Shown: piece after piece, positions 1-57,301 of the stretch
Position numbering within the stretch: the stretch's first letter is position 1
How the letters are laid out: each line of letters begins with the position of its first letter
Origin: an uncultured Bdellovibrionales bacterium
GTDB lineage: Bacteria > Bdellovibrionota > JAFGOL01
DNA length: 57,301 nucleotides
Direction of reading: 5' to 3'
Assembly: GCA_964452945.1 (NCBI GenBank)
Contig: CAYVOB010000001.1
Span: forward strand, 1 to 57,301
Made by a program: the position numbers and the translations under genes
The notes under the pieces: generated by a model
What the model was told of the DNA's origin: nothing
Databases searched by the model: none
The model's input: the letters and a program-made list of their open reading frames with translations, nothing else

Positions 1-2267
1 ATCTTGTCCATTTTTGTATCCACCAAGAGGTAATTATTGGAGCTGGTCTGAGCGACATACTCTATTGCTTTGGCAGGTGTATCAAACACTATCGCTATTG
101 GTTTTTGTCTGGTTTTTTCCTTTGGTTTACCCCTGAACAATGACCCATCAGAATAAACAAAGATCAGTTCACCGTCATTAACCGGCTTTGCAACACAAGA
201 GATAATGCCTTCCGCCACTTTATCCGGGGATTTGCCTCTTGGAGAAAGCTCCAGTTTACCTGGGTCGAGTTCAAGTATTGAACTATTGGCTTGTAGTATC
301 ATCCGAATACTGTCAGAATAATTAACAGATAATATCGTATCCTCTTTTCTAAGATTAAAGACGCTAACACCGTTAGCTTTTATACCTTTGAACTCGGACA
401 ATCTTATCCTCTTTGCATAACCTTTCTTTGTAAGGACCAGGACTTCCTTATCAACGACCTCATCGAACAAACCGACCACAGATATGTTTTCCTTAAGCTT
501 TAGTTGCTCTTTAATATCAACTCCCTTACCGTAGCGCCTCATTTCCGGTATGGAGAATACTTTTAAAGGATAGACTTTGGCATCTGCAGTAAAAACAAGG
601 ACCCTTTCGGCCATATCGGCCTTACAAATAAACTTAACAACGTCGTCACCTGTAAAAACGACATCAGATTCTCTCTCTCCCTGTTCTGCAGCAGGATTAT
701 ATCTCTTTATGAACCCACCTTTAGTGATGGCTACCATCACTTCCTGAGAAGGAATGAGGTCATCAAGTTTTTTATCTTCAAAATCAGAAACTATTTTTGT
801 TTTTCTTGCGTCTGGGAATTTAGCCCTTATCTCTGTAAACTCGTCCTTAAGGATCTTCTTTATCTTTTGGTCACTGTTTAGTATCGCCATTAGCTCGTCG
901 ACCAAGTCGCTTAGCTGTTTATGTTCTTCCATTATCTTTTCTATTTCCATTCCTGCAAATCTATAGTTAGGAAGAACTACCAGCGCTTCGCTTTGTAAAG
1001 GTGTAAGACCGAACTCTTTTTCAACCTTAGCCTTTAGGTCCGTCTTGTCCTTGGCCTTTGGCAGTATTTCCTTTAGGTACTTATCTTTGAGGCCAAGCAC
1101 CTTTTTATATCCATCTAGTATGTGTTTTTTCTCGTTTGCTTTGTTCAACTCAAAAGAGGTCCTTCTGCGCACAACTTCTTCCCTATAATGAACAAAAATA
1201 TTCAATATAGCTTTAATATCCACAGTTTGTGGTTTACCGTCGACCAAAGCCACCATATTAACAGCAAAATTAGAATCAAGGGGGGTGTTCTTATATAGTT
1301 TTTCTATGATAAAATCAACAGGAGCTCCCTTTGCAAGATCAAGAACTATCCTTACTCCGGCTTTAGCTGACTCATCACGGATATCAGTTATTCCATCAAG
1401 CTTCTTTGTTTTTATTAGTTCAACGATCTTTGTTATTATCCTGGTCTTGACGACAGAGTAAGGTATTTCCGATATAACTATCCTTTTCTTCTCCTTTTCC
1501 ACCTCAACATCGATCTGTGCACGTAGCCTTATCGTACCCCTTCCCGTTTTATAGGCATCCCTGATTGCGCCGTCGTTAATGATAGAGGCTCCCGTCGGAA
1601 AATCGGGACCCTTTATATATTTCATTATTTCTTCTATGCTAAGATCAGGATCTTTTAATAAAGCCATAAGTGCATCTATAACCTCTACAAGGTTATGTGG
1701 AGGTATATTGGTAGCCATTCCTACAGCTATACCCGAAGCTCCATTAACAAGAAGGTTAGGGAACCTGGCCGGAAGGACCAAGGGTTCTTTCTCGGTATTA
1801 TTATAGTTATCACCCTTATCAACGGTATCCTTGTCGATATCGGCCATTAAGTATGAGGACAATCTGTCCAAACGAGCCTCTGTATATCTATACGCTGCTG
1901 GAGAATCACCATCTATGGAACCGAAATTGCCCTGCCCTTCGATCAGCTGATAGCGCATCACCCATGGCTGCGCAAGTCTTACCAAGGCCTCGTAAACTGC
2001 CGTATCTCCATGAGGATGATATTTCTTTAGGACTTCTCCGACTATACCAGCACACTTTGTGAACTTTTTATCAGAGAGGAGCCCTTCATTAGCCATCGCA
2101 AAAAGGATTCTTCTTTGAACTGGTTTTAGACCGTCCCTTATGTCGGGAAGAGCTCGGCTTGTTATAACACTCATAGCATAGTCTATAAAAGACTCCTGCA
2201 TCTCATCAAGGTACGAAACGCCCTCGTCACTTCCTTTAACAAAAAAATCAGGTTGCTGTTCAGCCAT
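1..2267 (-). CDS. gyrA: DNA gyrase subunit A (type IIA topoisomerase A subunit), 3' end cut by window edge
   Basis: Absent from the ORF track because it runs off the window. The reverse complement from the ATG at 2265-2267 reads MAEQQPDFFVKGSDEGVSYLDEMQESFIDYAMSVITSRALPDIRDGLKPVQRRILFAM..HPHGDTAVYEALVRLAQPW..GQGNFGSIDGDSPAAYRYTEARL (active-site Tyr motif). The frame stays open to position 3. It lies directly downstream of gyrB. Confidence 0.85.
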   Translation of the reverse strand, partial: MAEQQPDFFVKGSDEGVSYLDEMQESFIDYAMSVITSRALPDIRDGLKPVQRRILFAMANEGLLSDKKFTKCAGIVGEVLKKYHPHGDTAVYEALVRLAQPWVMRYQLIEGQGNFGSIDGDSPAAYRYTEARLDRLSSYLMADIDKDTVDKGDNYNNTEKEPLVLPARFPNLLVNGASGIAVGMATNIPPHNLVEVIDALMALLKDPDLSIEEIMKYIKGPDFPTGASIINDGAIRDAYKTGRGTIRLRAQIDVEVEKEKKRIVISEIPYSVVKTRIITKIVELIKTKKLDGITDIRDESAKAGVRIVLDLAKGAPVDFIIEKLYKNTPLDSNFAVNMVALVDGKPQTVDIKAILNIFVHYREEVVRRRTSFELNKANEKKHILDGYKKVLGLKDKYLKEILPKAKDKTDLKAKVEKEFGLTPLQSEALVVLPNYRFAGMEIEKIMEEHKQLSDLVDELMAILNSDQKIKKILKDEFTEIRAKFPDARKTKIVSDFEDKKLDDLIPSQEVMVAITKGGFIKRYNPAAEQGERESDVVFTGDDVVKFICKADMAERVLVFTADAKVYPLKVFSIPEMRRYGKGVDIKEQLKLKENISVVGLFDEVVDKEVLVLTKKGYAKRIRLSEFKGIKANGVSVFNLRKEDTILSVNYSDSIRMILQANSSILELDPGKLELSPRGKSPDKVAEGIISCVAKPVNDGELIFVYSDGSLFRGKPKEKTRQKPIAIVFDTPAKAIEYVAQTSSNNYLLVDTKMDK

Positions 2268-2282
2268 TAAACCTTTACTCTC

Positions 2283-4715
2283 CTATATATCCAAGTTCCT
2301 TACGTTAAGTGCGTTAATATCTATAAAATGTTTCCTTGCAGAAACTCCTTCACCCATCAATATCGAGGTAAGATCATCAGCTGCTTCTTCATCATCAAGA
2401 TCCACTTTAAGAACATTCCTTGTCTTTGGGTCCATGGTTGTTTCCCAAAGCTGGTCTGGATTCATTTCTCCAAGCCCCTTGTATCTTTGTATATCTATTT
2501 TTGTTTTGGCCTGTTCAATAAGCTTTAGTAAAAGATCAAAAATATCTACGGCGGTAACAGCCTTACCTTTATCCATCAATTCTATATAATATGGAGGATT
2601 GCCAAGCATTCTTAATTTTTTTGAGAGCCTGTCCATTTCTGAAAACTCTGGAGACTTCATGAACTCGTTATCAAAAGTTGTTTTCAATCGACGTCCACGT
2701 CTTTCTGACAGAAAAGAGAAGAATGCAGAACCATCGTCATCGTTCATGTCGAATTCAAGGCTAAGTGGATTTATCGACGGATAAAGTCTTGAGATTATCG
2801 GTATATATGACTGCAGTTCCTTTTTTAAAAGAACCTGATTTTTTTCTTCCCACAAACTTTCCTTTCTAATGAACGTAGACCTTAATATATGGTCTACAAT
2901 AAGCTTTTCTGAACTCTTTTCTACGAACCTATATGCATTCTGATATTCTATCAGTGCAGAAACCAGTGCAGAAAGCTCCTTACCCTTGAAGGTCTTGCCT
3001 TCTGGTATTGCTACAACACAGTCCTTCTCTATTATCTTAAGCAGGAATGCATAAAGTTCCGCATCGTTCTTTATATATTCATGCTTTTTACCATAACTTA
3101 TCCTATAAAGGGGAGGCTGTGCTATAAAGATATGACCCTTCTTTACAAGCTCAGGCATAGATCTGTAGAAAAAGGTCAACAAAAGTGTCCTTATATGTGA
3201 ACCATCGCTATCGGCATCGGTCATAATGATGACCTTTCCGTATCTCAGCTTTGAAAGTTCAAAACTGGTGTCTATACCACAACCCAGAACCTGTATTAGT
3301 ACCTTTATTTCCTCATTCTTTAATATCTCATCTATATTTTTCTTCTCTACATTAAGGATCTTACCTTTTAAGGGAAGTACTGCTTGTATCTTCCTATCCC
3401 TGGCTTGTTTTGCAGAACCACCTGCAGAATCACCTTCCACTATGAACACCTCTGCCTTTGAAGGATCCTTCACTTCGCAATCAGCCACCTTCCCCGGTAT
3501 AGCGGTTAACTTATCAAGCAACCCCTTTCTTCTTACAAGGGTCCTCGCCCTCCTTGCAGCTTCCGAAGCCTTAAAAGCGATCATTGCCCTTTCACATATC
3601 TCTTTCGCAATAGATGGATTGTTTTCCAGGAACTCTGTCATCTTGTCTGAAACGAATTTATGCACAGCATTTCTTATCCATACATTGGTCAATTTTGTTT
3701 TTGTTTGACTCTCGAACTCAGGTCTTTTGACGCGAATACAGAGCATAGAGGTAAGTCCTTCCCTAATATAGTCGCTGTCAAGCCTTTGGGCTTTAAATTT
3801 CTTCTCATTATGATCATTTACCGCTTTAGAGAACCCACTTTTGAATCCAGCCTCGTGAGTACCACCTTCTGGATTGTGTATTGAGTTCGTATAAACCCTG
3901 GACTTCTCATATGTTGTGTCGTTGTATTGCCAACCAAGTTCTATAACAAGTTTTTCCTTATCATTGTCTTCTGGTACGACCTCTCCGGAGAACACCACTG
4001 CTTCTTTGGGCACTACAGCCCTGCCTTCGTTCATCTCTTCTATAAGGTCCTTTAGGCCCAAAGGAAAATAATAGAGATCTTCCTCTGCACCTTCTTCCTT
4101 GAACACTATCGACAAGCCTTTATTTATATGAGCCAGTTCCCTTAATTTTGTCGATAGTATTGCCGATTTGAATTTGGTCTTTCCAAAGAACCTTTCATCT
4201 GGTTTTAAAGTTATACTGGTACCTTGTTTATCCGTTTTCCCCAGTACCTTTAGAGTCTGGACAGGTTTACCCTTCTCATATCTCTGCCAATATTTTTTAC
4301 CGTTCCTTTTTACCTCTACTTCCAGATATTCACTCAATGCGTTAACCAGTGAAAGCCCTACGCCGTGAAGTCCTCCAGAGTAGTCATAAGCACCTTTCTT
4401 CATCTTGCCGCCGGCATCCATGGTCGTCAAGACGACCTCTAAAGCCGTTTTCTTTTCTGTAGGGTGCATTTCCGTTGGGATGCCTCTACCGTTATCGCTG
4501 ACCACGACAACGTTGTTAGCATGGAGTATCACATCTATCCTACTGCAATAACCGTTCATTGCTTCGTCGATGCTGTTCGCGACAAGTTCGTCAACAAGAT
4601 GATGAAGCCCTCTTGTAGAAACGTCACCTATGAACCTTGCCGGGTTCTGCCATACTGCTTCGAGTCCCTTTAGGACCACTATGTCTTCTGCTTTTTGCTC
4701 TCTAATATTTGCCAT
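2283..4715 (-). CDS. gyrB: DNA gyrase subunit B
   Basis: 810-aa ORF. It has GHKL ATPase motifs (VDELVANSIDEA, DNGRGIP, GGLHGVG), Toprim motifs (EVFIVEGDSAGGSAKQARDR, IIMTDADSDGSHI) and the C-terminal QRYKGLGEMNPDQLWETTMDP. It carries the long Toprim insertion typical of Gram-negative GyrB rather than ParE. Confidence 0.85.
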   Translation of the reverse strand: MANIREQKAEDIVVLKGLEAVWQNPARFIGDVSTRGLHHLVDELVANSIDEAMNGYCSRIDVILHANNVVVVSDNGRGIPTEMHPTEKKTALEVVLTTMDAGGKMKKGAYDYSGGLHGVGLSLVNALSEYLEVEVKRNGKKYWQRYEKGKPVQTLKVLGKTDKQGTSITLKPDERFFGKTKFKSAILSTKLRELAHINKGLSIVFKEEGAEEDLYYFPLGLKDLIEEMNEGRAVVPKEAVVFSGEVVPEDNDKEKLVIELGWQYNDTTYEKSRVYTNSIHNPEGGTHEAGFKSGFSKAVNDHNEKKFKAQRLDSDYIREGLTSMLCIRVKRPEFESQTKTKLTNVWIRNAVHKFVSDKMTEFLENNPSIAKEICERAMIAFKASEAARRARTLVRRKGLLDKLTAIPGKVADCEVKDPSKAEVFIVEGDSAGGSAKQARDRKIQAVLPLKGKILNVEKKNIDEILKNEEIKVLIQVLGCGIDTSFELSKLRYGKVIIMTDADSDGSHIRTLLLTFFYRSMPELVKKGHIFIAQPPLYRISYGKKHEYIKNDAELYAFLLKIIEKDCVVAIPEGKTFKGKELSALVSALIEYQNAYRFVEKSSEKLIVDHILRSTFIRKESLWEEKNQVLLKKELQSYIPIISRLYPSINPLSLEFDMNDDDGSAFFSFLSERRGRRLKTTFDNEFMKSPEFSEMDRLSKKLRMLGNPPYYIELMDKGKAVTAVDIFDLLLKLIEQAKTKIDIQRYKGLGEMNPDQLWETTMDPKTRNVLKVDLDDEEAADDLTSILMGEGVSARKHFIDINALNVRNLDI

Positions 4716-4716
4716 A

Positions 4717-5439
4717 TTATAATTTCACGCTCAAACCGATTTGTCCGCCATTGACCAGCCTGGAAAAAACATGCCTTACATCCATTGATAGCTTAATGGA
4801 TATGGTCGGATACACATAGTATTCAACACCCAAGAGTCCTTCAACTATCATGTATCCTTTTATCCAGCTGAGGTAGTTTACAATAAACATAGAAAATCTT
4901 CGAGTAAAAGTTATATCGTAGTTGAAAAAGCTCAGTTGGAAGCCTCCTCCAGAGTGTTCATCCGTAGTTATATACCTATAGCCGACCAGGAATTTAGGTT
5001 GAAAGTGCCTTCTTGGCATAAGACGAAAAACAAAATGTATTGACCAAAAACTCTGATCAAATTCCCCGTTATTGTACGTATCGTAAGACAGACCAGCTCC
5101 GGCCCATTGTTTGTGGAGCTCAATAGCTCCCTTATATCCGCTATAGTGCTGAGAGGCCTTCATTAGACCAAAGTCAATTTCACCGGCAACCCTTTCATAG
5201 CGCCTTAATTGGCTCATTAAAGGTCTGTCATCCATGGGATACTGGAACCAAGGGAATATAGGAGCAAAGACTACAGATTTACCTATCAAACATGGAGTCG
5301 AATCATTGCATACAGAAAGTAGTCGTGTGAACCCGTCCTCAGTGCTTGGCGAAGACTGGGCACAAAGCGCTGTTGACGAAGCAAGAATAAGCACACGGAG
5401 TAAAGTTCTCATAAAATAGAATTTTATCTTAAAAATCAT
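4717..5439 (-). CDS. hypothetical secreted protein, possibly an outer-membrane beta-barrel
   Basis: Signal-peptide-like N-terminus (MRTLLRVLILASSTALCAQ; the more likely start is the ATG at 5412). The C-terminal half has alternating hydrophobic/aromatic residues. I recognised no family motif. Confidence 0.45.
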   Translation of the reverse strand: MIFKIKFYFMRTLLRVLILASSTALCAQSSPSTEDGFTRLLSVCNDSTPCLIGKSVVFAPIFPWFQYPMDDRPLMSQLRRYERVAGEIDFGLMKASQHYSGYKGAIELHKQWAGAGLSYDTYNNGEFDQSFWSIHFVFRLMPRRHFQPKFLVGYRYITTDEHSGGGFQLSFFNYDITFTRRFSMFIVNYLSWIKGYMIVEGLLGVEYYVYPTISIKLSMDVRHVFSRLVNGGQIGLSVKL

Positions 5440-5467
5440 CTTTAACTAAGATAAAATACCAGCTGTA

Positions 5468-6904
5468 ATGATTACGTCAACACACATAGCGCGCAAAGCC
5501 ATAAATACCAAGATCATAGCCACTCTAGGTCCTGTTACACAAAACGAAAGAGCAATAACTGCACTCAGCAATGCTGGTGTTACCGTTTTCAGACTAAATT
5601 TTTCTCATGGTAAGCATGCTGATTTTAAAAAATGTATACGTACCATCAGGAAAGTCGAGAAAAGAGTAAATAGGTTCCTGCCTATAATGCAGGACCTCCA
5701 GGGACCAAAAATACGTCTTAATCGATTTAGGGATAACAGGACTGTTGCTAATGGCGAGTTATTTACTTTGTCTGTTTGTAGAAAACCGGATGAGCATCCA
5801 GAAAAGATCTGTATCTGTTATCCCAAAATATTGAAGGATATTAAGACCGGCAACAGGATATTCATAAACGACGGTAGAGTAGAGCTAAAGGTGATAAAAA
5901 TAAAAAAAGGACAGATCCATGTACTTACCATTAAGGGTGGCTTAATAGAGCCAAGAAAAGGAGTTAACCTTCCAGACACATCCATATCTTTACCATCGCT
6001 GACCAAACAAGACCTGGAAGATCTTAAATTCGGAGTACAGAACAAGGTCGACTATGTAGCTATGTCATTCGTACGCTCTGCAAATGATGTAAAGGACCTG
6101 AAACAACGTCTTAAGAAAATGGGAAGCGATGCCGGGGTCATAGCCAAGATCGAAAAGCCTCAAGCCTTAGAAGACATAGAGGAAATAGTAAAAGCCAGCG
6201 ATGTTATACTAGTAGCAAGAGGGGATCTTGGGGTAGAGATCCTACTTGAAAAAGTGCCTGCCGTACAAAAAAAGATATTGGAGTTAGGCTTTAAATATAG
6301 GACCCCGATCATAATCGCCACACAGATGTTAGAGAGTATGATAAAAGACCCTCGTCCTACTAGGGCAGAAGCAACAGATGTGTTCCAGGCAGTATCAGAT
6401 GGAGCCGATGCTGTTATGCTTTCAGGGGAAACTGCCGTGGGTAACTACCCTGTAGAAACAGTTGAAGTAATGGGAAGAATAATAGCTGAAGGTGAAAGAA
6501 CGTTAAAAAGACCAAATATTTTTTTAAAAATAACAGAGGACACCGACGAAGCAATTGCGGAAACAAGTGCAGAGATTACAGACAAGATAAATGCAAAGTT
6601 CATTTGTTGTTTCACATCCAGCGGCTGGACGGCAAAACTCATATCTAAGAATTGCTACAGACATCCGGTCATAGCTTTTACAGAAAACGAGATAACAGCA
6701 AGACGCATCGCTCTATATAAAGGGGTACGCCCGGTTAACATCAAAAAAAGGCTTAAAAGCCTGGATGAGATGTTCCTAACCGCAGGTAATGCATTAAAAA
6801 AACTGGGACTTGCAAAAAAAGGCGAGAAATTCGTGATAGTTGCAGGATCCCCAATAGGCATTAGCGGAAAAACAAATTTCTTGAAAATCAACACTATTTT
6901 ATAG
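5468..6904 (+). CDS. pyk: pyruvate kinase
   Basis: 478 aa. Motifs TKIIATLGP, FRLNFSHG, ARGDLGVEI and MLSGETA are present, plus a C-terminal regulatory domain. Confidence 0.9.
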   Translation: MITSTHIARKAINTKIIATLGPVTQNERAITALSNAGVTVFRLNFSHGKHADFKKCIRTIRKVEKRVNRFLPIMQDLQGPKIRLNRFRDNRTVANGELFTLSVCRKPDEHPEKICICYPKILKDIKTGNRIFINDGRVELKVIKIKKGQIHVLTIKGGLIEPRKGVNLPDTSISLPSLTKQDLEDLKFGVQNKVDYVAMSFVRSANDVKDLKQRLKKMGSDAGVIAKIEKPQALEDIEEIVKASDVILVARGDLGVEILLEKVPAVQKKILELGFKYRTPIIIATQMLESMIKDPRPTRAEATDVFQAVSDGADAVMLSGETAVGNYPVETVEVMGRIIAEGERTLKRPNIFLKITEDTDEAIAETSAEITDKINAKFICCFTSSGWTAKLISKNCYRHPVIAFTENEITARRIALYKGVRPVNIKKRLKSLDEMFLTAGNALKKLGLAKKGEKFVIVAGSPIGISGKTNFLKINTIL

Positions 6905-6920
6905 TATATACAACAGCACT

Positions 6921-7706
6921 ATGTTTACATTTTTACTATTATTCGCATTTAGCTCTATTAATCTATCCGCTGCCAACATCCGGGATGGAAAATACTCCGA
7001 CAGGACATACGGCATAGAGATACTGGTAGAGAACGGTGAAGCTACGACGGCAAAAGTGGATGAACTGACCATCCCGCTTATCAAGAACGGTGATGAATTT
7101 TGCGGAGACACAACTGACAATGGTTTGAAATACTCCTTTGTCGTAAGCAAAAAAACAAGAGGGAGCCTCTATACAACTGTAATAACTGAGCGAACCATCA
7201 AAAAGACTTCCGAGAACCAAAAATATATATTCAGTGGCACGGGCTTTGAGTTCATAGTAACAGATGGTTTTATCAAAAATGCGAAGACCGGCATTAATAA
7301 AAATGCTTTTTCAGAAATTGAAATGGACGAACATGGTTCCATCGTAATGTATAACCTGACAAGCCCTAATAATTACTCCGTTCACGTTGAGAACTGCGAA
7401 GTAATCAACTTTTTCTGCAATGAATGTAAGTATTATGTAGTAGGCAGCAAGAACAACATAGTACAGGTATACGACACAGATTCTGGATTGGCTTTAATGA
7501 ACTTTGGAGAAAAGAAAATAGAGCTCTTTAAGGTCTTCAGTGGGAAACAGGTCATAAGCACCGATGATGGCAAGAGCATCGCCATAAATACATATTTTTA
7601 TGAAAACCAGAAAAAGCTATTTGAACACAGTACACTTTTTTCTGTTGATCAGGATAACGTAAAGTTTAAAACAGAATCAAAATTTATTCTCACAAAACTT
7701 TTCTAA
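6921..7706 (+). CDS. hypothetical secreted protein
   Basis: 261-aa ORF with an N-terminal signal peptide (MFTFLLLFAFSSINLSAAN). No recognisable motif. Its 3' end overlaps the convergent acd-like gene by 30 nt. Confidence 0.5.
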   Translation: MFTFLLLFAFSSINLSAANIRDGKYSDRTYGIEILVENGEATTAKVDELTIPLIKNGDEFCGDTTDNGLKYSFVVSKKTRGSLYTTVITERTIKKTSENQKYIFSGTGFEFIVTDGFIKNAKTGINKNAFSEIEMDEHGSIVMYNLTSPNNYSVHVENCEVINFFCNECKYYVVGSKNNIVQVYDTDSGLALMNFGEKKIELFKVFSGKQVISTDDGKSIAINTYFYENQKKLFEHSTLFSVDQDNVKFKTESKFILTKLF

Positions 7707-9869
7707 AGCCTTAATAGCCCTGTCTGATTCTCTGAATACAGGGATGCCCTTTAACAATTTACATGCCGGATCATAAAGTTCACCACTGTCAACAACGACC
7801 ATAAATGGCTTTTTTGTATGTGCATAGAGCTCCTTCATCATATTGAACATAGAATCGGGACCTAACTCCTCTGCTAATGTTTTGATGGCTGGAGACATCG
7901 GGATACAGGAAAAAACACCAAGATCAATATTGCTATCTTCCAACATCAATCTAAAACACTCAATGTTTGCCTTGTCGCCCGCAGAAGGTGTTACGTCCAT
8001 GGGGTTGCCAGCGCTTACCAGCGTATCAAGCTTTCCTTCTTTGAGAGCCTCGGTCATTGACTTTATAGTGGAAGGACTCAAGTTCCCAAGCCTTATGTTA
8101 GAAAGATTATCCGCCATACCTACAGCCTCAAAGCCTGCGTTACTCAATAAAGCGGCATTTTTACCTTTCAGTTTGAATCTGTCCCAGAGCACACAAAGTT
8201 TTAATAGATCTTCGAACTCAGTAAAGCTCTCGACTATCATTGCTCCGGCATCATGCATTACTGACTTGTAGACAGAATAGTCTCCCGCAATAGATGCTGT
8301 GTGACCACTTGCTGCAGATTTTCCGGCACTGGAGCGTCCACCCTTATATACGATCACCTTTTTGCCTTTGTTCACTAGAGCTTTTACAGCTACCGCTGTT
8401 CTTATGCCATCGAGTTCCTTGAAGCCCTCGACGTATAAAGCAACAGTGTTTATGTCCTTACTCTCACTGAAGTATGCTAAATAATCGCTTGCTGTCAGGT
8501 CCATCTGGTTCCCTATGGACGCTGCATATTTTGGGGTAAGGTCTGTCTTGCTCACCTTGGATATTATAAATGCCCCTGATTGGGATATAAAGGCGTAGGG
8601 CAATGGTTCGGAATACGGCAGTTTCTTGCTCGGTATAAAGAAAGTATCATATTTCCCAGGATAGGAAATAACCCCGAGGCAATTACCTCCGACTATGACA
8701 GGCCCCTTGCCTTTAGAGTTTCTGCTCTTTCTGATAAGCTCGACTATTTCAGCTTCATGTTTTTCTCCACCTTCTTTTTCTGCAAAACCACCAGGTATGA
8801 CTATTATGCTTTCAAATTTATCCTCTTCAACAGCCTCTTTTATAACTTGAGCAGAAGCCTGAGCACTCACCGCAAGCACCAATAGGTCCATCTTTTTTGG
8901 AAGATCCTTTATAGCTGCATAACAAGTTACTCCATCGATCTCTTTTGTATCAGGCTTTATAACGGACATATTAGCCCTGGAAAAACCTTTGCTTATGATG
9001 TTGTTAAGTATGATCCTTCCCATATTCATACTTTTTTCAGAAACGCCTATCACCGCTATTGAAGATGGATGGAATAGTTTTTCTATCTTTTCAGCAGGTC
9101 TTTCTATACTCGTGGATGCAGCTATTTTCTCAATTTTCATCAATCCATCTATGGCGACCAAACCCTTTCTATCACCTTCTGCAATAACAATAGGGTTTAT
9201 CTCACACTCTGTAATGACCACAGTACCAGACCGATAGGAGAACGCTTTCCCAAGTTCGTTCAGCCTGTTTAAGACATTGACAATTTCATCATCGCTAAGC
9301 AGCCTCTTTTTTGTCCTGTCCATGCCACTTGCCTTGTAGTAAGCAGCATTCATCTTTATCTTGTCTAACGTGGAGTTAACTATATCTGACGAAATAACAC
9401 TAAAAGAGTTACACATGTTCTTACCAAAGAATTCAGTATCCAATCCGCCGACACCAAACCCTGTAACAGTACCAAAATCCCTGCTGTTCCTTACAGAGAC
9501 TATCAGCTCTCTTCCAAAGGCAGGTTTATATGAGACCATCTCTACAACAAGACATCCATTAACATTATACGATGATGTGTTCTTTGTTATAGTATCTATG
9601 GCGTGATTTATGTCATCTGTACTGTTGTTGCAGAATATCACTCCTCCAAGTTCGGTCTTGTGGAGTATCTCCGGTGAAACAACCTTAACAACAACCCTTT
9701 CTCCCCTTATCTTTGTTTCCTTACTGTTGAACCTTGAACCTTTCTTAACAAAAATGTAATCGGGTGTATTTATGCCAAGTATATTGAAAATATCATAGAC
9801 CTCATGCTCCAAAAGTACGGTCCTTTTTTCATCAATCACCCTCGATATGATAGTTTCAACATTTTTCAT
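7677..9869 (-). CDS. acetate--CoA ligase (ADP-forming) / NDP-forming acyl-CoA synthetase, ATP-grasp domain first
   Basis: ATP-grasp N-terminal part (EHEVYDIFNILGINTP), CoA-binding Rossmann part (PSSIAVIGVSEKSMNMGRII) and phosphohistidine loop (SGHTASIAGD). I moved the start to the ATG at 9867-9869 (MKNVETII), which is preceded by GGAGA. The track's longer ORF to 10004 would cover a promoter and a terminator hairpin. Confidence 0.8.
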   Translation of the reverse strand: MKNVETIISRVIDEKRTVLLEHEVYDIFNILGINTPDYIFVKKGSRFNSKETKIRGERVVVKVVSPEILHKTELGGVIFCNNSTDDINHAIDTITKNTSSYNVNGCLVVEMVSYKPAFGRELIVSVRNSRDFGTVTGFGVGGLDTEFFGKNMCNSFSVISSDIVNSTLDKIKMNAAYYKASGMDRTKKRLLSDDEIVNVLNRLNELGKAFSYRSGTVVITECEINPIVIAEGDRKGLVAIDGLMKIEKIAASTSIERPAEKIEKLFHPSSIAVIGVSEKSMNMGRIILNNIISKGFSRANMSVIKPDTKEIDGVTCYAAIKDLPKKMDLLVLAVSAQASAQVIKEAVEEDKFESIIVIPGGFAEKEGGEKHEAEIVELIRKSRNSKGKGPVIVGGNCLGVISYPGKYDTFFIPSKKLPYSEPLPYAFISQSGAFIISKVSKTDLTPKYAASIGNQMDLTASDYLAYFSESKDINTVALYVEGFKELDGIRTAVAVKALVNKGKKVIVYKGGRSSAGKSAASGHTASIAGDYSVYKSVMHDAGAMIVESFTEFEDLLKLCVLWDRFKLKGKNAALLSNAGFEAVGMADNLSNIRLGNLSPSTIKSMTEALKEGKLDTLVSAGNPMDVTPSAGDKANIECFRLMLEDSNIDLGVFSCIPMSPAIKTLAEELGPDSMFNMMKELYAHTKKPFMVVVDSGELYDPACKLLKGIPVFRESDRAIKALEKFCENKF

Positions 9870-9892
9870 GCTGTTTCTCCTATAAAATGAAT

Positions 9893-9924
9893 AAAAAAAG
9901 ACCCGAGCGTTCCTTCGCTCGGGT
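9893..9924 (-). terminator. rho-independent terminator-like hairpin inside the 5' leader of the acyl-CoA synthetase gene
   Basis: The minus strand reads ACCCGAGCG-AAGGAA-CGCTCGGGT followed by C and seven T. This is a perfect 9-bp GC-rich stem about 13 nt upstream of the GGAGA ribosome-binding site. No minus-strand gene lies upstream that it could terminate. Confidence 0.55.
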
Positions 9925-9982
9925 TTATCATAAAAACTAAAAAAGTTATAACGTCCTATTATAACCCCATAACCCCATAAGG

Positions 9983-10011
9983 ATATTATATTGTATGGTA
10001 ACATATGGCAA
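9983..10011 (-). promoter_or_regulatory. sigma-70-like promoter (TTGCCA-17 nt-TAATAT)
   Basis: Read on the minus strand as TTGCCA TATGTTACCATACAATA TAATAT. It lies in the divergent ribF/acd intergenic region and predicts a roughly 100-nt leader. Confidence 0.45.
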
Positions 10012-10056
10012 GAAATATTCTGGAAAAAGGGCTCTAAGATGCTATAAAAAACAATA

Positions 10057-10962
10057 ATGAAGATACTTCAACTTAACAAGCCCAATCATAACGGGCCAAT
10101 AACAGCTTCAATAGGTATCTTCGATGGCCTACATAAGGGTCACAAAAAAGTACTTACGGAATTATTAAAGAATAAGAATAATAGCGCTGTTATCACTTTT
10201 CAAAAACACCCCAGGGGGATCAAAACCCTGCAGTCCCTTTCGGACAGGCTGAGGAACTTTAAGGCACTTGGCATCAACCAAGCAATAATATTTTCTAGCA
10301 ACGATGGGATACTAGAAATGACTGCAACAGAGTTCCTACAGAACATAATCGTTAAGCTGAACATAGTAAACCTTGTGATCGGAAATGATTTTAGGATGGG
10401 TCATAATAGAGATACAGATACCGGGAGCCTAGACGAGCTCTGCAAAAAGAACGGTATAGGACTTACGGTCATAGATGTCGTTTACGACGGTGATAAAAAA
10501 CTTAGCTCAACCCGCATCAGGGATTATGTTGAACACGGGAATGTCCCAAAGGCCATATCTCTTTTGGGTCACGACCTTGAGATCCATGGCGTCGTTGTAA
10601 AAGGCAAGGGCAATGGTGCAAAGATAGGTTTTAGGACAGCCAACATAAAGCTAAATACCTCAAGGACCTTACCAGATCATGGTATCTATGTAACAAGGAC
10701 TCATATTAATGGTGAGATATTCCCTAGTGTAACTTTTATAGGCAATAGTCCTAGTATACACAAAGACACACTAAAGATGGGGGAACCCTTGGTAGAAACA
10801 CATCTTATTGATTTTAATAAGGATATTTACGGGCAGAAGATCCAAATAGAATTAATAGAAAAGATACGGGATATTATAAAATTCGATAACACAGAGGAGC
10901 TATCAAGGGCAATAGCACAAGACGTAAGTTCTGCTGTAAAAAGATTACACAGTTACAAATAA
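10057..10962 (+). CDS. ribF: bifunctional riboflavin kinase / FMN adenylyltransferase
   Basis: 301 aa. N-terminal GIFDGLHKGHKKV nucleotidyltransferase motif; C-terminal riboflavin kinase part (IHGVVVKGKGNGAKIGFRTANI). Confidence 0.9.
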   Translation: MKILQLNKPNHNGPITASIGIFDGLHKGHKKVLTELLKNKNNSAVITFQKHPRGIKTLQSLSDRLRNFKALGINQAIIFSSNDGILEMTATEFLQNIIVKLNIVNLVIGNDFRMGHNRDTDTGSLDELCKKNGIGLTVIDVVYDGDKKLSSTRIRDYVEHGNVPKAISLLGHDLEIHGVVVKGKGNGAKIGFRTANIKLNTSRTLPDHGIYVTRTHINGEIFPSVTFIGNSPSIHKDTLKMGEPLVETHLIDFNKDIYGQKIQIELIEKIRDIIKFDNTEELSRAIAQDVSSAVKRLHSYK

Positions 10963-11046
10963 TTTATCCACTCAGGGTATTTTAACAAAGCTATATCTTG
11001 GTATAAAAGCCCACTAAGATCATATAGTTGTCAACTAACACAACTT

Positions 11047-11062
11047 TGGCACGCCGCTTGCT
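11047..11062 (+). promoter_or_regulatory. sigma-54 (RpoN) -24/-12 promoter
   Basis: TGGCAC-GCCGC-TTGCT matches the TGGCAC-N5-TTGC consensus exactly. It sits about 40 nt upstream of the ATG at 11103. Confidence 0.65.
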
Positions 11063-11102
11063 TTATATAAAGTGTAAAAAGAACCGAAAGGGGGAAGGAC
11101 AA

Positions 11103-11357
11103 ATGAGGAACTTATTTATAATCTTGGCGCTTCTTATAACAGGGAGCACTTATGCTGCAGCTTTTGGCGAAAACGACCCATCTATATATGCCGGGTGCCA
11201 AAACATGGGTGTAAACACCAAGTTCGATTTTAAAGATATGCTAGCTGTAATGAAAGGCTTTGGTTCAGGCAACGGCAGCAATGGTAGTACCGCCACCAAT
11301 CCTTCTGATCCTGCTGGCAACGGCAGTTCAGATGACGACGAAGTTAGCCCAGAATAA
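11103..11357 (+). CDS. small secreted protein with a Gly/Ser/Asn-rich, acidic tail
   Basis: 84 aa counted from the ATG at 11103, which is preceded by AAAGGGGGAAGG. Signal peptide MRNLFIILALLITGSTYAAA. Low-complexity C-terminus GSGNGSNGSTATNPSDPAGNGSSDDDE. The track's start at 11028 would overlap the sigma-54 promoter. Confidence 0.55.
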   Translation: MRNLFIILALLITGSTYAAAFGENDPSIYAGCQNMGVNTKFDFKDMLAVMKGFGSGNGSNGSTATNPSDPAGNGSSDDDEVSPE

Positions 11358-11360
11358 AAC

Positions 11361-11621
11361 TCACTGTGGCGTAGTCGTCTGATCACTGGTACCCGTACTT
11401 GTCTTATCAAAAATACTAGTGTGCTTTTTTGATAGCTGATTGACACTGAAGTCACAATCCTTTGGTCTGTAATTTATTATAGAAGTATTATCAAGCCCGG
11501 TATAAGACTTTGAAAAATCCTTTTGCACCAGACCACTCATATCATCCTCTTCGGCAACTGCATTACCAAAGCACAAAGAAAGCAGGGCGAAGCTACATAC
11601 AAGCGTTTTTGTTAATTTCAT
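11361..11621 (-). CDS. small secreted protein, last gene of the Tad-like cluster
   Basis: 86 aa. Signal peptide MKLTKTLVCSFALLSLCFGNAVA and a Thr/Ser-rich tail. A strong AAGGAGG lies upstream, 11 nt after the YD-repeat gene. Confidence 0.55.
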   Translation of the reverse strand: MKLTKTLVCSFALLSLCFGNAVAEEDDMSGLVQKDFSKSYTGLDNTSIINYRPKDCDFSVNQLSKKHTSIFDKTSTGTSDQTTTPQ

Positions 11622-11632
11622 ATCCTACCTCC

Positions 11633-13249
11633 TTAATCCTGAACTACTATTAGTTTGAACACGGACATAAGCTCCATATAATCAAGATAGGCCCTCTTTA
11701 CACTCCAGAACTTGTTAATATCGCTCCCTTCTCTTGGAACAGCGGACATTCTGCCTTCAGCATCGTAGCTTACCTTTACATCCGAATCTTTGGTACCAAG
11801 TTCACTTATCCTACCCATCTCGTCATATTTAAAGGAGAACGAGTTACCTTTGTTATCAATTATCTTGGAAACGTTTCCATTACCGTCATAATCGATCTTG
11901 AACTTAAGGTCCCTGCTGGCCACCATCGTTACTTGGCTTTTGTCATTATACTTGTAAAGGTATGGCTCTCCATTGTTTATTATAGAGGAGGCACGGTTCC
12001 TTTCATCATATTTTACTTCGACAATCCTTCCATCAGGAAAAACCTTCTTTTTTAGTCTGCCATCCTTGTTGTATTCAAAACGCGTGACCTTGCCGTTCTC
12101 ATTTACGACGAGTGGTGTACCGCAACACATGGTGTAGGTAACCATTTTTTCATGCTTACCGATCTTTTGTCTCGTCTTATAGGTATATAAGGAGCCTTCC
12201 GCATTAGGTCTTTTCCAGAACTCATATTTTTCCGGTATAACCTCGTTACCGAACTTCTTTATTATGTTTACGGAGTCATAGTATTGGTCCTTTCCCTTAT
12301 CACTCGCATATTCGGTGAATATTTCCCATCCCTGAGGTGTCTTCTGATATACCACCTTTCCTGTTTCTGTATCATAGCCGATCACCCATTTTGTAGGCTT
12401 TGGACCCGCATCACCTGCCGGAAGTACAACCTCTATGACCCTGTGATAGGAATCATACTTATAATTATATGTTTTCCCATTAACGTCGGTGGAACTTATA
12501 AGGTTATCGTTAGTATCGTAAGAATAGGATGCAGCCTTGTTATTATATAGAGCTATCCTTTCAACAAGACCCTTGTCGTTAAAGAAGAAGTTCATGCTCC
12601 TCCCCAGACTATCCCTGATAGTTTGTAACCTTCCATTGGCATAATAGGAAAAAACAAAGCCCCTTCCTGTAGGCATGCTCCTTTTTATGATCCTGCCTGA
12701 TTGATCGAACTCATCCACCACACCGTCGGCACCTGACCTTATATAACCACCCTTGACCTTCTTTAGCTTTTCACCCGATCTTTCTATACAAGTAAGCACA
12801 ACACCATCCTTTATTTTACCCAACATCTTGTAGCCTCTTGCATACTCAAACAAGAAAGCAGGCTCTTTAAGCAGTGTGCTCTTCAGTCTTTCAACATAGT
12901 CCTTACCGTTCTGTGCTGCATTGGTTGACTTAAGGTATCTATCAGCAAGCTGTGTTAAGGTGAACGAATCCTTGTCTATATAATGGTGTCTTCCTCCACC
13001 GGGGACTTCCTCAACCATGACAAAAGATCCATCAGCAACATATAGTCTAGTCTCAAAACGTGTGCCCCAGCCAAAGCCGAAGATACCCTTTGAAAGACTT
13101 ATACTGTTATAAAAACGACCCAACTCAAAATCATTACCTTCATTCACGTCAGTATAGGATAAAGAAAAGTTACCGTTCAGGAGCCAAAGAGTGGAAAAAC
13201 CAGATAACGGTGCAAGCATGACGGCTAATGCTACTATAATTTTTTTCAT
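11633..13249 (-). CDS. secreted YD/RHS-repeat protein (short, with no toxin tip)
   Basis: 538 aa with a signal peptide. It has multiple YD repeats (YSYDTNDNLISSTDVNGKTYNYKYDSYHRV, FEYNKDGRLKKKVFPDGRIVEVKYDERNR, IDYDGNGNVSKIIDNKGNSFSFKYDEMGRI, VSYDAEGRM). Confidence 0.8.
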   Translation of the reverse strand: MKKIIVALAVMLAPLSGFSTLWLLNGNFSLSYTDVNEGNDFELGRFYNSISLSKGIFGFGWGTRFETRLYVADGSFVMVEEVPGGGRHHYIDKDSFTLTQLADRYLKSTNAAQNGKDYVERLKSTLLKEPAFLFEYARGYKMLGKIKDGVVLTCIERSGEKLKKVKGGYIRSGADGVVDEFDQSGRIIKRSMPTGRGFVFSYYANGRLQTIRDSLGRSMNFFFNDKGLVERIALYNNKAASYSYDTNDNLISSTDVNGKTYNYKYDSYHRVIEVVLPAGDAGPKPTKWVIGYDTETGKVVYQKTPQGWEIFTEYASDKGKDQYYDSVNIIKKFGNEVIPEKYEFWKRPNAEGSLYTYKTRQKIGKHEKMVTYTMCCGTPLVVNENGKVTRFEYNKDGRLKKKVFPDGRIVEVKYDERNRASSIINNGEPYLYKYNDKSQVTMVASRDLKFKIDYDGNGNVSKIIDNKGNSFSFKYDEMGRISELGTKDSDVKVSYDAEGRMSAVPREGSDINKFWSVKRAYLDYMELMSVFKLIVVQD

Positions 13250-13275
13250 GGTCTATCTCCTATAGTAATTGTCGA

Positions 13276-14172
13276 CTAAACCTTTATAGATACTATTCGT
13301 TTTATCACAAATCCGCCTAAACCCTGAAGGAAAAACATCAGAGTCAGCATCCCATAACCCAAGGGTGTCGTGAATAGAAGTGCGGTCTGGGTTGGATTAC
13401 CATAATACTGGACCGCTAAAAGGACCAGGGGGACTACCGTTATTACTATTGCCTGGAATATTCCCTGTGCGGTCAATGCTTTTACCTTGGCTGTCAGCTT
13501 TACTCTTTCTCTTATTGTGTAGGCTATCGTATCGAACGTCTCTGGAAGATTACCACCGGTCTCCCTCAATATAAGTATGGCTGTTGCGAACATATCAAGG
13601 TCCTCAAGGTCCAGTCTTCGTGCCAGGTTAACAAAAGCTTCATCTATAGGTACACCGACCCTGTTCTGAGCCAACAATAATGTAAACTCCTGTTTAATAG
13701 GATTAGGCATCTCCTCAACTACAAGTCCAACAGCCTGTATAAGATTAAGACCGCTCCTTAACCCATTCGACATCAGTGTAAGGGCGTCGACCATTTGCAG
13801 GTTAAAGCTCATGGAGCGTTTTGCCTTCATCCAGTTTATTACCGGTATTGGCATCTTGGCGAACATGAACCCCACAGCAGAACCAACTAATATACCTGCT
13901 ATAAAGTTAGGTAAAAAGAGCACAAAAACTATAAAACCAATACCAAGTGTACCGGCATAAATAAGTATTAATGCAGTCCTCTTGTTGAAATCTATAAAAA
14001 GGGTATCCAGTTCCTTTACAAGCCATTCTGCTTTTTCTTCGAATTTTTTGTCTAGATAAGTAAGGGCTTTTTTGGAATTTATAAGTGCAACTATAAAAAT
14101 AAGGGTCCCGCCCATAACGAGCACCCCTATCTTATACAGCATCCATATGTTACCGCCTTCTTGCAACATCAA
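13276..14172 (-). CDS. tadB: Tad platform protein, TadB-like (T2SSF domain)
   Basis: Polytopic membrane protein with the T2SSF core LMSNGLRSGLNLIQAV..LARRL..DLDMFATAILILRETGGNLPETFD. It abuts the ATPase gene. The exact start is uncertain (14172, or 14142 for the MLYKIG start). Confidence 0.8.
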   Translation of the reverse strand: MMLQEGGNIWMLYKIGVLVMGGTLIFIVALINSKKALTYLDKKFEEKAEWLVKELDTLFIDFNKRTALILIYAGTLGIGFIVFVLFLPNFIAGILVGSAVGFMFAKMPIPVINWMKAKRSMSFNLQMVDALTLMSNGLRSGLNLIQAVGLVVEEMPNPIKQEFTLLLAQNRVGVPIDEAFVNLARRLDLEDLDMFATAILILRETGGNLPETFDTIAYTIRERVKLTAKVKALTAQGIFQAIVITVVPLVLLAVQYYGNPTQTALLFTTPLGYGMLTLMFFLQGLGGFVIKRIVSIKV

Positions 14173-16341
14173 CTATCCCACACTAAAAAGACCCTTAGGT
14201 ATGGAGATACCTCTGGCCTCTAGTGTTTCTATGAACCTAGGAATATATCCAGTAGCGACGAATTTTCCTATTACTTTGCCATTTGAATCAACACCTGATT
14301 GTTTGAAAAGGAAAATGTCATTCAACAAGATCTCATCACCCCTGATGCCATTGACCTCTGTAACATAAGTTACTTTTCTTGAACCATCACTTAATCTAGT
14401 CTGTTGTATCACTATATTTATTGCTGACGCTATCTGTTCCCTTATCGCCTTAGCCGGAAGTTCCATCCCTGCCATCATGACAAGTGTTTCCAGCCTTCTT
14501 ATGCAATCAGTTGGGCTGTTGGAATGTATAGTGGTCAATGAACCGTCATGACCCGTGTTCATAGCCTGCAACATGTCCAATGCTTCTCCTGAACGACACT
14601 CACCTACTATGATCCTGTCAGGCCTCATCCTGAGCGTGCATTTTACAAGGTCCCTTATGGTGACTTCTCCTTCACCTTCTATGTTAGGAGGCCTGCTTTC
14701 CAACCTAACAGTATGGTCCTGTTGAAGTTTAAGCTCGGCCGAATCTTCGACGGTGATTATTCTTTCGTGCTCCGGTATCATCCCTGAAAGTATATTGAGG
14801 AGTGTTGTTTTACCTGAGCCGGTACCACCGGAAATTATTACATTAAGTCTGGACTCTATTACCGCCTTAAAGAACTCCGTCATATCACTTGTAACAGAGC
14901 CATATTTGATAAGATCATTTGGTCCGAGTTTTTCCTTCTTGAACTTTCTTATAGTCAGCGTGGGGCCATCTATTGCCAGTGGAGGTATTATGGCGTGAAC
15001 TCTTGAGCCATCTGCAAGACGCGCATCAACATAAGGTGATTTTTCGTCTATACGCCTGCCTATAGGTGCAAGTATCCTCTCTATAACTCCCATTAATTGT
15101 TGTGAGGACGAGAACGTAGATGGCGAAAGTATGACTTTACCATTTTTCTCTATGTATATTATATCTGGACCATTGACCATTATTTCCGATACTGTTTCAT
15201 CTGACAAAAGATCTTCCAAAGGACCAAGTCCCAAAGCCTCATCCAGAATGGCCTTTATCAACAAGGCCCTGTCTTCCCTGCTCTTAAGAAAACTTAAGTC
15301 CTCTTTCTCCAACAACCCGATAACCGTTCTTTTTGTCTTCTCATAGAGAATGGTCATCTTGTTAGGATCATCCTTAGTCTCAAGGTCCATCTTCTTAAGG
15401 TCCATATTGTCTATGAGTGCTTTGTGGACCCTGCGCTTTAGTTTTGTAACCTCACTAACTTTACCGGCTCTTCTTTCCTTGACGCTGAGGGTTTCAAGTC
15501 CAGCAAGGTCTTGCGCAGCTAAGGCCCCTTCTTTTTGAGCGCTCTGCTGTTCTGCCTTTTTTGTTTTATTAACGCCATATAACGAATCGAGTATCCCTCT
15601 CTCCTGCAAGACCCTGGCTATCTGGTATATGTTCTTAGACAACAAGCTCTTTGGGGACAACAATATTGCCGGTTTACCTTTAGTTATGGAATTATGGCTG
15701 GTCTCTGGGTCTTCTTGCACAGCGCCGAGTATTGGCACAGAAAGATTGGACTGCACTATCTGAGGAGTGATCTGGTTTGAAGGATCATATTTATTAATTA
15801 TAACTTTGAGCACTTCTGGCGGGAACATTAAACCATTAAGTTCATCCACAAGTCTTTTAGTGTGTTTTAGGACTAATATCTCCGGGTTGGTTACAAGGAG
15901 TATGATCGTGGCTTGTTCTAGGATAGTAAGGACCTGTGGTGTAAGACGGCTTCCGCAATCAGCTATGGTAAACGGGAAAAAGGACATAGCTGCTTCCATG
16001 ACCCTTTTTATATCGTTACTACCCACACCGTTATATTCGGACATCTTTTGTACCATAGGAAGAACGCTTAGCCCGCTAGAATGTGCAGACAAGAATTCCT
16101 TAAGCATCGCCTGCGTAACCCTGCCTGTGAATTTTGAAACATCCGCAATGCTTCTTTGTGGTTTGATACCTAATATCATACCAGCATCACCACAGGTATC
16201 CGGATCAGCGTCTATTAAAAGTACTGGTCGCTTTGTATCTAACAAAAAAGATAAAGCAAGGTTGGTTGAAAAAAGGCTCTTGCCGACTCCACCCTTGCCG
16301 CCAAGAACCGCGATCAAGTAAGTTCTGCTTGGATTAGGCAT
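14173..16341 (-). CDS. cpaF: fusion protein: MinD/ParA-like TadZ/CpaE domain plus CpaF/TadA secretion ATPase
   Basis: 722 aa in one frame. The N-terminal roughly 255 aa carry the deviant Walker A AVLGGKGGVGKS and the IDADPD motif (MinD/CpaE type). The C-terminal roughly 420 aa form the CpaF core (EIMVNGPDIIYIEKNGK, ISGGTGSGKTTLLN, VEDSAEL, RMRPDRIIVGECRSGEA, NTGHDGSLTTIHSN). Confidence 0.85.
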   Translation of the reverse strand: MPNPSRTYLIAVLGGKGGVGKSLFSTNLALSFLLDTKRPVLLIDADPDTCGDAGMILGIKPQRSIADVSKFTGRVTQAMLKEFLSAHSSGLSVLPMVQKMSEYNGVGSNDIKRVMEAAMSFFPFTIADCGSRLTPQVLTILEQATIILLVTNPEILVLKHTKRLVDELNGLMFPPEVLKVIINKYDPSNQITPQIVQSNLSVPILGAVQEDPETSHNSITKGKPAILLSPKSLLSKNIYQIARVLQERGILDSLYGVNKTKKAEQQSAQKEGALAAQDLAGLETLSVKERRAGKVSEVTKLKRRVHKALIDNMDLKKMDLETKDDPNKMTILYEKTKRTVIGLLEKEDLSFLKSREDRALLIKAILDEALGLGPLEDLLSDETVSEIMVNGPDIIYIEKNGKVILSPSTFSSSQQLMGVIERILAPIGRRIDEKSPYVDARLADGSRVHAIIPPLAIDGPTLTIRKFKKEKLGPNDLIKYGSVTSDMTEFFKAVIESRLNVIISGGTGSGKTTLLNILSGMIPEHERIITVEDSAELKLQQDHTVRLESRPPNIEGEGEVTIRDLVKCTLRMRPDRIIVGECRSGEALDMLQAMNTGHDGSLTTIHSNSPTDCIRRLETLVMMAGMELPAKAIREQIASAINIVIQQTRLSDGSRKVTYVTEVNGIRGDEILLNDIFLFKQSGVDSNGKVIGKFVATGYIPRFIETLEARGISIPKGLFSVG

Positions 16342-16345
16342 ATAT

Positions 16346-18013
16346 TTATTTCACCCTGAATTTTTCTTTTATGGAATCGCTACCCTCGCTGGCAGTGTTC
16401 AAAATTTCCGGAGTAATAAAGACGACAAATTGTGATTTGCCTTTAGAGAAGGATTTGGACCTAGAAAGGCTCACAATAACGTTAGGATCTTCACTGCCGT
16501 CCATATAGGACTTGGACAGGTTATTTTGTACTATACCGCCTATGGCGGCAGTATCACCAGATTTTATGTTTATATATGTTTCTATAGAATCCTCTGATGT
16601 AATAGGTATTGTAGTCCCGGAGGACGTACCTATAACCTGTGATACACCTATAGCTATGGTCATATTCAGATCTTCTGATTTTTGCGGATCATTCAGTATC
16701 TTTGGAGTGATGTTCATACTGATACCTACATCAGCAGTTTTTGTATCGATACTGTTCTGTGTCTGCACCACATAAGGATATTTTGTCATCTTCTTGATGC
16801 TGCCAGTCTTGGTATCTTGTACCGTTATTGCTGCCGATTGAATAACCCTTCCCCTACGATTCCTCACTGCATCCTGAAGCTTTGGTATAAAGTTACTTAC
16901 TATACCTGTTATGGTAGTCGCTGTAGATGGCAATGGATTACCGTTGTTGTCATTAGCTGGAGGGTTGGACCAAGTAAAAGATGCATTAGTATTGTTCGTA
17001 TTTATTGATGGCGCCCAACTGAAACCAAAGGCATTATCAAATCCCTTTTGTATCTCGACAAAGTAAACCGATATCTTAACCACTTTATCGATAGGTTTAT
17101 CCGGCTCTATGACCTTAACAAAATACTGTATGATCGGCTTATCCCTAAACCCTTCTGCCGGCATCGTCATTTCTCCTGCACCGGAAGGATCGCCTATCAA
17201 AGGTGTATAAAAGTACTTTGGCAGATAAAGCACGGCCCTGTAATAAACATCTTCAAGTTCATCATAACTTTTTACTTCGCCTTTCAACACAAAGCGCTGA
17301 TTCACAACATCTACCTGTACGGTAGCTACATTAATTTCTTCTTGCATCTTTTGAGCGACTATTTTGAACAATGTAGGACTCAACCTGTATTGTATCTTGA
17401 ATATGTCTGTCGGTATGTAATCACTATTCCCGCCGATCACCTGGTGTATCCTGGCTATATCCTCCGGCAATAGTATCTCGCCATCCAGGTATATACGTTT
17501 TTCACGTATATACATCTTCAAGCCCTCTATATTCTTAAATTCCCTCTTAAGGAAGCCAAGGACCCTTTTAAGGTTCTTTTCCGTAACAGTAACGTTATAA
17601 ACATACCTAAGCACATCCTGGTTATCGTAGACCCAAAGATCTGTCATCCCCGGGGTAGTTCCGGTAAAAACTATTCTATCCTTTTCAAGACTTGGATCAT
17701 CTTCTTTTTTATTTACCTCAAATTTATATATATTGGGGTTGGTTGGTTGCCTTACTGTCCCAATAGGAAAATCAAGATAGAGCTCTTTTCGTATTCCGAG
17801 GACCACATTTATGTCGCGATATTTTACCTTTGGTTTCTTTTTTAATTTCTTTTTCTCTGTTTTCACATCCTTAACAGCAACGCTATCAGTTTGCACTTGA
17901 TCTTCTGTTGTGTTTGGGGCTTGAGCAGCATTGTCCTGAGAGAGCAATACACAAGAGTATGCAAAAGAAAGGACTAGAATTATTGAAAGCAGTATTTTTC
18001 TAAACTTCATCAT
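16346..18013 (-). CDS. cpaC: secretin, CpaC/RcpA-like
   Basis: 555 aa with a signal peptide and a low-complexity K-rich linker. C-terminal secretin-type region (GDTAAIGGIVQNN..FVVFITPEIL). Its position between cpaB and the ATPase is as in Tad loci. Confidence 0.8.
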   Translation of the reverse strand: MMKFRKILLSIILVLSFAYSCVLLSQDNAAQAPNTTEDQVQTDSVAVKDVKTEKKKLKKKPKVKYRDINVVLGIRKELYLDFPIGTVRQPTNPNIYKFEVNKKEDDPSLEKDRIVFTGTTPGMTDLWVYDNQDVLRYVYNVTVTEKNLKRVLGFLKREFKNIEGLKMYIREKRIYLDGEILLPEDIARIHQVIGGNSDYIPTDIFKIQYRLSPTLFKIVAQKMQEEINVATVQVDVVNQRFVLKGEVKSYDELEDVYYRAVLYLPKYFYTPLIGDPSGAGEMTMPAEGFRDKPIIQYFVKVIEPDKPIDKVVKISVYFVEIQKGFDNAFGFSWAPSINTNNTNASFTWSNPPANDNNGNPLPSTATTITGIVSNFIPKLQDAVRNRRGRVIQSAAITVQDTKTGSIKKMTKYPYVVQTQNSIDTKTADVGISMNITPKILNDPQKSEDLNMTIAIGVSQVIGTSSGTTIPITSEDSIETYINIKSGDTAAIGGIVQNNLSKSYMDGSEDPNVIVSLSRSKSFSKGKSQFVVFITPEILNTASEGSDSIKEKFRVK

Positions 18014-18786
18014 CTATCTAAACCAAATATCTCCCTATCCGTTGTCGGAGTTATTATCTCATTACCTCTGTCGTTGGCGTTCCTTAGTGTATAATAAAGC
18101 TCAGCTCCAGATAAAGCTACTATCTTTTGTGCTTCTTTTGGCGTCACTTCTATCGTGATATTGTTGAACTGTTGACCTGTCTCTGAACCTTTGTCCGGCT
18201 GAACACACTTAAACCCTTTTGGATAATTAGCATCAGACACAAAAGTTGGGACCTGAGTGTATACATCAGTCCCGACCGAGAGAACAAAGACATCCTGCAA
18301 GACGGTAGTAACTTTTGCTGTGTTCTGATTACCTTCTGCAACCACGGATGAGGCAAGTATATCTATCCTGTCACCTGGTTTTATAAGGTTAGCAACACTA
18401 TTCACAGTTGTAGCTCTTATCGCTATTGCACGTTTCCCTTTTGACACTATCGGGGATAATCCTGTTTTCTGACCAAGGAACAAGAGTTTATTCGTAGTAA
18501 TAGTTTCATTCTCGGCAATTGGAACCGCAGTGACCGTGTCCTTTAGGTCTTTAACATTTGCAAGATAGTTAGGCTGTACGTATTTTCTAGGTATCCTTCT
18601 AAGTTCGATCGAACCAGAATCTATTGATTGATATTGTCCTATGTTCTTCGTGGCGACCATCACCTCATCAAAAGTGCCAAGGTCCTGATACAGTTTTGCC
18701 TCTTTTTGGGATATATATGTATACCCAAGTAATATGGCAAAACCAGTAAGTATGACGGATATTATAAGCGACTTTGTATTACCCAT
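18010..18786 (-). CDS. cpaB: Flp pilus assembly protein CpaB/RcpC-like (SAF domain)
   Basis: 258 aa with an N-terminal membrane anchor and a SAF-like segment (IELRRIPRKYVQPNYL). It has a 4-nt overlap with the secretin gene. Confidence 0.75.
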   Translation of the reverse strand: MGNTKSLIISVILTGFAILLGYTYISQKEAKLYQDLGTFDEVMVATKNIGQYQSIDSGSIELRRIPRKYVQPNYLANVKDLKDTVTAVPIAENETITTNKLLFLGQKTGLSPIVSKGKRAIAIRATTVNSVANLIKPGDRIDILASSVVAEGNQNTAKVTTVLQDVFVLSVGTDVYTQVPTFVSDANYPKGFKCVQPDKGSETGQQFNNITIEVTPKEAQKIVALSGAELYYTLRNANDRGNEIITPTTDREIFGLDR

Positions 18787-18797
18787 ATGTCTCTCCT

Positions 18798-19298
18798 CTA
18801 TTTCTTACTGCAGGTGTCACCATCCTGCATTTCGAGAACCTTTGTATCTACTTGCTCGTTCATAACACTTCTTCCACCCAAACAGATCCCCATCGCTTGC
18901 CCCATAGAAAGTCCGTCTGTAAGACGAGCTTCCAGGCCACTACGATCCCCTCTGGTCATAAAAGTAAGCAGTATGCTCGCCGTTGACTTGTCCAAACCTA
19001 TATTCATTCCAGGGGTACCGCTATCATCACCGAATTGATTATATACAAAGAAGTATTGCCCGTCAGCAGGAGTTTTTCCAGCAGGGTTCTTTGTACTCTT
19101 AACTTCGGTTGTAACCTCAGACCTATTCATCAGAGAACCTATCACAATGTTCTTTAATGATCTTTGTACAACCTGGACCCTATTAACGGTTATGTACGCC
19201 TGATATATAAAGAATATCATGACAACGACGAATGGTATCAAGAGAACCGTCTCAAGCATTGCCTGTCCTTTTTTAGAACCCGTTGTCGGCGATAACAT
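18798..19298 (-). CDS. TadE-like pseudopilin
   Basis: 166 aa. N-terminus GSKKGQAMLETVLLIPFVVVMIFFIY (short basic leader, G-Q junction, Glu at +5, hydrophobic helix). Confidence 0.6.
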   Translation of the reverse strand: MLSPTTGSKKGQAMLETVLLIPFVVVMIFFIYQAYITVNRVQVVQRSLKNIVIGSLMNRSEVTTEVKSTKNPAGKTPADGQYFFVYNQFGDDSGTPGMNIGLDKSTASILLTFMTRGDRSGLEARLTDGLSMGQAMGICLGGRSVMNEQVDTKVLEMQDGDTCSKK

Positions 19299-19836
19299 TA
19301 AGTACCGAACCTCCTGTTGCTGAAGAAGCTAGACAATCCATCCATTTGTTCTTTGGATCCATTGCACACTGAGAATGGTCATCCGAGATCTCACTACCGG
19401 TCATGGATTCTAAGGCCAGCATCAGCTGATTTCCACTACTCCTTGTAATTATACCCGGTAACAAGTAATTAGCATAAACAGAACATGCTATACCGGCATT
19501 GGAGGATATATTAAAGCCTGACGGGAAACCATAGTCCATGATACCCCTGAACCCATTTGAAGGATTAAGGTCGCATACTGGTGCAGAAACAGCAGTTATA
19601 ACGGAAGCTCCGTCATATTTTGCTTTTACTTCGTTAGCCCTACTCAACTTATCACCATATGACTTTGACGACGCAAGTATTGCCCTTCCGATCATGAAGA
19701 CCTCATAACTTCTATAATGTAAGGCAGCAAATGATACTGCAAAATAAAAGGCATAGATTATAACGCTTATCACGAGCACGAACATCATGACAAACTCCAC
19801 AGCGACCTGTCCTTTTTTAGATCCCTTTGATCTCAA
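19273..19836 (-). CDS. TadE-like pseudopilin
   Basis: 187 aa. N-terminus MRSKGSKKGQVAVEFVMMFVLVISVIIYAFY. Confidence 0.6.
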   Translation of the reverse strand: MRSKGSKKGQVAVEFVMMFVLVISVIIYAFYFAVSFAALHYRSYEVFMIGRAILASSKSYGDKLSRANEVKAKYDGASVITAVSAPVCDLNPSNGFRGIMDYGFPSGFNISSNAGIACSVYANYLLPGIITRSSGNQLMLALESMTGSEISDDHSQCAMDPKNKWMDCLASSATGGSVLNVIADNGF

Positions 19837-20138
19837 ATCCAGCCACCTTTTATGTAACTGTAAGGATGTTTACTACCGGTATTGCTGACAGGCCCGTACA
19901 TCAAGGGCGCCTGACCGCTAGTCACAGTACCGTTAGCTTCGTTGAACTGATCTTGATAGAAATCCCTTGAATAGCCGTAGCGGACCTGTGAGACGACTTC
20001 ATACTTAAGCCATGAATCCATTTTTCCAAAAACGTTCTTATTGATGTAAGAAATAGTCGCGACCAATATGGGAACAAGGACTGCTATCATCAGTAAGAAT
20101 TCGACTGTAGCTTGACCTTTCCTTTTACCCAACCCCAT
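19833..20138 (-). CDS. TadE-like minor pilin
   Basis: 101 aa. N-terminus MGLGKRKGQATVEFLLMIAVLVPILVATI. Confidence 0.6.
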   Translation of the reverse strand: MGLGKRKGQATVEFLLMIAVLVPILVATISYINKNVFGKMDSWLKYEVVSQVRYGYSRDFYQDQFNEANGTVTSGQAPLMYGPVSNTGSKHPYSYIKGGWI

Positions 20139-20168
20139 ATATAGACCCTCAACGTAAAGTATAACCCT

Positions 20169-20375
20169 TTATTGGGTTTTCTGCCAACCACTTGTTTGTG
20201 ATGTTGAGAGCTTTTCTATAACCTGATTTTTCATGAAAAGTTCTATCGCACCTTGTTGACCATCCCATCCATAAAAGATGTCCTGAACATGTACCACTAC
20301 CTTCCAGAATATAGCTGCAATAACGACCATAAGAAGAAGATACTCTACGGTCGCCTGTCCTTTTTTAGAGACCAT
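20169..20375 (-). CDS. flp: Flp-family prepilin
   Basis: 68 aa. MVSKKG/QATVEYLLLMVVIAAIF fits the Flp G/xxxxEY processing motif. Confidence 0.7.
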   Translation of the reverse strand: MVSKKGQATVEYLLLMVVIAAIFWKVVVHVQDIFYGWDGQQGAIELFMKNQVIEKLSTSQTSGWQKTQ

Positions 20376-20377
20376 TA

Positions 20378-20569
20378 TTACTGACCAGACTGTTCTACCG
20401 TATCCAATCCTTTGGAAACCTTTCCAGTTGCCTTTTCTACCAGGCCCTGGAATTGTTTAGGCATAAATTTAGCGACTACAACTACTATAGCTACCAGCAC
20501 GGCTAGTATAAGTATGTATTCCGTCGCACTCTGTCCTCTTTTATTAAAAAAAGTTCTAAGACCTTTCAT
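20378..20569 (-). CDS. flp: Flp-family prepilin
   Basis: 63 aa. MKGLRTFFNKRG/QSATEYILILAVLVAIVVVVA. A strong Shine-Dalgarno sequence (GAGGGGAGG) and a consensus promoter lie upstream. Confidence 0.7.
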   Translation of the reverse strand: MKGLRTFFNKRGQSATEYILILAVLVAIVVVVAKFMPKQFQGLVEKATGKVSKGLDTVEQSGQ

Positions 20570-20610
20570 TCCCTACCTCCCCTCTTAAAGATTTTATCTT
20601 TTGCTCTATT

Positions 20611-20639
20611 ATTATAGTATATCTATGCAAATTTGTCAA
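20611..20639 (-). promoter_or_regulatory. consensus sigma-70 promoter driving the flp genes
   Basis: The minus strand reads TTGACA-AATTTGCATAGATATAC(17 nt)-TATAAT. It sits about 40 nt upstream of the flp ATG and right after the stop of the upstream FHA gene. Confidence 0.7.
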
Positions 20640-20659
20640 TACCATCCCAAAAACCTTTT

Positions 20660-22774
20660 TCATAATTTAGTGCCACACCTTTTTTTAGCTCTCTCCGCAG
20701 CATTATTGTAATACTTACTTCCAGGTATCGCTATCTCCAACACCCTATTATACAAAGGGCATGCAGTTGCAAGATCAGAAACACTTTCTGCTATAGCAGC
20801 TCTTGCAAAGATCTCCCTTGCTTCTTCATCCAAAGCTTCCTTGGATTTATTTATACCGTCCTTTGCCTCCTTGTTCTTGTAGTCCATCTTCAAGACCCTT
20901 TTATAAGCATCTATGGCCTCTTTATATCTACCGTTGGTATAAGCCTCCATAGCACCGCTCAGCTCTGGTGTAACAGCCTCTTTAAGAAGATTGCTGGCCG
21001 AACCCAAAAGTGTTTTGCACTCGTTCTTTATCTGTGTGATCCTTTCTCCGTCGCTGGGTGGATAAGCTACACACTTCTGGAATGTTTCTATGGCCTTTCT
21101 GTACTCCTTAGTGGCGTGATACCTTTTCCCCTCAGCAAGCACTTTCTCATACTTGGAAAGTGTAACAAGGTATTTCGCTCTCTCGTCAGCAAGCATCTTC
21201 TTTTTAGATTCCATTGCCTCTATCTGATCCGCTAGCGCTTTTGCTTTCTCATTATTGGGGTCTATCTCGAATATCTTGGAGATCAGGTCTTTTACTTGAT
21301 CATATTTTTTTTGTCGCATCAGTGACTCAGCATCCTGAAGGTATAGGGCCACCTTTTTTTCCAGTTCCTTCCTGACCACTGCCTCTTCTTCTTCTTTCTT
21401 TTGAGCCAGGAGTTTTTCCTTTTCTGTATTAGCTGCATTCAAAAGTTCTTTTGCCTTATCCCAGTCAGGGACTTCGGTAAGTATTTGTTGTGCCATATCC
21501 TCGGCAAGCTCGAACTGATAGTTCTTGAACAGCTTAAGTGCCACTTCATATTTAGCCAGTAATTCTTTTTGTACCGTTAATGTACGTTGACAAAAAGATC
21601 CCGTCTCCTCACATTTTACTTCCGGAATAGCCTCTTCTGCGGGAGCTGCCTGTGGTTCAACATTATTATTGTTAACAGGCGCAGGCTGTTCCTGTTTGCT
21701 CCCTTTTCCCAACAAGATCACAGCTACAACGACTATAAGTCCAACGATCAGGATTATTGGTATTAGTTTATTCTTCTTTATAGCTTCTTTAGCACCTTCT
21801 TTAAAGCCATAGGACTTCTCTATCTTTCTTATAGCGGTATCACTTGGTACCGCAGAGATCTTCTCTACGGATCCATGCTTTGATCCTGTGGTTTGACCTA
21901 TATCCTTAACACCCTGGATGTTCTGCACTTGGGGATTTACGACCATAAAGCGGAGTATAGAGGAACCAATCTCTATAATGTCTCCGCTAGTAAGAAGGAC
22001 CGGCTCAAGAGTTTTTTTGCCATTTACTCTTGTGCCGTTAGCACTATCAAGATCGACTACAAAATAGTCAACACCCTGCCTATAGAACCTGGTATGCTCT
22101 CTGGATACAAGATCATCTATAAGAGATATATCAGCTTTTTTTCCTCTACCGGCTATCATCACGTCTTTTTCAAGAGTGAATACTTTATCCTTGTGCGGAC
22201 CACTTATAGCGATGAGTTGATATAAAAGATATGCTGGCCCCACCATTGTAGCATCGGAGACTACCTGTCTTGACTCTGTTGTCTTTTCCTCTTTTTTACC
22301 AGCAACAGGCTCTACTTTTTCTTCTACCTTTTCTTTTTCTTCATCTTTTTCTTTTTCCGTAGGCTCTTTTGCTTCTTCTTGTTCAGGCGTGACGGTCTCT
22401 TCCTTTACAGGTTCAACCTCTGCGCTCATAGTAAAAAAATCAAAGTCGTCCTGTTTTTTCTTTGGCTTTTCTGACTCACTCGAACCTGCTTTTGCATCGA
22501 ACATCACTGTCACGTCACCTATGGATACACTCTCACCATCCTTTAATTCACCTTTTTCTATATCTTCACCATTCTTGTTTATCATGCCAAATTTTGCTTT
22601 CTTAGAGAAAGAAAGAGTTTCGGCATCCTTTACATTGAATTCAATGTGTTTACGAGACACGTTGTCTTCCGGTATACAGATGTCGCAACTTTCTGTACGA
22701 CCAAGGACAAAAGAATCCCTTTTTATATCGAACTCTTTAATGAGCTTGTTTGCTTTAAAAACCTTTATTTTCAT
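20660..22774 (-). CDS. membrane protein with two cytoplasmic FHA domains and a periplasmic TPR-rich domain
   Basis: 704 aa. FHA1: LGRTESCDICIPEDNVSRKHIEF. Acidic E/K linker. FHA2: AGRGKKADISLIDDLVSREHTRF..VVDLDSANGTRVNG. One transmembrane helix (LIPIILIVGLIVVVAVILLG). The C-terminal part has TPR-like repeats. Confidence 0.8.
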   Translation of the reverse strand: MKIKVFKANKLIKEFDIKRDSFVLGRTESCDICIPEDNVSRKHIEFNVKDAETLSFSKKAKFGMINKNGEDIEKGELKDGESVSIGDVTVMFDAKAGSSESEKPKKKQDDFDFFTMSAEVEPVKEETVTPEQEEAKEPTEKEKDEEKEKVEEKVEPVAGKKEEKTTESRQVVSDATMVGPAYLLYQLIAISGPHKDKVFTLEKDVMIAGRGKKADISLIDDLVSREHTRFYRQGVDYFVVDLDSANGTRVNGKKTLEPVLLTSGDIIEIGSSILRFMVVNPQVQNIQGVKDIGQTTGSKHGSVEKISAVPSDTAIRKIEKSYGFKEGAKEAIKKNKLIPIILIVGLIVVVAVILLGKGSKQEQPAPVNNNNVEPQAAPAEEAIPEVKCEETGSFCQRTLTVQKELLAKYEVALKLFKNYQFELAEDMAQQILTEVPDWDKAKELLNAANTEKEKLLAQKKEEEEAVVRKELEKKVALYLQDAESLMRQKKYDQVKDLISKIFEIDPNNEKAKALADQIEAMESKKKMLADERAKYLVTLSKYEKVLAEGKRYHATKEYRKAIETFQKCVAYPPSDGERITQIKNECKTLLGSASNLLKEAVTPELSGAMEAYTNGRYKEAIDAYKRVLKMDYKNKEAKDGINKSKEALDEEAREIFARAAIAESVSDLATACPLYNRVLEIAIPGSKYYNNAAERAKKRCGTKL

Positions 22775-23748
22775 TATTCAAAAACTTCCCCTCTTCTTTT
22801 TTCGGTCATATTTTTCCACTTCTCGGCTTCTTTGAATAGATTCGAATCCGCTTGTCTGTTGTTAAGGTTCAAAACCTCATTAAAATTCCTCAATGCATCC
22901 TCATAACGCTTTTGGGCGAACATCTTTTTCCCTATGGATAGATATTTCTGGCTTTCCTCTTCTATCTTCTTGTTGGTTTGACCTGCGGCTGTTTTAGCCC
23001 TTGTATGGCCTGGATAAAAGGCAACCGCTTTTCTGAACTCTTCCAATGCTCTCGAATAATTCTGCAACCTGAATTCTCTTTGTCCCTCAAAATAACGAGC
23101 ATTAGCCTGATCGAATAATTCCCGTTCATCGTCAGGTATCTTTTTTCTGAACCTGGCATCCTCTTCATCGCTGAACATATCATTGTTGTTATTCTGGTTC
23201 TGTCCAGATGTATTAACGGCCTGGTCCTTATCGGACCCTTCTTTAGATTTCTCCTGTGACGGCAACATCAATATAAAAATGACCAGAAGTAATAAAACCC
23301 CGCCGTATATAACGAACCTCTTGTTCTTAATACCTTTAGCTCCTGTTGTCGAAGACGGTATATTAAAATCCATAGAAGACGAAGATATCCCTGGTATTGT
23401 CCTTTCTGGACTTTTTGACTGTGATGGTTCATTGAGCCTTAGTTCCTCAACATCTTTTTCTGCATACATGTACTCATGGTTCCCAATAGAGAACACATCA
23501 CCTGATACGAGATAATGTTCCTTTACTTTTTTACCGTTAACAAGAATACCATTACTGGAATTAAGGTCTTTTATTACAAAGGAATCATTCACTCTTATAA
23601 GTTCTGCATGATTCCTTGATGCTGATGAATCAGTTACAACTATATCATTATCTGCAGAGCGGCCAAAGCGTACACTGCTGCCTTTGATCCTGAATTGTGC
23701 TCCAGCATCGTTACCCTTTAGTATCTCTATTCTTGCTTCCTTTGCCAT
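22774..23748 (-). CDS. membrane protein with an FHA domain and TPR repeats
   Basis: 324 aa. FHA: FGRSADNDIVVTDSSASRNHAELI..IKDLNSSNGILVNG. Transmembrane helix FVIYGGVLLLLVIFILML. C-terminal TPR-like repeats. Its stop overlaps the start of the next gene (TAATG). Confidence 0.8.
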   Translation of the reverse strand: MAKEARIEILKGNDAGAQFRIKGSSVRFGRSADNDIVVTDSSASRNHAELIRVNDSFVIKDLNSSNGILVNGKKVKEHYLVSGDVFSIGNHEYMYAEKDVEELRLNEPSQSKSPERTIPGISSSSMDFNIPSSTTGAKGIKNKRFVIYGGVLLLLVIFILMLPSQEKSKEGSDKDQAVNTSGQNQNNNNDMFSDEEDARFRKKIPDDERELFDQANARYFEGQREFRLQNYSRALEEFRKAVAFYPGHTRAKTAAGQTNKKIEEESQKYLSIGKKMFAQKRYEDALRNFNEVLNLNNRQADSNLFKEAEKWKNMTEKRRGEVFE

Positions 23749-23754
23749 ATCCTT

Positions 23755-25374
23755 TTATACCATCTCCACGCTGACGCAGTGATACGTAAACTCTCCCCTG
23801 TCATTTTTTATACCGCTTACCCCTATCCTGTATACCTTATCACTAACTATTGCCTCCTCGCTAAGATCCTGTCCCATTTCATCGAACCTGGCAATAAGGC
23901 TCAAGATAACACCAAGTATCCTTTGCTCCTTGATCGCGTCCACTAAAGGGATCCCGTGCCAATCAGAAGCTCTGTACGTAGTAATAGTAGAAAAAGCCTG
24001 ATTGGCAGAAACTATCGTATTTGAGTTATCCAATACAAAAAAAGGTACTTTAAGTGAACGACCAACTGAATCGAAGATAAGGATGTTGTCTATACCGCCA
24101 TGCATGTCATGCAGCGATTCTGGTGCATTCTCATAAAAGACCTTAGCAGAAGCCCTTCTAGATTTTCTTATAAGTATGTTCAAAAGCTCTACTAGGTCCA
24201 TTCCCTCCCTGGTACCAAAGCTATAATTAACTCTTTTTGCTTCACCCTTGAGAGCGAGATCAAGCTCGTCGTATATCCTGACAAAAGGCAGAGTGAATAG
24301 CCTAGAAAAGAACATCGCAATTAACACGCCAATAAAGCAAGCTATAGCCATACCGACCAATATCCTTTGCCAAGCACCCGCCATGCTATTCTGTATACCA
24401 GAGGTGCCGAACATAAGTGTGGCAAAACCAACGATCACGTTCTGGCCCTCTCCTTCAGAATAGACCTTTATTGGCGATGTAACAATATACTCTCCGTTAC
24501 CCACAGAAAAAACATCCGCGCTCCTTTTGTAAACATTGGCGCCTATTTTTACAGTATCTTCCTTAAATTCTATTGTTCCTTTTAGTATCTCCTTTATCCT
24601 GTCCATTACAGCACCGGGGATCTGGTCTCCTGCTCTATCAGCTGGAGCGAGTATCTTTCCGTTTAGGTCAGTAATGGCGGACCATTCCACACCAGGAACA
24701 TCTTCGGCTGCTTTGATAGAAGGGATCTCTTCACTCTCTGTAGTGACAGTATTCTTGTTTTCTTCTGCAAGCAGGTTCGAAAGATATACAGCCCTCTGTG
24801 CAGCCTCATTATCAAGCAACATACTGTCAAACTGGATCACAGGTACGGTAACTATGAGCGTAATGGCAACTATACTAACAAGCAGCACTATCGATATAAT
24901 CACTGATACGGAATATCTTTTTGATATTTCCTCAAAGAAAGGCATTACAGTCGTCTCAAGGAAAGAATCAATACTCCCTTTTAAGCCCGGAATCCTTGTT
25001 CTTGGTTTACCCCTATATTCAAATTCATAATCATCACTTTGTTGTCCCTCTGGGACAGAAAAGCTGGACATATCTTCGATTTTAACATCACCTTTAACCA
25101 GCTGGTATACGTGATCATGTATCGCTATTTTATCACCGGCGTTGATCTCTTTTTTCTTAACCATAACACCATTAACGAAGGTACCATTCTTGGAACCAAG
25201 GTCTATTATACTTACAATGCTGCCCTTAACATTTATGTTGGCATGCTTTTTTGATACACCGTTAGAAGCGATCTTTATATCCGCACCATCGGCACGACCT
25301 ATAATGTTATCTCCTTCTTTAAGTATCGATGACCTTGCCGAGCTCTGGCCGCTTAAACATATCAGGCGGAACAT
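23755..25374 (-). CDS. FHA-domain membrane protein with a periplasmic sensor-like loop and a HAMP/PAS-like C-terminus
   Basis: 539 aa. FHA: IGRADGADIKIASNGVSKKHANI..IIDLGSKNGTFVNG. Two transmembrane helices flank a loop of about 150 aa. A cytoplasmic C-terminal domain follows, with no kinase or other output motif visible. Confidence 0.75.
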   Translation of the reverse strand: MFRLICLSGQSSARSSILKEGDNIIGRADGADIKIASNGVSKKHANINVKGSIVSIIDLGSKNGTFVNGVMVKKKEINAGDKIAIHDHVYQLVKGDVKIEDMSSFSVPEGQQSDDYEFEYRGKPRTRIPGLKGSIDSFLETTVMPFFEEISKRYSVSVIISIVLLVSIVAITLIVTVPVIQFDSMLLDNEAAQRAVYLSNLLAEENKNTVTTESEEIPSIKAAEDVPGVEWSAITDLNGKILAPADRAGDQIPGAVMDRIKEILKGTIEFKEDTVKIGANVYKRSADVFSVGNGEYIVTSPIKVYSEGEGQNVIVGFATLMFGTSGIQNSMAGAWQRILVGMAIACFIGVLIAMFFSRLFTLPFVRIYDELDLALKGEAKRVNYSFGTREGMDLVELLNILIRKSRRASAKVFYENAPESLHDMHGGIDNILIFDSVGRSLKVPFFVLDNSNTIVSANQAFSTITTYRASDWHGIPLVDAIKEQRILGVILSLIARFDEMGQDLSEEAIVSDKVYRIGVSGIKNDRGEFTYHCVSVEMV

Positions 25375-25700
25375 CTTATAACCTCCCCGATCTTTAACGA
25401 CTTTGATTCTATAGTACCACTATAAAGCTCTAGCGTGCTCTTTGCCTTAAATCTTGGTTTGCATATTCTCCACGGTCTTACATTACTTTCCATATCTACG
25501 ATCGCGTTATTAGCATCAAGATATACAGCATCTATATTATTGATCATGAACAATGTATGTATCCAATTGCATCTCGGTATCAGCAGACCATCTCCCTCGT
25601 TTATTGATCGCTTTAACATAAAGCCCCTAAATCTCAAAAAAACAGATTCCGCTCTTTCTACATTGTCAGCTATCATTCTTTCGCCAGAGGATATTTTCAT
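25362..25700 (-). CDS. DUF192 (COG1430)-like small protein
   Basis: 112 aa. The pattern RFRGFMLK..GDGLLIP.CNWIHTLFM...IDAVYLD..N.IV......PW......KA.STLELYSGT fits my recollection of DUF192. It overlaps both neighbours (4 nt and 13 nt). Confidence 0.6.
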   Translation of the reverse strand: MKISSGERMIADNVERAESVFLRFRGFMLKRSINEGDGLLIPRCNWIHTLFMINNIDAVYLDANNAIVDMESNVRPWRICKPRFKAKSTLELYSGTIESKSLKIGEVIRCSA

Positions 25701-26596
25701 CCGCCATAAACCTTCTTTAAGATGATCGGACCGAATATAACTATAAAAACTGCCGGAAGTATGAATATTGCCATCGGGATCAATATCTTTGTCGCCGCTT
25801 TTCCGGCCTTAGCCTCGGCTGACATAAACCGTTCATGCCTGATAGAATCTGATTGTGCTCTAAGTACATCCCCTACGGGAGATCCCATCCTTTCAGCCGT
25901 AACAAGAACAGAGACAAAAGAAGTTATCTCCTTAAGACCGATCCTGTCTGCCATGTTCTTTAACGCTTCACTTCTCATGGCACCAAGCTGTATCTCCTTT
26001 AGCACTATCTCGAACTCTGACCTTAAAGGTCCAGGCTGTCCCTTTTCCACGACCTTGCCCATAGCTCCATTAAAATCAAGTCCAGCTTCCACACAAAGAG
26101 TTAAAAGATCGACCACAAATGGCATCTCTCTCTTTACTTGATCTTGGCGTTTTACGATAACACCGTTTATCCAGAACTGTGGATAATACCAGCCAAAAAA
26201 AGCAAATATGGGGGCATACATTACAGGAAGCCCAAAACCCAAAATGAAGTTATATATGTAAACTGCGAACGGAAGAGAGAATGCAAACACGACCCTGTAA
26301 GCATACATGTCGTCTGGAGAAAAAACGTCCCTCAACCCAGCACTAGAGAGTTTCTTTCTCATTTTTTCCCTATACTTCTCTAGCTTCCACTTTGTAACAC
26401 TGGGTAATATCCTTCTTACCAGAGGATACATCACCTTCAACACCGGCGATGGAAAATCTTTTTTGATCAGGCCTATCCCAAGCCTTTCTTGATCATCGAT
26501 GGAAAGCTCTTCACCTACGATAAGTTTGACAAGGATATATATAGCTATGCCAATAAGTATTGCTGCAATAATGAGTGTAATAGTGCCCATCCCCAT
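25697..26596 (-). CDS. tadC: Tad platform protein, TadC-like (T2SSF domain)
   Basis: 299 aa polytopic protein with the core MPFVVDLLTLCVEAGLDFNGAM..MADRIGLKEITSFVSVLVTAERMGSPVGDVLR. Confidence 0.8.
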   Translation of the reverse strand: MGMGTITLIIAAILIGIAIYILVKLIVGEELSIDDQERLGIGLIKKDFPSPVLKVMYPLVRRILPSVTKWKLEKYREKMRKKLSSAGLRDVFSPDDMYAYRVVFAFSLPFAVYIYNFILGFGLPVMYAPIFAFFGWYYPQFWINGVIVKRQDQVKREMPFVVDLLTLCVEAGLDFNGAMGKVVEKGQPGPLRSEFEIVLKEIQLGAMRSEALKNMADRIGLKEITSFVSVLVTAERMGSPVGDVLRAQSDSIRHERFMSAEAKAGKAATKILIPMAIFILPAVFIVIFGPIILKKVYGG

Positions 26597-26634
26597 AGGT
26601 ATTATTATACAACATGGCCTTTGGAATTAAAGGA

Positions 26635-28101
26635 TTATTCCTGTAAGGATATTTCGTACTGTTCGTGGTGGAGCTCCTTGTCTGATTCAAAGATTATGGA
26701 CTTTTTGAACTTTTGCTCCATAAGCCTTACAAGGCTTTTCTCGTTCTGGTAGATGTAATCGACCACATTAGGGTTAAGATATACTGTGATCTTTTTGATA
26801 TCAGGATCAAAGGCATAGCGCTCCAACTCCCTAAAAACCTCGTGACTAACCGTCCTGTAAGACCTGTTGAACCCTTTACCCTCACAATAAGGACACGGGG
26901 CACAAATATTCTTGGTTATGCTTTCACGAGTCCTTTTTCTTGTCATTTCAACAAGACCAAGCTCAGAAAAACCGAAAACATTGGTCTTAACCTTATCTTT
27001 CTTTAGAGAATCCTTAAGGGACGTTAAGACCCTGTCTTTGTGATCCTTCTTTTCCATGTCGATAAAATCAATGATGATGATGCCTCCAAGGTTCCTCAGT
27101 CTTAACTGATAAGCGATCTCCTTTGCAGCCTCTAGATTGGTCTTTAATATGGTTTCTTCAAGGTTCTTTGACCCTACAAATCTACCGGTATTAACATCTA
27201 TAATAACTGCAGCCTCGGCCTGATCTATTATTATGTAGCCACCAGATTTTAACCAAACCCTCTTGTCAAGCGCCCTCTCTATTTCATGCTCAACACCATA
27301 AGTCTGGAATACAGGTTCTTCTCCATCGTAGAATTCCACTATCTTCTTTGACCGCTGATTGTATTGTCCCATGTATTTTATTAATTTTTTATAGGTTTCC
27401 TGATTATCTACGACTATCTTATCTACACCGTCTGTAAGTATATCCCTAAGGAACCTCAAACTTGCATCAACCTCACTGTGTAACAGGCCTTTTTTGGACA
27501 ACCTTGCTTTCTTTTTATTGATTTCTGCCCACTGTTTGCTTAGCAGGTCATAATCTTTTTTTAACAGCTTTGGTGAGACAGAAATACTCGCTGTTCTTGC
27601 AATAAGCCCAAAGGAGTCCAAATCAAAAAGTTCAGATAGGGCTTTCTTCAATCTACTGCGATCTTCCTTTTTTTCTATCTTCCTGGAAATACCTATAGTT
27701 GGTGTCAACGGTGCAAGGACCAAGTAACGCCCGGCTAATGTTATATTCGTAGTAACACGTGGCCCTTTTGTTCCAATAGGCTCCTTGGATATCTGCACCA
27801 ATACCTCTTGGCCCTCTTTCAAAATATCAGAGATATCATTATTGATCTCTCCCTCAAAGTCTACATCTTCACCAAGCTTGCGAATATCGGCTATGCTCAA
27901 AAAGGCCGCTTTTTCCATACCTATATCTATAAATGCAGAATCCATTCCAGGCAAAACCCTTATAACAACACCCTTGTAAATGTTGCCAACAAGCATGTTG
28001 TCTGAGATCCTTTCAACATAAAGTTCTACAAGATCGTCGCTCTCTAATAGTGCGACTCTTGTTTCGTATACCCTATCATTAACTACTAAAGTGGACGCCA
28101 T
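26635..28101 (-). CDS. rng: ribonuclease G/E family endoribonuclease
   Basis: 488 aa. S1 domain (GNIYKGVVIRVLPGMDSAFIDIG), DNase-I-like part (GGIIIIDFIDM) and Zn-link CPxCxG (CAPCPYCEGKG). Confidence 0.85.
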   Translation of the reverse strand: MASTLVVNDRVYETRVALLESDDLVELYVERISDNMLVGNIYKGVVIRVLPGMDSAFIDIGMEKAAFLSIADIRKLGEDVDFEGEINNDISDILKEGQEVLVQISKEPIGTKGPRVTTNITLAGRYLVLAPLTPTIGISRKIEKKEDRSRLKKALSELFDLDSFGLIARTASISVSPKLLKKDYDLLSKQWAEINKKKARLSKKGLLHSEVDASLRFLRDILTDGVDKIVVDNQETYKKLIKYMGQYNQRSKKIVEFYDGEEPVFQTYGVEHEIERALDKRVWLKSGGYIIIDQAEAAVIIDVNTGRFVGSKNLEETILKTNLEAAKEIAYQLRLRNLGGIIIIDFIDMEKKDHKDRVLTSLKDSLKKDKVKTNVFGFSELGLVEMTRKRTRESITKNICAPCPYCEGKGFNRSYRTVSHEVFRELERYAFDPDIKKITVYLNPNVVDYIYQNEKSLVRLMEQKFKKSIIFESDKELHHEQYEISLQE

Positions 28102-30541
28102 TCAAAACTACCTCTTTCCTAACAAGGACAAACTGACTCTCCTCAACATCAGGGAACACAGCTTTCAATATCTCTGATGGTTTTAAGGTCTTACCACCCC
28201 TAAACAGAATTTCAAAGTCCATAATTAGACATCCATTGGACTCGCTAAAGGAAAAGCACTTGAGATAATCTGAAAGTCGCTCTCTTCTCTGCTCACCTTT
28301 TCTTTGTACTATGATATCCACATTCGGATCGAATGAATGGGAACTGTTGCCGCTATATCCTCCCAAATAAGCACGCCAGATCACTGATTCCATCCCTTGA
28401 TATATCGAGGGTTCTGACAGTGGAATGGTATTAACCCTGGTGAAAGATAGTTCTTGGGGCAATTGTTCATTCATCCTTGAAACAAATTCTTTTGTATCCA
28501 TTTCTTTATACATTAATATATCCACAAGCTCTGCCCTTGATTCTATGCCCATACCAACTGGAGGCGAGAATGACAAAAGCAGTGTAGGCTTAAAGCCTTT
28601 TGAGACAGTCACAGGAATTCCCGCTCTGAGTAGTGCTTTTTCAATAGTGTTCATCAGTTCGAAATGCCCCATCCACACAAAACGTCCTGTCTTCTGATAC
28701 AGACATCTTACCCGGAGTTTTTTTTGATTGTTCGAGACGCAATTGGCATAGTTACTCTTGAGATCTATTTTACCTAAATCAATATCGCCAGAGACTTTGT
28801 TTGTGACTTTATAAGACGCACACACGCCACACGAGGAGCAAAGACCGAAAGTACAGTGCGGTGTTTCCTTCATCCCATATGCAGCATCTCGTTCCTTCTT
28901 CAGCCATTCAGGACTTATACCAGTATAGATATTCGACCATGGAAGCTTTTCATCAAGTACCCTTTCCCTTAAAAAATCATCCAGACAAAGACCTACATCC
29001 AATAACGCGTTCATCCATTTTGAATGATCGAAAACTCCGCCCCATGCACTAAACAACTCTCCTCTTTTATAGGCCGCATAAATAACATCTCCCAGACGAG
29101 TATCACCCCTGGAGAAAAGCCCTTCTACTTCACTCATCTTTGGATCATTCCACTTTAAGCTTATTTTCTTATCTCTGATAGAACTTTTAAGCTTTGATAA
29201 TTTCCTTTCAAATTCGCTTGAACTTATTTGTCTCTCCCATTGGAAAGGGGTATGAGACTTTGGAACGAAATTAGAGAAACTCACGACCAGTCTTGTTTTA
29301 TTATTCTTTATCTCTTTGCTCATCCTGTATATCAGATCGATCATAGCATCGATATCTTCATCTGTTTCTGTAGGGAGCCCGAGCATAAAATATGCTTTTA
29401 TGCTCGACCAGCCAAGTTCAGAAGCAGTACGTACCGTAGCAAGTATTTCCTCATCTGTAATATTTTTGTTGATAACAGCCCTTAATCTGGTACTGCCAGC
29501 CTCTGGAGCAATAGTAAACCCAGATTTTGGCAACAAAGAAAGAATACCCATAAAAGACTTGCTAATACTTTCTATTCTTAAAGAAGGTAGGGATATATAT
29601 ATGCCTCTACCACAAAAATGTTTTTGTAACACTTCAATCACAGAAGGTAATGGAGGATAATCGCACGCGTTCAAGGATAAAAAACCAACCTCACGGTAAC
29701 CTGTAGTCACAATATCCTTTTCTATATTATCCAGGATGAACTCTGGTCTCTTTTGTCGAACCGGTCTATAGATCATGCCTGCTTGGCAGAACCTACATCC
29801 TCGATTACAGCCTCTTTGAAGTTCGTAAGCAACTCTGTCGTGAACAAGTTGCATATAAGGGACCAACGGGTGTTTAATGGCAGGGGAGTCATTCAGGTCC
29901 TTTACAAGCCTCTTTTTAACCACATGATCAATTGCATGTATAGATGGCACATATATCCCGTCCTTTTTTGACAACTCATATAGACGTTGCTTTCGGTCCT
30001 TTGTCCCAGATAGTACTTCCATTATCTCAACAATAAGATCTTCTCCTTCACCTATTGCAAAAACATCTATGAATCTCATCATGGGCGAGGGATTGAAAAC
30101 TGCACCACCACCGGCTATCACCAGCGGGCCCTTATCCCTTTTTTCTGCGAATATCTCTAACCCGCCAAGCTCAAGCATAGCCAACACATTAGTAAAGCAC
30201 ATTTCGTGTTGCAGAGAAAAACCTACAGCATCAAATTCATCAAAACATTTACCGCTCTCCAGAGAACAGAGCCTTACTCCTTTGTTTCGCAACTCATCCA
30301 GGGCATCCTTCCATGGCATATAGACCCTTTCCATGGAATAAGGAGTTTGAAAATTTATTTTTTCATAAAGTATCCTAGAACCAAAATTAGACATCCCTAT
30401 TTCGTACACGTCGGGGAACGCCAATAATATTGACGCAGGGGCATCCTGTTTTACTATAGAATTGATCTCTCCGCCTATATATCTAAGCGGCTGTTCTATC
30501 TTTTTATTAAGAAAGCTGAATTGTTTCTGTTTCATTCTCAT
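28079..30541 (-). CDS. radical SAM protein fused to a DUF2344-like C-terminal domain
   Basis: 820 aa. B12-binding-like N-terminal region, CNRGCRFCQAG (CxxxCxxC) cluster motif, and a long C-terminal extension. The true start is probably a few codons in (MKQKQF). Confidence 0.75.
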   Translation of the reverse strand: MRMKQKQFSFLNKKIEQPLRYIGGEINSIVKQDAPASILLAFPDVYEIGMSNFGSRILYEKINFQTPYSMERVYMPWKDALDELRNKGVRLCSLESGKCFDEFDAVGFSLQHEMCFTNVLAMLELGGLEIFAEKRDKGPLVIAGGGAVFNPSPMMRFIDVFAIGEGEDLIVEIMEVLSGTKDRKQRLYELSKKDGIYVPSIHAIDHVVKKRLVKDLNDSPAIKHPLVPYMQLVHDRVAYELQRGCNRGCRFCQAGMIYRPVRQKRPEFILDNIEKDIVTTGYREVGFLSLNACDYPPLPSVIEVLQKHFCGRGIYISLPSLRIESISKSFMGILSLLPKSGFTIAPEAGSTRLRAVINKNITDEEILATVRTASELGWSSIKAYFMLGLPTETDEDIDAMIDLIYRMSKEIKNNKTRLVVSFSNFVPKSHTPFQWERQISSSEFERKLSKLKSSIRDKKISLKWNDPKMSEVEGLFSRGDTRLGDVIYAAYKRGELFSAWGGVFDHSKWMNALLDVGLCLDDFLRERVLDEKLPWSNIYTGISPEWLKKERDAAYGMKETPHCTFGLCSSCGVCASYKVTNKVSGDIDLGKIDLKSNYANCVSNNQKKLRVRCLYQKTGRFVWMGHFELMNTIEKALLRAGIPVTVSKGFKPTLLLSFSPPVGMGIESRAELVDILMYKEMDTKEFVSRMNEQLPQELSFTRVNTIPLSEPSIYQGMESVIWRAYLGGYSGNSSHSFDPNVDIIVQRKGEQRRERLSDYLKCFSFSESNGCLIMDFEILFRGGKTLKPSEILKAVFPDVEESQFVLVRKEVVLNGVHFSS

Positions 30542-30830
30542 ACCTAAAAATATCGTTAACCTCGTTAAAGACCCTAACCTCTGCCAAAGATTCTATTAAA
30601 TTCGATATTTGTGTGAAGGCTGTTCTTATAAGCTCATCATTACTAGAGACCATAGAGACCGCTATTGCGCTCCTTTGAAGCTTTTCATCCTCGTCAACCT
30701 CTGCAAAGGAGACATTGAACCTGTTCCTTATGGTGTCCCTAAGCTTTCTCATTATTTGCCTCTTGTCCTTTAGGGATGCGTTCTCCGGCATCAAAAATGA
30801 GATCCTTTTAACTCCGACCATAGTATGCAT
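30507..30830 (-). CDS. DUF503 (YlxP-like) protein
   Basis: 107 aa. The pattern GVKRISFLMPENASLKDKRQIMRKLRDTIRNRFNVSFAEVDEDEKLQRSAIAVSMVS matches the DUF503 consensus as I remember it. Confidence 0.65.
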   Translation of the reverse strand: MHTMVGVKRISFLMPENASLKDKRQIMRKLRDTIRNRFNVSFAEVDEDEKLQRSAIAVSMVSSNDELIRTAFTQISNLIESLAEVRVFNEVNDIFRYENETETIQLS

Positions 30831-30842
30831 AACAAGCCCCCG

Positions 30843-31511
30843 TTATCTTATATATCCGAACATATTATCCAGAGTAAGCGTGCTCATAGCTTCAATCTTA
30901 TCACCGCTGTTAGGGCAAACAAAATTTAAGTTCTTAGATATGAGCATCAACGAAGGATAATCATCCATATCCTTTCCATAAAGCCTGTCACCACATATAG
31001 GATGCATCATACTAGCAAGATGCACCCTTATCTGATGTCTAACCCCTGTTCTTGCACTTAACTCAAGATCAGTAGAATCTGGTCTTCTACTTATGACCTT
31101 CCACTCTGTAACAGCTTCTCTTGGGTTTCCCCTAAAGATCCTATAACCTTCTTTTACCACAATCATCTTCTTCTCGCTTTTTGCCGAATGAGCTATTTGA
31201 AGATCTACTATGCCACCATCGCCATTTACACTGCCTCTTACCCTGGCAAGATATTTTTTACAGACCTTCCTCTCTGAAAAAAGTTCTCTTAGTTTTAAGT
31301 AGTAAGGTTCATTCTTCGCTATCAGTATAAGACCAAGCGTTTCATTATCTAGACGGTGTGTAAAACCACAGTCTTTTAATCCCTTAAGGTAAGGGAACTC
31401 CAACAAGACCTCGTCAGATAATCCGCCATTCAAACCCTGTCTTAAAGTTGGAACAGGAACAAGCTTATCTATGATCAGCACATCGTTGTTCTCGTATACG
31501 ACCCTATACAT
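30843..31511 (-). CDS. RluA-family pseudouridine synthase (no S4 domain)
   Basis: 222 aa. Catalytic motif HRLDNETLGLILIAKN; downstream motifs GVRHQIRVHLA and PICGDRLYG. Confidence 0.8.
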   Translation of the reverse strand: MYRVVYENNDVLIIDKLVPVPTLRQGLNGGLSDEVLLEFPYLKGLKDCGFTHRLDNETLGLILIAKNEPYYLKLRELFSERKVCKKYLARVRGSVNGDGGIVDLQIAHSAKSEKKMIVVKEGYRIFRGNPREAVTEWKVISRRPDSTDLELSARTGVRHQIRVHLASMMHPICGDRLYGKDMDDYPSLMLISKNLNFVCPNSGDKIEAMSTLTLDNMFGYIR

Positions 31512-31569
31512 AATGTTCTCCTAAAAGCCTTTTACTGCAAAAAGCTATTTTTAGCCATAACTTCATGTC

Positions 31570-31597
31570 TTGACAGCCTATTGTATGGGACTATTAT
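31570..31597 (+). promoter_or_regulatory. sigma-70-like promoter (TTGACA-16 nt-TATTAT) ending 7 nt before the ATG
   Basis: Read directly from the sequence. Its position implies a leaderless or nearly leaderless transcript for the TrpD-like gene, and no Shine-Dalgarno sequence is visible. Confidence 0.4.
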
Positions 31598-31604
31598 TCG
31601 CCTT

Positions 31605-32630
31605 ATGGATTACGCTGAATCAAAATATCTGCACAAACTGGTAGAACATGCTTCGTTGAACTTTGAAGAAAGCCAGGCCTTAATGCAAAAATTCCTATCC
31701 GGGGATTTTAACACAAGGATAGCCTCCTCTATACTCTCCATAATATCCTTTAAAGGTGAACAACCCGACGAATTGGCTGGTTTTGCAACCGCCTTGACAG
31801 AACAAATGAAAAAGTTCAACTCTCCTTACGAAAATCTAATTGATGTGGTAGGTACCGGAGGGGATTTCAAGAACACATTCAATATATCAACTATATCGGG
31901 CATCATACTATCGATACTCGGAGTAAAAGTAGCAAAGCAGGTAAGACTTTCATCTACTTCCGGCTGCGGAAGTGGAGACATACTAAAGTTCCTTGGCGTT
32001 AACATCAATGCAGACTATGAAAAGAAAAAGGCCTGTTTGGACCAAGAGAACATCGTAATACTTGGCAATCAGGATTACTACAGCGTTCTTGATCCCATCA
32101 GGAACATAGAACGCGAATTAGGTTTTTCTACTATCCTTGGCATGCTTCCAGCGATCTGCCATCCGGCTAAAGTAAGAAAGCTGATAATAGGTACTCCAGA
32201 CAGAATAAGAGCTTCCTTGATAGCAAAAGCGTACGAGATAATGGGTTTTGAAAAGGTGTATGTACTTTGGAACGAAGAGGGCTACGACGAGATAGTCCCA
32301 ATAGGACTCACAAGGGTTTTCATCGTCGAAAAGAACACTCCAAAAAAAGAGATAAGTTTAACCGCAAATGACTTCGCTCTCTCAGGCAATTATAAAGTAG
32401 GTACTATAATTAGAGGAGGAACACTGGAGGCTAACGTTCAAGCTTTAGACGAAGTAGACAGTTTAATACCAGGCATAGCCCTGGACACCGTTATAATGAA
32501 CACCTCTTTAGGCTTGCGACTTTCTGGTACAGTGTCATCTCTTAAGCAGGGAACCGAGATGATCAAAAGTACTTTAAAGAAAGGTGATATCCGACAAAAA
32601 ATAGAACGGATCGCGGCCCTTACTAACTAG
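31605..32630 (+). CDS. divergent anthranilate phosphoribosyltransferase-like (glycosyl transferase family 3) protein
   Basis: VVGTGGDFKNTFNISTIS matches the TrpD GTGGD..TFNIST motif, but the KHGN(R) motif reads KQVR. I set the start at the ATG 31605 (MDYAESKY). The track start at 31581 is a TTG inside the putative promoter. Confidence 0.6.
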   Translation: MDYAESKYLHKLVEHASLNFEESQALMQKFLSGDFNTRIASSILSIISFKGEQPDELAGFATALTEQMKKFNSPYENLIDVVGTGGDFKNTFNISTISGIILSILGVKVAKQVRLSSTSGCGSGDILKFLGVNINADYEKKKACLDQENIVILGNQDYYSVLDPIRNIERELGFSTILGMLPAICHPAKVRKLIIGTPDRIRASLIAKAYEIMGFEKVYVLWNEEGYDEIVPIGLTRVFIVEKNTPKKEISLTANDFALSGNYKVGTIIRGGTLEANVQALDEVDSLIPGIALDTVIMNTSLGLRLSGTVSSLKQGTEMIKSTLKKGDIRQKIERIAALTN

Positions 32631-35201
32631 CTAGTAAATAAGCACCCTATTATTCCCTTTATCGACCACATAAATAACACCATCCTTGATGGATATTGAT
32701 GAAGGTGCGGCTAGAGTATAGCTATTAGGAATACCTGTAGGATAATTACGCCCAGAAGAACTAAAAGTTGCTTGTCCAAGAACTCCTTCCGCAGACGACA
32801 GGCCTTTGTTAATATTGAAGAACAGGATCCTGTTATTACCAGTATCACACACATAGAGCTTACCGTCGCTAACCAATATCGTTCTAGGCTCCTTAAAGGA
32901 CATAGCAGAAACCCTGCCACCTCTATTAGGTTTTGCATCTTTGAATTTTTCCTGACCAAGAACTTCATCTGCATGCCAGCCGTTCATAGTAGGTATCTGT
33001 TTGAATAAAAGAACCCTATTATTACCGGTATCAGAAACGTATAATGAATTACCGTCACTATAAATGCCTGACGGTAAATTCATTGTGTTGTAGTTTGGGT
33101 CTTCTTGTCCCCTGTTAGGTGATACGTCTGTAAGATTTGACTGCCCAAGCACAACATCAAACATTTGTTTTTGTGTTTTAGGGAATGTGTTCCATATAAG
33201 AAGCCTGTTATTGCCAGTATCTGCGATAAAAAGTTTTAGACCATCAAAAAAAACAGCTCGTGGTTCCTTAAAATAACCTTCTATAACCATATTCGGTGAC
33301 GAATCCTCATTCATAGGAAGGTTATATACCAGAACTCTGTTATTACCTGTGTCAGTAACAAATAGTTTTTTATCTGCAATAAAAAGAGCAGTTGGCATTT
33401 TTAGCCCGTTGTTAACTATGAACTCAGGATTGGCACCATAATTATCTGGGACCCTATCCCAATACATTATCCTGTTATTAACGGAATCGGAAACATATAT
33501 TCCACCACCCTCATCTACAGCGACTGAATAGGGACTATCAAATCCATTAACTTTTAAGGAATCATCTCCCCATAGATTCCTTAGGTCATGTCCAAAACTA
33601 TACTGTCCAACAACAACTGATGCTGACATTGAAGGTACATTTTTCCTTTTTTCTACAGGGACCATCTCAAAGAATTCTATGTTACCTACTCTACCGCTAC
33701 CGCGGACCAGAAAATATTTACAAGAAGAATAACCGGCACTTTTTAGCAACAGCTTAACATCGCTGGAAAGATCCCTAATAATAGTATGCCATCTTCTATC
33801 GGTCTTTGTCTCGCCCAAGCCTATATAAAGTTCGTTATCCTTGATCCTAACATAATCTGTGGGCATAGAGACGTAATGGACATATCGGGCAACACCATCA
33901 CTCTCTATCGCCAACATAATATCGAATATCTCAGAAAAGCGCATATCCCATCTGATTATTGGCTTCCCGCTAGATTCTGAAAAAGCACCATTCTTGCCAG
34001 AATATCGATAACCATTCTTGAGGGATTCTCCATAAAACTCAGCAACTTCACCTTTCTCAAGATCATTCAATGGAGTTATCTTAGCTCCACTAGGATCATC
34101 GTCGTAAACTTCCCATCCCTTAATGGAATCATGTTCAAAAGGCATCTCCATTAAAAGCCTTATATCAGACAAAGCACCTTTTCCTTTCAATAATATCGCA
34201 CCTATTTTGATTGGATCTGCATTGGGGAAAACCCTCTTAAGGTCCTCGTTTATATCCCTTGTAAATGCATGCCATTGATTATCAACGGAATAGTAGCCAA
34301 GACCGTAATGTACCATTTTTGTTTTGGGGTCATAAAGTTTACTTTTATTCTCGTCATCATATACAAGTATGTAACGACCCTTTGTTGATTCAACTATGAC
34401 GTAGAACTTGTAATCATCTTGCATTTTCATCTTCCATTGCAGAATAGGGGTAAGAGTAAGGTCCCACACCCCAGAACTGCGTTGAAGCTGAAATGTTGTA
34501 TTGTTTATTCCAGAATCTATAGTAACAACATCACCTAATACCTTATCGTAATCGACGTTAATGGAACCGCCCTTCCCTAGGCGTTTCCAGCTTTTGGTAC
34601 CAGACGAACCACTGACCACAAGAACATCTACCGGTTTTTTGTCCATAACCTTTATATCGTCTATATAACCTGCACCTTTAAAAGAAACAGAGTTTATACT
34701 TTGTATCTTAACATTGGGGACCATAGAACCCAGGTCGTCCTGTAGATCCCTTGTAACGGTATGCCAATTGCCGTCGTTAAATCTTGTACCAAGACCAAAA
34801 TGTATATATTTATCTTTATTGTTGACCTTCTCACTCAGATCACTATACAAAAGATGTTTTTTGCCCTCGTTGGTACTGACTTCAACATCCACTATAAATG
34901 GCTCTTTATACTTCATCTTCCATTGTAGGACATTCTTGCCCGGAGGAGCAAGGGGAACGCCTTTGTTTCCGCTGAAGACAAAACTGTTATGAAGGCCCAG
35001 GCCATTCAATTTTATGACATATCCTCTTCCTTTCTCACCGGATATATAATCAACTCCAGTAGTATCCGTGATAGGACCATCTGTTGACCATCTGGCCATC
35101 TTTGGCTTCTGTCCATCGTCTAAGATGACAACGCTTTTAGTGTTTTGTGCATCGATCGATGAAAGCAATAGTACAGTTATTAAATAGAATAATGTGGTCA
35201 T
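32631..35201 (-). CDS. secreted protein: three tandem unassigned domains plus a six-bladed NHL-repeat beta-propeller
   Basis: 856 aa with a signal peptide. There are three modules of about 150 aa sharing (I/V)LQWKM..., (H/Y)(F/Y)GLG....WH..TRD(L/I). Six NHL blades follow (YVSDSVNNRIMYW, FVTDTGNNRVLVY, FIADTGNNRLLIW, YVSDTGNNRVLLF, YVCDTGNNRILFF, YVVDKGNNRVLIY). Confidence 0.8.
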   Translation of the reverse strand: MTTLFYLITVLLLSSIDAQNTKSVVILDDGQKPKMARWSTDGPITDTTGVDYISGEKGRGYVIKLNGLGLHNSFVFSGNKGVPLAPPGKNVLQWKMKYKEPFIVDVEVSTNEGKKHLLYSDLSEKVNNKDKYIHFGLGTRFNDGNWHTVTRDLQDDLGSMVPNVKIQSINSVSFKGAGYIDDIKVMDKKPVDVLVVSGSSGTKSWKRLGKGGSINVDYDKVLGDVVTIDSGINNTTFQLQRSSGVWDLTLTPILQWKMKMQDDYKFYVIVESTKGRYILVYDDENKSKLYDPKTKMVHYGLGYYSVDNQWHAFTRDINEDLKRVFPNADPIKIGAILLKGKGALSDIRLLMEMPFEHDSIKGWEVYDDDPSGAKITPLNDLEKGEVAEFYGESLKNGYRYSGKNGAFSESSGKPIIRWDMRFSEIFDIMLAIESDGVARYVHYVSMPTDYVRIKDNELYIGLGETKTDRRWHTIIRDLSSDVKLLLKSAGYSSCKYFLVRGSGRVGNIEFFEMVPVEKRKNVPSMSASVVVGQYSFGHDLRNLWGDDSLKVNGFDSPYSVAVDEGGGIYVSDSVNNRIMYWDRVPDNYGANPEFIVNNGLKMPTALFIADKKLFVTDTGNNRVLVYNLPMNEDSSPNMVIEGYFKEPRAVFFDGLKLFIADTGNNRLLIWNTFPKTQKQMFDVVLGQSNLTDVSPNRGQEDPNYNTMNLPSGIYSDGNSLYVSDTGNNRVLLFKQIPTMNGWHADEVLGQEKFKDAKPNRGGRVSAMSFKEPRTILVSDGKLYVCDTGNNRILFFNINKGLSSAEGVLGQATFSSSGRNYPTGIPNSYTLAAPSSISIKDGVIYVVDKGNNRVLIY

Positions 35202-35234
35202 AATGTCCCAATAATATCATGTAGCCAGGCAAAG

Positions 35235-35711
35235 TCATCTACTGCTTATTTGCCGCATGGCCTCATAAGCAGCTATCGCCACAGAACTAGACAGGTTCAA
35301 CGACCTTACATTAACGGTCTGCATTGGTATTTTAATAAGTTGTTCATGATATATTGATCTGACAACATCACAAAACCCCTTGTCCTCCGGTCCAAAAACA
35401 AGAACGTCACCCTCCCTAAAATTAACATCAAAAAGGCTCTTGTTACTCGTTTTTGAAAAAAAGAAGATCCTTGATATATCCTGTTGCTGCCTAACAAAGG
35501 AGTCTAGGTCTTTATGTATAAAAAGTCTCACGTGTTCCCAATAATCTAGCCCGGCCCTTTTTAAACTCTTGTCATCCAGCTTAAAACCTATTTTGCCTAT
35601 CAGATGGAGTTCAAGATCGTTCGCTGCACACAGACGAGCAATGTTGCCGGTATTAGGTGGTATCCTTGGGTCAACAAGAGCTATCTTTAAAAAAACCTTG
35701 TTCAATGTCAT
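35235..35711 (-). CDS. trmL: tRNA (cytidine/uridine-2'-O)-methyltransferase TrmL (SpoU family)
   Basis: 158 aa. It is near-collinear with E. coli TrmL: [37 protein letters not shown]....[19 protein letters not shown]. Confidence 0.85.
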
Positions 35712-37699
35712 CCCAACTCCAATCTAAGCATCTTCAGTTTAGATACCCTATCCCTTAATTTGGCGGCCTGCTCGAACTCAAGTTTTCTTGCATGCTCAAT
35801 CATTTTAGTATTCAGTTTATATATTTCAGCATCTATCTCTTCGACCTTTTTGAACCCGTCAACTTCCTTCCCCTCATCAAGGATAATATCGGAATAATCC
35901 ATGTTGGCGATAGCAGAAAGAGTACTGGTAATATTCTTCTGTACGGTCTTAGGAGTGATCTTGTGTTCGATGTTGTAATTTTTCTGTTTTTCCCTTCGCC
36001 TATTAGTCTCATTTATAGCAGCAGTTATACTATCCGTCATTTTATCCGCATAAATAATAACCCTGCCCTCCAGGTTCCTTGATGCCCTTCCTATTATTTG
36101 TATCAAAGAACGCTGAGAACGTAAAAATCCCTCCTTATCAGCATCAAGTATGCCCACCAGAGCTACCTCTGGGAGATCAAGACCTTCCCTTAACAGATTT
36201 ATACCTACCAGTACATCAAACTTCTTCTTTCTAAGATCGTTCAATATTTCTATCCTTTCAAGCGTGGATATATCGGAATGCAGATACTGTACTTTTATTC
36301 CCAATCCGGCATAATGTGCAGTGAGGTCCTCCGCCATCTTCTTCGTAAGTGTAGTTACAAGGACCCTGGATCCTTTTTTGACCACAGTTCTGATCTCTCC
36401 CAAAAGATGTGCCACCTGATTTTTACACGGGTGTACATCTATGACCGGATCAACAAGCCCTGTAGGACGTATTATCTGTTCAACCACCTCCCCCTTTGCT
36501 TGTCCCAGCTCATAATCTCCTGGCGTTGCAGAAACGTATATTATCTGATGAACATCTTTTTCAAACTCAGCAAAACAAAGTGGACGATTATCAAGTGCTG
36601 ACGGTAATCTAAAACCATATTCAACCAGTGTCCGTTTTCTTGACCTGTCCCCTTTGAACATCCCTGCCAGTTGTGGAACGGTTATATGCGACTCATCAAC
36701 AAAAACTAAAAAGTCCTTTGGAAAATATTCTAAAAGAGTTGGAGGAGGTTCTCCAGGCGCCCTGCCCGTAAGATGTCTGGAATAATTCTCTATGCCCTTG
36801 CAATAACCAAGCTCTTCCATCATCTCTATATCGTAATACGTCCTCTCTTCAAGCCTTTTGGCCTCTTCAAGTTTCATCTGTGATCTTAACTCTACTATTC
36901 TATCCCTTAGCTCCAACTGTATGTTCTTTATAGCCTTGCGTGTAATATCACTTCTTGTTGCATAATGGCTGGCTGGATATACGACGATCTTTTCCGTCCT
37001 TGATATTACCTCTGATGTAAGCGGATCAAAAACAGTCAATCGTTCTATTGTGTCACCAAAGAATTCTATCCTGAACGCTATGGTCTCCTCGTAAGCCGGA
37101 AGCACCTCTAAAACATCACCCCTAACCCTAAAAGTACCTCTTAAAAAATCAGAATCATTACGTTTATACTGGTTCTCACCAAGTTTTAACAAAAGATCGT
37201 TCCTTTTTATTTTCTGACCCGTTGTAATAGTGGTGCTCATGTTAGCGTATTCATCTGGAGCACCAAGACCGTATATACAAGAAACAGAAGCAACGATTAT
37301 GACATCACGCCTTGTTAGCAGTGAACTTGTTGCAGCATGCCTTAATTTATCTATCTCATCGTTTATTGCGCTGTCTTTTTCTATATATGTATTGGTAGCT
37401 GGAATATATGCTTCAGGTTGGTAATAATCATAATAACTAACGAAATATGAAACAGCATTTTTAGGAAATAGCAGTCTCATCTCTTCAAAAAGCTGGGCTG
37501 CCAGTGTTTTGTTCGGAGCAATTATTAACGTTGGACGGCCAAGCCTAGAAATAACGTTAGCCATTGTAAATGTCTTGCCTGAACCAGTAACACCAAGCAG
37601 GACATTACTGCGATCACCTCTTTGTAGTTTCTCCACTAGCTGCTCTATGGCATGAGGCTGATCACCACAAGGATCATATCCAGAAACAAGTTTAAACAT
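35708..37699 (-). CDS. uvrB: excinuclease ABC subunit B
   Basis: 663 aa. [25 protein letters not shown], the beta-hairpin region, helicase motifs and the C-terminal UVR domain ([10 protein letters not shown]). Confidence 0.95.
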
Positions 37700-39134
37700 A
37701 TTTGCTTATTCTATTCTTCAATATTGTTGGATCTATATTTGACATTATCTCGTCCAAAGGAGGACCAAAATCCCTGCCGGTCAGTATGATCCTTAAAGTC
37801 TTCCAGAGTTTTCCACCGGATAAACTGGTCAGATTTTTTAATTCGTTAGTCTTGAACACCATCCAATTACTACCAGTAAGAACCGAGGGGTCCTTCAGTA
37901 TAATCGTTCTAACGTTATCAAACAGGCTCCGTTGTTCATCCGAGAGGGCTGATAAAAGTCCATTACTAACAACCGGATCAATAAAAATCTCCATGGTCCT
38001 TCTTATATCTTCAAGGGTTTTGGCACCATCCCTGCTAACAGCTAGTATTTTTTTAAGAACTACATCATCATAAACAGACAAGAGTTCCCTTGGCAGTTTA
38101 TTAGTTGCAACAAGTATGTTCTTTAGCTCATCCAGGTCTTTTTTGGCGATGAACATCGAGTTTATAGAATTAAGCTTTGAAAGATCATACACACAGGCTG
38201 ATGGTGCGGCATTATTATGATCGAACTTGTCTATGAGGACAGTTCTTTCTTCGGTCTCTGATATGTCCTGATAAAGCCCTCCAAGTAAAGCCAAATGGTT
38301 AAATATGGCGTCAGAAAGATATCCCGCTTCCCTATACTCGTGTATAGGTATCCCTCCATTACGCTTGCCTAGTTTGGTTTTATCTGGAGCAAGTAACATG
38401 GGAAGATGACCGTAATGAGGGATCTTACATTCAGTGGCAAGAACATCTGCAATAACCCTAAAAAGCATTATCTGCCTATAGGTATTACTTATATGGTCTT
38501 CTCCTCTAAACACATGAGTAATATTCATATCCATATCATCTATTACCACAGCAAAATTATATGTCGGTGTTTGTAATCTCTTCATGATAACAAGATCGCC
38601 CATTCCTCTTGCTGATTGAGACAGCGTGTCGTTTTTCTTATTCCTGATAAGGTCGGGAAATTCTATTTTTGATCCAAACTCGGAACAAAACCGTTCAACA
38701 TCAAATCGTATAGCGAAAGGACCTTCTTTGCCCTGGTCCTTTTTACATTTACCAGAATAGCGGGGAGGTTTCCCTGCCTTTAACTGCGTAATTCTTTCTG
38801 CTTCAAGATCTTCATCAGTACACCAGCACTTATATGCCCAACCCTTCTTCAACAATAATTCACAGATCTCTTTATATCTGCTCGTTCTCTCACTCTGTCT
38901 AAAAGGACCCTCATCCCAACTTATACCCAGCCATTTAAGATCCTCTATTATTCCTTTTTCATGGTCCAAGGTCGATCTTTCAATATCTGTGTCCTCTATC
39001 CTTAGAACATATGTAGCATTATTTTTCTTACAGAAAAGCCAATTGAATACAGCTATCCTTGCATTACCGGGATGCAATCCTCCGGTTGGCGAAGGAGCAA
39101 ATCTTAACCTTGCGCTACAAGCAGCATCATTCAT
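37692..39134 (-). CDS. gltX: glutamate--tRNA ligase
   Basis: [22 protein letters not shown] (HIGH-type motif), RIEDTD, and KLGKRNG (KMSKS-type motif). I set the start at the ATG 39134. The track's start at 39149 is a TTG. Confidence 0.9.
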
Positions 39135-39618
39135 TAAAGACCCTCTCAACAGTAACGTTGGATATGGCGACTATCCCTTCTCCACGTCCAGCAAAACCCA
39201 TTCCCTCGTTGGTCTTTGCCTTTATATTAACCCTTTCAAAAGATATCCCTAAAGCAGACGCCAGGTTCTTCCTTATATTCTCTACAAATGGTGCTATCTT
39301 TGGTTTTTCAGCTATTATCACTGCATCTACATAATTTATTTTAACTGACTCTGACCTTACCAAAGCGGTAACGCTCTTTAACAGCACCAAACTATCTGCA
39401 TCTTTCCATTTAGGCTCGTTATCAGGGAAAAAACAACCAATATCAGGTTTTCCACAAGCTCCAAGCAAACCATCTATTACAGCGTGACAAAGGACATCAG
39501 CATCTGAATGTCCGGCCATCCCAAAATCTGATCTTATCTCAAGACCGCCAAGCACCAATCTCCTGCCACGCTCTATCTTATGACTGTCGTAACCTAAACC
39601 AACCACTATCGAGTTCAT
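39127..39618 (-). CDS. ispF: 2-C-methyl-D-erythritol 2,4-cyclodiphosphate synthase
   Basis: 163 aa. GLGYDSHK, GHSDADVLCHAVIDGLLGA, DIGCFFPD. Confidence 0.9.
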   Translation of the reverse strand: MNSIVVGLGYDSHKIERGRRLVLGGLEIRSDFGMAGHSDADVLCHAVIDGLLGACGKPDIGCFFPDNEPKWKDADSLVLLKSVTALVRSESVKINYVDAVIIAEKPKIAPFVENIRKNLASALGISFERVNIKAKTNEGMGFAGRGEGIVAISNVTVERVFNE

Positions 39619-40304
39619 AGTTTATTTGAAGCACCAATTAAAAGCTCAGCTATCTTTATATCGACAGGAAACGTGAGCTTAATATTGTTTGCTTCACCCT
39701 CCACAGTAAAGATCTTAACACCAAAATGCTCCATAAGAAAGGCATCGTCTGTTGCATCAATAGTATCCGAAAACTTTATATATGCATTATAAAGCTTCTC
39801 AAAACTGAACACTTGAGGGGTCTGGATCCTATATATGTTCGATCTATCAAGTGTAGCGGCTACAAAACCATTCTCGATCCTTTTCAATGTATCACTAGAA
39901 GGTATTATCGGTATAACTGCATCTTCTTTCAAAGAGCTCACATAAAGCCTCTCGATTAATCGTTCACTAAAAAGTGGACGAGCCGAATCGTGCACCCATA
40001 CTTTATTACAGCTGGAATGTTCCTTTATCCATTTTAATGCGTTGAATACAGAGTCCTGCCTTCTGACACCACCAGCAACAACAGCAAGTATTTTTTTACA
40101 AGAGCGAGCCAGCTCATTGATCCTATCAATGTGGTCTGGATGTGAAACCACAACAAGTCCGTCTATGTGTTTTGAATTTCCAAACTTATTAATACTCTCT
40201 GACAGGACCGTAGAACCATTAAATGGCAATAACTGTTTAGGTGTTTCGTTTTTAAATCTTTTACCAGAACCTGCAGACAATATTACAGCGACATTCATAA
40301 TCAA
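39615..40304 (-). CDS. ispD: 2-C-methyl-D-erythritol 4-phosphate cytidylyltransferase
   Basis: 229 aa. AVILSAGSGKRF..PKQLL, VHDSARP. It has a 4-nt overlap with ispF. Confidence 0.85.
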   Translation of the reverse strand: MIMNVAVILSAGSGKRFKNETPKQLLPFNGSTVLSESINKFGNSKHIDGLVVVSHPDHIDRINELARSCKKILAVVAGGVRRQDSVFNALKWIKEHSSCNKVWVHDSARPLFSERLIERLYVSSLKEDAVIPIIPSSDTLKRIENGFVAATLDRSNIYRIQTPQVFSFEKLYNAYIKFSDTIDATDDAFLMEHFGVKIFTVEGEANNIKLTFPVDIKIAELLIGASNKL

Positions 40305-41020
40305 AGTTCAGAGAATATCTTCAACATCTCTGTTTCTATTTTCTTTTCATTAATGCCTTTTGCAAGCGCAAGCTCCTTTATAAGAAGGGTCTTTGCGGTA
40401 TCAAGCATTTTCCTCTCACCAAAAGAAAGTTCCTTTTCCTTCTTGAGCACTATAAGGTCCCTCAAAACTTCTGCTATCTCAAAAACAGAACCCGACTTAA
40501 TTTTTTCCATATATTCACGATATCTTCTGTTCCAGGTCGGGCCCATCACGCTACGTTTTTTTTCTTTAAGCACATCATAAACGTCCTTGACCTTTGCACC
40601 CTTTATTACCTGCCTAAGCCCGACATTATTTATATTCTTTACAGGTACGAGAACATTCATTCCTGTATCAATGATATTTATAACAAGGAATTCCATTTTC
40701 TCATTCATTATATTCTTTGTTTCAACAGCCTCTATTCTACCGACACCATGTGCAGGATAGACAGCATAATCACCTATATTGAATGGTATGTTGACTGGAA
40801 CTTGTTGCTTCTTTACCTCTTTAAATTCAGGGACCGCCTTCTTTACTACTTGGTAGGTCTTTTGTAATGGAGCCTTAACCTTGGGTTTAGATTTAAGCTC
40901 TATCTTTATCTTAAGAGGAGCTTTAGCTTTAGCTTTTGCCTTTACCTTAGGTTTAGCCTTCACCTTTGGCTTAGGCTTGGATTTGGATTTAACTTTCTTT
41001 GTCTTAACAACACGCTTCAT
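40301..41020 (-). CDS. carD: CarD/CdnL-family RNA-polymerase-binding regulator with an N-terminal lysine-rich repeat extension
   Basis: The C-terminal roughly 165 aa form the CarD_CdnL_TRCF fold (FNIGDYAVYPAHGVGRIEAVE..). The N-terminal roughly 60 aa read KSKSKPKPKVKAKPKVKAKAKAKAPLKIKIELKSKPKVKAP. Confidence 0.8.
   Translation of the reverse strand: MKRVVKTKKVKSKSKPKPKVKAKPKVKAKAKAKAPLKIKIELKSKPKVKAPLQKTYQVVKKAVPEFKEVKKQQVPVNIPFNIGDYAVYPAHGVGRIEAVETKNIMNEKMEFLVINIIDTGMNVLVPVKNINNVGLRQVIKGAKVKDVYDVLKEKKRSVMGPTWNRRYREYMEKIKSGSVFEIAEVLRDLIVLKKEKELSFGERKMLDTAKTLLIKELALAKGINEKKIETEMLKIFSEL
40871..40990 (-). repeat. imperfect short-period coding repeat (K-P/A-K units)
   Basis: The plus strand shows reiterated cttagg/ctttgg/ctttag hexamers, e.g. 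ctttagctttagcttttgcctttaccttaggtttagccttcacctttggcttaggcttgg. Confidence 0.6.
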
Positions 41021-41063
41021 TTAACGTAAATCCTTAAATATATTGATTTATCTCAGTTCGCGC

Positions 41064-41092
41064 ATACTAGCATAAGGGGGCCCTAAAGTCAA
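41064..41092 (-). promoter_or_regulatory. sigma-70-like promoter upstream of carD (TTGACT-17 nt-TAGTAT)
   Basis: The minus strand reads TTGACT TTAGGGCCCCCTTATGC TAGTAT, about 45 nt upstream of the carD ATG. Confidence 0.45.
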
Positions 41093-41143
41093 ACTGGCCT
41101 GCCAGTGTCAACAACCACTGACAATATTATGGCTCTGTAGGCT

Positions 41144-41165
41144 AAAAACCCCAATGAAATTGAGG
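41144..41165 (-). terminator. weak terminator-like hairpin after tRNA-Ala
   Basis: The minus strand reads CCTCAA-TTTCA-TTGGGG followed by TTTTT. The stem contains a G-U pair. Confidence 0.35.
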
Positions 41166-41171
41166 TTTAGT

Positions 41172-41248
41172 TGGTGGAGGTGAGGAGGATCGAACTCCTG
41201 ACCTTCTGAGTGCAAATCAGATGCTCTGCCAAATTGAGCTACACCCCC
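41172..41248 (-). tRNA. tRNA-Ala (anticodon UGC)
   Basis: The reverse complement reads GGGGGTGTAGCTCAATTTGGCAGAGCATCTGATTTGCACTCAGAAGGTCAGGAGTTCGATCCTCCTCACCTCCACCA. It folds as a cloverleaf with anticodon loop TT-TGC-AC, the G3:U70 alanine identity pair, a TTCGATC T-loop and an encoded CCA. Confidence 0.9.
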
Positions 41249-41295
41249 ACACTAGAAGCAGGTCACAAAGCTTTTATACTCTAATGGATTTTTTT

Positions 41296-42042
41296 TCAAG
41301 ATTTTTTAATGCGATCATTAATAAAAGGATAAGTCCGTCTAGTCATAGATACCAGATCCTTCTCCAACTCGGCTTTAAAAACACCTTCCCTAGACCCGCA
41401 AGCCAGTACCACTCTGCCAAAGGGATCGATCACCATTGAATCCCCTGAATAACTGACCTTTGGGTCTTTCCCAACCCTATTTACACCGATCACGAAGCAT
41501 TGGTTCTCTATTGCTCTTGCCCTCAGAAGTGTAACCCAGTGTTCCCTTCTTGCTTCAGGCCAATTGGCAGATACAAGGAACACATCTGTTTCTGCGGCAC
41601 TATCCCAATAAAGATATGAGAACCTTAGATCGTAACAAATTGATGGTGTAACGTTAAGATCAAATACTTTGAACCTACGTTGTTCGGTACCAGCCTTATA
41701 AACGGTCTGCTCGTCGGCATAACTAAAAAGATGCATTTTTGAGTATGAATTCACGAGTTCTCCAGAAGGAGAAAAAGTAAAGAGATTGTTCTTCTTATCC
41801 CTAAAGGCCCCAAATGTGACATAAGACTCTTTGAGCTCTGCTATTTCTTTAAAGAACTCCATATCAGCGTCCGTGGTATCGGTCATATGAGGGTCCATGG
41901 AAAAACCAGTCAGCGTCGCTTCCGGAAATATTATCCAGTCAACATCTGTACAGTCCAAGTCTTTTATAAAACCTGTAATTTTAGGTTTATTTAGGGTCGG
42001 ATTCTCCCAGGCTATGTCGTATTGCACTACGGCTACTTTCAT
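41296..42042 (-). CDS. carbon-nitrogen hydrolase (nitrilase superfamily, omega-amidase/YafV-like)
   Basis: 248 aa. The E-K-C triad context is visible: IIFPEATLTGF, YSKMHLF, PSICYDLRF. Confidence 0.8.
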   Translation of the reverse strand: MKVAVVQYDIAWENPTLNKPKITGFIKDLDCTDVDWIIFPEATLTGFSMDPHMTDTTDADMEFFKEIAELKESYVTFGAFRDKKNNLFTFSPSGELVNSYSKMHLFSYADEQTVYKAGTEQRRFKVFDLNVTPSICYDLRFSYLYWDSAAETDVFLVSANWPEARREHWVTLLRARAIENQCFVIGVNRVGKDPKVSYSGDSMVIDPFGRVVLACGSREGVFKAELEKDLVSMTRRTYPFINDRIKKS

Positions 42043-42081
42043 TTGTTCATTTCATATTAACATGATAAACGAAAAAATGTC

Positions 42082-43053
42082 ATGGATATAAATTACCCTG
42101 TCGGCCTAATATCGAACGGCAATGCAAAAAAGAACAGGAAAACATTGGTCGACTCCAACGACTTATATAAGATCTTAGGGGGAGATGACCGATGTTTGTT
42201 AAGGGACACTTCCAGTCTTGAAGAATTAAAGGATACAGTAGCTGAGTTCAGGGAAAAAAAGATATCAGTGATATTCTCTAATGGCGGAGATGGCACTCAT
42301 CAAAAATTGATCAGCACCCTGATATACCATTACAGAGATTACAGTCCCTATATAATACCGCTGAAAAGCGGTACAATGAACATGTTATCCAAGAACCTTG
42401 GCCTGGATATTTCACCCTACAAGGCTGTCCGCTGGTTCAACATGGCAATGGAACAACACAAAAAACCAATTGTGACATCAAAACATATTTTAGAGATAAG
42501 TTCCGAAGAAAATGAGAAACCAAAGTATGGATTTGTTTTTATAGCCGGATGCGGTTACAAACTATTGAATCTCTATTATTCATATCCAGAGGGCGGTAAA
42601 AGAAGTGCCGCAAAGGCTATCTTCTCCTCCATGGCAGCATGGCTTACAAAAGATGCTCAGGCGCGTTCAATATATACGTACACCCCCTCAAAGATCGTTA
42701 TAGACTCTAGGGAATTTGAGTTCCCTTACCTAATAACCCTTGTTTCGTCTTTGGAGAACCTGGTGCTTGGTTTCTCCCCGTTCGCATTAAAAGAATTAAA
42801 GGATGACCGTTTCTTTTTTATGGTTGATGGGGAACCAATGAAAAAGAACTATAACTTGATAAAATTCTTCAAACCAACAGATGATGAAGAATGGAAACCC
42901 AAAAGACTGGTAAGCAAGGCAAACATAATGACCCTGCATGTAGACGGCGGTTATAGTGTAGACGGGGAGATAATAAAACTTAAGCATCCACAAGCAAGAG
43001 TTGAAGTAAAAAATGGTCCAAAAATAAATTTTATAACACCGGTGTTAAACTAA
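42082..43053 (+). CDS. diacylglycerol-kinase-catalytic-domain (YegS/DAGK-like) lipid kinase
   Basis: 323 aa. VIFSNGGDGT and PLKSGTMNMLSKNLG resemble the DAGK_cat GGDGT and GTGN motifs. Confidence 0.6.
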   Translation: MDINYPVGLISNGNAKKNRKTLVDSNDLYKILGGDDRCLLRDTSSLEELKDTVAEFREKKISVIFSNGGDGTHQKLISTLIYHYRDYSPYIIPLKSGTMNMLSKNLGLDISPYKAVRWFNMAMEQHKKPIVTSKHILEISSEENEKPKYGFVFIAGCGYKLLNLYYSYPEGGKRSAAKAIFSSMAAWLTKDAQARSIYTYTPSKIVIDSREFEFPYLITLVSSLENLVLGFSPFALKELKDDRFFFMVDGEPMKKNYNLIKFFKPTDDEEWKPKRLVSKANIMTLHVDGGYSVDGEIIKLKHPQARVEVKNGPKINFITPVLN

Positions 43054-43853
43054 TGGAAAAGAACAAGATGTTAAAGATACTACCTGATGATTTTAAAAAA
43101 CAAATAAAGGATGTGTCAACAATCCCAGCATCTGGAGAAGAGAACTTACTAATCATACATCTTGCCAGGGACCAACATATAAAATTTAAAAAAGCTGCTG
43201 AGCTGATCATGGAACACAATAAAGATATCTTTTCTGTATATACCGAGTTCAATGGTAAATATAGCCATGTCGGCGGAGAAACCTGCATAAAGGACAACAT
43301 CAATGGCTATGAGTTCCTGGTAACACCAATGTCACCAATAAAAGATAAAAGACAGATCGCCTTGTACAGAAAATTGAGAGAGTTGTGCCCAAGGGGTAAA
43401 ACAAGGAATGCCATCATCATAGGCACCCACTCGGGCCTTATCCCTCTCCACGTAGCTCATCTTTACAACAGACTGTATTGTGTTGACACAAAAAAACATT
43501 CTTCTGTTGAAGCAAAGGAAAATCTAAGGATCAACAGGACCAACAACTGCCTCGTCCTAAATGACAATATAGAAAAATTCATCGTAGACTTTGAAAATTA
43601 TAAATATACTCCTCCAGGAAGGAAACATAAAATAGGCTTATTCCTAGCTGATTCTGCCATGTTAACTATGAATGACATAAAAAAGGTCCTCAATATAGAA
43701 CCAGAGACTATCATACTGCTGAGCGAATCTGGATTTGACCTTCCTATTAAAGATGAACTTGAAAGAGCAGGATATTCAACAACGCTAGAAACTAAAATAA
43801 TATCTTTTTCCATACAAAAATCAAAAAAGGTAAGCTCAGATGAAACAGCTTGA
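43053..43853 (+). CDS. hypothetical protein with a degenerate RumA/TrmA-like methyltransferase layout
   Basis: 266 aa. It is collinear by eye with the C-terminal half of RNA m5U methyltransferases, but the SAM motif (IIIGTHSG), the DPPR position (LADSAM) and the catalytic Cys position (LSESG) are all substituted. It overlaps both neighbours. Confidence 0.35.
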   Translation: MEKNKMLKILPDDFKKQIKDVSTIPASGEENLLIIHLARDQHIKFKKAAELIMEHNKDIFSVYTEFNGKYSHVGGETCIKDNINGYEFLVTPMSPIKDKRQIALYRKLRELCPRGKTRNAIIIGTHSGLIPLHVAHLYNRLYCVDTKKHSSVEAKENLRINRTNNCLVLNDNIEKFIVDFENYKYTPPGRKHKIGLFLADSAMLTMNDIKKVLNIEPETIILLSESGFDLPIKDELERAGYSTTLETKIISFSIQKSKKVSSDETA

Positions 43854-44616
43854 GAGATACAAGGACATAGCCATAAAGGCTACCGAGATAGGCGGCAAGA
43901 TACTACTTAAGCATTTTGAGAAAATAGCTGCCTATGACATAAAAAAAGGGGCTGGTTTTGTAACAAAAGCCGATATGGAATCCGAAGAAGCAATATCCTC
44001 ATTCCTCAGAAAACAAACACCGGATTTTGGTATATTCGCTGAAGAAGGAGGCAACAGGTATAAAGGCAACAGCAGGTGGATAATCGATCCACTCGATGGC
44101 ACTACAAATTTCTTTCACCACGTTCCACATTTTAATATAAGTATCGCCTTAGAGATCAACAAAGAAGTCGTAGTTGGAGTTGTATACGATCCTATAAAAA
44201 AAGAGATGTTCAATTGTAGAAAAGGCGGTGGAGCATACAGGAACAATTCCAGGATATACGTATCAAAGACAAAAAAACTTTCGACTGCAATGCTTGCAAC
44301 TGGATTCGCCTACATGAGAAGAGATAAATTAAAAGAAGCGCTGGATCTGTTCTTAAAATTCTCTGTAAAATGCCATGGCATAAGACGCTTTGGTGCAGCT
44401 GCACTTGACAGTTGCTACGTAGCTGCAGGTATATATGATGGATTCTATGAAAAGACCTTAAACCCTTGGGATGTTGCAGCGGGTGCGTTACTGGTAACGG
44501 AGGCTGGAGGGAAGGTCAGTTCCTATAACGGAGATAAATTTTCTATCTATAGCAAAGAGATAGTGGTTTCAAACGGTCTTATACATCAAGAAATGATCAA
44601 GACGATGGAGCGTTGA
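43840..44616 (+). CDS. inositol monophosphatase family protein (SuhB-like)
   Basis: 258 aa. FAEEGG, WIIDPLDGTTNF, WDVAAGALLVTEAGG. Confidence 0.85.
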   Translation: MKQLERYKDIAIKATEIGGKILLKHFEKIAAYDIKKGAGFVTKADMESEEAISSFLRKQTPDFGIFAEEGGNRYKGNSRWIIDPLDGTTNFFHHVPHFNISIALEINKEVVVGVVYDPIKKEMFNCRKGGGAYRNNSRIYVSKTKKLSTAMLATGFAYMRRDKLKEALDLFLKFSVKCHGIRRFGAAALDSCYVAAGIYDGFYEKTLNPWDVAAGALLVTEAGGKVSSYNGDKFSIYSKEIVVSNGLIHQEMIKTMER

Positions 44617-45724
44617 ACTTATCTTTTGAGAAAGGGATATTGTTCCTTTCTATTTCTTCATAGAAAGTTGGTATATAACCTGTGGGCTGCATCTCTCCTA
44701 TTATATTTCCTTCGGCCGTTCGCCCTTTTTGAACGAATCTAAAAATATCTTTAGTCTGATACCTTCCACGATCATCCACACCAAGGACCTCACTTATTTC
44801 CATTATCTTTCTACTGCCATCGTAAAGCCTTGCGGTCGCTATAACTATATTTATAGCGGATCCAACCTGTGCCTTAATCGCAGCTGCAGGTACCTCTGTC
44901 TCCGTCATCATTGCAAGTGTCTCTAGTCTGACCAGGGTTTCCATAGGGGTGTTAGCATGAACGGTGCCCATACTACCAGCATGTCCGGTATTCATCGCAG
45001 AAATAAGGTCTAGCGCTTCGGCCCCTCTTACTTCACCTACAATTATCCTGTCTGGTCTTAACCTAAGTGCAGATTTTAAAAGATCACGTATAGCAAGAGC
45101 ACCTTTACCATATTCGTTGGGCGCCTGTGTTTCAAAACTAACTACGTGCGGACTATTGATCTGGAGCTCTGCAGAATCCTCTATGACCATTATCCTTTGT
45201 GACTTCGGTATTCTGGACGCAACACAAGAAAGCAGGGTGGTTTTACCTGAACCAGTACCTCCAGAAACTATTATGTTCTTTGCAAGGAATACGCAGACAT
45301 CTATGAATCTTGCTCCATCCACAGAGACCGAGCCGTAATTAATAAGATCCTTTAAAGTAAGAGTTACCTTAAAGAACTTTCTTATCGCTACCGTTGTGCC
45401 ATTTCTTGCAGCAGGAGGCAGTACAACGTGAACTCTGGACCCATCAGGCAACCTTGCATCCAGTGTGGGATTCTGATCATCCAAAGGTCGTCCGACGAAC
45501 TGAGCAATATTCCTGGCAGCAGCCTGCAAAGAACCTTCGTCCTCAAACTTGGCTTCTGTCTTTACCAACTTTCCTTTTCTTTCTATGAATATATTCTTAT
45601 GGCCGTTTACCAGTATTTCTGTAACAGAGCTATCGTCCAGGAACTCCCTTACCGGAGCCAAAAAATTCGCTATGGTAGCCTCAAAGACCCTTTTATTACC
45701 AAGAGCATTGCCCCCAATAGCCAT
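44597..45724 (-). CDS. orphan CpaF/TadA-family secretion ATPase
   Basis: 375 aa. EILVNGHKNIFIERKGK, VSGGTGSGKTTLLS, IEDSAEL, RLRPDRIIVGEVRGAEA, NTGHAGSMGTVHAN. No other pilus genes are adjacent. Confidence 0.85.
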   Translation of the reverse strand: MAIGGNALGNKRVFEATIANFLAPVREFLDDSSVTEILVNGHKNIFIERKGKLVKTEAKFEDEGSLQAAARNIAQFVGRPLDDQNPTLDARLPDGSRVHVVLPPAARNGTTVAIRKFFKVTLTLKDLINYGSVSVDGARFIDVCVFLAKNIIVSGGTGSGKTTLLSCVASRIPKSQRIMVIEDSAELQINSPHVVSFETQAPNEYGKGALAIRDLLKSALRLRPDRIIVGEVRGAEALDLISAMNTGHAGSMGTVHANTPMETLVRLETLAMMTETEVPAAAIKAQVGSAINIVIATARLYDGSRKIMEISEVLGVDDRGRYQTKDIFRFVQKGRTAEGNIIGEMQPTGYIPTFYEEIERNNIPFSKDKFNAPSS

Positions 45725-45738
45725 ATAACACGTTCTCC

Positions 45739-46041
45739 TTAGTGTTTTAATCCCTTGGACCTGAATGCATCGACTATCTCTTCTATATCTACACTGCTGA
45801 CATCATCACCAGCTTCCTGTCTTTGAGAAAGATAATCGACAGAAAAATCACAAAAATTCTCTATATCTTCATATGGAATACCAAATCTCACCGCTTCTTG
45901 CGTAAAGACTCTTAGCAGAAGGATATGGCTTATCAATGAAGGTATCTCATTCAACTCTATGTCTTCGTCTTCTTGATCAAGATAATTATATGCCCTCAAG
46001 ACATCATTCACTTCCTTTACAACATTTTCAACATCAGACAT
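45739..46041 (-). CDS. small acidic hypothetical protein
   Basis: 100-aa ORF, strongly acidic (DQEDEDIELNE, EAGDDVSSVDIEE). It has no signal peptide and no recognised motif. It sits between murE and the orphan ATPase. Confidence 0.45.
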   Translation of the reverse strand: MSDVENVVKEVNDVLRAYNYLDQEDEDIELNEIPSLISHILLLRVFTQEAVRFGIPYEDIENFCDFSVDYLSQRQEAGDDVSSVDIEEIVDAFRSKGLKH

Positions 46042-46081
46042 TTTAAAGACCCTCCATCAGACGATTATAACCTACTATGTC

Positions 46082-47614
46082 TCACTTATGTATAAAAAGT
46101 CTCGCAACAGACCTGTCGTCAAAATCATGCTTTACACCTTTGATTAGTTGATATGTCTCGTGACCCTTGCCTGCTATAAGGACTACGTCATTTTCCTTGT
46201 TCATTATATTGATGGCTTTTTTTATGGCTTCTTGTCTGTCAGGGATCACCTCGTAAATATTTGGTCTCATACCTGCTGTTATACTCTCTATTATCTTCAA
46301 AGGTTTTTCGTGCCTAGGATTATCTGAAGTAACGATCGCATAATCGCTAAGGTCCGACACTACCTTGCCCATTTTTGGACGTTTTCCTTTATCCCTGTCA
46401 CCACCACAACCAAAAACAGTTATTATCTTTTTCTCAGGGAATATATTCCTCAACGCAGAAAGGACATTGAATAATGCATCATCTGTGTGAGCATAGTCTA
46501 CAAAAATGTTATACCCCTTTTCAACTCTTTCCAGTCTGCCGGGGATGACGATGTCCTTTGACAACGCCTCTTTTACTAACTCGTATTTTATACCGTAGAA
46601 CTTCATTGCCAAGACTATGGACGAAAGAGCATTATAGATATTGTGTTTGCCTATCAAAGAAAGCTCAAAATCATATGCCTTACTGCCATCCCTTACAGTG
46701 AACCTTGAGCCATGGTCGGTGTACTCATGTTCATCTACGTAAACATCTGCTTTTTTGTCAAAACCGTAGGTAAACAGTTTTACACCTGCTACAAGTTTTA
46801 CGAACTCAACAAGCCTTGCTCCATATGGACAGTCGACATTTATTATGGCCACTTTGTCCTTTTTTGTGCTTTTGTTCAATATCTCGGTGAACAACCTCTT
46901 TTTTGTTGTAAAATAGTCTTCCATATCCTTGTGAAATTCCATATGATCCCTTGTAAGGTGAGTGAATATTGCAGCATCAAAATCTATATCGCTGACCCTG
47001 CCAAGAGCTATACCATGAGAGGATACTTCCATGGCGACATGTGTGACCCCGCTTTTTTCCATATCCTTGAGCGCCCTTTGTATATAGAGGGATTTTGGCG
47101 TTGTATATTCTATATCTTTTATCTCTTTACCCGCATATCTATAAAGTATTGTACCTATTACAGCTGGGCTAAAACCAGCCGTCTTGAATATGGTTTCCAA
47201 AAGATATGTTGTTGATGTCTTGCCGTTGGTACCGGTTATACCAATTACACTTAAATCCCTAGATGGATAGGAATAAAAGAAAGCAGAGACCTTTGATACG
47301 GCATCTACAACATCTTTTACTATGATCAATGGCACCTTTTCCTTCATGATCCTGTCAAAGCTATTTTTGTAAGCAGGGTTAGACCCTTTTTTTGCAGCCT
47401 CGTAATAATTACTTGAGGCGACAATGCATACAGCACCTCTATCCAGGGACTCGTCTATAAAAGTGTTACCATCATCCTGTTCGCCCTTGACCGCAAAGAA
47501 CAGCATGCCTTTTTGCACCTGTCTTGAATCATATTCTATATCCCGTATCTCTATATCGGAGATATTTTCCGAACAGAAAACTTTCAATTTTCCAACGATC
47601 TCATTTAATTTCAT
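46082..47614 (-). CDS. murE: UDP-N-acetylmuramoyl-L-alanyl-D-glutamate--2,6-diaminopimelate ligase
   Basis: 510 aa. GITGTNGKTST, and a DNPR motif (TSDNPRHE) that indicates meso-DAP specificity. Confidence 0.9.
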   Translation of the reverse strand: MKLNEIVGKLKVFCSENISDIEIRDIEYDSRQVQKGMLFFAVKGEQDDGNTFIDESLDRGAVCIVASSNYYEAAKKGSNPAYKNSFDRIMKEKVPLIIVKDVVDAVSKVSAFFYSYPSRDLSVIGITGTNGKTSTTYLLETIFKTAGFSPAVIGTILYRYAGKEIKDIEYTTPKSLYIQRALKDMEKSGVTHVAMEVSSHGIALGRVSDIDFDAAIFTHLTRDHMEFHKDMEDYFTTKKRLFTEILNKSTKKDKVAIINVDCPYGARLVEFVKLVAGVKLFTYGFDKKADVYVDEHEYTDHGSRFTVRDGSKAYDFELSLIGKHNIYNALSSIVLAMKFYGIKYELVKEALSKDIVIPGRLERVEKGYNIFVDYAHTDDALFNVLSALRNIFPEKKIITVFGCGGDRDKGKRPKMGKVVSDLSDYAIVTSDNPRHEKPLKIIESITAGMRPNIYEVIPDRQEAIKKAINIMNKENDVVLIAGKGHETYQLIKGVKHDFDDRSVARLFIHK

Positions 47615-47630
47615 AACTTAACCTCTTTCC

Positions 47631-48356
47631 CTACTTTATGACCGTTCCTATCTTGAACGTTTCAGGGTTCGCTATTGATATCACAAGATTGTTCATTCTT
47701 GCTATTGCAATGGAATCCTTGCAGACGACCTTGCAGCCTTTATTAACTATTTCATAAAGCTCATTGTAAGTAAGCTTATCGAATTTAGTTACGTTGTCGT
47801 TAACCTTTGGATCGTCGTCAAATATAGCACCAACATCCTTGAATAATACACATTGCTCTGCCTTAAGTTCAGAAGCCACAACAACGGCGCTTATATCCGA
47901 CCCACCCCTCCCCAACGTTGTAACCTCTCCATCACAGTTCATCCCTTGGTACCCAGGTATTACAGGAACGAAACCTTCATCAAGGAGCTTTCTTATGTTG
48001 GATGCATCAACTTCCTTTACCTTTGCGTTAAAATGTTCAGAATCTGTTTTTATACCTATGTTGGCAAAATTCATGGATTTTGCTTTTATCCCCATGCCGA
48101 CTAGCACCATCGTTAACAAGGCAGCTGATTTTACCTCGCCGGTGAACAACAAATGGTCCAATTCTCTCTTGTAGCCACAACCATCAACTGTTGCAGCAAG
48201 TTCGATCAGCCTATCTGTCTCGTCCCCCATTGCAGATACAACCACAACGACCTGTTTGCCATTATCGAGGCAGTCCTGTACCCTGGTAGCTGCCAGCCTC
48301 ATTTTCTCGACATTGGCTATTGTTTTCCCGCCGAATTTAAGAACGAATATTCCCAT
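47631..48356 (-). CDS. aspartate kinase catalytic domain only (no ACT domains)
   Basis: 241 aa. It is collinear with the LysC N-terminal domain: VLKFGGKTI, VVVVVSAMGDETDRL, TTLGRGGSD, KDVGAIFDDDPK. The ORF stops where the ACT regulatory domains would begin. Confidence 0.75.
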   Translation of the reverse strand: MGIFVLKFGGKTIANVEKMRLAATRVQDCLDNGKQVVVVVSAMGDETDRLIELAATVDGCGYKRELDHLLFTGEVKSAALLTMVLVGMGIKAKSMNFANIGIKTDSEHFNAKVKEVDASNIRKLLDEGFVPVIPGYQGMNCDGEVTTLGRGGSDISAVVVASELKAEQCVLFKDVGAIFDDDPKVNDNVTKFDKLTYNELYEIVNKGCKVVCKDSIAIARMNNLVISIANPETFKIGTVIK

Positions 48357-48360
48357 AAAC

Positions 48361-49503
48361 TTATATCCTATCCAGGCGTTTAAGACCCGTAACTATTTTT
48401 TCCATCGGAGGTGTAGTGGACACCCTAAAGAAACCTTCACCATTCTGACCTAAGCCTATGCCTGGCATCAAAAGTAATTTTTTATCTTCCCATATTTTCC
48501 TTATGTACTGCTCAGACGACGTATATCCCTTTGGAAGCCTAACCCAAACAAAGAATGCAGCATTAGACGGAAAAAAGTCATAATTTTTCTCTCTAAGTAT
48601 CGCATGAGCAGCCTTCATCTTCTCAGAATATTCCTTTGCTACAGAATCTATATAAGATGTCATTTTAAGTGCCAAAGTGCCGGCATATTGAACGGGGACG
48701 AATTGTCCGACATCTATTGCTGATTTAACTTTTCTAACCTGGGCTATCACATCCCTGTTACCAACCATGTAAGCCATTCTCCAACCCACCATGTCAAAGG
48801 TCTTGGATAATGAACCTATTTCCACACAGGAATCTTTTGACCCCTTTATCTGTAGCAAGGTCGGGTGCTTGGAGAAAGAAAGGTCCCTATATACAGCATC
48901 GTAACAACCAACAATATTGTTGTTATTACAAAATTCAACGAATAGTTTAAAATCATCCAAAGAGCAGGACGCACCGGTTGGGTTATGAGGATAGTTTATG
49001 TACATTAACTTGACCTTACCCTTCAGAACTGATTCAAGATCTTTCTTTGTAGGTACATATTTCGTTTCTTCTTTAAGAGGCAGCATTATTGGCGTACCAC
49101 TCGCTAAAAGCACACAATTAACATAGGCAGGAAAAGAAGGATCAGGGATAATAACACCTTCTCCTGGGTCAACACAGGCCTGTGCAATGGCAGAAAGCCC
49201 CTCTTTACCACCCATCAATATCTGGACTTCTGTTTCTGGGTCCAGATCAACATCATATCTATCCTTATAAAAATATGCTACCTCGTTCCTAAACTCTTTT
49301 AATCCCTTTTCGACGGTGTAGATGTGGTTCTCTGGATATTTCAGCCTAAGGTTAAGCTCGTACAAAACCTCTCTTGGAGGTAGTCCTAATGGTAACCCTC
49401 TGCTTAGATCTATTAGATCAGGGTCTCCATTCCTAAGCGAATCAAGTTTTCTGAATATAAGTTCCCTTATTGAATTTACTCTTTTACTGAACGCAAGCTC
49501 CAC
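48361..49503 (-). CDS. class I/II PLP-dependent aminotransferase (context suggests a role in DAP/lysine synthesis)
   Basis: 380 aa. NYPHNPTGA, and SLSKTFDMVGWRMAY with the PLP lysine. Confidence 0.75.
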   Translation of the reverse strand: MELAFSKRVNSIRELIFRKLDSLRNGDPDLIDLSRGLPLGLPPREVLYELNLRLKYPENHIYTVEKGLKEFRNEVAYFYKDRYDVDLDPETEVQILMGGKEGLSAIAQACVDPGEGVIIPDPSFPAYVNCVLLASGTPIMLPLKEETKYVPTKKDLESVLKGKVKLMYINYPHNPTGASCSLDDFKLFVEFCNNNNIVGCYDAVYRDLSFSKHPTLLQIKGSKDSCVEIGSLSKTFDMVGWRMAYMVGNRDVIAQVRKVKSAIDVGQFVPVQYAGTLALKMTSYIDSVAKEYSEKMKAAHAILREKNYDFFPSNAAFFVWVRLPKGYTSSEQYIRKIWEDKKLLLMPGIGLGQNGEGFFRVSTTPPMEKIVTGLKRLDRI

Positions 49504-49538
49504 TTTACACTCCGAAAAATAGACTGTATTTTTGTTTT

Positions 49539-50471
49539 ATGAAAATGACACTGCCCAATATACTAGGAAAAGAGTTTGTTTGCATTAATAAAATAATCAA
49601 AAAATTGCCGGTTCAAAGTATCGGTGACGACTGTGCTGTGCTTGACTTTGGCGGTAAAAAGCTACTGGTAACTGTAGACACTTTTTCTGATAAAGTTCAC
49701 TTCGATAAAAAGTATTTCAGCCTTAAGGAAATAGGACAGAGATGTGCAGAAGCTGCCGTTTCTGACATCGCCGCTATGGGCGGAGAACCATTATACATGG
49801 TGCTTGCTATCGCAACTCCAGAACATGCCCAAATACCTGCTCTCATCGACGGTATAAAAAAGTCTCTTCTAAGACACCGCATAACAATGGTCGGCGGAGA
49901 CACAACATATTCGAGCATACTTTCCTTAAGCATAACTGTATTCGGCTCTTGCAAAAGACCCATAAAAAGGAATGGAGCAAAAATTAACGACGCTATATAT
50001 ATAAGCGGACCTACCGGATTGAGCATGGCTGGGCTATACGCCATTAAAAAAGGTATCAAGAGTTTCAAGATTTTGGAACAGGCCCACAAGAACCCAAAGG
50101 CAAAGATCGCAGAGGGAATAAAAGCCGCAAAACATGCCAACTCAATGATAGATATCAGCGACGGTCTCGTAAGTGAACTATACCACATCTCTCATCAAAG
50201 CGAAGTTTCTATTGAACTCGACAACATACCCATCCACAAAGAGCTCGCACGTTTATGCAAAGTACAAGATCTTGACCCATTAGCTTTTGCGCTCTATGGC
50301 GGAGAAGACTACCAACTACTTATAACCGGCCAGGAAAAACATCTTTCCATGGTAAAAGGTCTTATAAAGATCGGCCGTGTAGTGGGCAAAAGCACGAAGG
50401 CACTCGTATGTCTTAACAAAAATGGCAAAACGACCACATTGAATACTCTAAAAGGATTTAAGCATTTTTAG
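49539..50471 (+). CDS. thiL: thiamine-monophosphate kinase
   Basis: 310 aa. IGDDCAVL, VTVDTFSDKVHF, DISDGL (AIR-synthase-related fold). Confidence 0.85.
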   Translation: MKMTLPNILGKEFVCINKIIKKLPVQSIGDDCAVLDFGGKKLLVTVDTFSDKVHFDKKYFSLKEIGQRCAEAAVSDIAAMGGEPLYMVLAIATPEHAQIPALIDGIKKSLLRHRITMVGGDTTYSSILSLSITVFGSCKRPIKRNGAKINDAIYISGPTGLSMAGLYAIKKGIKSFKILEQAHKNPKAKIAEGIKAAKHANSMIDISDGLVSELYHISHQSEVSIELDNIPIHKELARLCKVQDLDPLAFALYGGEDYQLLITGQEKHLSMVKGLIKIGRVVGKSTKALVCLNKNGKTTTLNTLKGFKHF

Positions 50472-51114
50472 CCGGCGTCCTTGAAACAAGGACTACAGGT
50501 ATACCAACGTTCAATGCCATCTCATTAAAATGTTCCAAGACATCCTGAAAACCATTCTCTGAGGCCTTGGCTATATCAAAGCTAAGTGATTGCAGATCGT
50601 CTATCAAAACTACGTCTATAAGGTTCTTTTCTTTCAACGTATGAACGTTGATCCAGAAATTACTTGATATCTCGCCTTCTGCGACATGAAAATTTGAATT
50701 ATAGATTATGGAACATGCTTTTTCAAAGGCAGCTTGAGCTTCTCCTATGAAGGCACCTTTTTTTACCATGGTTTCATTAACACCACTAAGGGCCATAACC
50801 ATTTTGGCCAAAACTTCTTCTCTAGGAGAGTTAAAACTTATATACAGGATTCCTTTGCCCTGACCTATGATGTCCAATGCAAGAAGGAGCACAGGGTCGT
50901 TCAGGTCTATCGCGCCTTTTGGTGCATCTATAAGCGTCAGTGGTGATTTAACCACAGAACTTGCTACACCGCTGGAAAGCAAACCAAACCCCAGCGTTCT
51001 GACCTTTGAAAAAAGTTTTTTTGTTTTGAAATTATTTAGGTTAAGAACCCCGTTCTCCGACCTAGTTTCAACAACGTGCTCTGCGCGTGGTACAGCCATT
51101 AGTCCCCCCAGCAA
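50458..51114 (-). CDS. DnaB-C-terminal/RecA-like fold protein with a degenerate Walker A
   Basis: 218 aa. By eye it is collinear with the DnaB C-terminal domain (ILYISFNSPREEVLAKMVMALSGVN; VVLIDDLQSL; NVGIPVVLVSRT). The P-loop position reads GQGKG, with no GK(T/S). Confidence 0.4.
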   Translation of the reverse strand: MLGGLMAVPRAEHVVETRSENGVLNLNNFKTKKLFSKVRTLGFGLLSSGVASSVVKSPLTLIDAPKGAIDLNDPVLLLALDIIGQGKGILYISFNSPREEVLAKMVMALSGVNETMVKKGAFIGEAQAAFEKACSIIYNSNFHVAEGEISSNFWINVHTLKEKNLIDVVLIDDLQSLSFDIAKASENGFQDVLEHFNEMALNVGIPVVLVSRTPAKNA

Positions 51115-51152
51115 CTTCCATACGAACTGGAACTTGTATTTTCCGACATCCC

Positions 51153-53030
51153 TTAATTGAAATTATATACTTTTGAATTTTTTTGGAAAGAAATTTTAAT
51201 CTGTTCTTTGCGAAATTTGATCTCTATATTACCGAAACTACCTGTCATCAGAACAGGAAAGCCATATCTATCAGGCCTTACACCGCTTTTAAGTAACTCT
51301 TGAGCCCTTGTACAAAAGCCCAACAAAGGTCTTGAATTAAAAAGCCCTGAAGGGTCATCTTTTGAACTACAATGATGCGGGAACTGGAAAATGGTCCTGG
51401 AAAGGTCATTTAGTGTTATCAAGTCCGGTAACTTTTTTAACAAGCCCACAGGCACATCTGAAGTAAAGATAACCTTATTATCGTTCATGCTCATTATGGA
51501 TACTATAGCAGTATCGTTGCTACAAGCAGTCCTCTTTGTACAAGAAGGATGTAAAAATTCCACTCTCCTATGTTTGTCCAAATTTAACATGCTGTCATTA
51601 CACACAAGATGAACTCTACGTTTAAGGTACAGTCCATCTCTATGTGAATACATACATGGCGAAACCAAGATCTTCTTTACATCAAGACCTGATGAATTGA
51701 TCAAATAATCCAGACCACCGATATGATCTACGTCCTTATGTGACAGTATTAGATAATCTATACTGGAGATCTTTGCTCTACGAAGTTCTTTTAAAGCATT
51801 CTTTACACTGATATCTCCGTACCCAGTATCTATAAGTATATTAAAACCTCCAGTGCTTACAAGGATCAGATCGCCACTTCCATTATAGCGTCTGGGTTTA
51901 GACAAGTTGAACACCTTAATTGTATCTGTATAATTAAGATATCTTAAGTAAACATACGTTGAATAGAAGATCGCTATCGATACAAAAGACACATAAATAA
52001 AAAGAACCTTTTTCCTGTCAAGACCATACTTACGAAACATAATAAAGATTGCGAAGATAAGCACAATATACAGAAGCACCGCTTCCACATTATCCACAAG
52101 TGGAAGATGCATCCTTATCTTTGCGCCAAAAATATCCATAAAAGACAATATGTGAATTAGATACTCGGTTAATTTATCCATTAGAAGGATCGTGGTACCA
52201 AAGAACCCAAATAAAACAGCCTGTACAGGGAAGTAAATAAAAACAAAAATCGGTATTACAATAAAATTAACGAATATAGAGCTAAGATCAAGAACACCTG
52301 AACTATGAAGGTTCAGGGGTATTAGGAAGGCGAATATCATGATGCACACATTAAAATTTTTCTTAGAAGGCGAAATAAAAATGGCAAAGACACATATAAA
52401 TGAATAATAGAACGAATACGAATAGGCCGCACCAGGTGTAACAACAAGGACAATGCTGGCAGCCAAAGCCAGCACAACGAACTTGTTCCTGAACATAATA
52501 AAAATAAAGGATACTGCTGTAAACAACAGCATGATAAACGCTCTCAAACGCGGTACCTCAAAACCAATTGCCAGCATATATGCCAGAACTGCCAACAAGC
52601 CAAACAGCATAGATAACCTAAAATATGGCTGGTAAGAGCTTTTCCTTCTCCATGACCAAATATAGAAGATGGAATTCAAGAATAAATATATAAGCAGGAA
52701 CATGCCGCTTAAATGCAGCCCAGATATACTCAAAAGGTGCCCTGTTCCAGTCCTGTAAAAAAGTGCCATTGCATCACGGTCAATTGATGTTCTTGGTTTA
52801 CATCCTAGAAAAAGTTTTGAATAAATAGAAGGATATAGCGACTCATTACCTGGCTGCTCTAACTGATGATATGAACAAGAACGAGCAGGATATTTAAGTT
52901 GTCCTTTGGCTTGTCCAACAAAAAGCGCATAAATAAAACAAGCCAAAAAAATAATGGTAAAACAAATAGGTCTCATCAATAATTGACATAAGCAAGTCAC
53001 ACGGCAGCCATATAGCCTGTAACTATGCAA
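51153..53030 (-). CDS. comEC: ComEC/Rec2-family DNA internalisation channel with a metallo-beta-lactamase domain
   Basis: Polytopic competence domain (TGTGHLLSISGLHLSGMF) and a C-terminal MBL motif (LILSHKDVDHIGG). The start is uncertain (MRPICFTII is possible). I see no N-terminal OB-like region. Confidence 0.8.
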   Translation of the reverse strand: MHSYRLYGCRVTCLCQLLMRPICFTIIFLACFIYALFVGQAKGQLKYPARSCSYHQLEQPGNESLYPSIYSKLFLGCKPRTSIDRDAMALFYRTGTGHLLSISGLHLSGMFLLIYLFLNSIFYIWSWRRKSSYQPYFRLSMLFGLLAVLAYMLAIGFEVPRLRAFIMLLFTAVSFIFIMFRNKFVVLALAASIVLVVTPGAAYSYSFYYSFICVFAIFISPSKKNFNVCIMIFAFLIPLNLHSSGVLDLSSIFVNFIVIPIFVFIYFPVQAVLFGFFGTTILLMDKLTEYLIHILSFMDIFGAKIRMHLPLVDNVEAVLLYIVLIFAIFIMFRKYGLDRKKVLFIYVSFVSIAIFYSTYVYLRYLNYTDTIKVFNLSKPRRYNGSGDLILVSTGGFNILIDTGYGDISVKNALKELRRAKISSIDYLILSHKDVDHIGGLDYLINSSGLDVKKILVSPCMYSHRDGLYLKRRVHLVCNDSMLNLDKHRRVEFLHPSCTKRTACSNDTAIVSIMSMNDNKVIFTSDVPVGLLKKLPDLITLNDLSRTIFQFPHHCSSKDDPSGLFNSRPLLGFCTRAQELLKSGVRPDRYGFPVLMTGSFGNIEIKFRKEQIKISFQKNSKVYNFN

Positions 53031-53055
53031 TATAAAGTCAGATTATTTATGGATA

Positions 53056-54291
53056 TTACATAGAACGATACATCAATATCTGTGTTTCTTGTGCCTTAAC
53101 AGAGACATCACGCTCTATCTTTTTACCGTACGACAGATCAAACTCTACCTTTTGCTCACCTGCCGGAAGATAGATCCTTAAGACCTGAAAACTTCTTGGC
53201 AACGTTGACCAGCTTCTTAGATCAGGAGTAGCAGCTGCGTTGACCAGAAGCCCAGCCAAAATACCAAGTGAATCGTTCTTAGTGGCTTTTGCAACGCCAT
53301 AACCGATAGCCACCTGAGTCCCTATGCCCAGCAATCGTTTTGCCACTATCCTGCCTGACCTTTCGTCCAGGTTCTTTCTGGCGATTACATCAAGGTCAAG
53401 GACTTCTGATGTAGTGCCCAGTTCATCTCCTTTAAGATCCTTAACAGTAAGATATGTTTTACCGTGGGTCCTGGTATAGAATACCGGCAGCATATTATTG
53501 TTAGGGTTCCTTCTCTTTATAGGTATCTCACCATCAAAATGAATAACAACTATAGAACCAAGTTTCTTGTCCTTTATTGTTTTAAGATACTCCTTAAGAT
53601 CAAGTCCGGGGTGACCAGCTTCTATTTCATTTGCAGCCTGTGTATTACCAGAAAGTCTTGCTGTCCTATAAGCATCAAAGATAACCTGTTTAAAGTCGGG
53701 AGACAACTCAAGAACTTTTTTATAGTCAATAAAAGCATCGCCAAATTTTTTTTGTTTTTCATATATCGTAGCTGATATGTACCATGCGATAGGGACTTCT
53801 TCAAAAGCGTTCATGCCTTTTTGTTTTAATTTATATACAAGATTATTTATCCTTCTGCACTCCACGAGAGCACCTTCATAATCACCAGTAGCGTAATAAG
53901 AAAGAGCAAGATACGTATTTATCATTATCAATTCGTAGTCCAAGGGATAATACATTTTAAAATTATCTGTGGTGATAACGGAAAGGACTTCCTCATTTAT
54001 TTTTGTATAGTCCTTTATCTCTGTAAGTCTTTCTGCTTGGGCAAGGACCTCTATTGCCTCTTTATAATTATGTGCCTCAAAAAGGGCCGAGCCCCTATCT
54101 AATAAAAAAAGTATTTGATCCTTACCTTCCTTTTCAGACTGCTCCTTTAACATATCAGCAGCCTCTTGAAAGTAGCCTCGGTTAAATTTAGAGAAAAAGC
54201 CGCCTTGTTCAGTCATATAGCTAGAACAGGAGGACAAAAGCAGCAGAATAAAAATATGTACGGCAAAAGACGCCGTTCTTTTACATTGCAT
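53056..54291 (-). CDS. TPR-containing lipoprotein
   Basis: 411 aa. Lipobox LLLSSC. TPR-like repeats (YKEAIEVLAQAE, GDYEGALVECRR, KKFGDAFIDYKKVLELSPD). Confidence 0.5.
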   Translation of the reverse strand: MQCKRTASFAVHIFILLLLSSCSSYMTEQGGFFSKFNRGYFQEAADMLKEQSEKEGKDQILFLLDRGSALFEAHNYKEAIEVLAQAERLTEIKDYTKINEEVLSVITTDNFKMYYPLDYELIMINTYLALSYYATGDYEGALVECRRINNLVYKLKQKGMNAFEEVPIAWYISATIYEKQKKFGDAFIDYKKVLELSPDFKQVIFDAYRTARLSGNTQAANEIEAGHPGLDLKEYLKTIKDKKLGSIVVIHFDGEIPIKRRNPNNNMLPVFYTRTHGKTYLTVKDLKGDELGTTSEVLDLDVIARKNLDERSGRIVAKRLLGIGTQVAIGYGVAKATKNDSLGILAGLLVNAAATPDLRSWSTLPRSFQVLRIYLPAGEQKVEFDLSYGKKIERDVSVKAQETQILMYRSM

Positions 54292-54880
54292 AAGAGCGTT
54301 TTTTGAACAGCTTTTTTACTTCCTTTTCGTCGGTCCAGCTTATTATGCCGGTTTTTATGTCTGTGGCTTTAAGTGTTAGCTTGTAATAAACAACCTTTTT
54401 TGCACCAAGCTCCTGCACATTCGATGAAAAATCACCTGACAATATATAATCAGAGCCTATTTGATAACCACGTTCCTTTGCAGTAGTCTTATTAACGTTA
54501 CCGCTCTTATTCTGATAATCATACTCTTCTGACAAAGTTTCCCTTTCACCCTTATCATGGAACTGGACCTTGCCACTCTTGATAAGAGCTGTCCTTATCT
54601 TGTCTGTAAGGGAATTCATATCTATATGTTCGCTAGTGGAATTAACAACTTTTTCTACCTGGAACACAGGTGGGACCTTTGGTGTTGTTACGATCGCGTG
54701 CTTCATTAGTGATTCCACAAGAGCATCTGCCATGATCTTCATGTCAGATTCGTTGTACCTATCATCCAGAAGGATAACCCTATCTGGCTCTGTATACTCT
54801 CCTTTTGTGAAAGCCCTGTTACTGGAGCAAGAAGTGAATAGGAGCAAAGGACAAATAATCGTTAAGGTAACTTTATACAT
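54281..54880 (-). CDS. LpoB/YcfM-like lipoprotein (penicillin-binding-protein-activator family)
   Basis: I set the start at the ATG 54880 (MYKVTL), preceded by GGAGGG. Lipobox LLFTSC. YNESDMKIMADALVESL, NSTSEHIDMNSLTDKIRTALIKSGK and SDYILSGDFSS resemble LpoB/TIGR02722-type proteins as I remember them. Confidence 0.55.
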   Translation of the reverse strand: MYKVTLTIICPLLLFTSCSSNRAFTKGEYTEPDRVILLDDRYNESDMKIMADALVESLMKHAIVTTPKVPPVFQVEKVVNSTSEHIDMNSLTDKIRTALIKSGKVQFHDKGERETLSEEYDYQNKSGNVNKTTAKERGYQIGSDYILSGDFSSNVQELGAKKVVYYKLTLKATDIKTGIISWTDEKEVKKLFKKRSYAM

Positions 54881-54953
54881 ACAACACCCTCCTTTTTTTA
54901 ATAAAGAATAATCCTTTAGCAAAAACACCTAGAGTGTATTACAATTTATCTGC

Positions 54954-56015
54954 ATGTCAAAGTTCGTATTGATTTATTGCCTGGTAACCATATCCACTGT
55001 TTTACAGGCTGGAGTACAAAAAAAAGCTGTAAGTCCAAGGGCTTTTTCGCTAAAAAGCCGTTTTGAGGCCTCAAAGGACTTTTATACAGGCATGGACGAA
55101 TTCAGTAATGGTAAATTTGAAAAAGCCTATGACCTTTTCCTAAAAGCAGCAAAAACTGATGGCATCTCAAAAGAAGAAAAAGCTGTTGCAATGTACAATG
55201 CCGGTCTTAGTCTTGAAAGATCAAAAAAATATAGCATCGCGCTGGATACTTATAACAAAATAGATGGTTTAGACCGAGATAGATATTACAGGATTGGGGC
55301 CTGCTGCCATGAATTGCAAAAATGGGACTGCGTATTGTCCAGTCTCAAGAACTGGAAAAACCAAAGCGGCTCTTTATCCCTAATAGAAGAGTTTGAGTTT
55401 AGAGTAAGAATGGGTGGAGCTTATCTATCTTTGTCCGACTACAAGGACTCCATACAATATCTTGAGACGGCTACAAAAGTATTTCTGGAAAGGAAAAGGC
55501 TATTACTATCAGACGCTCAAAACAAGGAATATACAGAGGATAAAATAAATTCACTCGGATTATGGGCGCTGGACGATCTAGCTTCAGCATACACTATGAT
55601 AGGTGCTGACGTAAAACTTCCCACAAGTTATGATGACGAGACCCAACACTCATCATATTTTATTTCATTAAAGGATCAGGTTAATCTTAAGGCTTATTAC
55701 TATCTTAAAGCCCAGGACACCTATCTGCACATGTTAGAACAAGGAGATATTTACACTGCCTCAAAAGGTTTGTTCATGATCGGAGATCTCTATCAAAAAG
55801 CATATACGGATTTTTCTAGTGCGGAAATCCCTTCCAAAATAAAGGGGCAAGATTTAGAGAAGGAATACATCAGCGAACTAAGAATAGCCTTAAGACCACT
55901 GTTAGAAAAAGCAAAAGCTGCACACAACAAGAATTTGTTGCTTGCAAAAGAAAACAAGACAAACAACGAATGGATCAAAAAAAGTAAGACAGCATTAGAA
56001 CAAATAAAAGATTAA
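54954..56015 (+). CDS. secreted TPR-like protein
   Basis: 353 aa with a signal peptide (MSKFVLIYCLVTISTVLQA) and helical repeat composition. No specific motif. Confidence 0.45.
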   Translation: MSKFVLIYCLVTISTVLQAGVQKKAVSPRAFSLKSRFEASKDFYTGMDEFSNGKFEKAYDLFLKAAKTDGISKEEKAVAMYNAGLSLERSKKYSIALDTYNKIDGLDRDRYYRIGACCHELQKWDCVLSSLKNWKNQSGSLSLIEEFEFRVRMGGAYLSLSDYKDSIQYLETATKVFLERKRLLLSDAQNKEYTEDKINSLGLWALDDLASAYTMIGADVKLPTSYDDETQHSSYFISLKDQVNLKAYYYLKAQDTYLHMLEQGDIYTASKGLFMIGDLYQKAYTDFSSAEIPSKIKGQDLEKEYISELRIALRPLLEKAKAAHNKNLLLAKENKTNNEWIKKSKTALEQIKD

Positions 56016-56024
56016 GTATCGCGA

Positions 56025-56348
56025 TTACAGCTTTTTTATAGCCTCTACAACTCTGCCTGCCGTAGAATTTTCCGTAAACCTGACTGATGTACCATACACG
56101 CCATTGTCATCAAGTCTGGTCTCGTATATTTCTCCCTGAACGCTGTGATCTGAAAGATCAGGAAGTAGGAACGTGAACGTAGATGTGCTCTCTTCCTTTG
56201 AACTTATCTTCTTAAGAAGATACATCCCGCCCAAGCTTATATCCTTAACGTGATAATAATTGATTATTTCACCGGTATCCTCTTTAACAAGAACACTCTG
56301 GTTTGGAACTATTCGTTCGTGTTTTCTTTTTTCGCTCATACGAGGCAC
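56025..56348 (-). CDS. stand-alone PilZ-domain protein (c-di-GMP receptor type)
   Basis: 107 aa. RKHER (RxxxR) followed by DISLGG (D/NxSxxG). Confidence 0.7.
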   Translation of the reverse strand: MPRMSEKRKHERIVPNQSVLVKEDTGEIINYYHVKDISLGGMYLLKKISSKEESTSTFTFLLPDLSDHSVQGEIYETRLDDNGVYGTSVRFTENSTAGRVVEAIKKL

Positions 56349-56606
56349 TCCCTTGTTTTACTAAATTGCCCAAAACTAATGTTGCAATACTTATGCCATA
56401 AGTCTAAATGCTGTAACTTACTGAAATAATTGAGTGTCAAGTGGTATAAGCCAATTCACATAACTGTATAAACTTTTGTTATTTTTAGCCAATAATTTAA
56501 ACTCTGGCAAATTAAGCCTTTAATATCAAGAAGTTACGGCGGTGTATAAAATCTGTTCGCATTTGTAAAAAATATATGTTACTTGGGCAAAAGAGAGGGA
56601 ACATAA

Positions 56607-57301
56607 ATGCCTGTCGCGAGTATCCCAAAAACACCAAGAACCATAAAACTGCTCATATATATAAACGCAGCTCTTTACTTGATCTACCTCGTCTGCCTTG
56701 CTGCAAACATTAATATAACGATGCTGTTCGGTATCGTTCCATATCTGGTGCTAAAAAAATATTATGCATGGCAATTCGTTACATATATGTTCTTACACGG
56801 CAACATCTTTCATTTACTATTCAACATGCTGATGCTTTGGATGCTTGGCATCGAACTTTATAAGGTATGGGGAAGGTCATTCTTCATAAAATACTACTTC
56901 ATCTGTGGAATAGGAGCGGGGCTATCAGTCGTTCTGTTGGCGTTCCTAAACCCGTCGTCGTTTATGATCCCTACAATAGGATCAAGCGGTGCTATTTTTG
57001 GATTACTGTTGGCTTACGGGAGCATATTCAAGAACAAGGTCCTTTACGTATTCGGTCTTATCCCTGTAAAAGCCCTTAAGCTGGTCGTGATCATGGGTGC
57101 TATTGAATTAGTATCCTTGTTCTCTCAGGAGCAGTCCTCTATTAGCCATCTTGCTCATCTTGGTGGTTTAATAACCGGGCTCTTATATTTAAGGGCTAAA
57201 ACCTGGCAAAGGACCTTAAAGATAAAAAAATATCAAAGATGGCAGAACAGCCCCAAGGACAGCAACAATGTCATTAGTGTAGATTTTGAAAAAGATAAAG
57301 A
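56607..57301 (+). CDS. rhomboid-family intramembrane serine protease, 3' end cut by window edge
   Basis: Absent from the track because there is no stop codon in the window. The ATG at 56607 follows AGAGAGGGA. The translation gives WQFVTYMFLHGNIFHLLFNML, GSSGAIFGLL (catalytic Ser) and HLAHLGG (catalytic His). Confidence 0.85.
   Translation, partial: MPVASIPKTPRTIKLLIYINAALYLIYLVCLAANINITMLFGIVPYLVLKKYYAWQFVTYMFLHGNIFHLLFNMLMLWMLGIELYKVWGRSFFIKYYFICGIGAGLSVVLLAFLNPSSFMIPTIGSSGAIFGLLLAYGSIFKNKVLYVFGLIPVKALKLVVIMGAIELVSLFSQEQSSISHLAHLGGLITGLLYLRAKTWQRTLKIKKYQRWQNSPKDSNNVISVDFEKDK

Follow-up and report, generated by a model that had tools for sequence, protein, structure and literature searches.

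Does the pair of genes that closes the Flp/Tad pilus operon of an uncultured Bdellovibrionales bacterium, coding for a toxin-less YD-repeat protein and a small secreted protein, correspond to the pair Bd0109/Bd0108 of the Bdellovibrio host-interaction (hit) locus? The hit locus is the best-known Bdellovibrio switch between predatory and prey-independent growth, and Bd0108, termed Bdellovibrio-specific in the literature, had seemed a genus-specific oddity (PMC3818213; PMC4267844). Bd0109 belongs to the RHS/YD-repeat proteins and is bound by Bd0108, a small signal-peptide protein (PMC3818213; PMC4267844); the latter is intrinsically disordered, and binding takes place via its N-terminal part (PMC4267844). 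The two genes are transcribed together with those of the Tad/type IVb pilus, and mutations in bd0108 alter pilus extrusion and give prey-independent growth (PMC3818213). Published work ties the two proteins not to Tad pili alone but also to type IVa pili, and their mechanism in Bdellovibrio itself is only a model. The initial annotation of the 57,301-nucleotide stretch of DNA analyzed here (contig CAYVOB010000001.1, assembly GCA_964452945.1; we will refer to the whole stretch as “the window”) had proposed a hit-locus-like module, and its picture of Bd0108 and Bd0109 beside type IVb/Tad genes agrees with the papers (PMC3818213; PMC4267844).

The genes upstream of the pair constitute a Flp/Tad (type IVc) operon, since the Flp, TadE/F-like, RcpC/CpaB, secretin, CpaE, CpaF/TadA and TadB/TadC components are all found (Table 1). 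They are co-directional, with overlaps or gaps of at most 30 nt, and follow the order Flp, Flp, three pseudopilin-like genes, RcpC, secretin, CpaE-CpaF fusion, TadB, YD and small ORF. As initially described, the 538- and 86-aa ORFs end this operon on the minus strand, each behind a strong Shine-Dalgarno (SD) sequence; 26 nt separate the tadB stop (13276) from the YD start (13249), and 11 nt the YD stop (11633) from the start of the small ORF (11621). No intrinsic-terminator-like site was found around the YD/small gene pair, and the YD protein would be made from the same transcript as the pilus machine. The pseudopilin-like genes have class III signal-like N-termini (KGQA..E), namely ..KKGQAMLE, ..KKGQVAVEF and ..RKGQATVEF, and counterparts of all three are found in all related loci, to which the CpaE-CpaF fusion is also common; Flp1_like is matched by the positional equivalents of the Flp-type pilins in other loci. 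Further upstream, the FHA/DUF192/TadC-like genes are co-directional and conserved with the operon in the window clade, with the FHA genes adjoining the Flp genes directly upstream in loci L012-L015. A prepilin peptidase (Peptidase_A24) was not found within the window's Tad operon, as in B. bacteriovorus (PMC5430801) and unlike L007, L009 and L017. Rfam models returned tRNA only, with no rRNA.

Table 1. Genes of the Flp/Tad operon and its surroundings in the window, with the evidence for each assignment.
Feature	Position	Strand	Evidence
Second small secreted protein, 84 aa from ATG	11103..11357	+	ORF; SD GGAAGG; promoter-like site 11046-11073
Small secreted protein, 86 aa	11361..11621	-	ORF with ATG; SD AAGGAGG upstream
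YD/RHS-repeat protein, toxin-less, 538 aa	11633..13249	-	ORF with ATG; SD GGAG upstream
TadB-like inner-membrane platform protein (T2SSF)	13276..14172	-	Pfam T2SSF E 1.8e-19; 38% identity to L011 TadB
CpaE (ParA/MinD-like)-CpaF/TadA (T2SSE) fusion ATPase, 722 aa	14173..16341	-	Pfam T2SSE 2e-63 and CbiA/ParA; NCBIfam TadA-family
Secretin (RcpA/CpaC)	16346..18013	-	Pfam Secretin 2.6e-18; 30% identity to L011 secretin
RcpC/CpaB	18010..18786	-	Pfam RcpC 8e-20; 33% identity to L011 RcpC
Three TadE/pseudopilin-like genes	18798-19298, 19273-19836, 19833-20138	-	Weak Pfam Class_IIIsignal and TadE matches
Two Flp-type pilins	20378-20569 (63 aa), 20169-20375 (68 aa)	-	N-termini ..RGQSATEYILILAVL and ..KKGQATVEYLLLMVV
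Three FHA (+TPR) proteins, DUF192, second T2SSF (TadC-like)	20660..26596	-	Pfam FHA/Yop-YscD_cpl, DUF192, T2SSF

The 538-aa protein matches Pfam RHS_repeat (E 3e-27) and DUF6531 (E 2.6e-7), both past the curated cutoffs, as well as NCBIfam YD_repeat_2x (E 1e-23). A signal-peptide-like hydrophobic segment at the N-terminus is followed by the DUF6531 beta domain, a helical insert (about residues 98-139) and the YD repeats, for which the AF2 model (pLDDT 86, pTM 0.76) gives a beta sheet of about 30 strands (151-505) ending in a C-terminal helix (511-534), 33 residues past the last YD strand. Foldseek ranks T6SS Rhs cores and teneurins first for this model (TMq up to 0.54), with Rhs cocoons covered over part of their length only (TMt 0.3 or less), and phmmer against the PDB finds the repeat region homologous to T6SS Rhs effectors (down to 1.6e-23). 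Given this homology, and a small downstream gene being typical of Rhs loci, the pair might be taken for a decayed Rhs polymorphic-toxin locus, i.e., a shell that has lost its toxin tip and a leftover immunity-like gene, retained by chance beside Tad and with no pilus function. Such a history is very improbable, since the 531-560 aa architecture recurs with intact frames across hundreds of clusters, which is not the mark of decay, and the position after tadB is kept between clades whose YD proteins are only ~25% identical. Neither are the components of a Rhs/YD toxin locus (core autoprotease, C-terminal toxin, delivery context and cytoplasmic immunity gene) present. The Rhs-associated core/protease model scores far below threshold (NF041261 RHS_core, 51 bits vs a cutoff of 2000), and no toxin domain or further family of Pfam or NCBIfam was matched in the YD protein. 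PAAR, VgrG and T6SS genes are absent from the 45 window ORFs compared with Pfam (every ORF between 10 and 54 kb that reaches 150 aa, together with gyrB and an acetyl-CoA synthetase ORF, but not four further ORFs of this size class close to the window ends), and both small ORFs downstream carry signal peptides, unlike cytoplasmic immunity proteins. The first reading of the locus had likewise listed the lack of toxin domain, immunity gene and PAAR/VgrG context. Lacking the autoprotease/toxin end, the protein would serve as a cell-envelope scaffold or binding protein and not as a toxin. It is predicted to be exported by Sec, probably to the periplasm, and to consist of a plug-like DUF6531 domain and, after it, about one half of the YD beta-sheet shell seen in Rhs proteins, with a conserved helix at the end where Rhs toxins bear the autoprotease and toxin.

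The closest characterized relative of this protein is found in the hit locus. BLASTP aligns it colinearly with B. bacteriovorus P0117 (= UniRef Q68VD7) over 528 of its 538 aa (27% identity, E 2e-44), and with the YD protein of the B. bacteriovorus locus L011 at 26% identity (E 7e-40); full-length homology, domain architecture and the position of the gene, directly after tadB at the end of a Flp/Tad operon, all place it in the Bd0109 family. Every core Tad protein likewise finds its top match at the corresponding position of a B. bacteriovorus locus, with identities decreasing from CpaEF (48%) through TadB (38%), RcpC (33%) and secretin (30%) to YD (26%), and the same gene order is observed in B. 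bacteriovorus L010/L011, in the Bdellovibrionaceae-type loci L007/L009/L017 and in the window-clade loci L012-L015. The proposal of a hit-locus-like module is thus upheld by homology and gene order, and none of the grounds on which it would have been abandoned was encountered: there is synteny with the hit locus, no toxin domain is recognized, and the host is affiliated with a predatory order and may itself be a predator. The Bd0109-type family comprises 843 members at E<=1e-20 with profile A3, built on a distant subgroup; the best 120 of them are 541-559 aa long with the same domains, and the named ones among these 120 are nearly all from Bdellovibrio or Bdellovibrionaceae/Pseudobdellovibrionaceae. 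The Bdellovibrio proteins were reached by this profile only and not by the broad-alignment profile A1 (a word-index limit), and a contig scan with the narrower alignment A2 reached the window clade only. The nearest named relatives of the window locus are Bdellovibrionales MAGs. On the other hand, the YD proteins of the window clade contain C154 and the vicinal pair C375-C376, and not the four Cys at 65/85/309/334 of the Bdellovibrio type. In sequence terms this pattern marks a distinct YD subfamily, and the details of partner binding may differ accordingly with the pattern; the four-Cys arrangement is no published defining trait of the family.

The second gene of the pair raises a more basic question, as spurious ORFs of 80-110 aa are plentiful in this window of 40% GC and the 86-aa product has no Pfam or NCBIfam match, so that the YD protein alone might be real. 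That the ORF is not a gene is nonetheless hardly credible. Its SD sequence is strong and correctly spaced, and in 10 of the 10 related loci with readable downstream sequence the YD gene is succeeded by an ORF that is homologous or equivalent in position. The product always has a signal peptide and a single conserved Cys, which belongs to a “PKxC” motif, though the small proteins are 36% identical where the YD proteins are 70% identical. Two independent database entries, P0205 (98% identity) and P0208 (39%), are its only true relatives in an exhaustive phmmer search over 1.84e9 representatives. Two further matches of that search were rejected in spite of E-values as low as 1e-22: P0206 (899 aa) owes its score to the sum of 8 weak (27%) tandem-repeat matches, and P0207 (3811 aa), with 4 matched stretches, is assumed to be an artefact of the same kind. 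The retention of motif and Cys in the window clade despite quick divergence indicates selection, and the comparison of sequences identifies the ORF as a real, fast-evolving gene. Its product has a predicted signal-peptide cleavage site after AVA, an acidic N-terminus, the motifs DFSKSYTG and I-I-N-Y-R-P-K-D-C-D, the latter holding the single Cys, and a Thr/Ser-rich C-terminal tail (KTSTGTSDQTTTPQ). Its charge-hydropathy values fall on the disordered side of the boundary, as for Bd0108-type proteins, and AF2 (from a 3-sequence alignment) models the signal-peptide helix only, with pLDDT 53. Such a protein would be secreted and largely unstructured.

Even with both genes accepted as real, they need not work together. 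The YD protein might be a structural or adhesive Tad accessory (periplasmic or outer-membrane docking, carbohydrate-binding, pilus adhesin), and the small ORF an unrelated lineage-specific peptide, with no Bd0108-like pairing. The YD position is as conserved as that of the core Tad genes in all loci examined, and the failure to delete bd0109 in Bdellovibrio suggests a core role (PMC3818213); the small ORF, for its part, is unrecognizable between clades, and the L009 version is devoid of any Cys. We regard this explanation as unlikely, because a small signal-peptide ORF lies directly after YD in every locus examined (gaps of about 10-35 nt), including L016, where the YD gene and the small ORF are paired with no Tad genes nearby, which argues that the two form a unit. 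The window-clade small protein, moreover, keeps its motif and Cys while diverging fast, and direct binding between Bd0108 and Bd0109 has been published (PMC3818213; PMC4267844). The YD fold alone implies no pilus role, since short toxin-less DUF6531-YD proteins also occur away from Tad genes, as in L016 and in Lacibacter (L018).

Whether the small partner is Bd0108 itself in divergent form is a separate matter. Comparison of both proteins with the hit-locus pair had been suggested at the outset, and the homology that was found for the YD protein has no parallel here: hhalign of mature-part alignments of the small family against the Bd0108 type yields a probability of 0.04% (E 0.88), BLASTP an E of 0.16, and the exhaustive phmmer search no Bd0108-type match. 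[quoted passage not shown] An hhalign alignment including the signal peptides (E 3.5e-4) consisted mostly of signal peptide, with ~15 mature columns, and was rejected as homology; nor is a possible link from “PKxC” to NPKC and PVEC, found in second small ORFs of Bdellovibrio loci, significant (hhalign E 0.071 over 5 columns). A trait in common is that of a small Sec-signal protein (86 aa vs ~100) encoded immediately after the YD gene. On these alignments, the 86-aa protein is a positional analogue of Bd0108, and may be either a divergent homologue or an independent replacement; as the small gene evolves so fast, undetectable homology would be expected under either reading.

A second small secreted protein, of 84 aa, is encoded convergently to the operon (Table 1). 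Its gene recurs at this place in each of the 8 clade loci whose sequence extends far enough, and the protein always contains a single Cys in its mature part, which makes it a candidate extra member of a small-protein array, presumably linked to the module. In the 8 loci with both small genes, each protein contains exactly one mature Cys despite near-total sequence turnover. It might be imagined that these two one-Cys proteins replace the CxxC-bearing Bd0108, forming disulfides together or with the invariant C375-C376 of the YD protein, so that a ternary complex in the envelope would gate the Tad pilus in a redox-sensitive manner, a scheme that we hold to be doubtful. A simpler “3 + 1 cysteines” arrangement, with a disulfide between C154 and the small protein, fails, as the YD proteins of L001 and L014 lack the third Cys.

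Taken together, we consider it probable that the YD/86-aa pair is the counterpart of Bd0109/Bd0108 in an uncultured lineage affiliated with the Bdellovibrionales, with a YD scaffold and a small partner modulating the pilus. [quoted passage not shown] In this deeply divergent lineage, the YD protein and its position at the operon end have been retained, while the small gene diverges at nearly the highest rate open to a protein, keeping its signal peptide, a short motif and a Cys. The conservation of the former, together with the constant presence and rapid turnover of the latter, supports a “YD scaffold plus small disordered secreted partner” as the conserved unit, and not Bd0108 itself. Ten small-protein sequences, the distinct Cys pattern and the free-standing L016 pair provide comparative material to guide interaction and structure studies.

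The Kil system of Myxococcus xanthus, which includes FHA-domain components, resembles the window operon in that it is Tad-like, belongs to a predatory lineage and has minor pilins. The term “FHA” is absent from PMC12075869 on text search; the portions of that paper considered here cite Bdellovibrio as having a Kil-like system, and mention no YD protein/small-partner pair in Kil clusters. The YD beta-sheet fold and DUF6531-type N-terminus are shared with T6SS Rhs effectors and Tc-toxin BC cocoons (RhsA 7q97, Tse15 8uxt, YenB/C 4igl), but the window protein is roughly half as long as a closed cocoon, is apparently Sec-exported, and lacks the Rhs-associated core autoprotease, toxin, PAAR/VgrG and immunity gene. 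Closer parallels exist among Bdellovibrio and like organisms (BALOs), across which the bd0109-bd0113 region is syntenic (PMC5430801). Halobacteriovorax (Bacteriovorax) marinus SJ has a Bd0109 homologue, BMS_0182, with the small neighbors BMS_0183/0184 (PMC4267844), and wastewater Bdellovibrionales MAGs contain small-gene arrays beside Bd0109 homologues (PMC10469934); these Tad loci have 2-3 small signal-peptide ORFs with no significant Bd0108 homology (PMC4267844; PMC10469934). Judged by their published descriptions, the window resembles them in having two small secreted ORFs after YD, and differs in that the second one is convergent in the window clade and co-directional there. Such positional analogues having already been reported (PMC4267844; PMC10469934), the novelty of the present pair is modest, and the module opens no new kind of system. 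With regard to Bd0108 (101 aa), the 86-aa protein has one Cys in PKxC in place of the DPN and CxxC/CxC motifs and is more hydrophobic (22% vs about 11% ILVFMWY); both are small proteins of polar, low-hydrophobicity composition, with a signal peptide, an acidic mature start, a central Cys-containing motif and a polar tail, encoded immediately downstream of YD. As for Bd0109 of strain HD100 (via P0117, P0102 and P0119), identity is about 26-27% only, the conserved Cys differ, and the window-clade operon has three FHA genes and an additional TadC-like gene directly before it, an arrangement not shared by L010/L011. Nevertheless, both YD proteins (538 vs 550-551 aa) begin with a signal peptide and a DUF6531 domain, after which the YD repeats run on without interruption, and have no Rhs protease or toxin, and in both cases the gene lies directly after tadB at the 3' end of the operon, followed by that of a small signal-peptide protein.

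The YD/RHS-repeat protein and the small secreted protein are encoded by the last two genes of a tight co-directional array on the minus strand, which runs from ~26.6 kb down to 11.36 kb of the window. The initial annotation had placed this pair at the tail of the Tad operon, and it was right in every detail checked: TadB and the YD gene are separated by 26 nt, the YD gene and the 86-aa gene by 11 nt, and Shine-Dalgarno sequences (GGAG and AAGGAGG, respectively) precede both; no terminator-like site was found in window 10900-13400. CpaE (ParA-like) and CpaF (TadA) form a single protein, and such fusions (719-742 aa) occur in all Bdellovibrionota-type loci compared. Immediately 5' of the Flp genes, three FHA-domain proteins, two of them with TPR, are encoded in a row (20660-25374, minus strand); related loci of the window clade (L012-L015) keep FHA genes at this place, and the B. 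bacteriovorus loci (L010, L011) have none there. No Peptidase_A24 prepilin peptidase gene lies between the window Flp and pseudopilin genes (18798-20569, minus strand), as in L010/L011, whereas other Bdellovibrionaceae-type loci (L007, L009, L017) carry one there. Further genes of the window include one for a stand-alone T2SSE-family ATPase, which lies ~30 kb away from the Tad operon and may be a retraction ATPase of the PilT kind, and one for a protein that unusually combines NHL repeats with three D-glucuronyl C5-epimerase beta-sandwich-like domains. An ADP-forming acetyl-CoA synthetase-like ORF, listed with 775 aa from an upstream ATG, probably starts at an internal Met (MKNVETII...), since its relatives have 728-745 aa.

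Features of the Tad operon, its tail and other genes of the window
Feature	Position	Strand	Remarks
Three FHA(+TPR) proteins, DUF192 protein, T2SSF (TadC-like) protein	5' part of array	-	
Two Flp-like pilins	20378-20569, 20169-20375	-	
Three TadE/pseudopilin-like genes	18798-20138	-	
RcpC/CpaB	18010-18786	-	
Secretin	16346-18013	-	
CpaE-CpaF fusion ATPase	14173-16341	-	722 aa
TadB	13276-14172	-	
YD protein	11633-13249	-	538 aa
Small protein	11361-11621	-	86 aa
Second small secreted ORF	11103-11357	+	84 aa; own Shine-Dalgarno; promoter-like site 11046-11073
Acetyl-CoA synthetase-like ORF	7677-10004	-	
NHL-repeat protein	32631-35201	-	856 aa
T2SSE-family ATPase	44597-45724	-	375 aa

The YD protein matches Pfam RHS_repeat (3e-27) and DUF6531 (2.6e-7) and NCBIfam YD_repeat_2x (1e-23), and no Rhs-associated core, protease or toxin model of Pfam/NCBIfam, in agreement with its earlier description as lacking a C-terminal toxin domain; NF041261 gave 51 bits against a cutoff of 2000. 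Its AlphaFold2 model, computed from 56 aligned sequences, has high confidence (pLDDT 86, pTM 0.76): after the signal peptide come a small beta domain (~residues 17-91), an insert of helices (98-139), a succession of ~30 beta strands (151-505) and, at the C-terminus, a helix (511-534). Foldseek searches against the PDB returned T6SS Rhs cores, teneurins and Tc-toxin BC cocoons, the same families as the PDB sequence matches, and the model spans only part of those shells (TMq <=0.54, TMt <=0.3). Because of this partial coverage, together with the missing core, protease and toxin matches, the protein is predicted to amount to about half of an Rhs shell that has no cargo to enclose and nothing to cleave.

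The close relatives, of 531-543 aa and 42-83% identity, are metagenomic, and those from named genomes belong to MAGs that are titled "Bdellovibrionales bacterium" or are unclassified. A second tier shares 24-29% identity (~550 aa), and a profile built from it retrieved 843 proteins at E<=1e-20; the best 120 of these have 541-559 aa with DUF6531 and RHS, those named being nearly all from Bdellovibrio or Bdellovibrionaceae/Pseudobdellovibrionaceae. They include UniRef Q68VD7 ("rhs family", B. bacteriovorus), a protein of the type of Bd0109, the YD protein of the host-interaction (hit) locus; the window protein aligns with it over residues 1 to 508 (27% identity, E 2e-44). A decayed Rhs toxin locus would be another reading of the pair, and fits the conservation pattern less well than a hit-like pair.

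The likeness to the hit locus is also supported by gene order, which equals that of L010 and L011: Flp, Flp, three small genes, RcpC, secretin, CpaE-CpaF fusion, TadB and YD (550-551 aa), and then a signal-peptide protein of 96 aa that carries CxxC, the Bd0108 type. The best match of each window protein is the positionally equivalent B. bacteriovorus gene (CpaEF 48%, TadB 38%, RcpC 33%, secretin 30% and YD 26% identity). The TadB-YD-small ORF tail is common to L007, L009 and L017, and to L012-L015, L001, L004 and L005 of the window clade. Away from Tad genes, L016 (10001-11882) holds a Bd0109-like YD gene with a 74-aa Cys-rich small ORF, which supports the YD and small genes being a functional unit; this pair adjoins an integrase fragment, and further along (16836-20112) two genes, for 66 and 76 aa, occur together in three tandem copies. 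The YD protein could instead be a structural Tad accessory and the small ORF unrelated to it, a poorer fit to the conservation pattern than the hit-like pair. The short YD architecture also exists in Bacteroidota in another context, as Lacibacter sp. H407 (L018 6937-13381) carries two tandem toxin-less DUF6531-YD genes (555 and 558 aa) without Tad genes, directly 3' of a 1020-aa Peptidase_C14 (caspase-like) and TPR protein.

The 86-aa protein has no family match in Pfam or NCBIfam, and phmmer, run exhaustively against 1.84 billion representatives, retrieved only a copy at 98% identity and a relative at 39%. Two other candidates were rejected: P0206 is a tandem-repeat protein whose score summed 8 weak repeat matches, and P0207, matching in 4 stretches, was assumed to be similar. 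A co-directional small ORF follows the YD gene in 10/10 window-clade loci with downstream sequence, 9-25 nt past its stop (8-nt overlap in L014), and all ten products have a signal peptide. Most of them contain a DF-x-K-x-Y/F-x-G motif; the proteins also have a polar tail and a hydrophobic-x-V/I-x-P/S-K/E-x-C segment, which holds the sole mature Cys. The ORF is thus a real gene; its being a non-gene fits this conservation less well than a hit-like pair. It changes much faster than its neighbors: between the window and L013 the small protein is 36% identical, YD 70% and CpaEF 90%, and the L015 counterpart was missed by BLASTP at a YD identity of 51%.

Against a Bd0108-type alignment (L010, L011, L007, L017), the window small proteins show similarity only within and just past the signal peptide, and hhalign with the mature parts detected no homology (probability 0.04%, E 0.88). 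The mature chain falls on the disordered side of the charge-hydropathy boundary, as Bd0108-type proteins do, and AF2 gave no structure except the signal-peptide helix (pLDDT 53, shallow alignment). The initial annotation had proposed either a very divergent homologue or an independent replacement: the protein is a positional and compositional analogue of Bd0108, to which homology cannot be shown. Given the fast change of the gene, undetectable homology is expected at a YD distance of 26%, with or without shared ancestry, and the present data fit both alternatives.

The second small ORF is convergent with the 86-aa gene, their stop codons lying 3 nt apart, and is kept in each of the 8 clade loci that offer sufficient sequence, with exactly one mature Cys in each. 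In window-clade YD proteins a vicinal Cys-Cys (375-376) is invariant and C154 is usually present, unlike Bd0109-type proteins, with four other conserved Cys (~65/85/309/334), which suggests other disulfide or partner chemistry; as a speculative reading, the Cys of the YD, 86-aa and 84-aa proteins could link all three.

By analogy with the Bdellovibrio experiments, the YD and 86-aa proteins would be exported to the periplasm or envelope, where the half-shell could serve as a binding scaffold; the disordered partner would bind it weakly and modulate its availability, and the pair would tune pilus extrusion and retraction, and downstream signaling. Bd0109 is a PF05593 YD protein of ~65 kDa that interacts with Bd0108; the two share an operon with type IVb pilus genes, from which both are expressed, and mutations in bd0108 change the extrusion of pili (Capeness et al., 2013, PMC3818213). 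Bd0108 is an intrinsically disordered protein of 101 aa with a CXXC motif, and its residues 24-66 mediate binding; Bd0109 has neither the protease domain nor the variable domain at the C-terminus (Prehna et al., 2014, PMC4267844). Synteny of bd0109-bd0113 extends across BALOs (Avidan et al., 2017, PMC5430801), and in Bdellovibrionales bins from wastewater, Bd0109 homologues are adjoined by 2-3 short signal-peptide genes in arrays (2023 MAG study, PMC10469934). In the light of these loci, the window is another instance of a described pattern. What the analysis shows is the gene structure, the synteny, the YD protein's homology and architecture, and how the small gene is conserved; this supports the interpretation of the pair as a new member of the known Bd0109/hit-locus module, a divergent subfamily from an uncultured lineage of Bdellovibrionales, whose value lies in the comparative material it offers on the hit-locus switch.

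Follow-up and report, generated by a model that had tools for sequence, protein, structure and literature searches.

The Tad machine of Bdellovibrio bacteriovorus is essential for prolonged attachment and invasion, and the neighbours of its tadC gene encode FHA, TPR and PAS proteins. The machine contains a TadZ-TadA fusion and no TadV (bioRxiv 10.64898/2026.07.08.737194), and Flp1 is cleaved by PilD. Loss of TadC in the Bd0470::tn mutant abolishes attachment, and a Bd0474::tn mutant attaches to prey that are neither killed nor rounded (PMC6561027); Bd0470-0475 constitute one operon, in which Bd0474 displays a 2xFHA-TM-TPR architecture (PMC12034629). At the hit locus, the YD protein Bd0109 is a binding partner of Bd0108, and its gene shares a transcript with bd0110-0111 (PMC3818213, PMC5430801); all BALOs examined keep bd0109-0113 in synteny. 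The TadZA-fusion machine of this predator is located at a fixed pole via RomR. In Myxococcus xanthus, the Kil apparatus (MXAN_3102-3108 and MXAN_4648-4661) is likewise built on a Tad-derived core, with FHA/TPR proteins, KilD and MXAN_4648/4649, adjoining the core genes.

The window analysed here is the whole 57-kb stretch of DNA (57,301 nucleotides); its source organism is an uncultured MAG, a putative predator. Upon re-derivation of the ORF coordinates, the joined minus-strand genes of a preliminary description were all recovered as a tightly packed run of 16 ORFs of about 15 kb (11361-26596), to whose strand every feature below belongs. Spacing between them is -26 to +30 nt, the sole exception being a 90-nt gap from 20660 to 20569, and domain assignment by Pfam and NCBIfam profiles confirmed the earlier gene-by-gene annotation. 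The consensus promoter that had been placed in this gap, upstream of flp1, is a sigma-70 TTGACA-17-TATAAT (20639->20611). The window contains no other perfect (12/12) match, against a chance expectation of 0.08, and 8 of 100 shuffles yielded one or more; the closest relative, L082, has exactly the same promoter sequence. Since the same-strand run extends upstream, with the end of RNase G only 38 nt before tadC, spacing does not set the 5' boundary of the operon or delimit the unit in which the tadC module is transcribed.

Downstream of the promoter, five genes encode prepilin-like proteins. Two are of the Flp type, with 63 aa (20378..20569; G12-QSATEY, weak Class_IIIsignal and Flp_Fap matches in Pfam, and 47% identity to an L083 orthologue which itself has Flp Pfam matches) and 68 aa (20169..20375; G6-QATVEY, weak Class_IIIsignal). 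The remaining three are a TadE-like minor pilin of 101 aa (19833..20138; G8-QATVEF, Class_IIIsignal at 24.9 bits against a cut-off of 23.7, TadE weak) and two TadE/F-like minor pilins, one of 187 aa (19273..19836; G9-QVAVEF) kept in L082 and L083, and one of 166 aa (18798..19298; G11-QAMLET) with weak matches at the equivalent position in L002, L003 and L084. Pfam matches are weak across the five genes, and every one of their products carries G-x4-E-[Y/F/T] at residues 6-12 followed by a hydrophobic helix. Next come RcpC/CpaB (18010..18786; TIGR03177 132 bits, cut-off 71; Pfam RcpC 71 bits) and the RcpA/CpaC secretin (555 aa, 16346..18013), in which Pfam detects Secretin at 66.6 bits over residues 385-538 only and no recognisable pilus-N or BON domain in the N-terminus. 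The ATPase is a TadZ-TadA (ParA/MinD-like plus CpaF) fusion (722-aa ORF, 14173..16341; CbiA at 10-216, T2SSE at 370-647) with Walker A motifs at residues 15 and 505, and shares 48-53% identity with the Bdellovibrionota orthologues among the matches listed. The TadB-like platform protein (13276..14172; Pfam T2SSF 70.4 bits) has two candidate starts, the TTG at 14172 and, 10 codons further on, the ATG that corresponds to the call in L001. Its TadC-like inner-membrane partner (299 aa, three hydrophobic segments, 25697..26596; Pfam T2SSF 73.7 bits) is encoded about 11 kb away.

The canonical Tad/Flp systems (Aggregatibacter tad, Caulobacter cpa) have in common with this locus a Flp pilin with G/xxxxEY, TadE/F-like pilins, RcpC/CpaB, the secretin, TadA/CpaF, TadB, TadC and a ParA-like TadZ module. 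In contrast to them, TadZ is here fused to TadA and lacks a receiver-like N-domain, tadC is distant from tadB, the locus additionally encodes FHA, YD and small secreted proteins, and no TadV, TadD, TadG or RcpB is found in the cluster. A tblastn search with two TadV proteins from relatives also detected no prepilin peptidase in the window, in agreement with the usual accessories having been reported as missing.

The order of the 16 genes and of their flanking genes is kept in L082 and L083, whose TadZA proteins are 90% and 68% identical, respectively, and the order cpaB-secretin-tadZA-tadB-YD in L002, L004, L005, L006 (Bdellovibrio sp. HCB288), L007 and L084. In L005 the FHA genes adjoin flp, as they do in the window. 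In the distant Bdellovibrionales L085 and L086 a tadC-DUF192-FHA(~520-530)-FHA module stands alone between housekeeping genes, running on into a 2xFHA(638) gene in L085, while the L086 contig stops within the second FHA gene. On the basis of synteny with HCB288 and MAGs, and of published descriptions, on which the equivalence to Bd gene numbers rests, tad locus 1 of B. bacteriovorus HD100 (Bd0110-0119) shares with the cluster the TadZ-TadA fusion, the lack of TadV in the cluster and the order flp, minor pilins, RcpC, secretin, TadZA, TadB, YD protein and small secreted protein. Likewise, the HD100 tadC operon (Bd0470-0475) matches in having tadC followed by FHA proteins, the last one 2xFHA-TM-TPR, with FHA/TPR/PAS neighbours. 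The differences are that three loci are fused here in one run, whereas HD100 tadC lies at a separate locus; that no Bd0475-like sixth gene follows the 2xFHA gene; that two full-length Flp genes are present, against one and a trimmed flp2; that there is one RcpC gene, against two in some relatives; and that identity of the accessory proteins is low, at 21-30%, with only 21-27% to the distant orthologues. We consider that the cluster probably encodes a Tad (type IVc) pilus machine of the predator type, from a bacterium resembling the Bdellovibrionota, and that it unites at a single locus the counterparts of tad locus 1, the hit locus and the tadC operon.

The gene behind tadB encodes a secreted YD-repeat half-shell protein of 538 aa (11633..13249; RHS_repeat 94.8 bits, DUF6531), which resembles Bd0109 and is 27% identical (E 1e-40) to its homologue in Bdellovibrio sp. 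HCB288. Its AF2 model (pLDDT 85.4) retrieves Rhs cores in Foldseek, down to E 1e-21, the targets being about twice its length. The YD beta-hairpin repeats and the N-terminal DUF6531 are shared with Rhs/YD polymorphic toxins (T6SS Rhs effectors, Tc toxins, teneurins), but this protein amounts to approximately half an Rhs shell, bears a Sec-type signal peptide and displays no DPxGL motif, no C-terminal toxin domain and no adjoining immunity gene. A YD homologue directly follows tadB in every Bdellovibrionota locus with sequence downstream of tadB. The last gene of the run encodes a small secreted protein of 86 aa (11361..11621) with a signal-peptide-like N-terminus and a disorder-prone mature part (75% disorder-promoting residues), for which no Pfam or NCBIfam family was found. 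A small signal-peptide ORF is located behind the YD gene in L082, L083, L005, L006 and L007, with sequence similarity to the 86-aa protein detectable in L082 only, and a small ORF follows YD in all five loci inspected for one (L002, L005, L006, L007 and L084). By position, the two proteins are counterparts of the hit-locus pair Bd0109/Bd0108.

Behind tadC, and sharing 4 nt with it, lies the gene for a DUF192/COG1430 protein of 112 aa (25362..25700; Pfam DUF192 53.6 bits) with no signal peptide or TM segment, whose only PDB relatives, 3m7a and 3pjy, are both uncharacterised. Of 62 evaluable Tad loci, from many phyla, 24 (about 40%) have a DUF192 gene immediately behind their final platform gene, and DUF192 is therefore a common, unstudied Tad accessory. 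The preliminary description had proposed a predation-linked machine akin to the hit-region pilus genes and to Kil, which synteny and the literature support, but the modules that it regarded as having no defined role are instead standard published accessories of the predator system (Bd0109/Bd0108, the TadZ-TadA fusion, Bd0470-0475). The FHA and YD parts largely belong to an already characterised, named system, while DUF192 is still without assigned function.

Three consecutive genes then encode four FHA domains in proteins with one or two strong hydrophobic segments each. The first (539 aa, 23755..25374; Pfam FHA 59.8 bits, PAS weak) is an FHA-TM-periplasmic alpha/beta-TM-helical linker-PAS-like protein with TM segments at 158-176 and 338-356, from a family of 1089 representatives at E<=1e-30, in which G26, R27, S41, H44 and N63 are invariant across 19 homologues. 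Its AF2 model (pLDDT 74.7) best matches WalK (9a5d_A, over 410 columns) in Foldseek, followed by pThr-binding FHA domains, and is shaped like a histidine-kinase sensor minus the kinase. The second (324 aa, 22774..23748; Pfam FHA 70.9 bits, TPR_2 33 bits) is an FHA-TM-periplasmic TPR protein (TM 145-163) with G29, R30, S44, H47 and N66 invariant across five orthologues. The third (704 aa, 20660..22774; two Pfam FHA stretches, 84 bits, plus TPR) carries two FHA domains, a TM segment at 337-355 and a long periplasmic TPR/coiled-coil part, the same architecture as Bd0474 and Myxococcus KilD; it is 26% identical (E 7e-15), across both FHA domains, to the product of the gene that directly follows kilF in Citreicoccus, and its first FHA domain is degenerate in L083. 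The pThr-binding residues are retained in all four domains and a PP2C_2 phosphatase gene is present within the L005 cluster; phospho-dependent control of the machine by the FHA proteins is therefore plausible but unproven.

A possible, though clearly less favoured, explanation is that the FHA proteins are phospho-independent structural parts without a signalling role. In the manner of YscD/PrgH in type III secretion systems or PilMNO in type IVa pili, they would build a ring or an alignment subcomplex in the inner membrane that physically links RcpC and the secretin to the motor and platform. The four domains also match Yop-YscD_cpl strongly (E 1e-12 to 1e-23), their FHA-TM-periplasmic topology fits YscD/PrgH, MXAN_4649 is annotated PrgH-like, and Pfam scans found no Ser/Thr kinase or PP2C phosphatase among the other ORFs of the 57-kb window. 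To our knowledge, PilMNO equivalents are absent from Tad systems. Nevertheless, families down to 21% identity show no variation in the canonical Arg, Ser, His and Asn that contact pThr, the nearest neighbours in sequence and structure are bona fide pThr binders, including Bdellovibrio DgcB, and the periplasmic parts are TPR or sensor-like, without ring-building motifs; these features, as well as the phosphatase gene in L005, argue against a purely structural role.

Most bacteria use Tad pili as adhesins, and the cluster could belong to a member of the Bdellovibrionota/Oligoflexia that is not a predator, in which an ordinary Tad pilus would serve adhesion or surface sensing and have no link to prey. 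TadZ-CpaF fusions are widespread and, like DUF192 and FHA-CpaF fusions, found in many non-predatory phyla, and the organism, an uncultured MAG, is only a putative predator. We find this unlikely, as tadB followed by YD occurs among L001-L081 only in L001, L002 and L004-L007, to which L082-L084 are added, all Bdellovibrionota-type loci (L067, with a weak, non-adjacent YD match, is the sole other case), and the B. bacteriovorus operon matching the tadC-FHA module holds the predation-required genes tadC and Bd0474.

Slightly less likely still is a contact-killing apparatus of the Kil type. Instead of serving attachment and invasion, such a machine would be assembled once prey is contacted and would intoxicate or lyse the prey cell from the outside. 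Kil-like systems have been proposed for Bdellovibrionales, and Kil also has many FHA proteins and no TadD or RcpB; KilD, a 2xFHA and TPR protein, is encoded beside the ATPase gene, and MXAN_4648/4649 beside the gene for the TadC orthologue KilH, and the FHA/TPR proteins described here are akin to these in architecture. However, KilF starts with an FHA domain where the ATPase of the window has TadZ, and Kil retains the prepilin peptidase KilA, is split in two clusters and has TadG-like tip pilins, whereas the present cluster is contiguous and has no large TadG/KilN-type tip pilin. Moreover, Kil has no YD or hit-like genes and assembles at sites of prey contact, not at a pole as the B. bacteriovorus machine does.

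That tadC-DUF192-FHA x3 and the YD and small protein genes are unrelated operons merely abutting the tad genes is very improbable. In its favour, flp1 has its own consensus promoter, no FHA module adjoins the tad core in L084, L006 and L007, and the tadC-FHA module stands alone in L085 and L086. Against it, TadC belongs to the essential core of the machine, and tadC leads the conserved tadC-DUF192-FHA module in L082, L083, L085 and L086, the module of five genes being intact whether linked to the core (L082, L083) or not (L085). In addition, YD lies behind tadB wherever a Bdellovibrionota locus has room for it, being co-transcribed with bd0110-0111 in HD100.

For a predator-type Tad pilus, we hypothesize that the strong promoter would drive the Flp pilin genes and those downstream, and that the five prepilin-like proteins would be cut after the conserved Gly by a peptidase encoded elsewhere, probably of the PilD type. 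The fusion ATPase, on the TadB/TadC platform, would polymerise and retract a Flp fibre that passes through RcpC and the secretin, and the three small TadE-like pilins may prime or cap the fibre. The three bitopic or polytopic FHA proteins, inherited with TadC, would constitute an inner-membrane regulatory or scaffold module, their cytoplasmic FHA domains docking on phosphothreonine sites and their periplasmic TPR and sensor-like domains facing the envelope, which may license the steps that follow attachment to prey. Pilus extrusion may be modulated by the YD half-shell in the periplasm, together with its small, disordered partner. The cluster would accordingly be a new example of a system already studied, rather than a new type of machine, and it is with such a Tad that Bdellovibrio-like predators grip and invade their prey.

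The 16 consecutive minus-strand genes recognized in the preliminary description, running from 26596 down to 11361, proved real when the ORFs of the window and their spacing were checked, and its gene-by-gene annotation was borne out by profiling the ORFs with Pfam and NCBIfam. Neighboring genes overlap by no more than 26 nt or are separated by 30 nt or less, save for one gap of 90 nt that sets the 704-aa gene apart from the first of the small genes. The gene for RNase G lies on the same strand and stops 38 nt short of tadC, so that the 5' end of the operon is not set by spacing. The series opens with a TadC-like T2SSF protein (25697-26596, 73.7 bits), a DUF192 protein (25362-25700) and three FHA proteins, the first of 539 aa with a weak PAS match (23755-25374), the second of 324 aa with TPR (22774-23748) and the third of 704 aa with two FHA domains and TPR (20660-22774). 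Beyond the gap lie five small prepilin-like genes, two Flp and three TadE/F-like (between 20569 and 18798, assigned by motif and weak model scores), followed by RcpC/CpaB (18010-18786; TIGR03177, 132 bits, cut-off 71), the RcpA/CpaC secretin (16346-18013; Secretin, 66.6 bits), a ParA/MinD-like domain fused to a CpaF-type ATPase in a single 722-aa ORF (14173-16341), a TadB-like T2SSF protein whose start codon is ambiguous (13276-14172, 70.4 bits), a YD protein with RHS repeats and DUF6531 (11633-13249) and an 86-aa protein matching no family (11361-11621). The promoter that had been placed in the only larger gap is present as well: TTGACA-17-TATAAT agrees with the consensus at 12 of 12 positions, is the sole perfect match in the 57-kb window (0.08 expected; found in 8 of 100 shuffles) and is identical base for base in L082, the closest relative among the compared loci.

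In Pfam scans, the remaining ORFs of the window include housekeeping genes and one PilT-like ATPase, a T2SSE-family protein of 375 aa, PilT-like by size, found in housekeeping surroundings about 18 kb from the Tad cluster (44597-45724, minus strand). Rfam and tRNA scans of the window returned nothing except one tRNA-Ala. An 856-aa protein, also in housekeeping surroundings (32631-35201, minus strand), displays an unusual combination of NHL repeats and three Glce-type beta-sandwich domains. A small plus-strand ORF (11028-11357) is convergent on the 86-aa gene; started at an internal Met it would give a protein of about 84 aa that has a signal peptide and ends in a tail rich in Gly, Ser, Asn and Asp. 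A similar small ORF occupies the same place in L082 and in another relative, L083.

Two GspF-like platform proteins, RcpC/CpaB, a secretin, a CpaF ATPase and a ParA-like TadZ identify the cluster as a Tad system. In the TadZ-TadA fusion (TadZA), the N-terminal 250 aa correspond to TadZ (CbiA 58 bits, MinD models), and the TadA/CpaF part carries a T2SSE domain at residues 370-647 (214.6 bits); CpaF proteins of many phyla are 55-60% identical to this ATPase. The receiver-like domain reported as missing was likewise not found in the TadZ part by Pfam or NCBIfam. The idea that the fusion is special to this system was rejected, as uninterrupted TadZ-CpaF fusions occur in 43 of 80 loci, from many phyla, among the matches listed. 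These comparison loci were obtained by a profile scan of genome contigs with the TadZA alignment, which targets very conserved CpaF peptides; the matches listed include few Bdellovibrionota and lack both B. bacteriovorus HD100 and the species of the window. HD100 also has a TadZA fusion, called atypical (bioRxiv 10.64898/2026.07.08.737194), a feature it shares with the window; given its spread over many phyla, the fusion is not exclusive to BALO-type Tad.

All five small proteins bear the Flp/TadE prepilin signature: the Gly lies at residue 6-12, xxxxE[Y/F/T] comes next, and a hydrophobic helix completes it. Their matches to Flp, TadE and class-III-signal models are weak, the Flp_Fap and TadE scores falling under curated cut-offs. 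In agreement with the preliminary description, no prepilin peptidase was detected in the window by tblastn with the TadV proteins of L083 and L084, the latter from a 2.98-Mb genome. TadV occupies the flp/tadE junction in L083, L084 and L005 (an Oligoflexia MAG); in L083, where it is a 173-aa Peptidase_A24 protein, its gene (L083:5802-6323) follows the second flp and precedes the first of the tadE-like genes. The same junction consists of just a 30-nt gap in the window (20139-20168) and in L082, and hence TadV appears to have been cleanly lost from this slot in the window. Since all five prepilins retain the cleavage motif without TadV at the junction, their processing is likely to depend on a peptidase encoded elsewhere. 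HD100 is also devoid of TadV, and there PilD processes Flp1 (bioRxiv 10.64898/2026.07.08.737194); TadV is absent from Bdellovibrio and present in the tad loci of Bacteriovorax and Halobacteriovorax.

The window is an entire contig of 57,301 bp from an NCBI metagenome-assembled genome. The homologues found carry labels of Oligoflexia, Bdellovibrionales, Bdellovibrionaceae or Proteobacteria MAGs. All 16 genes stand in the same order in L082 (TadZA 90% identical) and L083 (68%), and the flanking genes for RibF, an acyl-CoA synthetase-like protein, pyruvate kinase and GyrB are common to these two loci and the window; the extra TadV gene is the single difference in gene set between L083 and the window. 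In L082 the 704-aa orthologue was called as two ORFs of 70 and 619 aa (L082:3524-5649), reflecting a frameshift or an assembly error. More distant Bdellovibrionota, including L084 and the complete genome of Bdellovibrio sp. HCB288 (L006), retain cpaB-secretin-tadZA-tadB-YD, with a small ORF after the YD gene where examined and with different genes upstream. Two Bdellovibrionales loci, L085 and L086, which were reached by way of remote homologues (about 24% identity) of the 539-aa FHA protein, present tadC-DUF192-FHA(518-530 aa)-FHA alone among housekeeping genes; L085 goes on with a gene for a 638-aa protein with two FHA domains, and the L086 contig ends within the second FHA gene. The order tadC-DUF192-FHA-FHA-2xFHA is found in the window, L082, L083 and L085, and in L086 up to the second FHA gene, and in L005 the FHA genes adjoin flp as they do in the window. 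From these linked and unlinked loci we distinguish two conserved units, the tadC-DUF192-FHA-FHA-2xFHA module and the block extending from flp to the YD gene and small ORF, which are joined in some lineages and apart in others. Within this sample, the YD gene after tadB and the three-gene FHA set after tadC-DUF192 are both specific to Bdellovibrionota-type loci.

[quoted passage not shown] Bd0470-Bd0475 form one operon, in which Bd0473 has an FHA domain and Bd0474 combines two cytoplasmic FHA domains, a membrane segment and extracytoplasmic TPR and binds the TPR protein Bd0075 (PMC12034629). According to Tn-seq, Bd0470 (TadC) mutants are unable to attach, and mutants in Bd0474, of the same operon, attach and neither kill nor round their prey (PMC6561027). 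The description of Bd0474 fits the 704-aa protein, the Bd0470-0475 operon fits the six-gene layout of L085, and a BALO-type tadC operon with FHA proteins, including one of 2xFHA-TM-TPR architecture, is present in the window. Based on synteny and on the match with the published system, we conclude that the window carries a predator-type Tad system; judged from sequence, the modules described as non-canonical are normal accessories of such a system. Its contiguity and, in comparison with L083, the apparent loss of TadV count as small variants. The earlier proposal of an uncharacterised, non-canonical machine falls, since its modules match published accessories of predator Tad systems, and its biological intuition of a predation-linked Tad related to the hit and Kil genes was right in the light of synteny and literature. 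The possibility it had raised against itself, that the set belongs to a named system with functions assigned to its unusual components, largely holds, with DUF192 as the exception.

In each of the three FHA proteins, the cytoplasmic FHA part precedes strong hydrophobic segments, one or two in number. An AlphaFold model was made of the 539-aa protein, the counterpart of Bd0472 by position in the module (mean pLDDT 74.7): its N-terminal part comprises an FHA domain (residues 1-94), a disordered linker and a first membrane helix, a periplasmic alpha/beta domain follows at about residues 221-323, and the C-terminal part holds a second membrane helix, long helices and a PAS-like domain (430-538). 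The top PDB match in structure comparison is the WalK sensor kinase, over 410 columns, and next come the pThr-binding FHA domains of FhaA, GarA, OdhI and Bdellovibrio DgcB; the protein consequently resembles a histidine kinase that has its sensor half but an FHA domain instead of the kinase. Its family counts 1089 representatives of 50%-identity clusters at E<=1e-30; among the 150 of these that score best, almost every one is a protein of about 490-590 aa matched across most of the profile.

The main mechanistic rival considers the FHA proteins a phospho-independent scaffold, similar to YscD/PrgH. In the Pfam scans no Ser/Thr kinase or phosphatase was seen among the remaining window ORFs. A literature search for FHA/kinase control of Tad pili gave nothing relevant. 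The residues that contact pThr in FHA domains (Gly-Arg, Ser-x-x-His, Asn-Gly) are invariant in the 539-aa family (19 sequences, identity down to 21%), in the 324-aa family and in the second FHA domain of the 704-aa family; the first FHA domain of the 704-aa protein is degenerate in L083. A PP2C_2 Ser/Thr phosphatase (31 bits, cut-off 24) is encoded between the 2xFHA gene and flp in the Oligoflexia MAG (L005:4287-5009), in the position held by Bd0475 in B. bacteriovorus; the window has no such sixth gene, and the 228-aa protein encoded by the one in L085 falls into no Pfam family and does not resemble the L005 PP2C. Taken together, the phosphatase and the conserved residues favor phosphothreonine-dependent binding by the FHA domains.

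FHA accessories are also known from the Kil apparatus of Myxococcus xanthus, where KilD (MXAN_3108), an FHA and TPR protein, is needed for killing and marks prey-contact sites, and where MXAN_4648 (FHA and TPR) and MXAN_4649 (FHA, PrgH-like) directly adjoin KilH, the Bd0470/TadC orthologue. The 704-aa protein matches the KilD-type accessory as far as architecture goes, and aligns over both FHA domains (26% identity, E 7e-15) with a 740-aa protein of a Myxococcaceae locus, L033, which is encoded after kilF and whose two FHA domains are followed by a hydrophobic segment and TPR-like repeats. The ATPases differ, as KilF has an N-terminal FHA domain (residues 70-134 in the Citreicoccus orthologue) whereas the N-terminus of the window ATPase is ParA/MinD-like. 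In the L033 protein, the presumed KilD orthologue of Citreicoccus inhibens (L033:11289-13511), the hydrophobic segment KLIMAVLGVVGLLVVGAVAKAAL lies between the FHA pair and the TPR-like C-terminus and points to a bitopic membrane protein, whereas in the Kil paper KilD is described as cytoplasmic. KilF-type FHA-CpaF fusions accompany tadC-DUF192 in further compared loci (L030:1563-3149, L067:9596-11239, L062:9515-11254 and L024); such a fusion is found in MAGs under the labels Oxalicibacterium, Piscinibacter and others, so that the Kil-like trait extends beyond the lineages known as predators.

At the other end of the cluster, the YD gene begins after a 26-nt gap from tadB, and homologues hold the same place in L002 (labelled Pseudobdellovibrionaceae), L004-L007 and L082-L084. 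The YD/RHS-repeat protein Bd0109 binds Bd0108, which is small, exported and intrinsically disordered, and both are co-transcribed with bd0110-bd0111 (PMC3818213, PMC5430801), and bd0109-bd0113 are syntenic in all BALOs examined. By its position and the published descriptions of Bd0109, the YD protein is Bd0109-like. In its model (pLDDT 85.4, pTM 0.78), the signal peptide is followed by an N-terminal part with DUF6531 and helices, then by about 30 YD hairpins, and the chain closes with a helix; the Rhs cores that the protein matches are about twice its size, the 538-aa model covering about half. Rhs/YD polymorphic toxins form a closed shell ending in PxxxxDPxGL and a toxin domain, whereas neither a DPxGL motif nor a toxin domain is found in the YD protein, which on these grounds and by its size is a secreted half-shell and not a toxin. 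A toxin/immunity pair made up of the YD protein and its small neighbor was accordingly rejected, given the missing toxin domain and DPxGL, the half-size shell and the Sec signal. The small ORF after the YD gene has a signal peptide and a disorder-prone composition in the window, L082, L083, L005, L006 and L007, and the 86-aa protein is a positional analogue of Bd0108, with sequence similarity seen with L082 only. In L084 (14838-15170) and L002 (10514-10828) the protein encoded after the YD gene is Lys/Ala-rich, of about 105-110 aa and without a signal peptide, and the YD partner seems to have been replaced there.

Among 62 evaluable Tad loci, a tblastn search with the window protein located DUF192 somewhere in the locus in 30, and in 24 it lay on the same strand as the last platform gene and no more than 400 nt downstream of it; the loci come from Firmicutes, Acidobacteriota, Chloroflexota, Proteobacteria and other phyla. 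Examples of the tadC-DUF192 pair within L013-L075 are L014:13905-14201 and L030:4931-5233, and the family displays a conserved P-C-x-S-I-H-T motif. Such a distribution across phyla makes DUF192 a common Tad accessory, not peculiar to this cluster; it seems to be a general Tad component that has escaped description, a full-text search for DUF192 together with pili having given only four papers. From the gene order, Bd0471 is predicted to be the DUF192 gene of B. bacteriovorus. No match to the PDB was obtained with phmmer, and a DUF192 profile retrieved two, both uncharacterised structural-genomics entries.

Gene content, architectures, synteny and residue conservation were observed directly, and homology with B. 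bacteriovorus and general Tad biology suggest how the parts may work. The Flp genes would be strongly expressed from the consensus promoter, and the five prepilins cleaved by a probably PilD-like enzyme whose gene lies elsewhere. TadZA, acting on TadB/TadC, would extend and retract the fibre, which would pass through RcpC and the secretin; positioning of the machine probably falls to the TadZ part. The YD half-shell and its small partner may act in the periplasm on pilus extrusion. More speculatively, the three FHA proteins could be an inner-membrane module tied to TadC. Phosphothreonine on a Tad component, or on another FHA protein of the set, would be the ligand of the FHA domains, and on the periplasmic side the TPR and sensor-like domains would sense the envelope or engage TPR partners; control of the step from attachment to invasion by this module would fit the Bd0474 phenotype. 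We regard as unlikely the boldest version, in which the 539-aa protein is a kinase-less WalK-like sensor of a periplasmic or prey-envelope cue that licenses TadC/TadZA via pThr-FHA contact and sets, with its two FHA-TPR partners, an attachment-invasion checkpoint, and in which the small cytoplasmic DUF192 protein is a near-universal unrecognized TadC partner needed for Tad function in many phyla.

The analysis leaves three testable leads, namely the conserved pThr residues of the FHA domains together with the PP2C of a sister cluster, the WalK-like sensor architecture, and the tadC-DUF192 pair, which is cross-phylum and missing from current Tad models; none of them alters the classification of the system. 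The contiguity of the tadC-DUF192-FHA module, the Tad core and the YD/small protein pair supports the view that they constitute one functional unit, which Bdellovibrio researchers have so far only inferred from neighboring genes and Tn-seq. Parts of the machine that are dispersed in B. bacteriovorus stand here together in one compact locus, which can serve as a reference for the gene set of predator Tad systems.

Follow-up and report, generated by a model that had tools for sequence, protein, structure and literature searches.

What do three neighbouring FHA proteins do beside the genes of a Tad pilus, when no kinase is encoded close by? The question is raised by the window, the 57,301-nucleotide stretch of DNA analysed here, in which Pfam places four FHA domains on three consecutive membrane proteins (FHA1, FHA2 and FHA3). 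The first-pass annotation had described such a set of genes, and the ORFs are confirmed on the minus strand. The three genes are translationally coupled, as also proposed earlier, with a TAATG overlap and a 6-nt gap read directly at the two junctions. Upstream, the TGA stop of a tadC-type gene overlaps the ATG of a DUF192 gene as ATGA, and the DUF192 gene overlaps both of its neighbours, the TadC-type gene and FHA1. The earlier placement of the trio between the two Tad platform genes and the pilins was inaccurate in detail. Just one platform gene, of the TadC type (26596-25697), lies upstream, separated from FHA1 by the DUF192 gene, and the second, of the TadB type (14172-13276), is found downstream, past the secretin and the TadZ-TadA ATPase. 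The link of the FHA genes to the Tad system is itself supported. The features are listed below.

25697-26596, minus strand: TadC-type platform gene of the inner membrane (T2SSF), opening the module; Pfam T2SSF, E 1.7e-20
25362-25700, minus strand: DUF192 (COG1430) small protein; Pfam PF02643, E 2.6e-14
23755-25374, minus strand: FHA1, 539 aa; Pfam FHA, E 3.5e-16
25090-25374, minus strand: FHA domain of FHA1 (aa 1-95), complete phosphothreonine pocket; pocket residue conservation
24364-24846, minus strand: periplasmic loop of FHA1 (aa 177-337); AlphaFold secondary structure, WalK-like alignment, PF17203 in homologs
22774-23748, minus strand: FHA2, 324 aa; Pfam FHA, E 1.2e-19, and TPR_2, 33.1 bits
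20660-22774, minus strand: FHA3, 704 aa; Pfam FHA, E 1e-23, two stretches
22496-22774, minus strand: FHA-a of FHA3 (aa 1-93), FHA fold, pocket incomplete; residue conservation, AlphaFold beta-sandwich
21938-22249, minus strand: FHA-b of FHA3 (aa 176-279), canonical phosphothreonine type; residue conservation
20678-21580, minus strand: periplasmic helical (TPR-like) domain of FHA3 (aa 399-699); AlphaFold helices
20611-20639, minus strand: promoter-like site TTGACA-17-TATAAT ahead of the pilin genes; 12/12 in a consensus scan, a match to consensus alone
20169-20569, minus strand: two Flp-type pilin genes, 63 and 68 aa; ORFs whose class III leader reads G/Q-x-x-x-E-Y
18798-20138, minus strand: three TadE-like minor pilin genes; Pfam Class_IIIsignal, weak TadE matches, synteny
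13276-18786, minus strand: genes for CpaB/RcpC, secretin, TadZ-TadA fusion ATPase and TadB-type platform protein; Pfam RcpC, Secretin, CbiA+T2SSE, T2SSF

The pilins are preceded by a promoter-like sequence of their own, apart from the FHA operon, and the Flp-type pair is conserved across the related loci L001-L007. The Class_IIIsignal and weak TadE matches come from the first two minor pilin genes only; the third (18798-19298) has no Pfam match and was assigned by synteny. The TadC-type protein shares 38.6% identity with TadC of the stand-alone tadC loci L010 and L011, compared with only about 24% for the other T2SSF type. T6SS genes are absent from the window, and Pfam found no TadD-like gene in the tad cluster.

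Profile searches upheld the FHA folds, with all three proteins far above the PF00498 cut-off of 20.7 bits (FHA1, 59.8 bits; FHA2, 70.9 bits; FHA3, 84 bits over its two stretches; E-values of the trio 3.5e-16 to 1e-23). In the AlphaFold models, FHA1 residues 1-95 and FHA3 residues 1-93 and 176-279 fold as beta-sandwiches, and the modelled domains matched solved phosphothreonine-binding FHA domains with target-normalised Foldseek TM-scores of 0.85-0.97. Hydropathy-predicted TM helices support the proposed topology of a cytoplasmic FHA domain followed by a membrane crossing. The closest solved relatives, in sequence and fold, are Bdellovibrio DgcB and actinobacterial GarA, OdhI and FhaA, all of which bind phosphothreonine peptides; the nearest PDB sequences to FHA-b of FHA3 (FHA3-b) are Mb1858, GarA, OdhI and DgcB. 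These relatives are soluble enzyme regulators, whereas the trio are membrane-anchored parts of a pilus machine.

Inspection of the pockets revealed that G26, R27, S41, K42, H44, S61, N63, G64 and T65 of FHA1 are invariant among 19 homologs, down to 21% identity, and the motif is shared by L010 and L011. In FHA2, G29, R30, S44, R45, H47, S64, N66 and G67 are invariant (15 sequences). FHA3-b was compared across 60 family members with 21-45% identity: G209, S224 and N246 never vary, and conservation of R210, R225, S244 and G247 is 90% or higher. The R/S/H/N pocket is invariant, or nearly so, across deep divergence in FHA1, in FHA2 of the window clade plus L008 and L009, and in FHA3-b. The remaining domain, FHA3-a, retains G25, R26, R41 and H43, has a conserved KK-x-K-F-G in place of the S-x-N-G loop, and is degenerate in every homolog compared. 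Thus, the FHA consensus quoted in the first-pass annotation holds for three of the four domains and fails for FHA3-a, which keeps G-R and (S/A)-R-K-H. As judged from residue conservation, phosphothreonine-binding residues are kept in three of the four pockets, a new detail of this analysis. The FHA2 pocket, intact in the window, is eroded in L010 and L011, two Bdellovibrio-like loci in which it has lost S-x-N-G. Together with the degenerate FHA3-a, this suggests that some of these domains work without phosphothreonine.

FHA1 consists of the cytoplasmic FHA domain, a first TM helix (158-176), a periplasmic PAS/Cache-like domain, a second TM helix (338-356; both by hydropathy), a HAMP-like hairpin and a cytoplasmic PAS-like domain. 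In the AlphaFold model (pLDDT 74.9) the periplasmic loop forms a long helix followed by an alpha/beta PAS/Cache-like fold. The best Foldseek match is the WalK model 9a5d (410 columns, E 2e-12), NCBIfam gives a weak WalK match over residues 158-411, and two homologs contain PF17203 (sCache_3_2). The tail is a helical hairpin and then a PAS-like fold, with no output domain found by Pfam, AlphaFold or Foldseek, which bears out the earlier description of a double-TM sensor-like loop with a HAMP/PAS-like tail. WalK-type sensor histidine kinases have the same order of TM helix, extracytoplasmic PAS/Cache domain, TM helix, HAMP-like hairpin and cytoplasmic PAS domain; unlike them, FHA1 lacks the DHp and catalytic ATPase domains and has an additional N-terminal FHA domain. 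FHA1 is a WalK-like sensor module without a kinase, a new detail from this analysis: a histidine-kinase-type input module whose kinase core was lost or never acquired and which bears an FHA domain in its place.

FHA2 is built from a cytoplasmic FHA domain, a single TM helix (145-163 by hydropathy) and a short periplasmic TPR domain. FHA3 contains, in order, the degenerate FHA domain, a disordered acidic linker, the canonical FHA domain, a TM helix (337-355) and an all-helical, TPR-like periplasmic domain of ~300 aa, with six periplasmic cysteines by hydropathy and topology. Its AlphaFold model (pLDDT 75.8, rising above 90 in periplasmic helices 399-699) shows helices of 30-49 aa alternating with helices of 13-14 aa. 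TPR_2 exceeds its cut-off of 27 bits in both proteins (34.5 bits in FHA3), in agreement with the claim that two of the three end in periplasmic TPR arrays. FHA2 aligns with FHA3 residues 190-506 at an hhalign probability of 99.8; by this profile alignment FHA2 is a short paralog of FHA3, which is also new here. As sole query, the FHA3 periplasmic domain retrieved 195 representative proteins at E<=1e-10, and FHA domains were present in 60 of the 60 matches sampled.

The tadC-DUF192-FHA-FHA-FHA module is conserved in eleven Bdellovibrionota loci, its order intact wherever the locus is long enough, with the DUF192 gene kept between tadC and FHA1 in every locus that covers that position. Identity to the window's FHA proteins is 42-61% in L004-L006 and 23-28% in L008 and L009. 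The module is contiguous with pilins, secretin and ATPase in the window, L004-L006 and L009. B. bacteriovorus, L010 and L011 have it at a distance from the main tad cluster, the latter two as a stand-alone module with DivIVA upstream. Its contiguity with the main cluster in this clade is a new detail.

The FHA trio beside tadC is not a new kind of system, as it matches the published Bd0470-Bd0475 operon of B. bacteriovorus. Supplementary tables list Bd0470 as TadC, then Bd0471, then Bd0472, Bd0473 and Bd0474 as ‘FHA domain-containing’, with a DivIVA gene (Bd0464) upstream of Bd0470 (PMC6561027). The gene order of TadC, small protein and three FHA genes is the same, the DUF192 gene sitting at the position equivalent to Bd0471. 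FHA, TPR and PAS genes near tadC were also noted in a Tad paper (bioRxiv 10.64898/2026.07.08.737194). Bd0474 consists of FHA, FHA and extracytoplasmic TPR domains (PMC12034629), and both it and FHA3, the last of the three FHA proteins in each case, combine a pair of cytoplasmic FHA domains with a TM helix and a TPR domain outside the cytoplasm. Both systems have a TadZ-TadA fusion ATPase and lack a tad-linked prepilin peptidase. They differ in that the module is a separate locus in B. bacteriovorus, and in that the window clade has no gene at the Bd0475 position after FHA3. The trio is very probably a Bd0472-0474-type Tad accessory module, a match based on gene order, annotations in the literature and the intermediate loci L010 and L011.

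The first-pass annotation had tied its proposal to an effect of gene loss, and the same-order genes Bd0472-Bd0474 are required in B. bacteriovorus: by Tn-seq all five tadC-operon genes are needed for predation (fitness 0.002-0.03; 0.002-0.004 for Bd0472-Bd0474; PMC6561027). This similarity of tadC and FHA gene scores argues against the trio being a signalling operon with no relation to the tad genes next to it. The separate location in B. bacteriovorus, L010 and L011 would suit such an operon, but the module always begins with tadC itself, translationally coupled, and adjoins the main cluster in the window clade and L009. We consider an unrelated operon highly improbable.

The mutants also bear on the proposal that the periplasmic TPR arrays replace the missing TadD pilotin or bridge the inner-membrane platform to the secretin. 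The missing TadD-like gene is consistent with it, as are the FHA3 helices, which at up to 49 residues could extend deep into the periplasm, and Kil systems also lack TadD (PMC8460266). However, TadD is an outer-membrane lipoprotein, whereas the trio lack both signal peptide and lipobox, and a TM helix behind a cytoplasmic FHA domain anchors each of them in the inner membrane. CpaB/RcpC, the usual platform-secretin link, is present. The periplasmic TPR domain of Bd0474 binds Bd0075 in a bacterial two-hybrid assay, and Bd0075, its sole tested partner, is an inner-membrane TPR protein (PMC12034629). Moreover, Bd0474::tn attaches to prey and cannot kill or round it, whereas tadC::tn fails to attach (PMC6561027). 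Since prey attachment needs the Tad machine, this indicates that Bd0474 is not needed for its assembly. The pilotin proposal gained no support and is improbable.

As the first-pass annotation stated, no Hanks-type kinase or PP2C phosphatase is encoded nearby: Pfam matched neither Pkinase nor PP2C in any window ORF of at least 150 aa (UvrB left out), and no kinase or active phosphatase was found in the 57 kb or in the 21-22 kb relatives. A PP2C-family gene, absent in the window's clade, is located after FHA3 in L009, and part of one in L008. The L009 protein lacks the Asp residues aligned to tPphA D119 and D193 and may therefore be inactive. The addition of a degenerate PP2C-like gene to the module in a distant clade is again a new detail. 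No kinase, phosphatase or phosphosite is tied to the trio, and no Thr is conserved in the TadZ-TadA linker among three sequences. In this phylum the kinase is normally encoded elsewhere. During Bdellovibrio invasion, DgcB signals through its FHA domain and phosphothreonine, also with an unlinked kinase (PMC6733907).

The lack of a kinase or active phosphatase in these loci would also be expected if the trio were a phosphorylation-independent structural scaffold, in which FHA domains act as plain docking modules and form a cytoplasmic collar for the Tad platform, in the manner of T3SS SctD (YscD/PrgH), T7SS EssC and Myxococcus GltG, while the periplasmic arms build an envelope-spanning frame. 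SctD (YscD/PrgH/EscD) shares the N-terminal cytoplasmic FHA fold, single TM helix and periplasmic domain, and Pfam Yop-YscD_cpl is matched by all four FHA domains. GltG, whose partner is GltJ, resembles FHA3 in its two cytoplasmic FHA domains, disordered linkers, one TM helix and long periplasmic extension; it is modelled as a structural connector (PMC11761067), and the FHA3 N-terminus matches the NCBIfam GltG model (E 1e-14; 53.7 bits, far below the 650-bit cut-off). A GYF-like domain is common to Bd0075 and GltJ. The degenerate FHA3-a, the FHA2 decay in L010 and L011, and the Bd0474-Bd0075 contact through periplasmic domains also fit a scaffold. On the other hand, the phosphate-contacting R, S and N are (nearly) invariant in FHA1 and FHA3-b down to ~21% identity, which is hard to explain without binding of a ligand phosphate. 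The nearest solved relatives bind phosphothreonine and YscD ranks only 42nd-50th, the SctD model TIGR02500 scores just 18 bits against a cut-off of 86, and one clade embeds a PP2C-family gene in the module. In SctD the periplasmic part contains alpha/beta ring-building motifs and the FHA pocket is non-canonical, whereas the trio have TPR-like helices or a PAS/Cache fold and three canonical pockets. GltG, unlike FHA3, terminates in a TonB-C-like domain and operates together with the Agl motor. A pure scaffold is thus rather unlikely.

Among other machines, the Kil system of M. xanthus is likewise a predatory Tad-like machine rich in FHA and FHA+TPR proteins (KilD/MXAN_3108, MXAN_4648, MXAN_4649, MXAN_3104 and the FHA-fused ATPase KilF). 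KilH, the Bd0470 ortholog and of TadC type, adjoins the FHA genes MXAN_4648 and MXAN_4649, an arrangement analogous to that of the trio beside tadC. KilD (FHA+TPR) is recruited at prey contact and required for killing, and the same phospho-signalling hypothesis has been proposed for Kil. KilD is annotated as cytoplasmic, in contrast to the membrane-anchored trio; the Kil ATPase itself bears an FHA domain and has no TadZ fusion, unlike TadZ-TadA here; and no WalK-like FHA sensor is reported for Kil. In the T6SS, Fha1/TagH-PpkA-PppA also uses an FHA protein that reads phosphothreonine to license a contact-dependent envelope machine. Unlike the trio, Fha1 is soluble and its cluster encodes the kinase and phosphatase; the T6SS Fha model TIGR03354 gave 36.9 bits (cut-off 120), covering the FHA domain alone. 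The T6SS analogy was drawn both in the first-pass annotation and by Seef et al. An ‘Fha1-gated T6SS on a Tad chassis’ is, as an analogy, not new, FHA gating being a published working hypothesis for Kil and Bdellovibrio Tad (PMC8460266, PMC12428579, bioRxiv 10.64898/2026.07.08.737194).

Taken together, the best overall explanation, and a probable one, is that the trio are Bd0472-Bd0474 counterparts from an uncultured member of the Bdellovibrionota, inner-membrane accessory subunits serving as checkpoint or adaptor of a predatory, Kil-like Tad pilus machine. The domains, predicted topology, operon coupling, synteny and pocket conservation come from this analysis; the predation requirement, post-attachment phenotype and TPR-TPR interaction come from the literature. 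Each protein is predicted to combine one or more cytoplasmic FHA domains with a periplasmic domain for sensing or protein binding, and would most likely act as a trans-membrane adaptor or checkpoint. The TPR-like helical arms of FHA2 and FHA3 would extend into the periplasm and contact other envelope proteins, as in the Bd0474-Bd0075 pair, and FHA1 may sense an envelope or prey-contact cue. A phosphorylation requirement, the nature of the FHA ligands and any direct contact to TadC or TadZA are inferred: the canonical pockets would dock cytoplasmic phosphothreonine sites made by an unlinked Hanks-type kinase. Phospho-gating of the Tad machine by the FHA trio is plausible, and we propose only tentatively that the module works by phosphothreonine-dependent gating, in which docking and sensing together would clear the TadC/TadB-TadZA motor to act at a step that follows attachment to prey.

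The tad cluster of the window lies in a run of genes, from ~30.5 kb down to 11.6 kb, that are all encoded on the minus strand. In transcription order, the run contains the following features:

first in transcription order, minus strand: radical-SAM gene, then RNase G
26596-25697, minus strand: T2SSF platform gene (tadC; Pfam)
25700-25362, minus strand: DUF192 gene (Pfam; COG1430)
25374-23755, minus strand: FHA1, 539 aa (Pfam FHA)
23748-22774, minus strand: FHA2, 324 aa (Pfam FHA, TPR_2)
22774-20660, minus strand: FHA3, 704 aa (Pfam FHA in two stretches, TPR_2)
20569-20378 and 20375-20169, minus strand: two Flp-type pilins
after the Flp-type pilins, minus strand: three TadE-like minor pilins
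after the TadE-like minor pilins, minus strand: CpaB/RcpC, then secretin
14173-16341, minus strand: TadZ-TadA fusion ATPase (TadZA), 722 aa
14172-13276, minus strand: second T2SSF gene (TadB-type)
11633-13249, minus strand: RHS/YD-repeat protein with signal peptide and DUF6531, directly after the TadB-type gene

The first-pass annotation had placed the three FHA genes (the trio) between the platform genes and the pilins. The pilins do follow, but only one platform gene lies upstream of the trio. DUF192 overlaps tadC in an ATGA and FHA1 by 13 nt. The FHA2/FHA3 junction reads GAATAATGAAA and the FHA1/FHA2 junction reads TAA-AAGGAT-ATG, so the TAATG overlap and the 6-nt gap reported earlier are both present in the sequence. 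Because of these overlaps and the 6-nt gap, tadC, DUF192, FHA1, FHA2 and FHA3 form a single coupled unit. In the window, FHA3 and the first pilin gene are only 90 nt apart. This gap, from the stop codon of FHA3 to the ATG of the first Flp pilin, contains the motif TTGACA-17-TATAAT (20611-20639, minus strand), which matches the sigma-70 consensus at 12/12 positions; this perfect promoter-like match suggests that the pilins are transcribed separately from the tadC-FHA unit.

Several neighboring features deserve mention in their own right. The DUF192/COG1430 gene is kept at the same position in every related locus that covers it; the gene at this position in B. bacteriovorus, Bd0471, has a Tn-seq fitness of 0.015 (PMC6561027), and we found nothing relevant in the literature on DUF192 and pili. 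TadZ (ParA/MinD-like) is fused to the TadA ATPase, as in B. bacteriovorus TadZA, and the linker between them (~residues 259-300) is variable and without a conserved Thr in the three sequences compared. The window showed no ORF for a prepilin peptidase. In L004 (13206-14831) and in the distant relative L009 (20175-22031), the RHS/YD-repeat gene likewise follows the TadB-type gene. Its product may act as an effector associated with Tad or as a tip partner, and the Kil tip paper does not mention it. At a distance from the tad cluster, an orphan TadA-family ATPase of 375 aa (44597-45724, minus strand) and a small PilZ-domain ORF (56025-56348, minus strand) recall the B. bacteriovorus tadA3 locus and its PilZ neighbours. 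Finally, a small cluster at 53056-56015 encodes two lipoproteins, one with TPR (411 aa, lipobox LLSSC) and one LpoB-like, together with another TPR protein; it is probably unrelated to Tad and, by its position, holds no TadD look-alike.

The FHA folds are borne out by profile searches. All three proteins score well above the Pfam PF00498 gathering cut-off of 20.7 bits, with 59.8 bits for FHA1 (E 3.5e-16), 70.9 for FHA2 (E 1.2e-19) and 84 for FHA3 over two stretches (E 1e-23). Hydropathy places transmembrane helices at residues 158-176 and 338-356 of FHA1, 145-163 of FHA2 and 337-355 of FHA3, the last two proteins each being anchored by a single internal helix. The flanking charges agree with an N-in orientation. 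With the Pfam FHA matches at the N-termini, this upholds the earlier description of a cytoplasmic FHA domain followed by a membrane crossing. TPR_2 is above its cut-off in FHA2 and FHA3, and a PAS match in FHA1 is sub-threshold in Pfam.

The AlphaFold model of FHA1 (pLDDT 74.9) begins with an FHA sandwich (residues 1-95), from which a disordered linker (97-127) leads to the first transmembrane helix. That helix continues as a long helix in the periplasm, and then come an alpha/beta PAS/Cache-like domain (207-323), the second transmembrane helix, a helical hairpin (357-416) and a PAS-like domain (430-538). Its top Foldseek match is the full-length WalK model 9a5d_A (410 columns, E 2e-12), followed by phosphothreonine-binding FHA domains, and NCBIfam gives a weak WalK match (E 0.0026). 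FHA1 shares with WalK the order TM, extracytoplasmic PAS/Cache, TM, HAMP, PAS, but is missing the DHp and catalytic domains: Pfam found no HisKA (DHp) or HATPase_c, and the protein stops after the PAS-like fold at residue 539. Pfam did not call a HAMP domain in FHA1, and sCache_3_2 is present in two FHA1 homologs. The WalK match, the domain order and the sCache_3_2 homologs indicate that FHA1 is a histidine-kinase-type input module without the kinase core, carrying an FHA domain at the N-terminal end.

The FHA3 model (pLDDT 75.8) contains two FHA sandwiches, FHA3-a and FHA3-b, joined by a disordered acidic linker of ~80 residues and followed by the transmembrane helix. The Foldseek list for the whole model is filled by FHA matches. 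The periplasmic domain (399-699) is all-helical with pLDDT above 90, helices of 30-49 residues alternating with helices of 13-14 residues. FHA2 aligns collinearly with FHA3 residues 190-506 in a profile-profile comparison (probability 99.8); thus, FHA2 is a short FHA3 paralog that comprises FHA-b, the transmembrane helix and the membrane-proximal part of the TPR region. The periplasmic part of FHA3 (20660-21634, minus strand) has six cysteines (388, 395, 568, 586, 672 and 700) and that of FHA2 has none. These cysteines are largely kept in closer homologs (47-76% identity), with one sub-clade lacking Cys395 and a 25%-identity clade lacking all of them; they fit disulfides and a periplasmic location. 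The acidic linker of FHA3 is variable elsewhere and carries a conserved DFDFFTMS motif (residues 108-116, T115) in the window clade, and T175, just N-terminal to FHA-b, hardly varies across 60 divergent family members. Speculatively, these two threonines are candidate phosphosites or self-ligands.

We then considered whether the FHA domains are likely to bind phosphopeptides. The FHA beta-sandwiches in the FHA1 and FHA3 models superpose on solved FHA domains, with target-normalised Foldseek TM-scores of 0.85-0.97 against FhaA, GarA, OdhI and DgcB. These four, including Bdellovibrio DgcB, are the closest solved relatives by both sequence and fold, and all bind phosphopeptides; YscD is far down the list, at ~rank 42-50. 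The phosphothreonine pocket (G-R, S-x-x-H, S/T-x-N-G) is complete in FHA1, FHA2 and FHA3-b and incomplete in FHA3-a. In FHA1, the pocket residues G26, R27, S41, K42, H44, S61, N63, G64 and T65 show no variation in 19 homologs, at identities down to 21%; the same is true of FHA2 residues G29, R30, S44, R45, H47, S64, N66 and G67 in 15 sequences. For FHA3-b, alignment columns of 60 FHA3-family proteins (21-45% identity) show G209, S224 and N246 without variation and R210, R225, S244 and G247 conserved in at least 90%. FHA3-a retains G-R and R-K-H, with a conserved KK-x-K-F-G in place of the S-x-N-G loop. The FHA consensus quoted in the first-pass annotation therefore describes FHA1, FHA2 and FHA3-b and does not extend to FHA3-a. 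S-x-N-G is also gone from FHA2 in two Bdellovibrio-like loci (L010 and L011), leaving FHA1 and FHA3-b as the two universally intact pockets.

The main rival explanation holds that the trio serves as a scaffold independent of phosphorylation, as in SctD, EssC or GltG. Such a role would account for the degenerate FHA3-a and for the decay of the FHA2 pocket in one clade, and the architecture is GltG-like; the strict conservation of the phosphate-contacting residues argues against it. The family models of SctD and GltG match poorly. The SctD model TIGR02500 (T3SS YscD/PrgH) gives 18 bits against a cut-off of 86, and SctD has alpha/beta ring-building periplasmic domains, whereas the periplasmic parts of the trio are all-helical or PAS-like. 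The GltG equivalog NF033760, which includes a TonB-C-like C-terminus, reaches 53.7 bits (cut-off 650) and matches only the N-terminal 168 residues.

To place the locus among its relatives, we collected related genome loci. An FHA3 alignment led to nine, every one of which belongs to Bdellovibrionales, Oligoflexia or unclassified MAGs. All contigs of sufficient length show the order tadC-DUF192-FHA1-FHA2-FHA3-pilins-CpaB-secretin-TadZA-TadB-RHS, including distant locus L009, whose FHA proteins are 23-28% identical to those of the window. In L010 and L011, reached via distant FHA1 homologs, the tadC-DUF192-FHA1-FHA2-FHA3 module stands alone: DivIVA and P5C reductase lie upstream of it, and the genes downstream are unrelated. 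Their FHA1 and FHA2 are 23-25% identical to the window proteins; for FHA3 there are only short local matches (86 residues at 28-33%), and a partial L011 copy shows 24% identity over the N-terminal 270 residues. Chance matching or an annotation artefact is ruled out by the FHA E-values together with the synteny kept across clades. The FHA3 periplasmic domain alone, used as query, gave 195 matches at E<=1e-10 among 1.84 billion representative proteins. Most of these are 650-870 aa long with the matched stretch C-terminal, and 60 of the 60 sampled contain FHA domains, which indicates a large FHA3 family with a fixed architecture.

The window and 11 related loci fit the type of the published B. 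bacteriovorus HD100 operon Bd0470-Bd0475: TadC, a small protein and three FHA genes, co-directional and tightly spaced. Duncan et al. describe Bd0470 as TadC, annotate the three proteins that come after Bd0471, Bd0472-Bd0474, as 'FHA domain-containing' and list the DivIVA gene Bd0464 upstream (PMC6561027). L010 and L011 share the upstream DivIVA with HD100 and provide only an indirect link between the window and Bd0472-Bd0474. A 2025 study describes Bd0474 as FHA (2-100), FHA (134-241) and extracytoplasmic TPR (363-673) (PMC12034629), and this is the build of FHA3, with two cytoplasmic FHA domains, a transmembrane helix and an extracytoplasmic TPR region. From annotation and gene order, the window very probably represents a deeply diverged new member of this known module. 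In predation Tn-seq, the Bd0470-Bd0474 set has fitness values of 0.002-0.03, and a requirement of the trio genes for predation has been shown in B. bacteriovorus only (PMC6561027). Bd0474 binds the inner-membrane TPR protein Bd0075 via the periplasmic domains in a two-hybrid assay, and a Bd0473-Bd0475 contact is predicted (PMC12034629).

These data speak against the earlier suggestion that the TPR arrays replace the TadD pilotin. TadD has a lipoprotein signal and TPR and resides at the outer membrane, whereas the trio N-termini are cytoplasmic FHA domains without signal peptide or lipobox. Furthermore, Bd0474 has a known partner in Bd0075, and its mutants still attach to prey while tadC mutants do not (PMC6561027). 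The proposal thus fails on topology, on partner and on mutant attachment.

The window gene order also fits the Myxococcus xanthus Kil system, in which FHA proteins with or without TPR are encoded in the Kil/Tad cluster beside a TadC-type gene. Kil clusters are rich in FHA proteins; killing depends on KilD (FHA+TPR), which still clusters at prey contact when the core machine is absent, and KilH, the Bd0470 ortholog, adjoins the FHA genes MXAN_4648 and MXAN_4649 (PMC8460266). Phospho-signalling like that of T6SS Fha1 has already been proposed for Kil by its authors (PMC8460266) and by a 2025 review. In the T6SS, Fha1/TagH is encoded alongside the PpkA kinase and the PppA PP2C, whereas the window has neither: a Pfam search of every window ORF of at least 150 aa except UvrB, some as concatenated chimeras, found no Hanks kinase (Pkinase) or PP2C, in agreement with the first reading. 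The TagH model TIGR03354 gives 36.9 bits against a cut-off of 120.25, in the FHA region only. Compared with PpkA/PppA of the T6SS pathway, the distant loci L008 and L009 have only a degenerate PP2C-like gene, which is not present in the window clade:

L009:12349-13083, plus strand: PP2C-family ORF, overlapping the FHA3 stop codon
L008:12310-12642, plus strand: first 111 residues of the same gene, ended by the contig end

This ORF matches NCBIfam Stp1/IreP (E 5e-14) and, in the PDB, tPphA (E 7e-7). The L009 protein has Ala at the positions of the metal-binding tPphA residues D119 and D193, and its top PDB matches are tPphA mutants at corresponding positions; judged from these substitutions, it may be a pseudophosphatase. 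The L010 ORF after FHA3 (228 aa, the Bd0475 position), considered as a possible PP2C relative, has only a weak pairwise match to the L009 protein (E 5e-4) and no PDB or NCBIfam match. In this phylum, an unlinked kinase is to be expected, as with DgcB: binding of the DgcB FHA domain to the protein's own phosphorylated tail activates it, and Bd3148 has been proposed as its candidate kinase (PMC6733907).

We favour the view that the trio acts as a trans-membrane adaptor or checkpoint, in which the periplasmic arms would bind envelope partners and the FHA1 sensor would read a cue. An unlinked kinase would write phosphothreonine sites, and the intact pockets of FHA1 and FHA3-b would dock these; licensing of the Tad motor at a post-attachment step would follow. 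A further reading is conceivable, though we think it rather unlikely: FHA1 would stand for a class of transmembrane receptors with a phosphopeptide-binding FHA domain, not an enzyme, as output. Its WalK-like input module of periplasmic PAS/Cache, HAMP and PAS would govern whether that FHA domain can bind, and FHA1 would act with FHA2 and FHA3 as a prey-contact checkpoint that combines an envelope cue with a Ser/Thr-kinase signal and fires the Tad motor after attachment, with a PP2C-derived pseudophosphatase protecting or presenting the phosphosite in some clades.

The kind of system is already known and the locus is a new member, so a specialist would find little surprise. The new details are modest: the module is contiguous with a full tad cluster, FHA1 is WalK-like, FHA2 and FHA3 are paralogs, a PP2C-like gene accompanies the module in one clade, and intact and decayed pockets have been mapped, which provides direct targets for mutagenesis. 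Bdellovibrio and Myxococcus use Tad (Kil-like) pili as their contact weapon or invasion device. In B. bacteriovorus, the trio is needed for predation and acts post-attachment, and the window represents a further lineage, independent and deeply diverged, where the trio is physically joined to the whole tad cluster. The FHA trio is the best candidate for linking prey contact to the activity of the machine.
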